DNA of 49,131 nucleotides, filler included, from Sphacelaria rigidula (taxonomy: Eukaryota), in NCBI GenBank assembly GCA_964200075.2. It is 2 parts of 2 records of this genome, joined end to end, with 100 filler letters (N's around TTAATTAATTAA, not from the genome) between each part and the next. Parts side by side here need not be neighbours in the genome. Positions count along the whole stretch, not along the records: positions 24,628 to 49,131 come from CAXNAA020000202.1; 1 more part is not named here. One strand, given 5' to 3'. Made by a program: the position numbers and the translations under genes. The notes beneath the pieces were generated by a model. That model saw nothing but the letters and a program-made list of their open reading frames with translations, searched no databases and was not told the origin of the DNA. Shown here piece by piece: positions 1 to 49,131 of the stretch. Within the stretch, counting starts at the first letter, position 1, and the number at the start of each line of letters is the position of its first letter.

Positions 1-41
1 AGAATTTTATTTATGTGAAACAAAAACAACCGGCGGCAGCG

Positions 42-44
<3 letters not shown>

Positions 45-76
<32 letters not shown>
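45..76. repeat. G homopolymer (32 nt), in DDX6 intron 2
   Basis: Uninterrupted G run read directly from the sequence. Confidence 0.9.
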
Positions 77-81
<5 letters not shown>

Positions 82-543
82 CCACCAAATCAGGTAGGGG
101 GCAAGTCTAAAACGAAGACGTTCCATCCAAAACCCAAAAAACACCACCCTCCCTGCACAGGCCCGCTCCCAGAAGATTCCGGCACAACACGTAGGCAGGC
201 GCCGGAAATGTCAAACCCGCGAATAATGAACAGCCGATAGAGAAATGCTCAGAAACGCTTGCTTGCAATGCCGCACGACCCAGGCGTCAACTTATAGTTA
301 CACGTTTTTGTACTTTGGAAATATAACGGGGGTTCCACCATAGATACGGTCCGTCACATTAGTATCAAGTAATTACCTTTGCTGTACGCAGTGCGAGGTC
401 CCATCATAGTGGGGGTCATGCCGGGCTGGCGACCCACCGCACTATTCCATCACCCACCGCACTCTACACCACCGCCAACGGGTACGGTAGGCCGTGATCC
501 GAAATGGTCTCGTGTTTACACCCTAGACAATAGATTCTATCGT

Positions 544-626
544 AAAAAAATGTAGCGCGTACAGTATGGAATCTGTTGTCTATTGCAATAGGCACAATAG
601 TCGATACTGTACGCAGTACAATTTTT
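544..626. repeat. Short imperfect palindrome (MITE-like)
   Basis: Arm AAAAAATGTAGCGCGTACAGTAT pairs with ATACTGTACGCAGTACAATTTTTT; centre CTATTGCAATAG. Confidence 0.65.
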
Positions 627-710
627 GGCTGTGTATTCCCTTGTCCAGGGTGTGCTCGTCTTGTCGGTGGTACTTGAAATTCACATGACCGTGAAAAATA
701 ACGCTCTGAC

Positions 711-894
711 CTGAATGTAGTTGCGCTTGACGTCCGTCTTTTCTATGCAGGGGATGATGAACGCAGCCGTCTTTCCGGTACCGTTCTTGGCCCTGGCTAG
801 AAGGTTGCGGCCCTGCAGCAAGATAGGGATGGCCTCTTCCTGGATCGGCGAAGGGCGCTCAAAACCCTTCTCGTATATGCCCATCAGAAGCTCC
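711..894 (-). CDS. DDX6: DEAD-box RNA helicase DDX6/Dhh1/Me31B, coding exon 2 (gene continues beyond window start)
   Basis: Encodes (R)[23 protein letters not shown] (Q motif) and [10 protein letters not shown] (DDX6-type Walker A). Acceptor TGCAG| and donor CAG|GTCAGA. Phase matches exon 1 (CG+G = Arg). Confidence 0.95.
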
Positions 895-1259
895 CTGCAC
901 GACCGAGAATCAGCCAGTATGAAGTGCGCGTCGGGTCACCAGACACAAGATATAATACGAACCGACATGTGGTACACAACAAATACATGAGGGGGGGAAA
1001 TAAGCGAAAATTGCCCGTATTGAGAAGGAGTACGTCCAGTAGACTTGACGTCATCGACAGACCGGCCGCCGATATACTTGAAGCAGGACACATTTACAGG
1101 AAAAATTTCATATCGGACTGCATGCGCTGTGGAGAGATGGGATGATCATTTCGATAGTTTTGATTGGTGAGATGACTCACAATGTTTCCCCTACGAGCTG
1201 GACCGCCCAAGAAGCCATTTTCTTCGCTCAATTTTGGATCGTTTTTGAAGAACTCTTGA

Positions 1260-1809
1260 CACGATGCACAGGACGTATGTGCGAATACCGAACCTTTCCC
1301 CTTACGTTTTTTCTTTTTTTTTTCTTCGTGAGTTACTGGCAAGTTTGTTCCGAAAAAAATGTTCTGAAATGTTTTTCCACCAATAACTCACGTAGGAAGA
1401 AAAAAAAATAGGGGGGAAGGTTCGGTATTCGAACGTACGTTCTGTACATCGTGCCAAAATTCCATCGAAAAAAATCCAAAATTGAGCCGGGAAAATGCCT
1501 CATTCCGTCGACAACCGGATACTACAGTATATGGAGGTGGACCAGTCACGAAAAATTCAAACGCATTTATGCTGTTCAATGCCAGGCTGTTTTCGATGAA
1601 ATTTCGACACGATGTACAGGACGTATGTGCAAATGCCGAATCTTTCCTCCTGTGTTTTTTTTTCTTCGTGAGTTACTGGCAATTTCGTTCCAGAAAAAAA
1701 TTCTGAATTGTTCCATTGCCAATTACTCACGGAGAAAAAAAAAACACGGGAGGAACGACGGGGTGTTCGCACACACGTCCTGTACATCATGTCAAAATTT
1801 CATCGAAAA
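1260..1809. repeat. Two tandem ~200-bp palindromic units (1260-1453, 1590-1809), fold-back/MITE-like
   Basis: Each unit has arms CACGATG(C/T)ACAGGACGTATGTG...TTCTTCGTGAGTTACTGGCAA and the reverse complement; the two units are similar to each other. Confidence 0.75.
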
Positions 1810-2531
1810 CGACCGAGTATTAAGCTCGGTAATTGTGTGACAGCTTGTGCGGCACCACGCAGCACAAAACTGACTGCAACCGAAAATCCAATCTCAGCCG
1901 TTTTCATTTGGCTAATCCGCCGCACATGGTACCCTCAACTCTTGACACTTTCGCACTTGGCTAGAGTTTGGTATTTCGTTTGATGAGATCTTGTCGGATC
2001 GCAGTACTACATGGATTTGAAGACGCGCGCTGATTTGTCGATTACCACAATGTGTCATAGTAGGCACAACTTGCGATACATCGTCAGTTAGAACGGGCTG
2101 AGGGAAAGTGAGCTTCTTAGGCGGCCCAGGCCTGTACAAGTTGTCCAATATCGCTCACCTGTAGGTGATGCTCTTCAAGACCATTTTGACCACAACCACA
2201 CACACTAAACAGGGGGTGCTGTTTGCTCTCTGCACAACATTTGAAACGTCCCTACCCCCCCCTTGTGTTGGCAAGTGCCGGGCACTGTTTTTGTATAGTA
2301 CTGGGCAAAGATAAAACCTGGTTTACTGTCTGGTGTGGAGTGAATAGCAGGGGCACTGTACTACAACATTGTACTGTTTGTTACCTTTAGCCTTATCTGA
2401 AAAAAGTCCGTCTACACGGTACAGAAGCAGCGCGGTAACACGGAGCGCGGTTGAGGTAGATGTGTGACATCAAGTGTAACATTAGAACATACAGGACGTG
2501 CGCCAGCAACGCCACGAAGAATCAAGACCGC

Positions 2532-2880
2532 TTAACCCTTTCGGGACCGACCCCCAACTAACGCGGGGTTGACCTGTGTTGGTGGAATAATAAAAAACAA
2601 GTCTTCGAGCGACCTGCCGAATCACGGCGAGGCGAGATTTATCGACCAGACCCGAACGACCAGTGCTGGGATTGTTGGCAAGTATGATATCGCTGTAAAG
2701 ATCGTGTGGGGATCCTATCCCTGGCCCAGATAAGCCTTCGCAGGTTTGCAAGTGCAGGGCGGTCGGAACTTGGTTGTATGATATGACTTGCACTCAGTGT
2801 ACCGTTCCCGAGTTTTCCGGTGGATTTTTTGGGCCACAATTCTATACTAAAACGTAGTCATTACAGACACAGGGTCAACC
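2532..2880 (+). mobile_element. piggyBac-like non-autonomous element, left end (right end not found)
   Basis: TTAA followed by CCCTTTCGGGACC; the first ~110 bp recur at 24413-24527. Subterminal motif GGTTGAC(C)CTGTGT is inverted at 2867-2880. Confidence 0.55.
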
Positions 2881-3618
2881 GGAAAAGCCGGGAAGGAGTG
2901 TACCTGCTATCACGTGGTCATTTTTACGAGGCACAAAATCCAGGTGGGGTGTAGAAAGACAAGAGGAGCTACCGTAATGAATTCTGCGTATCCCTATGCC
3001 GATGACTTGCAGCGTGCAGTCCACATGTATGTAGTGGACAGGGATGACAAAGCTGTATATAGGTAACTAACAATTGCCCAGAACGTGCGAGGGTGTATGC
3101 AACGGCAGCTGCTGCTTCTGTCGGAGAGGCGTACTACGTTGTACTGTACTATTCAACCACTTCGGAGTCCGTCGCCAATTGTGCCGAAAACCCGTCATCC
3201 TACATTCCCGCCGAGTTTAGGAGAATGGCAATGGTGTATCGTAGATCGCTCATTGTTGACCTGGCAGACGCTAGACCGAACTTCTCATTATTTGGCCGAC
3301 GGGATTGCGACAACCTAGGTTCATCTTTGAGCGGGCGGGTTACGATTACTAGATCAGTCTCGGCTCTCTGCCGACAGCGATGTGTCAGCACAGCCAACCG
3401 CACTCGGCACACCTCCGGGCATTCCCTACTGCATGTGTCATTGGTCGAGGTTACCGGTATGCCCGAATATTCTTGCCACGCACAGAGGGCAATTCACAAC
3501 TGAGCAGGCCCAGACGCTCTTGCTCCTACGCATGCATTATCTTCCCACCCAACACAAGTACTTCAAACCCTCTTGAAACAGGCGGCCACGTGGCGACTAA
3601 CTGGGCACCTCAAATTGA

Positions 3619-3868
3619 GACACTTTCTACGATAGCCCCCCCCCCTGAAAGCCAGCCCAAAAGCGTGATGAAAAATACGGACGTACAGCGCCCGATGTTT
3701 GGGTTCAGGATGCATGGAGCACCTCATTTTGGCGGCATAGGCTAGAACGAACCCAAGCGTGAGAATTCCGAGCTGCTCGTTGTGCTCGGCTTTTCCCACT
3801 TCGATTAACGAAAATATTTTGCCTCCGAAAACCATGCACTTTTTGGGGGAGCTATCGTAGAAAGTGTC
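3619..3868. mobile_element. 250-bp MITE with 18-bp perfect TIR and 4-bp TSD
   Basis: GACACTTTCTACGATAGC ... GCTATCGTAGAAAGTGTC, flanked on both sides by TTGA. Confidence 0.8.
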
Positions 3869-4402
3869 TTGAGCGTCCGCGCATGTTGCTCAGAAATTGT
3901 GTTTGCTGACAGTCTCGCGAGTTCATGGGCGGTGTTGTTTATTCGCGAGTGTGTGCGGGGGGGGGGGGGACAGGGGGGGAGTACTGAAACGCTAGATGAC
4001 ACGTTAAGGAGTGCAGATGCAACACTAGGGGCCTTGGTCATTAACCGTCTAGCAACCTTGTGGCGCGAGTGAGGGAACAGGGGCGTGCAGGTTGTCCATG
4101 CATTTTGCACCATACCGGTTCACACGTTGACATCTTCGTACCACTGCACTGCGACTGCAATATGCTGCTGCTCATGGCTTTTACACCAAAAACCATGACA
4201 CCGGCAAATATGCGCAGCGATCATTTTTCCATGCAGGAGTGACGTCGCCTCTTTATCAAGCATAACCTTTCTGGTGGGAAAACTCATCGGGCATCAGCAG
4301 ATATTGTATACGATGTATCACAAGAACATGAATAATATAAGACCGGCTTGGTGCTCACAATATACAAGTTTGATAGATGATCATCTTGATATGCCAATGT
4401 TT

Positions 4403-4656
4403 CACACGTCGGACAGCTCTTGAGCTACCGAAAATAACAAATCGAAGGGGACTCCCAGATTGCTCATCCAAAAACACAAATTACGTGACAGCAGGGCCCG
4501 AGAAGCCAAAGCGCTACCTTTACGCTTCTCGTGCTCGGTGTCCAGCGCTGTAGGGAGAAAATATGGAAAAAGCGATCACATGAGCTAGCTCGTGATCCGG
4601 ATCAGTACACTAATAAGAAGTAATATTTAGGTAGCTCATGAGCTGTCCGACGTGTG
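4403..4656. mobile_element. hAT-type MITE (CACACGTCGGACAG family)
   Basis: TIR CACACGTCGGACAGCTC(T/A)TGAGCTACC; perfect 8-bp TSD CAATGTTT on both sides; related copies at 22863, ~23858, 24018 and 46988. Confidence 0.88.
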
Positions 4657-6399
4657 CAATGTTTTATCCATATCAGTCACATACCACACCAGATGGATTT
4701 TACAGCCTGCAGCCGCTTCTTGTTTGGAAAGAAATCTCGTCAAGGAATGTCCTTTTGAGCTATTCAACGCCGACTTTTACCGGATTCGATCTGTTGCGGG
4801 TTGTGCCAACTTGGAAAGACTGGCTGTAGTTCAAGGAGGGATTATGGCGCACTTTCCCAGTCTTCCGCGCGCCCAGTTCTACCTTCAGCTGGACTAGCGA
4901 TTTTTCAAACGAGACACAAATGTTCTCAAGTCCTCCCAAAAAACACATACAAAAACAGATTTTGACCATGAGTGATATTTAAGAAATGCGGGGGATGGGG
5001 GCGGGAGGGGTGGAGTTCAAAGGCTTCAAGTTTTATCCCCTTATAGCCACCAAGCCGCCGGATAGCCGTCTGTTTCACAGGGTTTGAAATCATTGCTGCA
5101 GAGACAACGCCACCCTACATTTGATCGATTTGATCGATTTTTGCACTTCAACCTAGGAGACGGGGGATTGGGGCTTGCGCCCTCCACGACGTGTATTACA
5201 AAGATGAGGTCATTGCGACGACCGGCGCAACTAGCGTAAAACAAGCAGCATGGCATGTCAAGGGACGGCCATCAGAACACTGTATACATAGCACAAGACA
5301 ACTATACGCACTGTTCTTGGAGAGGTTACATTTCACCGAACTGTTGCCATTCGGGGGTACCTCTCCGTTGGGGGAACAAGCATACCAATGAGCGCCTAGT
5401 GGTGACACGTCAGTCCCGCGAGATGCCCTTCTACAAAAGCAGGCATCATGTATGTTGTACTGCGTGGATAGTATCCTGACAGCAGACCCTGTTCTGTAGC
5501 ACGTCATGCGCTCTTTTTGCGCTGCAACTGCATCGGTCGTCACAATCAACCTCGTACTCATGAATAACAAATGAGCAACAAGGAGCACACGCTGGCGCTT
5601 GGAGATCACCGTGAGAGGGATAATCGTGTCACCAGTGCATGCAGCATGGAATGCGCGAGGTAGACGCACCCGGTACGGCCACGGTATAGACACTCCGCCA
5701 TCGGCAGACGCTGCTGAGACTGATGCATGAAACAAGAGCACAAATAGGAACCCCAACCCGCCCGTTCGAACATCGACCCAGGTTCCTGCAATCTCGATTT
5801 CACTGGACAAGAACTACAAGACCCGATACTCGCGGGGAATTCGACTTAGCGTTCAGCCGACCCAGTCGGGCAGTCTACGCCTACACTGCGGTCATGTTCC
5901 TGGACCCGGGGGCACTCCCAATCCTAGATCCAACACGGTAGTACAGTACCGCACAAGACAAGCAGTGCAGTGCGGTTAACCGGCATGTGCTAGCTTCCTC
6001 CTCTTTGCTTTGAACATATCGGATGTACTACACACTGTCCGGTCCGAAAATCCTGACTCAACGATTGGCCTCGAGGACCAGAAGGGTTGAACTTTTGGTT
6101 CTCCAGCAGGATTTCAAAGTAGAGCAGAGAGTGATGTGTGTGGTTGCGACGAGACGCGTACGGTACTCCAGATGTGGTGAATTTTTGGGCAGAAAGTGAG
6201 TTTCAGACGTACTGTGCGCTGCGGTTATGAAGAAATTAGGCGTACTGCGGGCTAGATGACACACGACTCTGCGATCAGCAAAAACAAAATGACCAAGCAT
6301 ATCCTCAACAGTACGGTGACGGCGTGTCGTCACAACAAAAATCCAATCGAAATCTATTTCAATCTTCAACAGGACAAACTGTATCCATGCCGGACGTCA

Positions 6400-6843
6400 G
6401 ACCGTCTTGTATGGCAACCGATCCGTATTTGTACAAAGATGAGGATTTCAGCCCATATATGCCCGATTTCCTTTTGTGGATTGTTTTTTCGGACTCATGT
6501 CCGTTGGGCAATGTCTTCCAACCAGCTCTAGGGACACCAATTCTGCGATTCTATGGACGCTGACTTTTGGTTTATCACCTTTCTGCAGCCCGCATCTCCC
6601 CCGATTTGGGCCCCCCAGATTTGGGGGAGATGCGGGAGTCTACCGATCTGAGCAGAAAGGTAATGAACTAAAAGTCAGCGTCCAGTTAATCGGATCATTG
6701 ATCTGGTTTCCTCAGAGCTAGGCGAAAAACATTGCCCAACGGACTGCGGTCCGAAAAATCAATCCACAGGAGAAAATCGGATGTACACGGGCTGAAGTCC
6801 TCATATTTGTACAAATACAGATTGGTTGCCACACAAGACGGTC
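6400..6843. mobile_element. ~440-bp fold-back (whole-length inverted repeat) element
   Basis: GACCGTCTTGTATGGCAACC...TTTGTACAAA pairs with TTTGTACAAA...GGTTGCCACACAAGACGGTC; pairing continues into the CCCGCATCTCCCCC/GGGGGAGATGCGGG centre. Confidence 0.8.
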
Positions 6844-7783
6844 CGGTCTTAGATTTGTTGAGCTAACGATGGGAAAAATTCAACGGACATGAACAGACAT
6901 AAACCCGGGGGAATATTGAATAAACTCAGCCCAAATGCTAGTCGCCGCCCGTCTCCGCGTCCATCGTGGACTTTTTTTTCATGCCGCTGTTCGATAGGGT
7001 TCAACCTTGGACTTCGCCCATAATTTGGGATTTTCCTCGGGCTGGAGATAATCGCTAGCAGTTAGGGTTGCAGTTCAGAGAGACGGGTGAATCACAGCAC
7101 CGGATTCATTCTTTTACCTCCACTTTCGATTCATCCTATGACCGCCGGAGAAAGCCCGTCTCCAGAATCGGCATCATTTCTGTTCGAAAAATGATCGTCA
7201 GTGTCTGTCTGTGGATGCGCACAGGGTTCACCTTTCGACCGTCAGCTGGCAATCTGTTGAGACGACAGCACTCTCACTTCTAAAATTGTTGCAAAACCCA
7301 GATAACCTACTCTGTCGGCCGAAAACTCGGGACACGACCTAACGCGGCAGCATTTTTTTACCGTTCGACTGCGGGGAGCCGCAAGGTACTATATGCTCAA
7401 GAGTGCCATCCAATTGCCTCATTTCTTGCTCATTAGGCTCTACAGCTTTTCCCGAGCCTTCCCGTTGCCCTCGAGTGCACTCCTTTGCTCTCGAGAGCAT
7501 GCTGGGGAAATGCCGGCATCCAGCGAACCCTTACTGATCCTCACAAAAAAACCTGATGAAAACGCCACCGCGTCACCAATCCTCGGCGGATTCCGGCAAG
7601 AAATCCAATTGCATAATCTTTATGGTAAACAGAACGAGACGAACGATGGGTTCGCACCAAGCAAGGCCAAGCGGCTCACCGTCCTTGTATGTTCCCGACA
7701 CATCGTAACCCCTCGCTGGACAAACTCTGGTGGGAAAATCGTTTTTTCGCGACACATCAGACTAGACCCCCAAAGCGGGACGC

Positions 7784-8260
7784 TGAGACAGACTCTGATA
7801 AAAGCCGTTTTGAAAATCCTGGTCAAGACTGCCTTTTGGGCCCTTCCCCGTCTTTCACCCCCGGAAAAAAGGCTAGGAGGATGCTGAAACCTCGGGAAAA
7901 ATTGCTCTGCTCATTGAGGACGTTCCAGGGCAACTTTGCATTTCCCGCTGGTCGCCGTCTTATTTTTGGCCAAACTTGCATCTTCAATAGAAAACGGTCG
8001 AATGGTGAGAACACGGGGGGGAATCTGCCAGCATTTCGATCACGTGACCGTTTCTTGCTGAAAATGCAAGTTTGGCCAAAAACAAAACTGTCACAAGCGG
8101 GAGACGCAAAGTTGCCCAGGAACGGTCTCAACGAGTAGAGCAAGTCATTTCAAGGCGTCAACATCCGCCTGACTCTCGTTTGGGACATAAAACGACGGAA
8201 GGGGACCCAAAAGACAATTTTCAACAGGAATTTTGAACGGCTCACATCAAAGTTGGCTCA
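7784..8260. mobile_element. ~480-bp fold-back element
   Basis: GGGCAACTTTGC/GCAAAGTTGCCC and TTTTTGGCCAAACTTGCAT/ATGCAAGTTTGGCCAAAAA; arms pair along most of the length. Confidence 0.78.
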
Positions 8261-8333
8261 AGTTCGCCACAACACATAAAACGCGATCCCCGCCCGCTCC
8301 CTTACCCCCCATCCAATGCCAGGCAAATCTTAC

Positions 8334-8668
8334 CGTTTAAGGAAGTAGTCCTCGAAGTCGTTGCCCTTGGTCTGGGTCACGTCTTCCGTGCGGTAACGGT
8401 CATCCGCCTTGGGCTTCTTGAGCCCCTCCTTCCAGTCATCTTCCCCCCCGCTCCCCCCCGCGCTTGCCCCCCCTCCTGCGGCCGCTCCTCCCTTCCCATC
8501 CATATGTACAGTGGGGGGTGCGCCTGCTGCTGCTGTCGCTGTTGTTGTCGCGGCCGCCCCGGCCCCGGCCCCTACGCCAGTGCCCGCTGGCGGACGAGTT
8601 GGTGGCGGCGGCGGCAGCAGCTGCGCGACCGCTCCATTTCCTGTCATGTTTTGCTGCTGAGTTGCCAT
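8334..8668 (-). CDS. DDX6: DDX6/Dhh1 helicase, coding exon 1
   Basis: ATG at 8668; low-complexity Q/P/G/A N-terminus, then [36 protein letters not shown], typical of the DDX6 N-terminal segment. Donor CG|GTAAG. Intron 895-8333 (7,439 bp). Confidence 0.93.
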
Positions 8669-10678
8669 TTTCTCCTGTGACGATTGTTTTTGACGGTCTC
8701 TGGAACTCTCCCCCGCTCTTGTTCTTTCAGTTGGTCTCTCGCTTGCAGAACAGGTGTGTACGCTGGAGAACACCCCCTCGAAAAAGATCAACCAGACTTT
8801 TCTTCACTTTTGTCCCCCGCCTTCGCTTCCTTTTTTTTACGGTAGGCTACACTACGCCACGTAACCTAGAGAGGGAAAAATTGCGACGCTGGAACTGACT
8901 GGGGAAACCAAATGGATATATCTTTCCTTGATCAAGTTTTTACTCGTTGTATCGTGAAAACTATATTCCTCACTTCGGAGTTTATTTGTTCCGATTGATG
9001 TGAACTTTTCAGACACAACTTCCGTGAGTTCCTCTTCCCTTCCTGGATACTTGACAATATCAGAGTCAAGCTGAACCGATGATGTTTTGGTTCACTTTTC
9101 TCCTCGATAGCAAACGCGGAAAACGTGGCCTTCAAGCCTCGGATTTCCTTCTCCACACCTTGGAGTATGACAACCGAAACTCAACGTTTGTACGGACGTT
9201 CCGGAAAAGTACGCGATCTTTCTTGTCCGAACTATCAAAAACAGTACAAAAGAAGCAACGTGACACCCCTGACCGAACACGCGGAGTTTCAGAGTTTTCT
9301 TGTTCGCCTACGTCTCTTCCTCCCCTGCGCCCAGCAGACGACAAGCAGCACCACACAAAGGAATGGGCGCGCTGGGCTGCCTCTATATGATATAAACCAA
9401 TTTCTAATGAAAAAACAACAGGATATAAAACCAAGTAAAATAACAGAGGCTTCGCTGCTCGATTTCCCTCCTTCTCCTGAATATGTTCCACTTTTTGTAC
9501 CCCAGCCAAGACGACAAAATAACAAACAAATGCCTGACTGTAGGAATACAGAACAAAAAGGGGGTTCAGGGTATAGGGGCGGCGGAAGCAAGTGGTTCGA
9601 GATGGAGAAAAGACGCAGCGGGCGAGGCTGACTACTGTCCTTTCTTTCTCTGCGAACAACAAGGATACAGCAAATAATGCTCTCTCTGTCTTGTCTCTCG
9701 TTCGTCAACTCTTTCCTCTCTGGTGTCTCTCTCACTCTTCGACTGGGGCTAAAATGTGGGAACTGTCTTCTTCAATATTGAGATGACCCCTCCACCATAG
9801 CTTGGGGGGCCTCCGCACAGCTTACCCCCTCGTCCGGTTACAGCGTATCTGCTTGAATAAACAGCAACACATGATCCAGATGTTACGGCCATCAGGGGGG
9901 GAGGGGCGAGGGGGAAGGGGCTACTCGCTTTTCTGGTGCTTGCTGGAGCCGAGGGTGCGCATTCATGACCGAACACTCACGGGGACGAACATACCGGACA
10001 GCAAGGCACGCAGCTGGAGGCATCTGCCTTTGAAACAGGAAAGAGGGAATCAGGTTCGTGAGGGATATTTTTCGATGGGGGGCCACATCATGGATGACCC
10101 TGCCTAGGCAATGCCCGAGCTGTACAACATGCGATAGCAAATAAAACTCGTAAAATGACCATGAACACTAGACTGAACTCTTCTCCCTATGCCATCATGC
10201 TGACCCTATGTCCTCACGACTACCTTAGGGCAAGGCGAACCCGCCCAAAAAGCCAGCCCTCAAATACGCACTCTCGCCCACAGAAGAAAGGGCCGCCCTT
10301 GAACATTCTTCGATGATCACATACCTTTTCTGGCAGCAGATATGCGCGCGCGTGGACAGCTGTTCCAAGAGTGCCGGCGTTGAAAATGAAAACTTTGTGA
10401 TGAATGCAGAGGATGCTTTCGAGGTACTTGTTGTTGAGTTGTCGACAGAATGTCAGTATAGGACGACACGTAGGAGCTTATTGAACGCCCTTGGGGCTTC
10501 GCTTGGGCACGTCCTGTTACGACAGCATATTGTATTACCATCATCCAATACAATTGCTCCAAAAATTAGTTGCCCGGCGTCTATTCAGCACAGTTTTTGC
10601 GCTACAACAAGCACCAGACCCACCTTGTTATACCCGCCACACCATAAGAGCACTGGATAGAGGGTGAAAACAGAAAAT

Positions 10679-10811
10679 ATGTCGAGTGCTTTGCGAGTGG
10701 GAGTTGTGCGTGCGATGCGACCGGTGGCTGCTGCCGCTCGGCAGCAACCGCGCAGGGGAATGGCGAACAACCCTGCGGAAATCAGGGCACGCCAGGAATT
10801 GCTCAGTGCAG
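10679..10811 (+). CDS. Cytochrome c oxidase subunit VIIa-like protein, exon 1 (mitochondrial presequence)
   Basis: MSSALRVGVVRAMRPVAAAARQQPRRGMANNPAEIRARQELLSA: Arg/Ala-rich and acid-free up to RRG-MA, a typical presequence. Donor G|GTAAC, phase 1. Confidence 0.8.
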
Positions 10812-12131
10812 GTAACAAGAGTCGGAGCCACACTCAACGCTCAACTCGCCACGTTGGTGGTGTTGCTGCCGAAACCAGCACCCACCTACCCTCGTGGTGG
10901 TGTTGAGTTTGTGTAGGCATGTTTTAGACGCTACGAGGAACGTACGGAGCGGGTTTTGTACTGCTCCTGCTTCTTGAATTGAGCCCTATGCCACTAAGGA
11001 ATCGATCTCCCGACACCCGATCTGCTATTATAGTTTCTCTTCTGGTTGACCAAAGTGGGTGCCTCCCAGCTTCAGGTTCGCGGTTTCGTGCATTCATCGA
11101 CCAAGCCGCGCGAACCATTGCGTGGTACTGTAGTGTAGAGGAGAGATAACGCGTTATTGTGGCGATCGTAGCGGGAAGCACGACGTATTTTTTACCTGTT
11201 CCCGTGTCATGGTTATGCGGAGCTGCTGCTGCTGTTTAATGGCAGTGACTTGGCGCACACAGCAAAGCGGTTCGCAGTTGGCTCCCCTGCAGGTGTGGCA
11301 AAAACATCTGTACTACAGAATACTTGCTGATCGTACTCTCTGAATGGACTGTACTGTCTCGAGTGCAGAAATATCGTACTGAAGGCAGTGGACCAGGGTC
11401 TAAATGCTTACCCACGTGACCTCGTTGAAGGAACACCGCCAAGATGCTCCGAGATTGCATGTACCGATCTCAAGAACGCGTACTCAAGGAGCTCCCAGAC
11501 ATGGGTATGCCTCTTAGACGACATCGATTGCGGCTGCACCATTCGTTCGATACATGCAACCCCACCCCCCAAAAAATATTTTACGGGATCGAGCTTTGAG
11601 GCGTTCGTCACTGCGATTCACATCACTGTACGGTGCAGGGTACCACCCATCGAGCATCCAATACTGGACAAATTTCAGCCCCCTTCAGGTGTGCATGGTG
11701 ATTGAACTTGAGCTGTACCGGTGCAGCGTTGTTTTGTCGTGTGCTGAAAGTATGTCGCCAAACGTCTGATCGTTATACAGCGTGCGCACGCCAGACACCA
11801 GATTGCTGAGTCCCGTCCGGATAATTGGCGTATGCGATCGTACCGCAGTAATTGAAACCCATCCGCCGCGATGCAGCACACGGAATGTAGAGGAGTATTT
11901 CACCCTCACTTGCCATTGATGCCCTGGCTCTACCTGACCCACTGCGGCGATTGTACTGGGCTGGTGATGATCCATAGACAGATGGGAAATGGATATATCG
12001 CTTCTTCGAGACTCAACGCAGGTTCAGTGTGCTGCACAACAGTTGTACCGCAGGTTACGGGGTATATCATATCACCCCGGGCGACATTAGACATGAAACG
12101 TTTGGACCAAGTGTTTTGGTGAAGGTTGCAA

Positions 12132-12334
12132 GGGTAGGTCGGGTAGGGCAAACCGTATACCCGGGCATTCTGAAAAGTCGTTTTTCGTATTGAAATAATT
12201 GGGTCGGGTATTGAGATAATCCCCGACTCTACCGAATATTTGGGTAGAGTATTGAGATCACACCCAAATTATCCTGAACTAGGTGAGAGTACATACCCGG
12301 GTACTCGAACGCAAATGGCCTACCCCACCTGTCC
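12132..12334. mobile_element. Degenerate MITE-like element
   Basis: Weak terminal inverted match GGTAGGTCGGGTAGG / CCTACCCCACCTGTCC; internal repeats of TACCCGGG and GTATTGAGAT. Confidence 0.35.
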
Positions 12335-13517
12335 GGTGAAGGTTCTGTCGTTCCTGGAGATCTCGTTTATCGAAATATCTCTCGGCAGAATACCAGACAT
12401 CACAACAACGATGATTCCCCATGTTGTTTGCAATACGTTCACGTTGTTAGCTCAGCTGGATCCTTCGACGATCAGTCGAAGTACGACAATCATTAAATCG
12501 GATCAATCCAAACTTACAATTGCGACAGCCCTTCGGTCGTGGGCCACTGGGGCTGACCAAAAGAAATATTTTTCGTCACCCCGGGTGATACTTCTCGTAT
12601 AGCACCCATGGCAGTGTGTACGGGGCGTGCATCGATATCTACCAATGTTAATGCATGCCTAACATTGCGGTGATATTCACTTGGGCGATAATCTCTTCGA
12701 GGGGCAACTGAGTTATTGGAGAGAAGACGAACGGAGATGAGCAACTGTTGTGATTCGCCTGCGGTATACCAAGTAGCTGTAGTGGTCGCAAGAATGCTTC
12801 AACTCGTGAAGGCTCAGGAGGTGCGTCGTGAAGGTGGTATGTGTGCATCTCGCAGATGTTGTTGACTACAGGTGGAACCAAGGCAACAAAGCAGGATGGT
12901 AAAAATATATATTGTAGTGCTTGTCGGGTCCTCGGGTCTCGTTACGCTGGGTGCACGTAGGGTACCGTGCACTGCACCAATGAGTGCAGTGAAGAAAACA
13001 ATCAGAAAGAGCCGTTGCGATGTTTTGCTTCATTTCCTCTCAAGAACCGGTGCACATGAGAGATTGAAAAAAAGAGGCGTTTCCCTCCTCATTTGTTCGT
13101 GTCGTCGTGGAGTTTATCCCGCGTCGCGCTTGTTGTCCTGTAAGTGGCGGAATAAAATGAGGCTTCCTTCCACTACGTTATGTTTCCTCACGGTTGAAGG
13201 ACTCTCGTGCTCTCAGACTGGTTTCAAGGCAAGCTCAGCTCAAGGTGCGAGACTCAACCCTTCACGATACGTGCTGCAGATTCGCCAGGGCAGGTCCGAC
13301 AGCCAAAATTTGCCACCGTATTTCTTTCACTTTGGCGCTGTTTAGGTCAACTCCTATGAGAGCGTTTACAAATTTATTTCGCAATGATTTTAAACGACTT
13401 TTTTTTCTTTGCCGTAGTAGTGTATTGTGTGCCCGTTTTACCATGACATGGAAAAGAAAAAAACTCCTCTGAAATCGTTGCAAAATAAAAAATTCAAACG
13501 CTCCCCTAAGAATTGGC

Positions 13518-13601
13518 CTTAGACCCACTTTTGTGGCAACGGATCTCGATGTTTTTGGGACCCCGATTTTGAAAAAAAAAATTGGGGGACTCAAATTCGT
13601 G
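13518..13601 (+). repeat. Dispersed repeat, second copy at 49051-49131
   Basis: AGACCCACTTTT(G/A)TGGCAA...GGACCCCGATTT...GGGGGACTCAAATTCGTG present at both loci. Confidence 0.75.
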
Positions 13602-14224
13602 GATTCCAAATCGGGGGGACCGTTTTATGGCACAGACGGTACAGTATCACAGATTTGTGATACGGTTCTGTACTCAGACGGTCATTTTCTGCCATGAGCG
13701 TGGTACTGTGTACTCGTGCATGAAGCCGGAGAGCAGGCAGGTGGTGAACAATCCTTCGAGTACAGTGTCGTACTTTGGTACCCTACTGTAATAGTGTGCA
13801 GGACACTACATCAGTACAGTGCATGATAATGCCGTGTGGTAGTACATGATGGCACAGGCGATATTGCGAGAAGAGAGAATAAACCAAGGGTCGGACTAAT
13901 ACTGATTCGTCTGGAAATTACTTGGTTTTAAAACTGATTCAACTCGTACGAATCAATCCCTAGGCTTTGTTTTCAGCGTTGTAACCCAGGTACACGCAGC
14001 CCGGACACGTGAGATGGCGCAAAAGTTGTGTGGATACCCCTTGGACCAGCGGTCAACTTTTTTCTCCCTTTTGGGCAATCAAGCCGAAAAAATCGTCGAT
14101 TTGGTGATTCTTAGTCGTGACGATTCGTCCCAACCGTGGAACAAACAGTGCGCGAGCAGAGTTCAGTAGTGCAGCGACAACAGCTAGGAGAGTACAACGG
14201 TTGCGTCCATCGTGGTGATGCATG

Positions 14225-14465
14225 TTGTCTTTCCCTTGTCCAAAAAATAATATACAACCATCCATCCCCAAACAATCTTTCTATCTTTCCATGAAATCTA
14301 TTTTCTTTCCTTTATCCAAAAAATTGATGAGATTGACTAAAGATGGGGAGGGTTTTGGACAAGGTAAAGACATTTTTTGTAACATATTATTGATGATTGC
14401 AAAGGGATAACTAATTGATAAAATGATCGAAGATGGATTTTATTTTTTGGACAGATGAAAGACAA
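14225..14465. mobile_element. AT-rich MITE-like element
   Basis: TTGTCTTTC...TGTCCAAAAAATAA inverted as TTATTTTTTGGACA...GAAAGACAA. Confidence 0.5.
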
Positions 14466-16886
14466 TGAATCCTGCGTTTTACGGCATACATTATTCGCCA
14501 TCGCCATGTGTGTTGGATGCACCTCGTCTGGAATATTACGATCGCCGCAGGGTACGGTGTCAGCACTTGTTATCCGCTTGTCAAACCCCGTGCGAAGTTG
14601 CTTCAGCAGCTGAGCCGGGCAGTAGGCACGCCCTGTGCTTTCACGAGACTGTCTTCTGCCGCCGTTGCAAAAATATCGAACGCCTCGTACTCTAGTATTG
14701 TACGTCAGTGCTCGTACGTCACGTCAAAAACATCGGAGGGAGTCACGATCTCGGAACGATCTCCCCTGATTTTCTCGCACCCGATTTGGTCCAAATCCGT
14801 GTCCATCAAATGCGTTCCCCCATTTAGAAAAAGTCGACATTTGTGTTTGCCATAGAAGTTGGTCTTGAGACAGTCTTGCGTCAAAATATATTTTTTTCAT
14901 GTTTCGGAACGAAATTCAAGCCCTTTTCATCCCCTCGCGCACTGCTGCAACGCCCAACCCCAGATGTAGACGCATGGGCTTATCGATTGTGGTCAAGATG
15001 ACATTTTAACGAAGTTTTAGCGCATAGCAGGGACGACGGTGCCTCCTGCCCTGAGCATACCTGTTATCCATACCGGAATGACCTTTTCTACCGATTGTCA
15101 TTATCCAGAGGGTGTGCCAGCACTGATCTATGTTCATTTACCAGCTCTGCACCCTCTCAAGAGATCATAATATTGAAGTGAGAGCACCACCATGTCCATA
15201 AATGCACTCACTTACGGTACACACGAAATCTGGGCTCCGAGCTACTCATTTTGTGGGCCTATCGGCGGTATATCGGTATTTGCTTGATTTGATTTGCTCT
15301 TTGGCCGACATGAGCTAGAACTTGGTGCACGTTCTGCCTGTGTTGTCCAGCCAGTGCCCCAAGTTTTATGGTGGTGCCTCTGCCCACGGTCGAAAAAAGC
15401 ACAAAGTCTCCGTACTTCAAGTGCAACGATTTTTGTATGCGGGCCGAGGGCGGGGAGTCATAAAATACAGGGCATGCATTCGGCTTTTGTTTTTTCGCAC
15501 ACAAGACTGTAGATCGCTACTTCCCTTGGCAGTGATCGGAAGGAGGTTTGAGGTTTGGTTTCCCCGGAGATTGACAGTCATTGTTAGAACGTTATTTTAA
15601 TAAGTTATTTTCTTGTTGCTGAAGCCGCCATATCGGAACGGAAACCCGGGATACGCGCCAAGCACGCGCCTTTGCTTTCGCCACGTGGATACTAGCTGTG
15701 ACTTAACTTCCATCCGGCAGTTGAGGTATCTGACGCCAAAGGTGTGCTGGACACCGAGGCCCCTACACTGGATTCATGATGTGCTTGTGCGGTCGTCGGA
15801 GGTGCGCGCACTCCTTCGATACAGATCCGGTAATTTTCCAGGGGCCGGGCGGACGCAATGTAATCGTAAATCTCATCTCGGGAGTTTCACCCGGATCGGT
15901 TAGGAAACCCACCTCGAGATTCTTCTGAAATTCGACAGCTGCGCCGCCGAATGATGTCCCCTTGGATACATCCTATCGAGATCGCCCGGTGGAGGGGATC
16001 TTTAGAGGCAGTGTCGGGCATTGCTCCTAAAGAAAAATCAATGTTGGGTTGTTTACCACACCGGGGGATAGATACATCCCGTGACCTACAGAACTGCCCG
16101 ATGTTCAAGCAGTGCCAGCGAAGATTTTTGCAGTCATGCCAAGGGCAGTAATGCCCCCATTTATGTCGCTAATACCGCGCATCCGTAACTCACCGAGGGA
16201 AGCCGGGGAGAAGCGCCGCCGTGCGCCCAACATGATCCCAGCTCGTGACGACTTCGATTTGTCTTGTTTGCGGTGGTATCAGCGCGAGTTGGACTCAAGT
16301 GCAGCCCTGCTATATATTGTACGTGGCAGAGAATGACCGCACCGTGAGTGCCAAGTTTTGTGACGCCATCCTCACGAGAAGCATGCTTTCAAGCCCGAAC
16401 CGTAACGAAACGGCACATTTTTATCTAGCATGAGATGGCTCGCCTCAAGCGACTCATCGTGGAAGATCTTCCTGGTGCCTATTTTTCGGCCCGACAGCAT
16501 TTGCCAGATACGGATCAGCCAACTACGCCTGTTAGTTCGGCGAACGCGGATGTATGACTCGGAGAAGCCACCGCAGCTCCTCAATTCGGAGACATGGTGG
16601 GCACAACTCTTCAACACCCTTTACGGTCGCTCAGACATCGCCTCGATAGTAAGGAATGAAACCTGCGGGGGACTGGGGGCTCGTGGAAACAACCGGCTGG
16701 TGGTGATTATGGCGTTTTTCCCCGACGAGTTTCAGCTGGAAAGATGTAATTGGTCACAGCGGTACAGCGGACTCCCTCGAGCCCAGATGAATTATGGCCG
16801 CCTGAGACCCGTGGATTGAAAAGGGTGATGGTGAAAGAGCGAGGGATGTGCCCACCCGTTGTGTGAACCCAGGCGATAATTCGACG

Positions 16887-17110
16887 ACAATGTTTTCGTG
16901 AGATTGAGAGTAGAGGATACGATTGAGAGTGAAAAGCGGTCAACTGATGAATGAAGCGTTTCAGTTCCGAAATACCCTTCCACGAGGCCAGATATGCCTT
17001 CTGTAGTAGCTTGCCACTGAGACCCTTGATATCCCTGAGAAGGATATCGACGTGTACCTGTCGGCACACGCCAGTGATGGAGGCGAAGAAGAGCGCACAC
17101 GGAATGAAAA
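16887..17110 (+). repeat. Old dispersed repeat in three diverged copies (16887-17110 +, 19109-19340 +, 19662-19770 -); probable transposon relic
   Basis: Copies 1 and 2 share ACAATGTTTTCGTGAGATTGAG...GCCTTCTGT...CCCTGA; copy 3 carries the reverse complement of CCTTGATATCCCTGAG. Confidence 0.65.
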
Positions 17111-18092
17111 AGTGGCTAAATTGAAGCGAGTGATCAAAACCACTCTCAATCTCACGAACACGCTGAGAGTAGTCTATATTCGTTGTGAAATGTTGTAGAA
17201 ACCCTTCAGAGGTATGGCCTCTAGGCGGTACCCGTGGGTGGTTCGGAAAGGATCGGAGGATCGCGCACGGGAATGTAGGAAAGCAGTTGGAAACCGACAC
17301 GGATGTGTTTTCCGCTCACGCCTGTGGAATGTGGTTGCCGCAGAAAGTACCCGGGACCGAAAATCACAATTGGCCGGTTATTCTGCCGGCTTGGTGAGTA
17401 ATCTCAACGTGATGGTGTAGTTTTGCTTCACACCCGGTACAACGATGCACCACGTATCTGCAACGACAAGGAGTTGGAAATGTTCGACAGGCGCACAGCG
17501 GAAACGGTCGCTCTTCCTCCGGAAGTGCTATCGTCAAGAACGTTGGCGGCTGGGCGTCCGGCACTTCTTTGCGCATGGCTACTACAGTGCAGTGTTTCTT
17601 GCGCAACCGAATCCGCATTGATATCCCGTTTATCCGAGGAGGCATCCCGTCTGAAGCGTGTCCCCGCGCTCCTGTGTTGCGTACGCTACATTTTCTGGCG
17701 GTGCATTCTGCTTGCATTCAAAATACCCCTCGGTGCTTAGAGTCGCTTCCGAACGCGATATTTCCCGCTGATGGATCGTGTGATGGCCGTTGTGCCTTCG
17801 CTCGAGATATACAGCGCCCATACTAGTGCAGCGTTGTGTGACCGCGTATGCAGTCGAATGTTTTACCGCTGAACCTCTTGACGCTCGGAAAACAGAAAGT
17901 TGAAAAGCGTCTTGACTTTCAGTAGTTCGAGAATGCTGTTCCGAAACGACCGTCGCCATTATCATACTTTTCTGCAGCCCAGCGATTCGTCAAAACTTGA
18001 TCCGGCATAGTAGGTGAATACATGTGCTAACAGAACAAGACCATCCCTCTGCTGTATCATGTTCCGGAATATTTTATGTTTCTCTTGCGCAG

Positions 18093-18241
18093 ATAACCCT
18101 CAGCCTACCTGGCTGAAGAACGGCAAAACCGACGGTATAATCGCTGCGGCTGGGGGCTTCATGGCCTTCTGCGGCTTGAGCCAGGTCCTGTACTACTTGT
18201 CCAAAATGTCTAAGGGCAAGGGGAAGATTGAGGTATCGTAG
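18093..18241 (+). CDS. Cytochrome c oxidase subunit VIIa-like protein, exon 2 (93 aa spliced)
   Basis: Polypyrimidine tract plus GCAG| acceptor in matching phase (G+AT = Asp). DNPQPTWLKNGKTDGIIAAAGGFMAFCGLSQVLYYLSKMSKGKGKIEVS* fits the COX7a pattern (T[YW]LK..D, one TM helix, MSxGxGK). Intron 10812-18092 (7,281 bp). Confidence 0.8.
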
Positions 18242-19810
18242 ACGGAGCGACGACGCAAACGCCAAGACACGCAACTCAACGTTAGGCGACGGTGAAATCT
18301 TGGCTGGCTGGCCCTGTACTTCCCAGCTGCACCTCTCGCGCAGTTGTTGTTGCAGCTAGAAGCGATGCTTTGAGGGGCGGCGGAAGGGACGTCGGGTGCG
18401 CGGCGTCCATGTTTTTTTCATGCCGTTGTGCCTCAACTGCGGGAGGGGAGTAGAAAGTTCATGCGGCAGTACGGCAGTTTGTGAACCAGGGAAATCACGC
18501 TGCTCCCTGCTGGAATCGGGATGTATCTGGTGCCTTGTGGGAAGGAGGGAGGAGGTTATGCTCCAGCCGCTGAATGAGGGGAAGGGAGTGGGTGGGGTAT
18601 TCCAGCGCACATATCTGCGTCGTAGTTTCTCGCTTGTGATGGTTTTTACATTTTGGTTGAAAGATTTAATATGATCTTCAATTAAGGGGAATGAGAAGCC
18701 CCATGAAGAGCTCACCAAGATGGTGGGGAAAATCTCGTTTTGCCTGCTACATCATTCGACCAGCGTGTCTAGGTATTAATATGGTGCGGGCAGTGATATC
18801 ATCGCCCATGTCCTCGCAGCAGCCGCACTTTGAACTTTGCTGACCCATGCTTCGACGGGGCCACACATGAACAAGCGCAGGAACGGACGTGTTGTATATG
18901 AGACAAATACATACTAACAAATATTTGTCAACTGTGTCTGTACCACAGTACGCTGCTTGTCAGAACATGCAACTTTATTCTCACGCAGTGTCCGTTGAAG
19001 GGATTGATAGCTCCTGGCACCCACGCGTGTCTGTCTCAATCTCTGATCCCGCCAAGATCAAGGCGCGCGCGGACTGGGTTCCTTCACCTGATACTGATTA
19101 TACTTGCAACAATGTTTTCGTGAGATTGAGCGTCCAGGATATGACGGAGGGTGAGAAGCGCTTAATTAATGGGTTAAGTAGTGTCAGTTCGCGAATTCCT
19201 CTCCGACCCTCCTACAAGGTCCGATACGCCTTCTGTGGTTGCTTGTCACTGAAATCTTTCGATGTCCCTGATCAGGATATCAACGTATAACTGTAAGCAC
19301 ACGGCGGCGTCACAGGCAAAGAACAGCACACGATGAAGAATAGTGTAGGTGAACTTACACCGGATGATGAAAAAAAATCACCTCAGTCATCTTCAGCGAG
19401 TATATCCGTTTTGTTTTGTCTTGGGTACGTCGATCCTGTGGCCACGGCTGGATCCCTGAGGAGTCAGTTGAAGTGTGACAACCAATCAACGCTAGACTCA
19501 TCTCACAGGAACGGTTTGGTCAGAGTGTACGAGTACGTTGTACGGGGATTGTGCCGAAGTGTATTTCCTTCCACGGCACATCGACGAACTCGTGCGTAAG
19601 CTAACTGGTCGAGAACATGACGGGATATAACAATATTTCCATAAGAAGGAGAGTGGCTTTGGTCATCCGTGTGTTCTTCTCTTTGTTCATTTAACTGGCG
19701 TGTACTTGCAACTATACGTCGGTATCTTCCTCAGGGATATCAAGGGCCTCGTGGAAAAGCATTTTGGAACAGAAATAATTAATTTCCTAATTGACAGCTC
19801 TTCACTGATA

Positions 19811-19931
19811 ACCCTTTTGAAGCCCGCTGACGATTTTTGTTTTCGTGAATCGGTATCATTTTAACTTCAAAAATGACTGAAAGCGATGCCGGTTCACAAT
19901 AACAAAAATCGTCGACGGGTTCCAAAAGGGT
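19811..19931. mobile_element. ~120-bp hairpin MITE with piggyBac-like CCCTTTTG ends
   Basis: ACCCTTTTGAAGCCCG...GACGATTTTTGTT pairs with AACAAAAATCGTC...CGGGTTCCAAAAGGGT; flanks ATAA/TGAA resemble a decayed TTAA. Confidence 0.7.
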
Positions 19932-21017
19932 GAATGGTATCCTCTACCCTTTATGTCATGAAAACAGTGTTCCCAGTGGACAGGTGAAGCAGCATGAACA
20001 GAAAACTAAATCGAAACACAGATGCCCGAAATGCCAGAAAGGTACCACCAGCGACGTGCTGTACGACCCTTGGGGGCAGTCGCACGTTAGACCGCTTCCC
20101 TCCTTTCACCGCCGCAAGTATCAAATCTACATCGGTTCTTCTCGAAGGAACGGAGAAGACGAGGACATTCCGACGTGGAGAAGAGTAAAAACGGGGGAAT
20201 TGAGGCTTCCTTGTACTGTTGAATACTGTGAACGCAAACTCCATCACTTGCTCCTACCCAGAATTCCCAAAGAAGAGATGGGATCTTACACCACGGATCG
20301 GCTTTGTCTACATATTACAAGCTACATTCGAAACATGCCGGGAAGAGTCAACAGTACCAGGCGTGTCCCCTTGACAGGTTGCAGTCGCCCATCGCACTTG
20401 TGAACCGCTCCACAACACCAGTCATCTCGAGTGGTGTTCAACAAAACTACCGTAGGATTTCATGCTGCAGTCCCTTTCAGCTCGCGCTATACCGCATTCA
20501 AGTGGGACCTCGGTCGTGTCTTGGAAGGACACACCCGCAACAGACGTCGAACCCCCCCCTTCACCAGGTACACAACCCGCTAGACACCCAAATGATCACC
20601 ACAGGTGCTGTTTCCCCAATCGCTGCTCCCCGATTCCGTCTCGAAAGGGATGAGTGGTAAATGGTCAAACGACTCAGGCAAGGAACAAATGAGTACACCC
20701 CGCCCCCCCCTCCCCGTTTCCGTTGCATCCATCATAACGACGGAATTGGTCCGCGTCTCCATGCCACCCCCCCCCCCTCCATGCCACCCCTCCCCCCTCC
20801 CTGCCATCTTGGAAGAATGAAGGTTAAACTGCAATACTGGATACGGAGTATACAGTCAATTCGAGTTCATATGTTCAGGTGCCACTTCGAACTCTTCCCC
20901 ACTCGAGCACAGAATACAAACGCCTCCTACAATCAAAGCCGAAAACCTCGCAGCCAAGGGGTTAAGCCTGATCGGTCCCGGGAACGCCTGATTGATGATC
21001 CCCACAAACTAGTAGTA

Positions 21018-22370
21018 TCAGTCTGCTGCTTCCGCTGCTGCTCCCACCGGCATTACCCCTTCTCTCGGAGGTAGTTCTTCCAACCATGTCGTGGGGTTCC
21101 GGTTGAACATAGGCCAGTCTGGTACAACGAGCTGAACGCCGCCGCAACAAACGAATGCAGGCACGTCACGTGAAGGAGTAATCACGCAGGGGTCAGTGTC
21201 GATCACAGGGGACGCATAATAAATACAGTAGTTATCATGCAACAAGCTCGGTATCCAGTAAATGAAAATGAGTCACAATAAAAGCAGTCATGCCATCCTC
21301 TCGACTCCGTAGGCGTTGCTTGTGCGAATACCAACTTGTTGGATTCGTTTTGCTCAGTTGGTTGTGGAGGTTGGATGAAAAAATTCCGCGAACCTCTAAA
21401 AACGAAATCACAACACCCAACAACACCCTCACACGCCTCCTACAGCACGCACACCCCCACTATATACGCCACGCCTTTCAGCTTTCTAGCTACAGCTGTG
21501 CGTGTGGACCGCATGCATATACTCATGTTGGCAAGAAATATGACGTACTGTTATGCCCGTGAATGGGGGCTCTCGCGACCGGAAATCCGTGGGCAGTAGA
21601 TAGATGAAAAAAATGCGGAGGTATAATGAAGACGACATGAACTGTTCGGATCTGTGCCGAACCTCTGCCAAACAGGACACACGCTACATTCCAAGTTGCC
21701 TAGGTTTAGCATGCGGCAGCTGTAATTATTTTATCGCCTCGTTCTCGAGACAGGAAGCAAACCGGCTTGTGGCACTTCACAGTCCCCCCCCCCCACACAC
21801 CGGACCTGAGGTCCTATGCGACGGATTTGCTCAATTCGCCACAGCGGACCCGAAAAGCCCCCAACATGATGAAGGAAACTCGTGTTCACGTAAATGTTGC
21901 CGGTTTGCAAAGTGATGTGGCCTCTGCGGCACGCGTTCGGGAACTCTGTGACATAAGTCACTAGTTCTGGTGTGTGGGGAGCGAACGCATCAAACCGCAG
22001 TCCAATCCTCTGCTCGTTTGCCGAGAAAATTGCGTTGAAAAATCGCCACAACAACATACTGCAACAAGAGGGGCACGACAACAACACGAGTAGCAGTTTC
22101 CGTTTATATCCTCCTGTTGTTGTAACCCTATGTACAAGTATATAGCGACGTCAGTTACAGATTTGTTGTATGCAGCATGCACTATAATAGTACACTTGTA
22201 TAACCTTGTTCGTCATTTCGAGGTGACGCGTGTACTTGTGATTGATACGGATGTTCTCTTGAAGGCTCGATTTCTTCTGCATAGTAAGTAAACTGTAGTT
22301 GGTCGTCGTTCATTTTCGCCATATACAGTGCCCAAATTCGGGCCCCATTCATGGGCATACCTGTCCTGTC
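21018..22370 (-). CDS. Candidate 3' exons of an unidentified gene (22236-22370, 21806-22009, possibly ~21275-21393, terminal ~21018-21131)
   Basis: Open frames bounded by CAG| acceptors and |GT donors in phase 0 (DRTGMPMNGARIWALY...SQ; RIGLRFDAFAPHTPELV...GPQ; LVVPDWPMFNRNP...AAD*). No family recognised. Confidence 0.4.
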
Positions 22371-22862
22371 CTGTTGAGAAAATACTATTCCGAAAATGCA
22401 ATGCCGCCGGCCGTGGCTTGCGCATGAACATTCATGACGCACGGCATCTGAGTGGCAACAGTCCTTTCTATGTTGGCGTTCCGCTCTTCACGTTGAACCA
22501 CTGTTCTGAACCCGGCAAAAAAAAAAAAAGTGATGAAAAAACGGCCTGCTGCGCCGGGTGTTTCGAGGGTCATCATCAAAATGAAAAAGACCAGTAACAA
22601 AACATACGGTGCAAACGATTATCTGCAGTGTAATTTTGCTTTTGAACAAGACTTTACAGTCTGCGACGAAAAAAAAGTGCGGCGAGTGTTACAAACGCAC
22701 GGCAACGAACATTCCGTACACCGACAGCCCGCACGATAGTTTTCAATCAAGTAACGAATTGACCACATGACTGACTTTCTTAACATCAGCTACGCACAGA
22801 AGCAGCCCGACTGTTGCTCGACTACTACATGAGCCTAAGAGTGGCTGTTTTTGAAACAATCT

Positions 22863-23637
22863 CACACGTCGGACAGCTCATGAGCCACCTAAAATAACCA
22901 GGGCTATAGACGTTACATGTTCACGTTCACGTTACGTTCATCACGTGAAAAAAAAATGACGTTCACGTTACATGACGTGTGTCACGTAAGAAAAAAATAA
23001 CGTTACGTTACATTTAGATATTTACCGTTACGTACATGTTACGTTCATCACGTGAAAAAAATAACGTTACGTTAACGTTACATTTGAAATTTTAACGTTA
23101 CGTTCATCACGTAAAAGAAAATTAACGTTCACGTTACGTTTCGGCCAAAACGTGATGGAACGTAACGTGTAACGCTATGGCACGTGTAACGTGTATAGCC
23201 CTGGCAAAATATGTACACGTTCACGTTCACATTACGTGCATCACGTAAAAAAATTAAGGTTCACGTTACGTGACACACAAGTAAAAAAAATATAACGTTA
23301 CGTTAACGTTACATTTGAAAATTTAACGTTACGTTCATCACGTAAAAAAAAATAGCGTGAACGTGACGTGTAACACTATGGCACGTGTAACGTGTATAGC
23401 CCTGAAAATAACTCTTCAGAGAAGATTCCCAGATACTTCGTCCACATCATTAAATGCGTAACAGCGGGGTCCGAGAAGCCAAAGCGCTACAAAACCTTTG
23501 CGCTACTCCGCGTGCTCGAGGTCCAGCGCTGCAGGGAGAAAATATGTAAAAAGAGGCCGAATGAGCAAGCTCGTGATCCGGATCAGTACAGTAAGAAGAA
23601 GTAATATCCAGGTGGCTCATGAGCTGCCCGGCGTATG
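22863..23637. mobile_element. hAT-type MITE (CACACGTCGG family) interrupted by a nested element
   Basis: Same TIRs and internal sequence as 4403-4656, split at AAAATAAC. Confidence 0.85.
22899..23404. mobile_element. Nested hAT-type MITE, ACGT-repeat-rich
   Basis: TIR CAGGGCTATA...TATAGCCCTG; perfect 8-bp TSD AAAATAAC; an extra right TIR ends at 23203; body built of ACGTT/CACGTG motifs. Confidence 0.88.
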
Positions 23638-23857
23638 ACCAATACGTGACAGACGTGGAAGCAGAATGCTGCTGCTCGCCCACTATCGAACCGAAAGCCA
23701 TTACAAAAAAAATGTATCTCGTACTGGGGAGGAAAGGACTGCGGCTACCTCTGAACGTGGCAGGTGTGGAGTATAACCGCACGTACCGGGGCACACGTTG
23801 AAAATGTCGAGCGCCCGGTTTCAACCGTGGCACGCTGTAATCATTCGAAATTTTCAA

Positions 23858-24366
23858 CACCTCGAACAACTCATGAGTTACCTAAATATTACTTCTTGCT
23901 ATCAGTATTCTGATCCGGATTGAGCCATGAGCTAGCTAGCTGATTTGGTCCGTTTTTTTCACCACATTTGCCCCTGACAGCGCTGGACGCCGAGCACGCC
24001 GAGTGTCGCAAAGGTAGCACACGTCGAACAGATCATGATCCGTCTGAAAACAATGCTTATTCTCAGAATACTGATCCGTATTATTTGGACCCCCGTTTTC
24101 CACGTTTGCTCCTTACGGCGCCTGGCGCTGAGCACGCCGACTAGTGCAAAGGCTGCGCTTTGGAGTCTCTGACTCCGCTGTCACATATTTTGTGTTTTTG
24201 GATCAACTGACTCGAGAGTCTTATATTTGATTAGTTATTTCATCCAGTTCATGATCCGTCCGACGTGTGAAAGGTAGGCTGCTTGCTTCGGATTCTCGAA
24301 CCCCGCTGCGACGTTTTTTGTGTTTTTGGACAACGGATCTGTAAGTCCTCCTCAAATAGTTATTTT
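23858..24366. mobile_element. Reverse-oriented CACACGTCGG-family MITE containing a related nested copy (24018-24269)
   Basis: Inner element CACACGTCGAACAGATCATGA...TCATGATCCGTCCGACGTGTG flanked by perfect 8-bp TSD AAAGGTAG; host halves match the reverse complement of 4403-4656. Confidence 0.82.
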
Positions 24367-24412
24367 ACTTCCTCTGTCCCGTACGTAAAGGTACCTAAAT
24401 ATGTACGGGCCC

Positions 24413-24527
24413 TTAACCCTTTTGGGACCGGACCCCCAACTAACACAGGGTTGACCCTGTGTTACTGGAATAAAAAAAAATAAGTCTTCGAGCGACCGAC
24501 CCAATCACAGCGAGGCGACGTTGATCG
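24413..24527 (+). mobile_element. piggyBac-like element end, truncated by the assembly gap
   Basis: TTAA+CCCTTTTGGGACC; similar to 2532-2645. Confidence 0.6.
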
Positions 24528-24627
24528 NNNNNNNNNNNNNNNNNNNNNNNNNNNNNNNNNNNNNNNNNNNNTTAATTAATTAANNNNNNNNNNNNNNNNN
24601 NNNNNNNNNNNNNNNNNNNNNNNNNNN
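24528..24627. other. Assembly gap with artificial linker (N44-TTAATTAATTAA-N44)
   Basis: Symmetric N runs around a 12-mer with stops in all six frames; total length exactly 100. Confidence 0.97.
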
Positions 24628-24891
24628 GAGCCTCATCTCGAAGTTAAACCTCAATTCTCACAATTTGTTGTTAGTGGGTACTCTATTTCGACGTACAGCT
24701 GTGCAACCCACGCCACTATGGGGAGGGATCGGGGACGAGATCACATCAACGAACCCCACAAGGCTTATGGGTAAGTTACAGAGATTCAGTAGTTGGCGAA
24801 AATTGTAAAAGGTGATATAGTAAACTGCCTATAGTACACTTTGTCTCGGTGACGTCATGTTCTTTTTAGCAGCGCCGTTGCGGAACTGCAC

Positions 24892-25131
24892 CTTGCCCTG
24901 CCAACTCCGACCACGCGTAGAAACGATGTCCATGGTTTCGTTGGAATCTTGAAACGCATATTCTCCCTTCATCTCTCCTTCTTTGTATACGCCGTCTTTC
25001 TCAACGATCTCCAACCCCTTGAGCACAACATCCGAATCTTCAACTGCTTTCACGAGGCCTCCGGCAGGCACGTACACAAGTGGTCCATCGGGCTCCGGCA
25101 GGATCGTGATAGGAACGATGAGTGTATCGCG
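24892..25131 (-). CDS. Giant repeat protein exon O (last visible before the gap)
   Basis: AAG|CGC acceptor; AAG|GTGCAG donor; ITILPEPDGP...EDSD begins another repeat. Confidence 0.7.
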
Positions 25132-28100
25132 CTTGTGGTTCACGTTAGGGAAACAATCGGGTTTCGAACGGGCCGAAGACAGAAGTTGTTGAAGGCCAAA
25201 CGTAACGCACACAAACGCCAAAGCAGGTAACGTACACAAACGCCAGAGCAGGTGCACGGCTTACCCGGGTAAAGCAGATAGAAACAAGTGCGATAAAGAA
25301 ATACGCGCCACTCTTTTATATCCCGTGTATCTCTCTGGTGTCCCCCAATATGTGAGAATCACACCTACAATGAAAGAGGCAGTCACACAATTCCACCGAT
25401 CCATCACCTGATGACACAAAGAGGTGTCGCTGTAGCGCCGCCAGCCGTCAACTTCGCTATCAGAGCACAAAGATCCCCGCCCATAGTTTCCGAGGTCGTC
25501 TACTGTAACGACCAAATCATCTGTACCATAAAAGTCGTTCAAGCCGGTATACATTAGTCCCGCTAAAGCTTGATTTGCTCCGGCCAGTGTCGTCCGAAAC
25601 GCTATCATTCTGTCCTCAATGCCGTCGCCAACAAGGAACAGATATCCCGCGGACCCGGTGCCCACAGAAATCGTCCCATTGCTGGCGTAGACTGTGACTT
25701 CGATGATACCTCCGTCCATAGCTTCCGGACCACCGCCAAAAGTAGGTGCTTTGCCGAGGGTAAGGTCAACGTCGCGTACAGAGAGGCCGGGTACAGAACT
25801 GCCCTGATCCTCTCGTGTGGTTAATACATCCACAGCGAGGACGATGTCCGATAGGCCGTCGTGCGTAAGCATGGATGAGTCGTATGTTGATGCGGAAGAT
25901 CCAAGCACCGGTGGGTCGTTTTCTGGTAGCACTACAAATGCAAGGATGGCGGTTGAAGTATCCCCATCCGAGTCAATCACATGCAGAGTGATTTCCTTGA
26001 TCCAGAAAGACACATGTTGGGCAACGGGTGGTGGGAAGTAGGTCAGATATCGAGTCCAGAAGGTTGGATGCGGAAAATCATGTCAACGCGCGAGTTTCCC
26101 CATGGAAAAGGCTGGAATCGTGCTGCTACCCTAATCCCGAGGAAACCACAACACAAGACACAGGAACATCTGGGTGCGTAAGATTGTTCATGGTGAATTC
26201 GTGCACTCGCAACAAAGAGCCAGCTCACCTCAAGGGTAACATGGTCCAGCTCAGATATGCCCAGTCCCGCCCAGCTGTTCCAGTTTAGGGACGATTGATA
26301 ATGCATTCCTTTCAGTGATTCTGCGACTGCCCACAATGGCCCAATGGCGGTCATTGATGAATAGAAATCTAATGGGATAAACTTGCCCTCAGCAGTTTCG
26401 TCCTCTCCTGAGACACCGGTGATGGATACCTCAGACCGCACGTTGCTTAGGAGCACCCCCCCCCATGCGACTGAAATGGTCAAGGTAACGGTATCATCGA
26501 TGGTTGATACTGGATTCTCGCCGATTGGGTCTTGAGCAAGTATCCATCGACTGTAGCTCTGTCGTGGGGTAGTACCACCGTCTGCAAGATTGTACGAAAT
26601 GTCTGCATCCAACAGGACGATGCTGGAGTTAGAGATCATGGTTGGTCGGGGGGTAATTTTGTCCGACCACCCGCAGCAATCTGCTCCAACGGTCCCAACG
26701 CGATCCTCTTCGGTGAAAAGAGGTATTTCGCTCGAGAGTGACGTCGGTATGACGAAGGTTGGAGGGTCGTTGACGGACGACACATCAAATGCCAAAAAAA
26801 TGCCGGAAGATAGCGAGCCGTTGACGCCCTCCAGCGATTTTCCAGAGTTCCCGCGGTCGTCCACTACCACCTGTAGCCAACGTATACACACCATTGAATG
26901 TTGCACCGTGACCAGTATGTAAAACATCCAACAAAATTTACGTCTCAATAAGACATCGGGGGTTCATGGGATCCACATTTTTTGCCTGCAGAACACCCTA
27001 CAAGTAGGCAGCACATTGACAAGAACGCTGCCACCAAGCGACTGTATTGCCTAGGAGATTCAAGCGGAGGTGTTACCACCGAAAAGTTTGATAAGTCTCA
27101 CCTCCACCACGTCGAGCCCACTCCAATCCTGCTTGGGTTCGTAGATAATCCCTTCAGACAAGGCTTCGTTGATATGATGAAGAGCACCCACAACTATCAA
27201 GAGTTGTTCGCTGGTGTCTAAATTTCCCATCTCCGCCACCAATCCTGCATGTCCACCCCCCAGCGAGATCTGGCCATATGTGGAGGAAATCGATAGCCTG
27301 ATCCTCGGGTTCAACGCTAGCAACTCCACACCGTTTCCTGCACCGTTGTTGTCAGCCACAATGAAAAAACCATCTGGACGACTCAGGATTCCTCCTTCGC
27401 TCGTAATATCCACGTCCGAAACCCTTACACCCGTTACAACGGCAACGATATCTTCTTTGGTCGGCACCAAAAACGCTGAGGTTGTGGAATCGGTGGCGCC
27501 TGATTCTGTGTCCAACACCAACGTCAAGTCGAAATCGCTGATTTCGAGTACGGGGGGATCGTTGATAGCGGCCACAGACAGCGCAATATCGTAACTCCGT
27601 GCGTCGCTTGTGGTATCGAGGCTATTGTGCCCCAGATCGGTGACGGCCACGTAGATTTTGTCCCAACCGTACCAGTCTCGGGGAGCGATGTATTCCATAG
27701 ACAGCAGGACTGCGTTGACTTGCCAGGATGTGCCTGATACCCGTACAGAGGGTTGCAAAGTACTGTTGGAGGAACGCTCACGGCCTTCCTCTGTCACTGA
27801 AATCCGACCGTGTTTTGCGGAAAGGTCCACCTGGCCAACAGGGGTCGCACAACAAAAATGTAAGTTGTTATCACAAAAGAGACTCGCCCATGACAACACG
27901 GGGTATCTAGGTATCGTTGCTTGCCAGGTAGGAAGCTTGACAACAAAAAACTATTGAGGTGGGTCTATATCAAACTGCGGCGCAGCATACAACCCCACTC
28001 CGAAAGTTTCACTTCAATTTTCCGGAATGGGTCGTTCCCGGTTCTCACCTGCACTATTGTCGCCCCGTGGTCGGGATCGTGGACACGTAGACCGCGGCCG

Positions 28101-31100
28101 GGTCCGCGGAGATCAATATGGCCGAACTGCGCCGGTGTCTCTCGAATACCTCCATCGTGGCAATCGTAGTCCGCCAGTCGGAACGGCGCATCTTCGTCCA
28201 CTCCTCGAATGATTTCCCCCGTGGATGAAAGGATTCCGCCGCACCACAACAGGTACGGCGGGTCGTTCACTGACTCCACGGCAGCAGACAGCACGGTCCA
28301 TCCTGTTTTCACTCCCCCGGCGCCCGTGAACCCACCGTCCGTAACCCGGAAGATAATATCGGCGTCACCACTCCAACCCGGTATCGAAGAATATGACAAA
28401 CTCGCTAGTGCGTTTGTTACCTTGTCTGGCGAACCATGTATGGTGAGGGTTTCGCCGATGGTGTAACCGGGGATACCGAAAGCTGCCCCTCCAAGATCGA
28501 CAAGCCGAAGCACTGCCCCACGCCCCCCTGGCCTGATTAATCGCGCAGACGCTCTCGCGCTTGCTCCCATGAGTCCTTTTGCGAAACTACCGGTTGCGGT
28601 CAAGTTTGCTGAAGTCTCCGAATCGCGCAGAAGAGCAATGGTCCACCTTCGCCCCCCTTCTGAACTGATTTTCTGTGCTCTAGTAGCAACTGCCACCCCA
28701 GTTCCAACATCAGGGGGAGAAAAGGTTTCAAGAGCATTGAGAGCAGTTGCAACTTCGGCGCCTGTGCTGTCGTGTGCCAGAGCAGTCGTGGAGAGACCAC
28801 CATACTGTAGGGAAAAAAAGCCCTCGACCGCGTTGTGGGCGGTAGCAACCGTGGCCGAGATCGCAGCACCACCGGACAGATGTGCACCGTGAACAGATAG
28901 CACTGGGAGGTCTTTGGGAGCGCCAGTAAATGTTATGTACCATTCCACAGTGTCTTCGTCACTGGATTCTACTCTCTTCACAAGCACGTCGGTATCCGAT
29001 CCTAACTTGGTCCAATTGTCGAGAAGCTTGAGACGGGCCTCGAGCGATTCACCTCGCTTTCCCCCGGAAACTCCTCCGAAGGACCACCAGGATCCGCCTT
29101 CGTCACTAATGGGGCCAACAGCTCGCGGGTAGATTGGTCTCGTCCAATCGTTGGTTCCACCGTAGTCAAGCCCCAGCTGGAAGTAGCCTTTTGCGCGGCT
29201 GGCGCCGGTCATGGTAACGACAATGACCATGTTTTCATGTGCTGCTGATGTGCTTACCTCCCACAGCTCTGGGATGCCACGTCCTGGAACAGTCTCAACT
29301 ACGCTCACTCCAGCTCCTCTACCGCCGAGTGTTGCTCCATCTGCTTCTATCAGAGGCATATCCCCGCCCGAGCCAAGCACGTCGAAAAGGGTTATAACCC
29401 ATTGTCGTCCACCCTGAGGGTCTGGCGAAGAGGGAATTGCGACGTCCACAGCATTTATCGAAGGCAGACTTTCCAGCGCCGCAGCCAAGTCGCGGGAGTC
29501 TGCGTTGTGAGGGATACGCTGGGTCGTATAACCGCCGACAGAAAGGGTAAAGCTACCAGAGAGAGAATTTCCAGCCACGACGGATGCTGTCTCGATTCCC
29601 ACACCATCACCGGTTAGCGATTCGCCAGAGGCCTGCATCACGGGTAGGGTGGTTGGCGCACCGAGGAACGTCACAAGCCACTTGCGACCGCCAGTGGAGG
29701 TCAGACCGCCATCCACTCGGCAAAATACGGTGATCCCCAGGACATTCAACGACGGAAGGTTCTCGAGGTTTGCTTGAATAGATTCACCGGCTTGATCACC
29801 AGTGTCGACCCCAAGATATCTATCGCCTTCGTTGGCAATCGCGTCGTGCGAGATGGGCCCAGTGCTTTCCACTTTGCACTCGTCGCACAGCTCCGAAAAA
29901 TCTAGGGTAAGGTTGAAGTTCCCCCCAACCGTCGCGTTACCATCCGCCGCGGCAAAGGTAGTGATGCTCTGCACTGGGTCAATCCTTGTCGCCGAAGTTG
30001 TCACTCGTTGCACCTCAAGCACAGAACGGTGGCTGACGCCCACAGTCATAGTTAAATATCCGTTCGTCGAATCCTCCACGTCTGCATCCGCTACGTTTAG
30101 CCCAGCTAGTTCACCAATCCTTTCTAGCACCCCTCCTTCCTTCAAGGTCATATTTACATCGTTCGTCAACGTGACTTCGGGGGGAAAGTTAACATGAGTT
30201 CCATATATCTCCACCTCTATCGAAGTCTTGCCGCCGTCGTCATCTTCGACTTGCACTCGCAGTGTGCCAACTGAAGCCGGAGCAGCGAGGAAGCCAGCTG
30301 AAGACGAAAACAGCGTGTTAATGCTGGAGATATTTCCACGGAAGGCCACCGCAGAGCTCGGTTCACCACGAGCAGATCCTATGGAAAATTCCACTGTATC
30401 TGCTACAGACCGAACAACGACGGTGTCATCCTCATTGAGCATTTCCATCCGCACGCTGAGCATCTCGCCTTCAGGAAGATCGGTATCCTCCACGCGCAGT
30501 CCGGCCAGGGGGATTCCTTCCAGATTAAGCAGTTCAACGGGTGGGGTGGTGACGGCCCAGCTGACAAGCGGGGCTTGGTTGACTGGCCTGACATTGACTA
30601 CGAACTCCCGGAGAATGGAGTAATTCTGAGTTTTGCCGCGCCTGGTCGTATTGACGACCACCGAGTGATTTCCTAGACCGGTGCTACCATTTGCGCTCAA
30701 GTAAGTCAAGGCGTCGAATGCCTCGTTGATTTCTCCCAGTGTTCCTCGGAAGGAGAGACTGGGTCTAGGGGTGCCGAACATCCCTTCAAGACCTGTGCCA
30801 GCAGAAATCGCGGCCATGGCTACAACTGCCGTGTCCGTTTCAGCGATAGGAGATAGCCCTAACGGAACGGGTGTGAGCCCAATACCCCCGGCGGTGACCA
30901 CAATGTGTACATGGAACGTAGGTGGTGTCGTACCAGCGAAAACGGCCGCATCGAAAACTGCATCTTCAAGTTGGGCCCCGCGCAGAGAAGCGGCTATGCC
31001 TTGGTCAGCGATGAACGAAGCGTTGGTAACGGTGAGATTGGGCTCAACATGAGGATCGGACACAACTACCACGCACTCCACCTCTCCAACAGCGCCTAGT

Positions 31101-34100
31101 TCATCCGATGCAGATATCCGCACCACTCCTCCTCCTTCCCACCCGTCACTGGGCGGCACAAACCAGACCTTCGGAAGTGCTTGTCTGATATCATCCAGGA
31201 AGCCCGATATGCTGAACCCCCGTGGTGTGCCTGGGGCGTCTCGGTGAAGAACGACGGTAGACACAGTTGGCGACTGTTCCATGACGAGCGACCCCGTATC
31301 AACAGAGGCATTTACGATAATGATCTCTCCATCAGTGGCATCAACATCGTCAACTATGATGCCTTCAATAGGCATCGGACCTAGGCCACCCGAACGGCGG
31401 TGTACTCTAGGTGCCACCACCTGCGGAGGGTCATTCACGGGGACCACAACGAGACTTATCGTGGAATTGGTTGTGAAAGATCCCTCGTTTTCTACCGCAC
31501 CGTTGTCACTAGCTGTGACGAAAATTTCAGCAGGTCCGAAGAAATCTCCAGCAGGTGAAAAGCAGAGACCTTCCAGGGCTCCGTTGGCCGTGTTGAGATC
31601 GGTGTCAAGGTTAACGGTGGGTGGACTCTGGGAGCGGACTCCACGGGGCATCATAGGATTGTCGCGAGGACGTAAAAACGACAATTCTCCAGCCTCGGGG
31701 GGGTCGATCCGAAGCGCAACCTGCGCGGTCAATTCCCAAAGTAATTGGGACGAGCTTCATGATGTCAAGTTTCATAGGGCAGCGGTTGCGAGCGATGTAA
31801 TGAATCGGTTCGAATAATGTGGACTGGCAATCAACTGTCGCTCTTGTTTTTCTATCGCTACCTAAAACTCCACGCGCTTCGCGATGATCAGAAAAAGGTA
31901 TACCTCGTCGTTGTGCGTCACTTGAGGCTACAGTAGCTGAGGGAGTTTCACACGTGAAAATAAAGACAAAACATACCCGTTTTTGTTCACAAGTCGAAGT
32001 ATATTTATCTTTGTTCACATTAGGGTGTACACGCGGCCAAAAACAGGCAGATACATGACTGGAATAGCCAAATTGCGACCAGAAAGGGTGACGCCCGAGA
32101 AAGGTAGAAACGAACGAGTATACCTCGCCGTTGTGGTCCAGCCTAGGGCAGGGGAAAACTCTGATGGATAACCCGCAGCTTCGCAGCTAGACACTTCCGT
32201 TTGTTTTCTCTTCCTTTTGTTTGCCGTATATGCGGATAAGTACAACTACGTGTTATCGGTAAAAAAGATTGAAATGGAGTCGAGTCCACGATGGTTTTAC
32301 ACCGCGAGAAATCTCTCTGATCGTTTTGCCTTAAAGTGATCAAAACTAAGAAGGCGAATACTCCGAGCCACTCCCCTTACACCCTCATGGATTACCAGCT
32401 GTTAATGTGCTATCCAAGGAATGGACGTGTCCCCTCACTACTAGTGTGAGGCCCTCGTTTTTGCCTTTCTGGCTACAAGAAGTCAAGTGATGTGCCACCA
32501 CGAAAATAATCTTGTTTCCACCACATTCAGCAAGCTGAGACAAATCGCATTGGTGGTAGGAGCTACAACAGAGTTGTTCATTAACTCTCGTACCTAAATG
32601 GTTGAACAAATACAAGTGTTGGGAAGAGGCACATACTTTAATTTTGTTGTCCGGTTTCTCGTGGGCGTCTGGGTCCGTCACGTACACTCCAGGTATAACT
32701 GTCCGATCTGAGTCCTCGTGTATCTCAATCGTGAAAGACGGAGACACAATGGACGGTGGATCGTTAACAGGGGCCACGATGATGTACAATGATGCCTCCG
32801 CGAGCTGCAATGCTTCGGTCGAGTACAGGTTCACCTGATCACCAACGGTGACAGTATCGGTTAGCAGCCGGTGCAAGACGTGGGTATAGAGGTAAAAACG
32901 GGTTTTGCAAGGGTGTTCACGGGATCATCTTGGGTTCGCAGCCACAGGACGTTCTCAAGTTATATGACGGTCTTAAAACGACAACGAACGTGCTTAGTTC
33001 TCGAAGTTGACAGTGAAACAGGACTAGCGCGAACTCTGCCTATACACCGATAGGCCTCTTGTCACAGTGGTTAACAGCCTGCTACAACTAGGTCCGTGTA
33101 GAACCCAGTGATTGCAGCACAACGAAACTTTTTTTTTTATCATTCTCAGGCTGGGTTCTCGTATCACCTCCAATGAACGCCCAACCTTCGCTCAGTCAGA
33201 TTTTGAACTTTCGTTTTTTGGTAGTATGGCAACCGAACCGTCATACGTTCTCGTGATGTTGGTTTCTCTTTCCTCAAGGCCTAGCGTCCAAACTCAGTCT
33301 ACGTACCTTCACAGCAGCGACTCCATTGTAGAAAGTTGCTCCTTTGAACACCGCTCCAGACAAAGCCATATTGACTTCGCGCTCTGTCCCAGTGATGGAC
33401 AACACCGATTGTCCTTGTCCGTCGGCACTGACCTGTCTGCTGTGTGCTGCAGGCAGAATCACACCGCCACCATCTGCTTCGAACGTAACGGTCACCACTT
33501 GCTCGGACGTATTCCGCCGACCAGGAGCCTGAGCTCGGATTCCTGTTAGTTCAACACTTCTACCCTCATCCACCCTGAACAAGGCCTCATCCTCGAAAAC
33601 TATCGCAGACGGAATCATTAATGGGATAACTGTGACATCAAAGGCAGCCTTTACATTCTGGGAGTAGAGTAAGTCCTGTGCGCTGCTAGTGTTGTCGTCA
33701 TCGAAAGGGTTATAAATTGCATCCACGGATACGCTAATGACGACGGTATCAACCCCATCATAGCCCCCAAGAGGCCAGTACTCCAGTGCGCCGGAGTCTA
33801 GTGCAAATTGTAGATTTTTGAGAGCACCCCTGGCAACAAGAGCACCCGCTCTGCTCTCCTCAGTGTATATCCACAATCCTGGCTGCGTATCCATGATCAG
33901 AGTACCGTTGCCAGCTGAAGAATGAGCGGTTATTGTCAGCGTTTGTTCTGAATGAACACTTAGTGCGTCTACATGCTGGATTACTATGCCGTGCAGCTTG
34001 AGTCGTGAGCCGACCTCCACAACACGAGCGTCGTGCATACTTGACGAGGATGGATTCGTAATGGTAATAGAAGGAAGATCAGGAGTCGAGCGTACGAGAA

Positions 34101-37100
34101 TGGAGACCGACGCGTTTTCCACCCAGTCGTATGCGCGTCCGTGAACCGATAGTTCGAGCACTTCCATGCCGCAGTAGTCTGCTTCTGGTAGATAAGCCCA
34201 GCTTGTCATGGCAGAGGATACATCACTCAATGTCCCGCTGAGACTCATTGATCCGAGACCATGGTGAACGATGTCCATATCGCCTATATTCGAAGCTACC
34301 TTCATCACGCCATGGTCCGCCGTGACGGTGGCTTCTACCCACGTCGTATTAAAAGTACTACCGCCGTCGGGTATCAGCGCGACGCCTAGGCTATCTAGGC
34401 GTCCGTCTTCCTCCATGGCCAACGTATCGAGTGGAACATCCCATCCTATGGGCCCCTTAGCGACGGCGAATGGATCTTGACGATGTTGGACGACGACTGT
34501 AACGATGGATGAAACTACCTCCTCATCGCCGGATCCCCAGTTTCCCAGGTCAGAAACGGTAAAGTTTACGTCGTTGCGCCCACTCTGTTGTCCGAATGGT
34601 GCAAAAAACTGGAGGAGACCCAGGACAGCATTTGCGATGTCGATGGGGGCGCTGAACGCTAGACGCGGGTAACTTCCCTCCGCCGAGCCTTCATCAAAAC
34701 GCACGCCTGGGATCCTTCCGTGCACAGTTGCCGTGCTTAAAGCGAGAGAAAGAAGGTTTCCGGCATCACCAGCTCTGATATCAACAGAAACTAGTTCACT
34801 TCCGGCAGGTTCCCTAGCATCTGGGTCGTGTACGGTGATACCAGCCAAAGGCAACAAATCGCCAGCAGACGCCACAGGCAACACGTCACCTGTCAGATCA
34901 TTAGGAACATCAATCCTCGGTGGGTCATTGATGGGACCAATCACCACGATGACCGTCTCGATGGCTGTAACGGCATGCCACCCGCCCCCTTCACCACTTC
35001 TACCCTGTCTCGCCGCAATGGAGAGCTCATCTGCACCCCAAAAGTCGGCCTTCGGGATATATCGGAGCGAGCGCAACGCGCGGTTCACGTGATCGACTTC
35101 GCCAGTCACGACCACACCCGCCCCGGTATCCTTGTTTATCGACAGCTCATCTGAGTTACTAGATAATTTCATGTCGACAACGCCGTCGGAAGCATAGATC
35201 TCTACTTGAACGGTCGGGTTCGGTGAAAAGCCTGGAACCGAAATCTCGATAGAGTCCAACAGTAGGTCCGTGTCTTCATCCATGTGCGGATTGGGGGGCA
35301 ACACGGCCAACTGGTTCACGCGGGTGATCGTAGGCGGGCTGTTGGCTTCGATCTCCACCTTTACGACTCGTGAAACTGACAGCCCGCCTGCATCCACGAG
35401 GGATATAAGAATCTTGTCTACACCCGAGAAGTCGTTAGCTGTACCGCGGTACGTAAGATCCTCCAAAGCAGATGCTATGTCTTCGAGTCGGCCGTATGCG
35501 GCTATGCTGCTGTGACCTTCTCCCTTGCCCTGCATGGATTACGGATGATATTACAGCGATTCGAGTTATTCAAGTCGAGAATAAGGGCGCTCATTCGCTC
35601 ATTAGCGCGTAGTATGTTATCTATACATACTCAATCAGCGCATATCGCCCGTTCTCGGCGAAGGTCAGTCAAATAGCGCGCTACGTGCTCGGAATGTGGA
35701 CAGTTGGTGTCACCGTGCTGTTAGGGGATCACTCGCGCCTTTTACACCGGATATTGCTTGAACACTCCATATGATGTTCGACACCGAGCACTCCTTCTTG
35801 GATACCATCGACACAAGCCTATGCTTCAAGAAAGAGCACATTTTTCTGGTGTTTAAATGTAACGACGAACTTGTCTTGAGCATACCAATAATCCGTACCT
35901 TAGTAACGTCCACGAGGCGATGCAGCTGTTGATCTGGAATCGATACCACTCCACGAACCGCCTCCACGTTGAGGGCCATAATGCCTCCTACGTCGTCGTC
36001 CGACACGCGGATACCCTCCACGGCCATCGGTGACATGCCTACTGTCCGCATGGAGCGGGGCGCGGCAAGCTCCGGAGCCCTGTTGCTGCCATCAACTAAA
36101 ATGTACAGCGTGGAAGAGCCAGAACCGCCGCCGATCCCTGCTCCTGCCATTCTCACCTCTACGGTAACGCTATCAGCCCCACGATACCGCGTGGGCACGG
36201 AGTAAATGACTTGGGCCAAAGCATGATTGAGGTCCGACAACGTTCCGATCAGTTCGGTCACCGTTGGAGACAGGATATCGATATTTACATGTCGTCTGAT
36301 CCTCGACGATGCAGGCTTCACCATGCCTCTGGAGCAACTCAACCGAGCTACGTATTGCACTTCGTGATGGCCATCTTTCATCGATGCTGTCCATGCGACC
36401 GCATGATGGATCTCAATGGCTGGAAGGTACACCACGCCACCTTCAAATCCTCTCAGAAACTCACTCTCACCGTCTTTACGATATATACGAACCGTTGGTG
36501 GTGACTCCTGGGGCACGATAGTGACGCTCCACGAAGCGGCGACGTCAAGCGACTCTCCGGAGCCGACGTTTCCCAAGTCATCAACAACTATGCTGACCGT
36601 ATCCATCGGAGCCCGCCCCTTTGTCACCTCGGACACCCGAAGCACTCCACCGCTATTCCGAAGACCCGCGTCATCGGCAATCAAGACCGGGAGATCACCA
36701 GCGTGCGGGGGTGAGCCAGATGACAGAAACGTCACTTGCCAATATCGCCCGAGACTTGGCACACCTGGCGATTTGACTAGAAGCGATCCCGTGGACACCT
36801 GGACCGCCCCTACATCTGCTAGTGCACTGAGCGCTAGGGCTAGTTCCTCCCCAGATGCAGAGGCAGGTACGGCTTGGGTTGCCTCACCGCCGGGGATCAG
36901 GGCCAAAGTGAAGGTCCCGGTGAGACTAGATGACGACGAGCCTACCTCAATGATGACCACTGACATCGATGGCTCCAAAGACGAGCTAGAAACACCATAC
37001 ACATAGGGTGTCTCGCTGGCTCCAGTGCCACCCACAGTGAGATTTTGGGAGACTACGTCGAAAGCCGGCAGAGATTCAGGTACATCAATGAGAGTTACCG

Positions 37101-39183
37101 CCCAGGAAATGCACCCGTGCAGATCAGGATCACCTCTGGCAACCACGGCGGTCGCTGCACTGTGAGGCAATATTTCCGACGAAAATACGTCTGTGGACGA
37201 TGAGTTGCCTGGCGACGTAGCGTTGAACTCCTCCGCTAGAATTATGGACTGATTCCACGCCTGGTTGTAACAGTCCGTCAACATAGCGCGAATCCCGACT
37301 TCAACGGAGGCATTTCCGGAAGCGGGGGCATCTGCTGCCAGGGGCGGAGATTGCGCAACGCGTGAATATGAATCTGTGACGGTGTCGTTGAAGAGATCTG
37401 CATCTGGGAAAATCTCTTTGAGTGGCTCGAAAAATGCGTCACATTTCAGAGCCAAAGTAAAATTCCCTTCAATGTATCCCTCGACCGCAGATGTCGTGAT
37501 CGACTGGACCATTGGAGCTGTCGGTTGCGCCAGCTCTATCCTTTGAATCTCGGGCGCTGCACGCGACGATGCAGCACCGGCGGCAAAATCTCCGGGTGGG
37601 CGGTAGTACAGCTGTTTTACAGCTGATTGGATATTCGAAAGTTTCCCTTTGATGACCAACTGCCCGGAGGAGTGTGGTTCCGGTGTTCCAGAAAAGAACA
37701 TGAGGTCGTCAGGATCGCCTAGCGCCAAGGTTCCAAGCTGCGCCTCCACGCTCACCTGTATGACGATCTCCGGCCTTTCTATTAAATCCGGGTCTCCGAT
37801 GTCCGCACCCTCCAACAAAACCTCCTGCCCCTCGTAGACCAGAACATGCTGCTGAGGTATATTCAGTGTGGGGGGGTCGTTGATGGGTGCAACAAACACC
37901 TGCGACTTCGTCCTTGCCTTTGCACCCGACACCGTCTCGTCGATGCCAGGACTATTCTCGTCATGCCAGTACGCGTATACCTCATCCAGCCCGCCCAACC
38001 ACGCGTTCCAGTACGGGCGAGGATGATATGAAACCTCGGAAAGGGCACGGGAAACGTCCGCGCTTGAACCAATCAGGTGGAATCTACGTCGGCGGGAGGC
38101 CACATGAAGGTTCGGCGGCGCTAGCGCACCCGCGGAACATCTTGCGCATCCTCCCCAGTTTTGGCTGTCCTGGAAGACGGGCGAAGTTGAGCACCAGCCC
38201 ATGCTCGAACCTCCCACACCTGCACATTCAAAGTGCGTCGTACCCCCGTCTTGATCGACAGTGAAGGGAAACTCGCACGACGTTTCTGTGACAGCCGGTC
38301 CGGTGCTCCCGTCCGCACACCACGGAGCTGGACCGCGGACATGCACATCTACCAGTTTCACGGAGTGAACTCCGTTGTCGTTAAGCGCCACCGCCCATTC
38401 TCGCCCGTAGCCTACCCTTAAGTTTGGAGCGACTGACACAGAAGCTTCCGCTCCGCCGCGTAAAGCCACTAATGCATTCTGTACCTCCTCGGCTGAAGAA
38501 TCGACTCGAAGAGGAACGGTGGTGCGAATGACATCTGCCCCCTCATTTTTGGTCACACCGTCTGCTCTCACGAGTTGCAGGCGAAACGTTCCGCTAGCCG
38601 GCGACGACCCTCGCACTAAGCGTCGAATTTCCACTGTGGAGTGCTCAAGCAAGCAGTCTAACGACAACGAAACGTTGGTTGCGCTGGTTGTTTCGCAGGA
38701 ACTTGTCATCATTTCCTGGGGACCGGCTGAGGCGAAAGTGATTCGCCAACTCTTCTCTGCATCGTCGGCATTGCTTACTGTAACACCATCGCGAATGCTG
38801 GGTAGTTGAGCTAGAGCAGCGACCAAGTCTGTGGAACTGGCGTTGAAGGATAAAGGGAGGCTCCTGTCGCCGCCGAAGCTGACATCAAACATGCCGGCCG
38901 TCATGCCATTGCCTGACCCAGATACAGTCAGCTGTTGCACTTCGTGCACGAACGGCGCCGATCCCTTAATTGCTTCGACGACCTCCACGTGCATCAACGT
39001 GGTATTCGAATTGCTAACTTCCAGAAGAGGCATGTCTCCTGCGTTAACCACAGCGTCGTCGAACGCCACCGTAATCTGCGACCACCAATACGGCGGGGTT
39101 CCGAAATGAACGCGATCAGTTTAACTTGGCTGGGATGAACGGGGACAGTGTTTGAGCGAGGGCGAAGCCCAATGGGAACATGG

Positions 39184-39218
<35 letters not shown>

Positions 39219-42200
39219 TCACATGAAAAAGTTGAATATTGAAAACACTTCATCTTTTTTCAACAAGAAATGCAATTATTGCTCTCCACCCCGTCTATGC
39301 ACACTCACCGCTTTCACACTACAAATTGTGGAGTCCCCTGCAACGGAATTGTTGGCGTTGCGAACACCGCTGACAGTGACTGCCCCCACGCCGTGCAGGG
39401 CCTCTAAGCGCTCCTTTAAAGTGCTGCCGTCACCTTGGCATGCGCCCACTGCATGCAGCCCACATGGCGGTAGCTCCTCCGGAGTAAGTGCCGCATCTGG
39501 TGCTATTTCCTGTTACGCGACAGCGAGGTCGCGTATAAGTGGTGGAGCAATCAAGAGCGAGAAAAGTGCGAGTATATTGATGGGAAAATGTACGACAACT
39601 CACTTCATATCATGAACTAACAAAATTCCGGGAAATTCTACAGCATCAAGTGCGATCAGACGCTGTCCACGATAACTTTTCCCTGCGCATGTTCCTGCCG
39701 AAAAAACGTCATTTTAATGGCCTCAATGTCCACGAGGGGCCGGTCAAACCGTTTCGCCGCTTTTCTTTCAACCGAGATAACCAAAGCTAGAGCCATGGGA
39801 ATCAGTTATGCAAACAAAATGCGCACAAAATACCAGGAGGTCTCACACCTCTGTTGTCTCGCCACGGAAGAGCAGAGCAAACGAAAGGCCCAGGTTCGCC
39901 GCCTCCGACGGTGTTGACCCGTTCATCAGTTGACACTCGATTGTCTGCATCTCTGGAATTGTTGGAGGTAAAGGCGCTGTCAATGACACCAGTTGCTCTG
40001 CAGCGGCCGTTTCGTAGGCGTCTCGGTGCTCAATCCGGACTCGAACCCCTGTACCCGTCACATTAGCCTGCTGCACCCCTACCGTGGGTAACGTCGAAAT
40101 TCGTACGGTGTGCTCACGTCCATCGACCGAAGCCATAGACCTAAAGGCTATACCCCACCGGTGTCCGCCACCGACAAATGGCCCGGCACGATTGACATGG
40201 ACGGACACACCCGCTGATCTTATCGGCTGCAGAGCTGATAGTGCCTCCCGTACGGCTTCAGCAGGAGCGTCGTGCGCCAGGCCAGGCGTTGCTTGAGGCG
40301 TCTGAAGAAACGCAACGGAGAGGGTTTGTGTTGAGCGTTCGCGTGTTACCGTCATGTTCAAGAGGTGAAAATATCTTCCAGCGAGCAACGCGTCTTGCTA
40401 CGACTCTCAATAACCATACGACACTGTCTTCATTATTCAACATATGAGCCCCCTCTCACCTCTCCTTGTATACCGGAGACCACGAGCGAAAGTGTGCCTC
40501 GTACTGGGGCAATCCCGTTGGCCAACGTGGTCACGTGTACTGCCGCACCCGTCCCAACGAGTAAGTTTACATGCGGCTCCAGGCTCGGCACGTCCCCGTT
40601 GCCTGATAAAAATGACACTGTCCATGCTAGTTCGCCCTGTGCAGATGGACCAGTGCGAGACACCCGAACTTCTCCCATAGTTTCTAGGCTGTTTAAGGCC
40701 GAGGACAGGGCACCGGCGGTCATGAACACTGATAGCGGTCCGGTTTTTACCGTATCTTGGAAGGTGTGTCCTGCGTACGTCAAGAAAAAGCTTCCGGAGA
40801 GAGGGCCTGTTCCTGCGGTGACCTCTTCAACCTATTAGCAACCATAGCGGATTAAAAATTAGTTTTTGGCGGCATCTGAAGGGTATGTTATGTGCTTGCT
40901 CGGGAAATTTCCCGGTTCTCCGATGGTAATAATCTGTTGACACTCTCCTAGACCATCACGGCCGACGCTTTCGGTGAAAAACAACTGCTGGAAGCATACA
41001 AATGTTCGAAAAACACGATGCATGAAGCACTGTACCAGTAAGGCTTTATAGGTTGCGGTACGATTTGGGCGTATTTCAATACGGCATCACCCGGGTCGAG
41101 AAAAGCAGCTACATCCCGGTCTACAGCAGTACATGAAGAATCAGCTTACCTTCATAACCGCTCCCACGGCCGCCTCAGCGCTTGATGTCCAATATATTTC
41201 GGGAAAAGGTTTACATGATCCACACGTGCGGCGCGTTGCTCGACCCGTACTTTCTTTTTCCTCATCGGCTGCTGGCGCGGTTCGACCGGTGGACCAAACA
41301 GCGGCCATGAGGGGTCGGTCTCCTGGGTCTGTGACGAAGGTTACTTCCCATTCCCACAGCATATATAAATTAGCTGTGCTATTCGTCCACGTTGTAGTGT
41401 TGCTGCTGCTGTCGTTGGTCACTACGCCGTACGTCCTATTGACACCGTCATTTAGCTTTACTACCTGGACATACCCCACGTTTGGCAGCAGATGGAGCGC
41501 TTCTGCCACCTGTTTCGCATGTGTATCGCATGGGACATGAACCGTTTCAATGTTGTGCGTCGCCTTCGGTAGCATTCGTGTGAAAAACGCTTCAAGGGTT
41601 TGAAAATGGCGAAATCTGCCTGCTATTCTTGTTCTTCGGTGCGTTTTTGTGAGGTCCCTCACCTCTTCCGAGGTTGCGTTCGCCGTGAGCTCGGACGTCC
41701 AGTACGTTCCGTCGTGGTTGGCATCAACACGATTGCGCGCGCTAACGTCCGTTGAGCCATCTGTAACCTCGATACGAAACGTACCATTGCTGGAGATTCC
41801 TTCAGACCTCAGGGAAACCCGCTGTACTTCACTTGTGAGGCTTCCCGAGACGACCTCCACAATTTCTACGCTTCCATTGGTCCAGCTTCGAGTTTCAAGG
41901 CCAGTAGTCGAAGACGACGGGATACGTTAGGGATTTCAGCATGCGTAGTATTATCACTATATTCAGGGAAATATTCCAGTATTCGTGTATGTTGCACTGC
42001 ATGTCGTACGTCCAGATAATAACTTGCAGATGACGAAATTGACACAAAATTGGTATGTAGTGTACTATTCACGGATCCAGCACACGAATCTCGGATACCA
42101 ATCCCCTTGCTCGCTGCCGGTCGAACTACAATGCCTTCGCTAGCTGGGTCCCCCTGCCCACCGCTTTCACTGACCTGATGTTATCGGTTCCTGAATATAT

Positions 42201-45200
42201 CGCATTCTCGGCCTTCAGAAGAGGCACGTCGCCCCCACGAGATAAAAACGTCACGAGGTGGCGACTCGCCACTGCCGAATTTTCAATAGAGGCGGCAGGG
42301 ACGCGAGTGACGCTTAGGTCACCTGCAGACGGTAGCGTTTCTAAAGCGGCAGCCAAATCCGCAGCGCTCCGAGACGGATCCAGAAGCGACGCTGCGGCCA
42401 TTGGCCAAGAGGTACCGTTTAAGTACGTATGGATGATGGTGTCATTTTCGGGGCCCTCGAGAGATATATAGACTTCAGCAATAGATAGATTATCTTGTGC
42501 CATCACGTCGATCTGCTGGACCTCGTACCGCCAAGGAACTGAGGTACGTATCACCTGTGTGTTGGGTTGAAAGAATGTAGTACCAGTATTTCGCTTTTCA
42601 AAAGACATTGCACAGAAAGGATCTGCAAACAATCAACAAGTGGGCCCTACAAGGTGCTGACGAGGAACACCTCGTTCCCGCAAGATGCGCAGAAAACTAA
42701 ACACTTCTCATGACAGATCGCAGAGACATAAACCCACATTTGTATGCTCGCAGCGACAAGTTGAAACAATACACAGAATCAATCGTTCCAATTTACCTGA
42801 ACTTCTGGTAGTGTTGTTTCTGCACCCCCCGTTGTTTCGATCACGGTAACGGCCGGGCCCCATTCCTCGCTTGCCGCGGCGACGGCTACTTTTTCACCAG
42901 TGGCTCCAAGTGATATATATCCTTCCCTTGCAGATAGAGCTACTGTGACTATATCGGTATCATTAGTGACCGAGAAGATATCATCAAGGCCAGGGAGCGC
43001 CACCGCCACCCCCTCCGTGGTATTCACCAAGGGAAGTATTTTCTCCGACGCAAACTGATCACCGAGAGTAGCCGGAGTGGTCGCTCCGGCCTTCACCAAA
43101 ATCGAGGAATTGACGCGCTCCTCTCCTCCCGCCCCGGAAAAACCAAGATCATTAACCTGCACGAGTATCTCGTCAATGGTATCACCTGTCGTGATCGTCC
43201 CACCTTTGGTAGCATTGGCCCTCGTAAAGAACAGAGTCGCCAACGCGTTGTTGACGTACTCAGGCTGACCGCGCAATCGTACGACCGTTTCATCATCGGC
43301 GTCATCCCTCAAGCCATTCTGTAAAGCGACTGTTGCATCCACCGCAAGGCTACCTCCCGCACTGGTCCAGATTGTGATTTCTAGGCGGCCACGCCCCCCC
43401 GGTGCACTCAAGACGTCTGGATCGGTCACTCTGACGCCTGGCACGGGCGATTCTTCGAAGCCTCTAGTGACGATGATTCGCGGCGCATCAACAGCCGGCG
43501 GGTCGTTCATCCAGCCAACGGAAATCTTGACGGAAGCTCTGGACCATGCTGCGTTCGATCTTACACGCAAACCATCATCATATACCGCCTGTCCCCCCAT
43601 GCCACCGGGGGTTGCGACAATGTCGACGCGAGCGAGGGCAACGGATCCTTGTTCATGGGGAGAGCGAACAGGAGTATCGTCAAACTCTGATCCGTTACGA
43701 TTCCAGTATCCAAAGGAATTCAGCCGTGGTTCAAACGTGAGCCCAGACATTGCGTGCGTAAGGTCCGCCGGTGAGCCTGTCATGTGCAACCGCTTGGCGC
43801 TCGTCTCCGTACCATGCACGAGTGCAATATTTTCCATGTTGCTCTCAACAAGGGTCAGATTACCAGACACTGCCAATAGCACTAAATCAACGGCGGCTAG
43901 TTCACCGACCGAGCCGCCTGTAACGATGACATTGGGAAGAACCAAGGGCTCATCTTCTTGAGTAAGCAAGACACTACCCTGAGACGGCGAACGATCAAAT
44001 TCAACAGCAAGAGGTGGATCATACGGCAGTACGCCCACTTCAAGAATCCCCGTCATCGTTCCTACTCCGCCTGCCCCGCAGTTGCCGCCATCGGCGACAG
44101 TCACGCGCACGGTATCGGTTCCTGAAAAATCAGCTGGAGCGCTGTACTCAATGTGTCCTTCGTCAAGTGCTCTCTGAAGCAACTTGAGTGATCCCTGGAG
44201 AAACAAGTCTTCTCCCGGACCTGCTGAAGCACCGCCGATCACGCGGACTCCAACAGCGTTCTTTTCGTGGATGGTGACAACCCCAGCACTTGGGGTAAGT
44301 TCCAAGCTCAGTGCTTTTCTGCCCTCTATCCCACGGATATTTGTGCAGAGATCGGAGCTGTCGTCGACGTCCAAGTCGTCGAGTACAATACTCGATATTT
44401 TGTCACCTTCACCGCCGGCCGTAACCTCGAGCTTTGGCAAATGCCCGTCAAGCCCAAGTGAACTGATCACCGGCGGATCGTTGATGGGACGGACGTAGAG
44501 ATAAACAATGCCTTCGTCCACCAGACCGCCTTCATCGACAGCTTGAACCAAAACGGCTACCTGACCCGCAAAGTTGGTGGGCGGCCAGTACGTTAGAATC
44601 TGCGCAGCCATATCTACGTCCTCGACTAAGCCTCGGAGAGCCAACGCTTGTTGCTCGCCACCTGATAAGACGTGAGACATTTCGATGTTCTCGGCCCCGC
44701 CTCTCTCCAAATCTGCCGTCGACATATTCACCTCTCCGTAGTCAGGCCGCAACTCCAGAGTCACTATTGCCCCAGGATCTGCATCGGAAACGGAGACAAA
44801 ATCTATCGCCAATGAAGTGTCTTCGTCGAAGTAGTGCGCCGGTGACGGATAGCTCAGCTTGGGCTTGTCATTGACTGGATTGACAATCACGGCAAATTGT
44901 TTTTCCGCGTCTAGCATGACATCGTCTCTCCCTTCACTGAGATCACTAACCCACACGTGAAGCTGATCGGTCCCACTCCAGTCCACCGGTGGGCGGTACT
45001 CTAACCGTTGTAGTGAACGATTGAGCTCCCGAAGGCCCCCACGCGCCCAGAACTCGCCTGAACCATCCGATTGATCTCCGCTGAGCAGGTAAAGCCCACC
45101 GGCAGAAGCTAAAGGAAGCTGAAGGTTTCCTATTCCAGCAATGACTTTGACTTCCCACATAGCATCTATCTTGCCCGACTCATCGGGATCAGCCAACTGA

Positions 45201-45373
45201 ATTCCCTGTCCCGCGTTTAGAACAAGTCTGGTGTCCTCTTTGCCGATGAACGTGTTGTCCGGTGGCCCTTGGATTGAAGGAGGATCGTCAACAGGGAAGA
45301 TGTGAACTTGAAAGGAGAATACGGTGTATCCCCGAGGAGATGAAGATTCCGGATTGTAGTCCCATGCTTCTAC
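24892..45373 (-). CDS. Giant adhesin-like protein with cadherin-like/Ig repeats, EVQ repeats and an FN2-like module; partial, 15 exons, about 5,345 aa
   Basis: Exons joined in frame through canonical GT-AG sites (listed individually). Recurrent PVNDPP...DxD...LxYxPxxDFxGxD motifs and EVQ...GxFxL...ALExL...WxVTF...GDxP motifs. No start or stop codon among these exons. Confidence 0.9.
25408..25995 (-). CDS. Giant repeat protein exon N
   Basis: AAG|GAA acceptor; CAG|GTGATG donor; PENDPP...YTGLNDFYGTD. Confidence 0.82.
26229..26870 (-). CDS. Giant repeat protein exon M
   Basis: ACAG|GTG acceptor; GAG|GTGAGC donor. Confidence 0.87.
27102..27830 (-). CDS. Giant repeat protein exon L
   Basis: CCAG|GTG acceptor; GAG|GTGAGA donor. 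Confidence 0.87.
28049..31720 (-). CDS. Giant repeat protein exon K (1,224 codons)
   Basis: GCAG|GTT acceptor; CAG|GTGAGA donor. Confidence 0.9.
32637..32834 (-). CDS. Giant repeat protein exon J
   Basis: CAG|GTG acceptor; AAA|GTATGT donor; VAPVNDPP...EDSD...VTDPD. Confidence 0.85.
33307..35529 (-). CDS. Giant repeat protein exon I (741 codons)
   Basis: GCAG|GGC acceptor; AAG|GTACGT donor; cadherin-like repeats. Confidence 0.9.
35899..39075 (-). CDS. Giant repeat protein exon H (1,059 codons; includes FN2-like module)
   Basis: GCAG|ATT acceptor; AAG|GTACGG donor. Confidence 0.9.
39184..39217. repeat. (TGT)n microsatellite in intron G-H
   Basis: About 11 perfect trinucleotide units. Confidence 0.9.
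39309..39509 (-). CDS. Giant repeat protein exon G (absent from the ORF track)
   Basis: AACAG|GAA acceptor; GCG|GTGAGT donor; EIAPDAA...LKERLEALHGVGAVTV continues the repeat begun in exon F. Confidence 0.82.
39849..40301 (-). CDS. Giant repeat protein exon F
   Basis: CAG|ACG acceptor; GAG|GTGTGA donor. Confidence 0.8.
40460..40831 (-). CDS. Giant repeat protein exon E
   Basis: TAG|GTT acceptor; GAG|GTGAGA donor; EVQ-type repeat. Confidence 0.82.
41150..41509 (-). CDS. Giant repeat protein exon D
   Basis: CAG|GTG acceptor; AAG|GTAAGC donor; ALHLLPNVG...WEVTF...GDRP. Confidence 0.82.
41663..41885 (-). CDS. Giant repeat protein exon C
   Basis: AAG| acceptor with upstream CTAAC branch motif; GAG|GTGAGG donor. 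Confidence 0.72.
42175..42554 (-). CDS. Giant repeat protein exon B
   Basis: CACAG|GTG acceptor; AG|GTCAGT donor (phase 2, chosen for frame compatibility with exon C); EVQ repeat. Confidence 0.75.
42797..45373 (-). CDS. Giant repeat protein exon A (859 codons)
   Basis: CCAG|GTAGAA acceptor; CAG|GTAAAT donor; several cadherin-like repeats. Confidence 0.88.
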
Positions 45374-45849
45374 CTGGTGAATGTCGGCGGGTAGCGGCAG
45401 GAAAGGACGAGTGCAATGAGCAACACAGATTCCAGGAAGACATGTCTTCTCCAGTGTTGTGTTATCAACTGACGTGGCCAGCAAAGACTTGCTTGCGACG
45501 CAAACACCGATACAGCAAGTTGATGATCTGAGAAGGTGAAGCACATTACCGCATAAATGCTTCATGTTTCCCAGTCCTTACGAATCGCTTATTCATGTAT
45601 ATCTTGTGACTATAATACCAAAAATACCATCTGGTTACCGTCTGAGACCGGGAAAATATTCCCCAAGCAACCTACCAGTATTGCCTGTCCGGTTTTACTG
45701 AGAAACGTACTCCCCTAGTAGATTTTGACATTCCTCAGCTTTTAGCTCGTCCAGATGTTCATGCTGTATGTGAACATGGGTAGGATCATTACACTGTACT
45801 GTGGTGTACTATATTATGCTGCGCTGAATTTTGGACTACTGTACATATC

Positions 45850-46020
45850 GATCGACCCAACGCCCAGCTATCCTTGTAAATCCGACTACGTAAAGCGGCG
45901 GTGGTGGAAGCTCTGTTGTACGGATGTGCCACATGGACGTTACGTTCTGAGGACTTCGACAGTCTATGCACTGCCCATCACAGCTCTTGCTGCCAGTGGT
46001 TGGATTCCGCAGGGAAAATC
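45850..46020 (+). mobile_element. Decayed RTE-like LINE reverse transcriptase C-terminal fragment
   Basis: Translates DRPNAQLSL*IRLRKAAVVEALLYGCATWTLRSEDFDSLCTAHH, then a frameshift to LLLPVVGFRR. LLYGCxTW is typical of RTE-clade ORFs. Confidence 0.75.
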
Positions 46021-46023
46021 ATA

Positions 46024-46987
46024 TTCAGGAAGCGAACAGTTTACCCATTGAACCAGTGAGCGCTCACTGGTTCAGTGGATAGGCTGTTCGCTTCCTGAAC
46101 AAAAGATATGCTGTGTGGTCCATCCCGGCATGACACATCAATGATATCCGTAGCTTCCGCCCGTCGCAAACCTCACCGCTCACATGTCAAACTCGTTTCT
46201 TCCACAAACGGTCATGCCGGGACTCGGACTCCCGACCTCTTGTTCAGGAAGCGAACAGATTACCCATTGAATCAGTGATGGGACCACTCACTATATATTT
46301 TGTTCAGGAAGCGAACAGTTTACCCATTGAATCAGTAAGCGCTCACTGGTTCAATGCGTGAACTGTTCGCTCCCTGAACGCATGCCGTCCAGAAGGTGGT
46401 GCAAAAGATTTTCGAGTACCTGCATTCAACGGCGGACCTGGGGCTCACACATCGTGTAGGACCTGATGTAGACATGAGAACAACGGTGTATGTGGATGCG
46501 GATTACGGGAAGGATGGCGAGGCGGGGAGATCGGTATCGGATGGTGCAGTTCTGCGTCCTAGGACACCATGCTACTGGTGATCTACCACACAAAACTGCA
46601 CCATCCGATACCGATCTCCTCGCCTTGTCATCCTTGCCGTAGTCTGCATCCACATACACCGCTGTTCTCATGTCTATATCAGGTCCTGCAGGATGTGTGA
46701 GCCCTGGATCCGCCGTTGAATGCAGGTACTCGAAAATCTTTTGCGCTAACTTCCAGTGGGTTTCCTTCGGGTCGTGCGAATGTCGCGCCACGGCCCACAC
46801 TGCATTGGAAATGTCATGCTTGGTTTGATTGGCAATCCACATCAATCACCCCACCATTTCGCGGAACGGCACATCCTTGATACCTTTGTCACCATTCATG
46901 AGCCACACAGCATATGTTTTGTTCAGGAAGCGAAAAGTTTATCCATTGAACAAGTGAGCACTCACTGGTTCAATGGATATACTGTTC
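46024..46987. repeat. Four copies of a ~78-bp palindrome (46024-46099, half copy 46242-46277, 46302-46379, 46921-46987)
   Basis: TTCAGGAAGCGAACAGTTTACCCATTGAACCAGTGAGC followed directly by its imperfect reverse complement. Confidence 0.85.
46396..46845 (-). mobile_element. Ty1/Copia RT-RNase H fragment with inverted duplication
   Basis: WIANQTKHDISNAV..VARHSHDPKETHW...YVDADY...RRSVS.GAV.CGRSPVAW..RTQ matches the Copia RT/RNase H junction; 46401-46554 is an inverted copy of 46591-46744. Confidence 0.88.
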
Positions 46988-48359
46988 CACACGTCGGACA
47001 GATCAGCTCCCTATAGCTCGAGCTAGCTCTTTAAGCGTAGCTCCCTAGTGAGCTATGAGAGCTACATGATTTACACATGTTTTTCCTGGGGTGAGCTATT
47101 GAGAGCTGTGAGAGCTACGCATGTTTGCCGTACGTGAGCTACCAACCCGTAGCTCATCAGCTCATATTCGTCCTGGATGAGCTATGAGAGCTGCATGAGC
47201 TACGCACGTTTGCGATAGGTGAGCTATCAACCCGTAGCTCATCAGCTCAGATTTGTCCTAGGTGAGCTATGAGAGATGCATGAGCTACGCACGTTTGCCC
47301 TGGGTGAGCTACCAACCCGTAGCTCATCAGCTCATATTAGCCCTGGGTGAGCTATGAGAGCTGCATGAGCTAGACATGTTTGCCCCGGATGAGCTATGAG
47401 AGCTGCATGAGCTAGACATGTTTGCCCCGGATGAGCTATTAGAGCTGCATAAGCTAAACATGTTTGCCCTGGATGAGCTATGAGAGATGCATGAGCTACA
47501 CATGTTTGCCCTGGATGAGCTATGAGAGCTATGAGAGCTACGATTGCCTATCCCTTTGACCGCGAGGGTAGGAGGTCTCTGAATCGGCATCATTCACACC
47601 CGAGAAATTAAGTGAATTGTGCTAATTTATCAGATCGCCAACCCTCGCGGTCAAAGGGCTAACCCCTTGACAGCGAGCATAAGTCATCTGTTGAATCGTC
47701 CCCAATTTCACTTGAAAAACGTATACATAACCAGATGGACTCGTACCCTCGCGGCCAACCGATTGATAGAAATGAATCGGTCGATTATTGTAGACACTGA
47801 AAACTAATACATTTTTTAACCATCCCACCAAGCGAACGAGGATGTGTTGGCTTCTTTTCTTCCTATCGCGAAGAGTGAGGTAAAACATCACAACCTAATG
47901 ATATGTGGCACCATCCGTACGAACAAGAATGTTGCATCATAAGCGACACGGGGTTGGCCAGCGGGAAGCTAGGCATATGACGTGAGTGAGCCACAACCAT
48001 GTACCCCTGGGGTGAGCTACCGGGCGTAGCTCATCCGCTCATGTTTTCCCCGGGTGAGCTACAAGAGCTGCGTGAGCTACACATGTTTGCCTTGGGTGAG
48101 CTATCGAGCGTAGCTCATCCGCATATGTTTTCCCTGGGGTGAGCCATGAGAGCTGCGTGAGCTGCACATGTTTGCCCTGAGTGAGCTACCAACCCGTAGC
48201 TCACCAGCTCATATTCGCCCTGAGTGAGCTACCAATTCGTAGCTCATCAGCGCACGTTTACCTTGTGTCAAGCTATCGGACGTAGCTCACATGTACATGT
48301 TCGACTGCAAGTGAGCTACCGCCCGAAAATGAGCTAGCTCATGAGCTGTCCTAGGTGTG
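46988..48359. mobile_element. Long CACACGTCGG-family element filled with GAGCT-rich ~42-bp tandem repeats
   Basis: Left end CACACGTCGGACAG, right end CATGAGCTGTCCTAGGTGTG; unit GGATGAGCTATGAGAGCTGCATGAGCTAGACATGTTTGCCCC. No TSD seen. Confidence 0.72.
47552..47658. mobile_element. 107-bp MITE with 18-bp perfect TIR, followed by a decayed copy to ~47760
   Basis: CCCTTTGACCGCGAGGGT ... ACCCTCGCGGTCAAAGGG. Confidence 0.75.
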
Positions 48360-49131
48360 GAAGTTTTCGCGTTTCTCGACCAAACCTTGTACATGTGTTC
48401 CTTGAACTATTCCGGGACGCAACCCATTATTCCTATTTTTTTGGGGCACTCGGTACCGCCTTCCGGGGGGTCCTTCCGCTGGAACCCCCGGAAGCCGGTA
48501 GAGAACGAAGGAACTTTGGAATCTTGCCAAGAAAACAAATTTTCCATTTGGAGCATCAATGCCTACGGAACTACCGAGTTCGAGGTTGATCCGAGCTTTT
48601 CTACGACAGATAAAAAGGAAACCGTCACGAGCCTCCCTGGGCCTTTCGTGCATATTAGTGGAAATTATACGACGCCAAAACTCCACGTCACCGAAACATC
48701 ACGGTTTCGGGTATAATTGGACCATGTTGGAATCATTTTCAAATCTGTTTCTCCCATCAGATTTCCGAGCGGATGGTGGTTACTACGATTTGAAGCATGT
48801 GGAGATTCGGTTGAAATTGGGCTTGGAATTCGTGGTTTCAATTCCAGAACAACTTGAAGGGCGCTGATTGGTCGATACACATTTTCGTTCATAGCGCCAC
48901 GCTATAATCTTGAACAAAAATCCATCTTTGTCACCCTCTTCGTCTGTTCATTGCGGTCAGTATGATATCATACGTGGGACTATTGGGTGCGTCTTGCGGA
49001 AGGCATTTGGTGATGACAGAATTTTGGGTCTTATGCGCAAGCCAGCCTGTAAGACCCACTTTTATGGCAAACGAATCCCGATTGTTTTGGACCCCGATTT
49101 CGAAAAAATCGGGGGGACTCAAATTCGTGTA

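Follow-up and report, generated by a model that had tools for sequence, protein, structure and literature searches.

A giant intron-containing gene of Sphacelaria rigidula encodes Ig-like repeats akin to those of bacterial adhesins, with nested arrays of a second domain

How does a eukaryotic gene come to encode thousands of residues of repeats resembling those of giant bacterial adhesins, what are these repeats, and do they derive from bacteria? The window analysed is a stretch of 49,131 nucleotides of Sphacelaria rigidula (GCA_964200075.2), filler included, in which two parts of two records of the genome are joined end to end. The initial annotation gave no strand for the gene; we place it on the minus strand, from 45373 down to approximately 24886 (Table 1). 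Stop-to-stop frames of 932, 1136, 754, and 1263 aa, together with smaller ones, align between 45577 and 24832, and a spliced model with 14 visible exons and 13 GT-AG introns yields a frame of 5,405 aa without a stop. The giant eukaryotic multi-exon protein of more than 5,300 aa that had been proposed is therefore borne out, with 14 visible in-frame exons in the model rather than 15. The protein is built mainly of two kinds of repeat, referred to here as type-1 ("VNDPP") and type-2.

Both ends of the protein fall outside the visible part, as had also been proposed. Exon 1 begins at an acceptor site and earlier exons are therefore missing, whereas on the 3' side collinearity with a relative, P0086, stops near 24886 and runs of N lie beyond. 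The 5,405 aa encoded in the window form the middle of a protein whose full length is probably around 7,000 aa or more.

Table 1. Exons, domains, and assembly gap of the gene, in positions of the window
Feature	Position	Strand	Description
Exon 1	42797..45373	-	859 codons; 5-6 type-1 units; acceptor CAG/GTAGAA, donor CAG/GTAAAT (slash marks the splice site)
Exon 2	42175..42554	-	first type-2 unit; profile match and spliced model
Exon 3	41150..41885	-	type-2 unit carrying a long insert; profile match and spliced model
Exon 4	40460..40831	-	type-2 unit; profile match and spliced model
Exon 5	39849..40301	-	one type-2 unit and the beginning of the next
Exon 6	39309..39476	-	56 codons; middle of the type-2 unit split over exons 5-7
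Exon 7	35899..39075	-	1,059 codons; ORF matches, profile matches, AlphaFold model
Fibronectin type II (fn2)	38146..38277	-	full-length PF00040 match (positions 1-42 of 42) at 26.3 bits; cut-off 22.2
Split type-1, N-terminal part	37579..37839	-	profile positions 4-91; model 1975-2061
Nested type-2 pair	36607..37218	-	model 2182-2249 and 2294-2376; domain model, fold matches
Split type-1, C-terminal part	36496..36606	-	profile positions 92-128; model 2386-2422
Exon 8	33307..35529	-	741 codons; six type-1 units in succession
Exon 9	32637..32834	-	66 codons; type-1/type-1 join with VNDPP; both junctions ungapped against P0086
Exon 10	28049..31720	-	1,224 codons; type-1 units, four nested type-2 units (~28505-29887), rest of the type-1 unit
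Exon 11	27102..27830	-	type-1 units; spliced model and P0086 alignment
Exon 12	26229..26870	-	type-1 units; spliced model and P0086 alignment
Exon 13	25408..25995	-	type-1 unit; spliced model and P0086 alignment
Exon 14	24886..25131	-	3' end undefined; frame open to 24832, similarity to the relative ends near 24886
Assembly gap, two N runs	24528-24571 and 24584-24627	.	close to the 3' side of exon 14

The splicing of the 14-exon model is predicted, and comparison supports it, because P0086 (5,148 aa; 39.3% identity over 3,894 columns) aligns with 0 gaps at all seven junctions from exon 7 to exon 14. The alignment places residue 1 of this collinear relative opposite model residue 1563, at which exon 7 starts. 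The acceptor of exon 6 has an alternative at 39510 instead of 39476, and several other acceptors are also ambiguous. No RNA-labelled sequencing run containing the stretch is on record; the four runs compared are genomic contigs. Relatives repeatedly carry ORFs that correspond to exons 1, 7, 8, and 10, at 45-99% identity. The exon-7 ORF alone has 27 such counterparts (45-99% identical), and nearly all of these matches end at or near residue 2621, the last of that exon. Similarly, exon 1 is matched by P0186, P0188, and P0190 (61-87% identical, with the P0188 match beginning at model residue 1), exon 8 by P0187, P0189, and P0191 (59-86%), and exon 10 by P0099 (86%), P0194 (67%), and P0195 (54%). 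The neighbours are eukaryotic as well, comprising two DEAD-box helicase exons approximately 7.4 kb apart and an SPC12 exon. Transposon-like fragments and tandem repeats occupy the region just upstream of the gene, from 46.4 to 48.3 kb.

The gene is thus real, conserved, nuclear, intron-containing, and eukaryotic, and encodes a giant acidic repeat protein of which a part is seen here. Bacterial contamination or a chimeric assembly, which might be suspected from the bacterial origin of the closest named relatives, the metagenome label of one run containing the stretch, and the assembly gap adjoining the gene, is already contradicted by the present evidence and strikes us as extremely improbable. 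A contaminant would not be expected to have a frame that opens only once 13 GT-AG introns are removed, single-exon-matching ORFs that recur in many relatives, or DEAD-box and SPC12 exons on the same sequence. As for a chimera, the contigs of three runs from two studies are collinear and of even depth, one of them extending from 25101 to 39174, and the only break common to those assemblies is a (TGT)n run at 39184-39217.

Variation among strains fits a coding sequence, since a 3-base deletion is exonic whereas 1- and 2-base indels are intronic: the deletion, at 33694 in exon 8 (run X3), is in frame, and a 2-base insertion (CG behind 40388, run X4) lies in the intron at 40302-40459. Among the 40 SNPs listed out of 99, 25 fall in 8,083 exonic bases and 15 in 2,542 non-exonic bases. 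The exonic SNPs divide into 14 non-synonymous and 11 synonymous changes, a ratio that shows only moderate constraint, from 40 of the 99 sites. These data bear on the possibility of a decaying, unexpressed pseudogene or a remnant truncated at the gap. Such decay could account for the lack of an RNA-labelled run on record, for the transposon-like fragments and tandem repeats upstream, and for the absence from the window of the C-terminal ~1,340 aa of the relative. It is nevertheless very unlikely, given 5,405 codons without a stop or frameshift, an exonic SNP density below that of non-exonic sequence, and an exonic indel that preserves the frame; moreover, the missing 3' part coincides with the N runs, which indicates an assembly problem and not a deletion.

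The last ~1,340 aa of P0086 hold further type-1 units together with an ELWxxDGT repeat region; no part of the window is collinear with them, and only scattered matches at the level of type-1 similarity occur. The ELWxxDGT repeat protein model (TIGR04534, cut-off 65 bits) is reached only in P0086, at 92 bits, a result that covers the visible part of our gene, whose 3' part lies beyond the assembly gap.

Type-1 units measure approximately 125-140 aa, and the spliced model contains 25 of them (24 clear and one marginal, E 0.025) alongside 13 type-2 units, in agreement with the earlier estimate of more than 20 and about 13. An iterated profile search of 1,074 six-frame ORF pieces of the window returned 26 type-1 and 12 type-2 matches, all within this gene and on its minus strand. 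The motifs that had been described are present far above chance, with 10 exact occurrences of [VILM]ND[PAK]P against a shuffled mean of 0.02 and five of a strict LxYxPxxxFxGxD-type pattern against 0.01, but they are looser than had been implied: exact NDPP occurs in 10 of approximately 24 units, and the remaining units have degenerate forms of the motifs. Across the unit alignment, E6-D7, D19xD21, D101, and N125-D126 are kept in most of the units covering these columns. N125 is found in 12 of 16 units, D126 in 13 of 16, P127 in 12 of 16, P128 in all 15, and D19 and D21 in 11 of 15 each.

Profile and structure comparisons show that type-1 is an Ig-like beta-sandwich of the Big_9, "bacterial cadherin-like", or tandem-95-like family. 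Big_9 (PF17963, cut-off 23.6 bits), which the initial annotation had named as a profile to check, scores above its cut-off in two of the 12 exon ORFs, at 30.7 bits in the exon-8 ORF and 30.1 bits in the exon-1 ORF; the other 10 have no Big_9 match at E <= 0.01. The NCBIfam tandem-95 model (NF012211) does not reach its cut-off of 90 bits, the best scores being 59.7, 31.2, and 20.6 bits, and its matches cover only profile positions ~45 to 95. The unit length of tandem-95, ~95 residues, is likewise not that of type-1, in which full-length units span 118-133 aa by profile and up to ~140 aa in the MAFFT alignment, although bacterial proteins named tandem-95 also hold a longer unit of ~120 aa. Type-1 units of the exon-7 AlphaFold model superimpose on the beta-sandwiches of pilin, cohesin, PAD, and protocadherin structures with Z of 6.7-8, in a model of modest quality, as is that of the type-2 domain (mean pLDDT 63.7 and 64.0, respectively).

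We also considered whether type-1 is a classical cadherin repeat and rejected this, as none of the 12 exon ORFs matches PF00028 at E <= 0.01. Metazoan cadherins and protocadherins are likewise chains of beta-sandwiches with acidic boundary motifs, and protocadherin ectodomains give weak fold matches (Z 6.7-6.9; Foldseek E 4e-5 to 7e-4). However, type-1 units are longer and include a short helix, and neither a transmembrane nor a catenin-binding part is visible in the protein. The best structural match to type-1, recovered by re-examining the Foldseek list obtained with the 1,059-residue model as query, is the non-catalytic domain of human B4GALNT1 (residues 141-256; 9H6L, 9H6K, and 9H6J), with Z 13.1-13.3, rmsd 2.1-2.3 A, 112-114 aligned residues, and 20% identity, the next unrelated matches being clearly lower, at about Z 8. 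The likeness is structural only; the domain occurs once in B4GALNT1, a Golgi glycosyltransferase, whereas type-1 is repeated here.

Type-2 units are alpha/beta domains of ~100-125 aa. One of them, split over exons 5-7, is detected only after splicing (model 1519-1588, E 1.4e-06). Against the PDB, the type-2 profile matches 9d93 chain Ma with E 9.5e-19 and 70.3 bits in three matched stretches. A model of the domain (core pLDDT 72-86, mean 64) has its closest folds in 9d93_Ma (Z 10.8, rmsd 2.9 A, 104 aligned), 9d9w_Aa (Z 10.4, rmsd 2.3 A, 88 aligned), and 8giu_1 (Z 9.0, rmsd 2.4 A, 84 aligned), the next match being at Z 6.2; the exon-7 model gives Z of 11.1, 10.9, and 9.9 against the same three phage structures. 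These are mycobacteriophage virion domains, namely the Bxb1 tail-tip cage gp23 (9D93, named as the Bxb1 tail-tip structure), a Bxb1 capsid chain (9D9W/9D9X), and Patience (8GIU). They resemble type-2 in both sequence and fold and share with it repeats of a G-F-L...T..I..AS...AL..L pattern. By contrast, the host here is a eukaryote, 13 copies occur in a giant cellular protein, and identity is only 18-27%. PHROGs adds weak matches of type-2 to phage tail families. In total, 6,450 database proteins match the type-2 profile at E <= 0.001, with up to 46 copies per protein, and proteins with type-2 also carry TIG, fn3, Filamin, and PA14 domains. Four single type-2 units gave no credible Pfam match at E <= 5, and no Pfam family plausibly represents type-2 in 14 other type-2-rich proteins. 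This unnamed family also decorates the capsids and tail tips of mycobacteriophages. The initial annotation had missed both the separate fold of the second repeat, which phage virion proteins share, and its nesting in type-1.

Three type-2 arrays each lie inside a split type-1 unit: the first comprises seven units and the fn2 domain, the second two units, and the third four. The type-1 profile positions on either side are complementary, at 14-57 and 59-128 for the first array and 4-91 and 92-128 for the second, with 64-128 following the third. Exon 7 accordingly reads, in order, as the end of a type-2 unit, two type-2 units, fn2, type-1 units, the nested type-2 pair, and more type-1 units. Both halves of the type-1 unit around this pair superimpose together on single contiguous domains of solved structures, in matches of 90-120 aligned residues spanning exon-7 model residues 396-404 to 852-858; against B4GALNT1, this split unit reaches Z 13.3 with rmsd 2.3 A over 114 aligned residues. 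We found no description of such a looped-out nested-array architecture in the literature searched.

Big_9, Cadherin_5, and Cadherin_4 are reported as common in huge bacterial proteins and seen in extracellular proteins (PMC11573180). The proposed kinship with giant bacterial adhesin repeats holds up. Bacterial giants of the Big_9/Cadherin_4/Cadherin_5/"tandem-95" kind, such as Archangium P0001 (3,661 aa), match type-1 profile positions 3-128 at 45-81 bits per unit, have a similar unit spacing of about 120-145 aa, and share the xNDxP acidic boundary motif and the LxYxP...G.D core. Unlike them, the gene here is eukaryotic, with introns, and its units are long-diverged rather than near-identical copies in tandem. 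Type-2 occurs in none of the eight bacterial proteins checked, and split type-1 nesting was not seen in these eight.

This kinship invites the idea that the gene or its type-1 array came from bacteria by horizontal transfer and gained introns later. The named sequence relatives are all bacterial proteins of the tandem-95 or Ig-like kind (from Archangium, Paenibacillus, Gammaproteobacteria, Verrucomicrobiota, and Gemmatimonadota), bacterial units score up to 81 bits against the window profile, as high as units of the eukaryotic relative, and the ELWxxDGT model was made by NCBI for prokaryote annotation. P0086 also reads through the positions of introns 7-13, and those introns are therefore not common to all family members. 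Yet a per-repeat tree of 102 units and 124 columns, with 51 of 99 inner branches open, does not place the eukaryotic units within bacterial ones or indicate which way a transfer went; with P0086 and P0170 assumed to be eukaryotic, the eukaryote/bacterium label needs eight changes, of which well-supported branches force only one. In the Atlas, the clusters closest to type-1 include eukaryotic ones (Oomycota and Euglenozoa) alongside bacterial ones, which is a lead only. Units of the window pair one-to-one with position-matched units of the 39%-identical relative, and their terminal branches are long (0.2-1.2), in contrast to the near-identical units within single bacterial proteins. Single-exon-matching ORFs recur in relatives, and the type-2 and fn2 parts give no bacterial signal among the comparisons made. 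The mixed clusters, the one-to-one pairing, and the recurring ORFs imply that any transfer would be old. We consider horizontal acquisition followed by intron gain unlikely, and as originally stated it is not supported.

An extracellular role is likely from the composition and domains of the predicted protein. The 5,405-aa model has a net charge of -339 (D+E 12.6% against K+R 6.3%) and 58 N-x-S/T sequons where about 31 are expected. In its fn2 domain, all 28 sequences compared retain the cysteines C267, C284, C295, and C310 as well as aromatic residues, while the region itself is modelled at low confidence (pLDDT under 50). The 5,405 aa contain no convincing membrane span; the highest-scoring 19-residue segment reaches 1.82 and includes D and E. 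Together, the acidity, the sequon excess, the fn2 domain, and the lack of a convincing span are consistent with a secreted protein. The fibronectin type II domain is known mainly from animals; here an algal protein carries it, with type-2 units on one side and type-1 units on the other. Low-probability whole-exon fold matches extend to ciliary and nuclear-pore chains, which leaves an intracellular location as a less probable alternative.

Some of these matches suggest another kind of surface molecule, namely a flagellar or otherwise specialised surface glycoprotein akin to the giant flagellar membrane glycoprotein or mastigoneme proteins of Chlamydomonas, instead of a wall or matrix adhesin. 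Whole-exon Foldseek searches match Chlamydomonas FMG1B (9gos) and a mastigoneme filament (9b4h) with E of about 3-5e-4, but the probability of these matches is 0.15 and their TM-scores are below 0.1, as for generic strings of beta-sandwiches, and no specific domain is held in common. We regard this identity as improbable.

Taken as a whole, the evidence makes it probable that this is a real, conserved eukaryotic gene whose product has a backbone of ~25 type-1 units with nested type-2 arrays and would be an extracellular, Ca2+-stiffened protein. By resemblance to the motifs of cadherins and bacterial adhesins, the acidic boundary motifs of type-1 (E-D, DxD, D, and xNDPP) may bind Ca2+ and stiffen the chain. 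The protein would be secreted and glycosylated, with an adhesion or scaffold role at the cell surface, in the wall, or in the matrix, and its type-2 arrays would project from the rod as looped-out side branches with a ligand-binding function, perhaps for glycans. More tentatively, type-2 could represent a very large family, uncovered by Pfam and common to the giant surface proteins of protists and the virions of actinobacteriophages, that serves as a surface-exposed ligand-binding module, possibly for glycans, carried in looped-out arrays within the Ig-like units of a Ca2+-stiffened rod.

The minus strand between 45577 and 24832 carries a row of stop-free frames that, in 5' to 3' order, measure 932, 168, 261, 132, 184, 78, 1136, 754, 179, 1263, 296, 306, 273 and 143 aa, and no comparable row of long open frames was found on the plus strand or in the rest of the window. 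For each adjacent pair of frames, every GT...AG pairing with an open frame was enumerated; one donor was clearly best at each junction (see table), and the acceptors were picked by continuity of the repeat pattern, some of them being ambiguous, such as that of exon 6 (39476 or 39510). The resulting spliced model comprises 5,405 stop-free codons in 14 exons, separated by 13 introns of 158-916 bases. The initial annotation had described a protein of more than 5,300 aa spread over 15 exons at 24892-45373; span, size and multi-exon frame agree with the spliced model, the exon count drops to 14, and the observation as a whole is confirmed. The giant gene is almost certainly real.

None of the runs on record as containing 35700-45600 is RNA; runs X1, X3, X4 and X5, whose contigs cover part of the window, are genomic and read straight through the introns. 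A single reported joint, 39336/39401, was dismissed as an opposite-strand artefact of one low-depth run rather than splicing. Across the stretch compared, contigs of three runs from two studies are collinear and of even depth. The contigs of all three deep assemblies break at the microsatellite in intron 6. The run labels describe the organism as an alga.

Support for the splicing comes instead from comparison with protein relatives. P0086, a collinear relative of 5,148 aa, aligns with model residues 1563-5387 (39.3% identity, 3,894 alignment columns), without a gap at any of the seven junctions of exons 7-14, and its first residue pairs with residue 1563, the first of exon 7; judging from this alignment, the genome of P0086 seems to lack introns 7-13. 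The exon-7 ORF has 27 further ORFs that are 45-99% identical to it, and in nearly all of them the match ends at residues 2608-2621, which is the last residue of the exon or just before it. Further ORFs resemble exons 1, 8 and 10, at identities of 61-87%, 59-86% and 54-86% respectively, and relatives thus appear to have several exon boundaries in common. Strain differences behave as expected of coding sequence: exon 8 has a 3-base deletion, indels of 1 base (33128/9) and 2 bases (40388) are intronic, and 40 listed SNPs of 99 comprise 25 in 8,083 exonic bases (11 synonymous, 14 non-synonymous) and 15 in 2,542 non-exonic bases.

The main repeat, type 1, was profiled by an iterated search seeded with one unit, which picked out 26 pieces among the raw ORFs; the spliced model holds 25 units, of which 24 are clear (23-139 bits). 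Its consensus of 128 match columns has E-D near the start, then G-I-x-V-x-D-x-D, a variable middle, the stretch L-x-L-x-G-x-L-x-x-V-N-x-A-L-x-x-L-x-Y-x-P-x-x-D-F-x-G-x-D-x-V-x-V-x-V-x-D-x-G and a closing V-x-P-V-N-D-P-P. In Pfam scans of 12 exon ORFs, Big_9 exceeded its cut-off in two, Cadherin_5 and Cadherin_4 fell below theirs, and PF00028 was absent; the NCBI tandem-95 model was matched in its second half alone, with a score under its cut-off. Against PDB sequences, the type-1 profile gave no match below E 0.68. In the AlphaFold model of exon 7 (mean pLDDT 63.7, type-1 parts mostly 65-89), a unit forms a beta-sandwich with one short helix. The whole model, used as a Foldseek query, returned generic beta-sandwich strings (query TM-scores of at most 0.11), which were set aside. 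Re-compared Foldseek candidates were pilins, cohesins, PAD N-terminal domains and protocadherins (Z 6.7-8), and residues 141-256 of human B4GALNT1 resemble the unit more closely (Z 13.3, rmsd 2.3 A, 114 aligned residues, 20% identity); the accessible part of the B4GALNT1 paper does not describe this domain.

The named relatives of type 1 are all bacterial, and the window's profile matches positions 3-128 of bacterial "tandem-95 repeat protein" and similar sequences at 45-81 bits per unit. A bacterial origin of the array is possible, and any transfer could have run in either direction; the interpretation in the initial annotation, which had suggested horizontally acquired domains, is partly supported, notably in the kinship of the main repeat with bacterial Big_9/cadherin-like units. 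The type-1 matches also include P0204, a JGI "ELWxxDGT repeat protein" with a cadherin domain, and an Atlas look-alike search, to be read as a lead, returned eukaryotic clusters as well (Oomycota, Euglenozoa), with Cadherin_4 or Big_9 in 15-40% of members. We built a tree of 102 near-full-length units, of which the window supplied 16, P0086 19, P0170 (another relative) 21 and nine bacterial proteins 46, with at most 6 units per bacterial protein and units of fewer than 95 profile positions left out. Its backbone is not resolved. With P0086 and P0170 labelled eukaryotic by assumption, the eukaryote/bacterium label changes 8 times against a shuffled mean of 33.9, and well-supported branches force at most one change. 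Near-identity is frequent among the units of a single bacterial protein, and window units pair with P0086 units at matching positions 13 times. It follows that the array is old and stable in this lineage.

The second repeat, type 2, numbers 12 units in the raw ORFs and 13 once spliced, the thirteenth running over exons 5-7. Its pattern begins with E-V-Q-x-V ... G-x-F-x-L-x-x-x-G-x-x-T-x-x-I-x-x-x-A-S, continues with A-L-x-x-L-P-x-I-x-x-V-x-V ... W-x-V-T-F and ends with G-D-x-P-x-L ... G-x-G-x-x-V-x-V. Profile-profile comparison found no relation to type 1 (probability 0.3%), and Pfam scans of exon ORFs, single units and other type-2-rich proteins yielded no family. Against 1.84 billion representatives, the 12-unit profile matched 6,450 proteins at E <= 0.001 and 406 at E <= 1e-30. 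Some carriers reach 7,000-7,800 aa, one has 46 matched stretches, and those scanned also have TIG, fn3, Filamin and PA14 domains.

A link to phage particles emerged from both sequence and structure comparisons. In PDB entry 9D93, which a preprint names as the tail tip of mycobacteriophage Bxb1, the type-2 profile matched the chain annotated "tail tip cage, gp23" (E 9.5e-19); a single-unit model (core pLDDT 72-86), compared with 48,161 representative chains, resembled 9d93_Ma (Z 10.8), a Bxb1 capsid-and-portal chain (Z 10.4) and a chain of phage Patience (Z 9.0), after which scores fell to Z 6.2 or less for phage tail, FliD and RRM-like folds. The type-2 unit inside the exon-7 model matched the same three phage chains, and PHROGs returned weak matches to tail proteins. 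Foldseek gave no match to the type-2 model at E <= 0.001, its best being Bxb1 chains (3.8e-3 and 6.3e-3); the VIA structure search, the source of the Z scores for the single-unit model, separated the matches more clearly. Designer pentatricopeptide proteins (PDB, E 1.7e-10 and weaker) were rejected as type-2 kin because each matched stretch was non-significant (i-E ~500) and helix-limited, and the gp23 of mycobacteriophage Douge is a different gp23. Our literature search on the tail tip cage found no papers.

The type-2 arrays sit inside type-1 units, not between them, as judged from profile positions on the spliced model (see table). In the AlphaFold model of exon 7, the halves flanking array 2 come together; structural matches that align only 90-120 residues stretch from model residues 396-404 to 852-858, each superimposing on one uninterrupted domain of a solved protein. 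The sequence thus shows the nesting, and a structure model of modest quality supports it. Array 1 also holds a fibronectin type II (fn2) domain, known mainly from animals, whose presence in an algal protein family possibly deserves separate attention.

Features of the window and of the spliced model (a slash marks the splice point of a donor)
Feature	Position	Strand	Details
DEAD-box helicase exon	684-935	minus	Pfam DEAD, E 2.5e-11
DEAD-box helicase exon	8333-8803	minus	recognised by eye
SPC12 (microsomal signal peptidase 12 kDa subunit) ORF	21021-21272	minus	PF06645, 26.5 bits, cut-off 23.6
AT-rich tandem repeats	22919-23353		periods 31-41 bases, ACGT-palindrome motifs; downstream of assembly gap
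fn2 domain	38146-38277	minus	above Pfam cut-off; cysteines invariant in 28 sequences
Perfect (TGT)x11 microsatellite	39184-39217		intron 6
Two similar ORF fragments	46378-46845	both	opposite orientation; ...YVDADYGKD...RRSVSDGAVL...; upstream of giant gene
Tandem arrays	47049-47530 and 48006-48259		periods 42-43 and 85 bases, 2.3-11.4 copies; upstream of giant gene
Type-2 array 1	model 788-837 (before), 1888-1964 (after)		type-1 positions 14-57 (marginal match), then 7 type-2 + fn2, then 59-128
Type-2 array 2	model 1975-2061 (before), 2386-2422 (after)		type-1 positions 4-91, then 2 type-2, then 92-128; split unit with its nested pair in exon 7, about 36496-37839 of the window
Type-2 array 3	model 4519-4583 (after)		unit start by eye only, then 4 type-2, then type-1 positions 64-128
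Donors, junctions 1-5		minus	CAG/GTAAAT, CAG/GTCAGT, AAG/GTAAGC, GAG/GTGAGA, GAG/GTGTGA
Donors, junctions 6-9		minus	GCG/GTGAGT, AAG/GTACGG, AAG/GTACGT, AAA/GTATGT
Donors, junctions 10-13		minus	CAG/GTGAGA, GAG/GTGAGA, GAG/GTGAGC, CAG/GTGATG

Both protein ends lie outside the visible part, as had been annotated initially: exon 1 opens at an acceptor site (45373), where its counterpart P0188 also begins matching at model residue 1, and runs of N (assembly gap at 24528-24627) follow the last exon. P0086 extends ~1,340 aa past the counterpart of that exon, with more type-1 units, an ELWxxDGT region (TIGR04534, 92 bits, cut-off 65) within its last ~300 residues and a cysteine-rich C-terminal stretch; this extra part has no collinear counterpart anywhere in the window. 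Scanned with the alignments of exons 1 and 7, JGI metagenomes yielded 191 and 594 pattern-only stretches, none encoding a relative, and no papers on ELWxxDGT were found. Upstream, the region from 46.4 to 48.3 kb is rich in repeats; its tandem arrays and transposon-like fragments may separate exon 1 from the missing 5' exons, which may lie beyond the window. The fragments look like a Ty1/copia-type reverse transcriptase at its RNase H end, and a Pfam scan of them gave no match. Elsewhere in the window, the SPC12 ORF probably belongs, as an exon, to a different eukaryotic gene, and the DEAD-box exon at 8333-8803 ends in a 12-residue motif known from DDX6/Dhh1-type helicases; these exons place the giant gene in a eukaryotic context. 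No other parts of a DEAD-box gene were found between 3 and 9 kb; the two exons are ~7.4 kb apart, which implies an intron of that length, so that this genome has long introns as well as short ones such as those in the giant gene.

The gene product is a conserved giant modular protein with relatives in at least 27 sequence clusters; neither these nor the product itself is named in the databases searched. Its visible 5,405 aa are strongly acidic (net charge -339), carry 58 N-x-S/T sites against ~31 expected and contain no convincing membrane span. We consider an extracellular location likely. The protein would be glycosylated, its type-1 chain would form a rod stiffened by Ca2+, and the type-2 arrays would loop out of the rod and, with the fn2 module, act as ligand-binding parts, in a role in adhesion or in wall/matrix organisation. 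This reading as a whole seems to us quite probable, and the predicted Ca2+ dependence evenly balanced. A literature search on cadherin-like repeats in brown-algal extracellular matrix returned only unrelated Phytophthora work.

As a giant repeat adhesin or matrix protein, the product would be a novel variant within a kind already known, and the gene alone opens no long-standing question; the features of wider interest are the nested architecture and a type-2 domain that has no family name and is shared with phage particles. In algae and other protists the annotation of giant extracellular repeat proteins is poor, and this gene offers concrete cases of a "bacterial" Big_9/cadherin-like unit serving a eukaryotic protein as an old, stable building block, of a nameless domain family joining protist surface proteins and phage particle decorations, and of domain arrays nested within other domains. 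Should a Ca2+-dependent role in adhesion or in the matrix be confirmed, the protein would provide a handle on cell adhesion and wall organisation in a lineage that lacks classical cadherins.

What the first reader, a model, noticed from the sequence alone, without database searches (positions are those of the whole stretch)
28517..30010. Domain-inside-domain: four EVQ repeats inserted within one cadherin-like repeat
Seen: a cadherin-like repeat starts normally (HVNFPP...EGG...GLNVADAD...LTMTVGVSHRSVL), is interrupted by about 500 aa holding four GxFxL...ALExL...WxVTF modules, then resumes with its usual second half (LTIHGSPDKVTNALASLSYSSIPGWSGDADIIFRVTDGG). Inference: the chain is branched, with EVQ arrays looping out sideways from an Ig-like rod rather than lying end to end. 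I know of no description of this architecture.
Basis: partly seen in the sequence, partly recalled or inferred. Interest (0 to 1): 0.8.

Follow-up and report, generated by a model that had tools for sequence, protein, structure and literature searches.

The report
Repeat modules nested inside a split beta-sandwich
In a giant secreted protein of a brown-alga-like organism, one rod-forming repeat is cut in two by about 500 residues holding four phage-like modules that appear to bud sideways, a layout already known from bacterial adhesins but apparently not described for algae.

Summary
Window 28517-30010 (minus strand) is residues 583-1080 of one uninterrupted 1263-codon exon of a giant multi-exon gene. 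It holds four EVQ modules. They lie between the first ~58 and last ~67 profile positions of a ~139-position Big_9/cadherin-like repeat.

Rejoined inside a script, the flanks align full length to a profile of uninterrupted repeats at 67-73 bits. Intact window repeats score 46-99 bits.

In an AlphaFold2 model (pLDDT 81.7), 27 of 50 best solved-chain matches are single beta-sandwiches that span both flanks. I could not inspect coordinates.

The layout is collinear in relatives down to ~30% identity, including Choristocarpus and Triparma proteins. The gene has two more split repeats, cut at other positions. None of 29 bracketed EVQ arrays in relatives lies between two complete repeats.

Two additions. 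The EVQ module is related to repeats in mycobacteriophage Bxb1 gp23 (E 3.4e-12). Each long module also seems nested inside the following short one.

The principle is not new: split domains of bacterial RTX adhesins work this way (PMC12077191). I rate it a new variant of a known kind. Function is inferred only.

The parts
30179..30568 (-). Uninterrupted Big_9/cadherin-like repeat just upstream in the protein (P0001 residues 397-526). It serves as the internal control in model 1 (model residues 8-137).
   Evidence: Own repeat profile covers positions 8-139, iE 8.1e-14. In one search, 16 of 50 rows align single beta-sandwich chains to model range ~3..132.
30017..30190 (-). N-terminal part of the split repeat (P0001 residues 523-580). 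It holds strands A, B and C, ending at ...SHRSVL.
   Evidence: Profile positions 1-58, iE 0.0032. DSSP strands at model residues 138-141, 147-150, 164-167 and 179-188.
29990..30016 (-). The EVQ strand (P0001 residues 581-589; model 192-199). It is read here as the first strand of short module 2.
   Evidence: Single ~90-residue phage domains align from model residue 190 to 433-435: 8giu_1, 9d94_Jd and 8kee_C, with 83-86 residues aligned at rmsd 2.0-3.0. This is inferred from aligned ranges only.
29576..29980 (-). EVQ module 1, long type (P0001 residues 593-727).
   Evidence: EVQ profile iE 3.1e-21. Seven strands plus helices in the model.
29282..29575 (-). EVQ module 2, short type (P0001 residues 728-825).
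   Evidence: EVQ profile iE 6.5e-29. This stretch gives the best match to Bxb1 gp23 repeats in the phmmer search.
29246..29269 (-). The ELWEV strand (P0001 residues 830-837; model 441-448). It is read here as the first strand of short module 4.
   Evidence: Bxb1 capsid chain 9d9x_Ha, residues 306-397, aligns 92 residues at rmsd 2.6 over model range 439..688. Inferred.
28841..29236 (-). EVQ module 3, long type (P0001 residues 841-972).
   Evidence: EVQ profile iE 1.6e-14. 9d9w_Aa residues 307-396 align to model 453..584, Z 10.1-10.2, rmsd 2.5, 90 residues aligned.
28526..28840 (-). EVQ module 4, short type (P0001 residues 973-1077).
   Evidence: EVQ profile iE 9e-17.
28256..28525 (-). C-terminal part of the split repeat (P0001 residues 1078-1167). 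It holds the remaining strands, the helix (GSPDKVTNALASL) and the closing NDPP.
   Evidence: Profile positions 73-139, iE 5.1e-12. Model elements: strands 693-696 and 714-719, helix 721-729, strands 731-734, 741-750 and 762-772.
37582..37881 (-). Second split repeat of the same gene, N part (P0002 residues 414-513), cut later in the fold.
   Evidence: Profile positions 1-102, iE 1.3e-18.
36607..37581 (-). Insert of the second split repeat: an EIQ strand plus one long and one short EVQ module (P0002 residues 514-838).
   Evidence: EVQ profile hits at residues 537-709 (1.5e-08) and 724-835 (1.9e-23).
36481..36606 (-). Second split repeat, C part (P0002 residues 839-880).
   Evidence: Profile positions 104-139, iE 0.02 on its own. 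Rejoined with its N part it scores 95.8 bits over positions 1-139. In model 2, three rows span 5..462.
42863..43087 (-). Third split repeat (first in the protein), N part, at the end of exon 45577-42782.
   Evidence: Weak alone: 11.9 bits, positions 13-72. An EVQ motif and then exons holding EVQ modules follow it.
37870..38100 (-). Third split repeat, C part (P0002 residues 341-417). It comes after several EVQ modules and an fn2 domain.
   Evidence: Profile positions 71-139, iE 1e-08. Rejoined with its N part it scores 55.1 bits over positions 13-139.
38146..38277 (-). Fibronectin type II domain inside the first insert (P0002 residues 282-325).
   Evidence: Pfam PF00040, 26.3 bits against a cut-off of 22.2, E 7.2e-06.

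Best explanation
The window carries part of a giant secreted protein of a photosynthetic stramenopile; the nearest named relatives are proteins of the brown alga Choristocarpus and of Triparma. Most of the protein is a chain of ~135-residue beta-sandwich repeats of the bacterial Big_9 / cadherin-like kind. At the finding, one such repeat is split after its third strand. The chain leaves the sandwich, builds four EVQ modules (~500 residues), returns, and completes the same sandwich. The modules therefore sit as a lateral bud on the rod, not in line with it.

Within the bud, the modules seem to form two closed pairs. An EVQ-type strand opens a short module. A complete long module is then built. 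After that the short module is finished. This gives three levels of nesting.

The same gene has two more split repeats, cut at other positions of the fold. The EVQ module is related to repeated modules on mycobacteriophage virion proteins.

Inferred function: the rod is a spacer, and the buds present binding surfaces sideways. Those surfaces probably bind glycans or wall polymers, or mediate self-association, in the extracellular matrix.

What is shown: the sequence anatomy, the complementarity of the halves to the profile, conservation in relatives, and homology to the phage modules. What is predicted: one sandwich formed from the two flanks, and the pairwise nesting. What is inferred only: secretion, calcium-stiffened linkers and the adhesive role.
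For: 1. One stop-free exon of 1263 codons holds both flanks and the insert.

2. The flanks map to complementary parts of a profile of 247 uninterrupted repeats: positions 1-58 and 73-139.

3. Rejoined inside a script, the flanks align over positions 1-139 at 66.9-72.8 bits. The N flank alone gives 18.3 bits and the C flank alone 47.5 bits. Shuffle controls reach at most 23.9 and 52.9 bits. Twelve intact window repeats score 46.4-99.2 bits.

4. The AlphaFold2 model of residues 390-1175, built with 10 sequences, has pLDDT 81.7 and pTM 0.66. Its secondary-structure order in the split repeat mirrors that of the intact neighbour.

5. In the structural search of about 48,000 chains, 27 of 50 listed rows are single beta-sandwich domains whose alignment runs from model residue 131-138 to 770-783. 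Examples: 4xed_A, a 97-residue chain, 93 residues aligned, rmsd 2.5, Z 8.5; and 9ifr_A, 114 of 123 residues aligned, rmsd 3.1.

6. Protocadherin EC domains also span both flanks: 6vg4_A, Z 7.0, rmsd 2.8, 100 residues aligned, range 134..774.

7. Of 966 relatives at E<=0.001, seven non-redundant proteins match collinearly from at most query residue 93 to at least residue 781. These are P0005, P0007, P0031, P0156, P0010, P0009 and P0072.

8. In 36 relatives the patterns C[1-~60] E E E E C[~51-139], C[1-~110] E E C[~103-139] and E E C[71-139] recur.

9. Of 29 EVQ arrays bracketed by repeat hits, none lies between two complete repeats.

10. Pair nesting: single phage domains align over model ranges 190..434 and 439..688, while 453..584 covers module 3 alone. 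In model 2 the equivalent ranges are 114..425 and 113..424. By DSSP, each long module has one strand more and each short module one strand fewer.

11. Homology to phage modules: Bxb1 gp23 (9d93) at E 3.4e-12 by sequence and Z 11.4-11.7 by structure. PHROG tail families hit at 4e-06 and 1.3e-04.

12. Secretion: hydrophobic, signal-like N-termini in P0010, P0016 and P0039. In the nine relatives examined, no hydrophobic stretch in seven and one weak internal stretch each in P0015 and P0039.
Against: The model coordinates could not be inspected. 'One sandwich' and 'pair nesting' rest on first and last aligned residues, aligned lengths and rmsd, not on a contact map. The alignments used for folding are shallow (10 and 7 sequences), and model 2 is only moderate (pLDDT 72.5, pTM 0.46). 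In model 2 only 3 of 50 rows span the split sandwich.

The N flank by itself is a weak profile match: iE 0.26 with the first profile and 0.0032 with the larger one.

In one search only 12 of 29 arrays met my strict test of complementary flanks. The other 17 had one flank undetected or overlapping. A few arrays showed three detected modules, so even numbers are not universal.

There is no direct evidence for function, ligand, calcium binding or localisation. Transcription of this exon was not shown.
Confidence: 0.8

Rival explanations
1. The two flanks are independent small domains or linkers that merely resemble halves of the repeat. The EVQ modules would then lie in line with the rod.
For: The N flank alone scores weakly (12-18 bits). 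EVQ modules can form long linear arrays in other proteins, for example 46 modules in P0006. No coordinates were inspected.
Against: The halves are complementary and do not overlap (positions 1-58 and 73-139). Rejoined, they score like intact repeats. 27 of 50 structural rows place both flanks in one compact domain at rmsd 2.5-4 A. None of 29 arrays lies between complete repeats. Three different cut points in one gene each leave exactly complementary parts.
Confidence: 0.06
2. The halves complement in trans. The N part of one split repeat would pair with the C part of another split repeat, or of another molecule, making the split repeats polymerisation or cross-linking joints rather than simple buds.
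For: The gene holds three N parts and three C parts. Cut points (a) ~68/71 and (c) ~58/73 are similar enough to cross-pair in principle. Strand complementation between subunits is common in pili; that is recalled and was not tested here.
Against: AlphaFold2 closes the sandwich in cis with good confidence. Cut point (b) at ~102/104 fits only its own partner. A monomer model cannot exclude trans pairing.
Confidence: 0.08
3. The insert is not part of the mature protein. It would be an in-frame intron, a mobile insertion or an assembly artefact.
For: No RNA run on record covers the junctions.
Against: The insert is open in frame for ~1.5 kb within a 3.8-kb open exon. It is conserved at protein level at the same place in relatives from other lineages. 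These include proteins of up to 7982 residues called as single ORFs on metagenome contigs. A DNA contig of another run covers the whole stretch without differences.
Confidence: 0.02

Closest known systems
Ig-like 'split domains' of bacterial RTX adhesins (Aeromonas hydrophila AhLap, PDB 9CSE; Vibrio cholerae FrhA; Marinomonas MpIBP)
   Same: A beta-sandwich extender domain of a giant rod-like adhesin is interrupted after an early strand. An inserted domain buds away from the rod axis, and the chain returns to finish the sandwich (PMC12077191, passages read; PMC10865825, title and abstract seen in the listing). 9cse_A aligns over both flanks of the model: Z 7.3, 116 residues aligned, range 132..770.
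   Different: Here the host is a eukaryote with introns and probably a signal peptide. No RTX repeat or type I secretion signal was found in the window exons (no such Pfam hit). The bud is an array of 2, 4 or more modules rather than a single ligand-binding domain, and it seems itself nested pairwise. The cut points differ: after ~58, ~70 and ~102 of 139 positions.
Repeated modules of mycobacteriophage virion proteins (Bxb1 gp23 'tail tip cage' 9d93; chains of the Bxb1 capsid/portal maps 9d9w, 9d9x, 9d94; phage Patience 8giu)
   Same: The EVQ module shares both sequence and fold with them. phmmer gives E 3.4e-12, with three repeats aligned on the G-x-F-x-L ... NAS ... AL motif. Structural matches reach Z 10-11.7, rmsd 2.0-2.6 and 22-29% identity.
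   Different: The phage modules decorate virion parts. Here the modules are buds on a eukaryotic matrix protein. No Pfam family covers the module. I found no name for the phage domain in the papers I looked at.
Big_9 (PF17963), bacterial cadherin-like domains (Cadherin_4/5) and the NCBIfam tandem-95 repeat (NF012211)
   Same: The rod repeats hit Big_9 above its cut-off in two sister exons: 30.7 and 30.1 bits against 23.6. They hit tandem-95 at E 2.1e-16. Relatives hit Cadherin_4 and Cadherin_5.
   Different: The exon that holds the finding has no Pfam hit at E<=1. The tandem-95 scores stay below the curated cut-off of 90.
Integrin beta subunit (PSI / hybrid / beta-I domains); recalled, not checked here
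   Same: An extracellular adhesion protein in which an Ig-like sandwich is split by an inserted domain and is itself inserted in another domain, giving three-level nesting.
   Different: Unrelated domains. A single inserted domain rather than arrays. An animal receptor rather than a secreted giant.

Membership tests
Classical cadherin EC repeat (Pfam PF00028) | Sequence match to the Cadherin profile | tested here: not met
   No PF00028 hit at E<=1 in the four large exons, nor at E<=0.001 in four relatives.
Classical cadherin EC repeat (Pfam PF00028) | EC-type beta-sandwich fold | tested here: inconclusive
   Protocadherin EC domains align to the split repeat at Z 6.4-7.0, rmsd 2.8-3.2, ~100 residues aligned. 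Z in this range is common for any sandwich.
Classical cadherin EC repeat (Pfam PF00028) | Calcium-binding linker motifs (acidic residue in strand A, D-x-D, D-x-N-D-x-P) | not testable with these tools
   The repeat consensus carries E-E-D, D-x-D and N-D-x-P at comparable places. That these correspond to cadherin sites is recalled. Binding was not tested.
Big_9 bacterial Ig domain (PF17963) | Profile match above the gathering score | tested here: met
   Exons P0003 (30.7 bits) and P0004 (30.1 bits) against a cut-off of 23.6. The split repeat is linked to these sister repeats through my own profile and has no direct Pfam hit.
Tandem-95 repeat (NCBIfam NF012211) | Score at or above the curated cut-off (90 bits) | tested here: not met
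   59.7 bits (E 2.1e-16) for P0004 and 31.2 bits for P0001. Related, but not a member by the curated rule.
RTX adhesin with split domains | A beta-sandwich extender interrupted by an inserted domain, with the fold completed afterwards | tested here: met
   Complementary profile halves, the rejoin test, and structural rows spanning both flanks. The structural part rests on a prediction.
RTX adhesin with split domains | [quoted passage not shown] | tested here: not met
   No RTX-type Pfam hit in the window exons or in four relatives. The gene has introns, and its relatives are named from Choristocarpus and Triparma. The C-terminal third of the gene is not in the window.
Phage virion decoration module (as in Bxb1 gp23) | Significant sequence and fold similarity to the solved repeats | tested here: met
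   phmmer E 3.4e-12. Z 10-11.7 at rmsd 2.0-2.6 for single modules. PHROG tail families at 4e-06 and 1.3e-04.
Fibronectin type II (PF00040) | Profile match above the gathering score | tested here: met
   P0002 residues 282-325, 26.3 bits against 22.2. This domain lies in the first insert, not in the finding.

The most novel reading that the evidence does not exclude
A conserved family of giant stramenopile matrix proteins uses recursive nesting. A cadherin-like sandwich holds short EVQ modules, and each of those holds a long EVQ module. This hangs self-closing pairs of phage-type decoration modules sideways at three fixed stations along a rod. The result is a eukaryotic counterpart of bacterial split-domain adhesins, assembled from building blocks shared with bacteria and their phages. 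The pair unit would be a general device that lets tandem modules be inserted into a loop.
Probability: 0.4. Interest if true: 0.65.

Novelty: new variant of a known kind. Interest (0 to 1): 0.55.

Why it matters
Extracellular matrix and adhesion proteins of brown algae and their relatives are poorly known. This gene family is large, conserved and almost unannotated: the EVQ module has no Pfam family.

Showing that its modules bud from split repeats gives a testable plan of the molecule: a spacer rod with three lateral binding stations. It extends the split-domain rule, used to find ligand-binding parts of bacterial adhesins, to eukaryotes. It also links an unnamed eukaryotic module to solved phage virion domains.

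If the pairwise nesting is real, it explains how a tandem array can be inserted into a loop at all.

Tried and rejected
Complex prediction. I wanted to fold the two flanks as separate chains, with controls. I handed the job in 23 times. The queue was full each time, so the job never ran and there is no result.

RNA evidence. No RNA holder is listed. One run guessed to be RNA gave two short contigs, at 28109-28312 and 28336-28516, which do not bridge a junction.

Foldseek. Searches with the whole model gave only generic multi-Ig rows plus phage tail proteins.

Single-repeat search. A phmmer search with one repeat was too weak to define the repeats.

Pfam, NCBIfam and the protein atlas. None gave a name for the EVQ module. 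The atlas listed only unnamed eukaryotic clusters.

Literature. The searches found no paper on this protein family or on nested domains in stramenopile proteins. These searches cover only the held library. Papers on Bxb1 and related phages gave no name for the phage module.

Other checks. Earlier notes of this scan held nothing. Pfam on ten other ORFs of the window gave nothing. No match to the Choristocarpus protein lies below window position 24886.
Full report
WHAT IS IN THE WINDOW

The window looks eukaryotic. Long open frames on the minus strand run from about 45577 down to 24832, separated by short closed stretches. These frames are exons of one giant gene.

A partial 5148-residue protein of the brown alga Choristocarpus tenellus (P0007) is collinear with window 39075 down to 24886 at 37-51% identity. 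Nothing in the window below 24886 matches the rest of that protein. The 3' third of the gene is therefore not here, or lies behind the runs of N at 24528-24627.

The finding lies inside one stop-free frame of 1263 codons (31756-27968, P0001). Splicing therefore cannot have created the arrangement.

THE OBSERVATION

The coordinates 28517-30010 are residues 583-1080, which is the insert.

I aligned 15 uninterrupted repeats of the window. I then enlarged the profile with 247 full-length repeats from the window and its relatives. I did the same for the EVQ module with 320 modules.

The larger profiles give, in order along the exon:
- an intact repeat at residues 402-526;
- residues 523-585 on profile positions 1-58 (iE 0.0032);
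- four EVQ modules at 593-729, 726-825, 841-972 and 969-1077 (iE 3e-21 to 2e-14);
- residues 1100-1167 on positions 73-139 (iE 5e-12).

The N part alone is weak. With the small profile it was not significant (iE 0.26).

I rejoined the flanks inside a script, without typing or printing them. They align over the whole profile (positions 1-139) at 66.9-72.8 bits. The N part alone gives 18.3 bits and the C part alone 47.5 bits. Two hundred shuffles of either half never reach the joined score; the maxima are 23.9 and 52.9 bits. Twelve intact window repeats score 46.4-99.2 bits. The rejoined repeat is therefore an ordinary member of the repeat family.

I folded residues 390-1175, which cover one intact repeat plus the split repeat with its insert. 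The alignment held nine collinear relatives (A1). The model has pLDDT 81.7 and pTM 0.66.

The order of strands and the helix in the split repeat mirrors that of the intact neighbour. The insert falls between the third strand and the next one.

I could not read coordinates, so I used a structural search of about 48,000 solved chains that reports aligned ranges. The 50 listed rows divide as follows:
- 27 rows are single beta-sandwich domains whose alignment starts at model residue 131-138 and ends at 770-783;
- 16 rows align to the intact repeat (about 3..132);
- 3 rows align to EVQ modules;
- 4 rows are multi-domain.

Examples of the first group:
- a 97-residue PKD domain (4xed_A), 93 residues aligned, rmsd 2.5, Z 8.5;
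- a 123-residue CLIPPER domain (9ifr_A), 114 aligned, rmsd 3.1;
- a split domain of an RTX adhesin (9cse_A), 116 aligned.

The N flank has about 66 residues and the C flank about 90. Alignments of 93-125 residues to compact single domains at rmsd 2.5-3.6 therefore need both flanks packed together. A second look at Foldseek's top chains adds protocadherin EC domains over 133..774, at Z up to 7.0 and rmsd 2.8. All of this is indirect and rests on a prediction.

CONSERVATION

A search of 1.84 billion representative proteins found 966 relatives at E<=0.001. Seven non-redundant proteins match in one collinear stretch from the intact repeat through the insert to the closing NDPP. Among them are the Choristocarpus protein and a 5534-residue protein of Triparma laevis.

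I annotated 36 relatives that have both domain types. The same three stations recur:
- EVQ modules followed by repeat positions ~71-139;
- positions 1-~110, then two modules, then ~103-139;
- positions 1-~60, then four modules, then ~51-139.

Of 29 EVQ arrays bracketed on both sides by repeat hits, with four near-identical cluster mates left out, none lies between two complete repeats. Twelve have two cleanly complementary flanks. In the other 17, one part went undetected or overlapped.

THE OTHER TWO SPLIT REPEATS IN THE WINDOW

In exon 39120-35713, residues 414-513 cover positions 1-102. Two EVQ modules follow, and residues 839-875 cover positions 104-139. Rejoined, these parts score 95.8 bits full length. 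A model of this region is moderate (pLDDT 72.5, pTM 0.46). Three of 50 rows span 5..462 with 98-124 residues aligned at rmsd 3.0-3.5.

The first array of the gene starts after a weak N part at the end of exon 45577-42782. It runs over several exons and includes an fn2 domain. It ends before a C part at residues 341-417 of P0002. Rejoined, these parts score 55.1 bits.

All three EVQ arrays of this gene are therefore nested, at three different cut points.

WHAT THE EVQ MODULE IS

No Pfam or NCBIfam family covers it. By sequence it matches the 'tail tip cage' protein gp23 of mycobacteriophage Bxb1 (9d93) at E 3.4e-12, over three tandem repeats. It also matches two PHROG tail families.

By structure, single modules match domains in Bxb1 capsid, portal and tail maps and in phage Patience, at Z 10-11.7, rmsd 2.0-2.6 and 22-29% identity. 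Predicted phage tail proteins lead the viral library. The atlas shows unnamed clusters of the module in diatoms and green algae. Some relatives are almost entirely EVQ arrays, for example 46 modules in P0006.

NESTING WITHIN THE INSERT (INFERRED)

The modules alternate long and short. By DSSP, each long module is preceded by one extra strand: EVQ... at model residues 192-199 and ELWEV... at 441-448. Each short module lacks a first strand.

Four different ~90-residue phage domains align from residue 190 to 433-435, that is, from the extra strand to the end of module 2 (8giu_1; 9d94_Jd and 8kee_C). One aligns over 439..688, from the second extra strand to the end of module 4. Module 3 alone is matched by 453..584. 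Model 2 shows the same pattern, with ranges 113..424 and 114..425.

The simplest reading is that each extra strand is the first strand of the short module, and that the long module is inserted after it. Each pair then closes on itself. That would explain how arrays of mostly two, four or six modules fit into a loop. This rests on ranges only.

HOW IT PROBABLY WORKS

Relatives with complete N-termini start with hydrophobic, signal-like segments. Of the nine relatives checked, seven have no hydrophobic stretch; P0015 and P0039 each show one weak internal stretch. I have no predictor for signal peptides, so secretion is inferred.

The repeat consensus carries acidic E-E-D and D-x-D motifs and an N-D-x-P junction. 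These recall cadherin calcium sites; that link is recalled and was not tested.

I therefore read the protein as a long, possibly calcium-stiffened rod of some 30-50 sandwiches, with three lateral stations of phage-type modules. [quoted passage not shown] The function is a guess. The architecture is the supported part.

COMPARISON AND NOVELTY

The principle is known. RTX adhesins of Gram-negative bacteria project ligand-binding domains from Ig-like split domains, and solved examples exist. Integrin beta is a classical nested case (recalled).

What differs here:
- the host lineage is eukaryotic;
- the rod repeat is of a different type;
- the buds are arrays rather than single domains;
- the fold is cut at three different points;
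- the modules seem nested pairwise;
- the modules are akin to phage virion domains.

My three literature searches found no description of this family. They cover only the held library.

Verdict: a real feature, a new variant of a known kind, of moderate interest.

Noticed in passing
window 38146-38277 (-): A fibronectin type II domain (PF00040, 26.3 bits against a cut-off of 22.2) sits inside the first EVQ insert, just before the C part of that split repeat. By my recollection this domain is unusual outside animals.
   Followed up: partly
window 1-24886: The Choristocarpus relative continues for about 1340 more residues, but nothing in the window below 24886 matches it. Ten ORFs tested gave no Pfam hit: six lie below 24886 and four lie at 24832 or above (two of them gene exons). 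The 3' third of the gene is missing from the window, or lies beyond the N runs at 24528-24571 and 24584-24627.
   Followed up: partly
relatives P0016 and P0033: A further insertion point exists in some relatives: repeat positions 1-35/39, then two EVQ modules, then positions 13/28-139. This fold tolerates buds at four or more places.
   Followed up: no
relatives, about 590-780 residues before the last two repeats: Most long relatives have a conserved gap of ~590-780 residues that neither profile covers, near the C-terminus. This is an unassigned domain region.
   Followed up: no
model 1 residues 7-132 and 135-783: The best structural match of the rod repeat is a beta-sandwich domain of human B4GALNT1 (residues ~141-265). 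It scores Z 10.1-10.3 at rmsd 2.4-2.6 on the intact repeat and Z 10.8-11.6 at rmsd 6.7-6.8 on the split repeat, above all adhesin and cadherin domains.
   Followed up: no
window 39184-39217 and 25202-25253: There is a perfect (TGT)11 microsatellite in the gap between two exons, and a 25-base unit repeated 2.1 times.
   Followed up: no
window 46426-46845 (-): An ORF upstream of the gene looks by eye like the tail of a Ty1/copia-type polyprotein (a recalled resemblance). Pfam gave no hit at E<=0.01.
   Followed up: partly
P0001 residues 962-1016: The repeat profile gives a sub-threshold match (-0.5 bits) to the strand-helix part of EVQ module 4. Both domains carry a strand followed by an ...A-L-x-x-L helix. 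This is probably convergence or chance.
   Followed up: no
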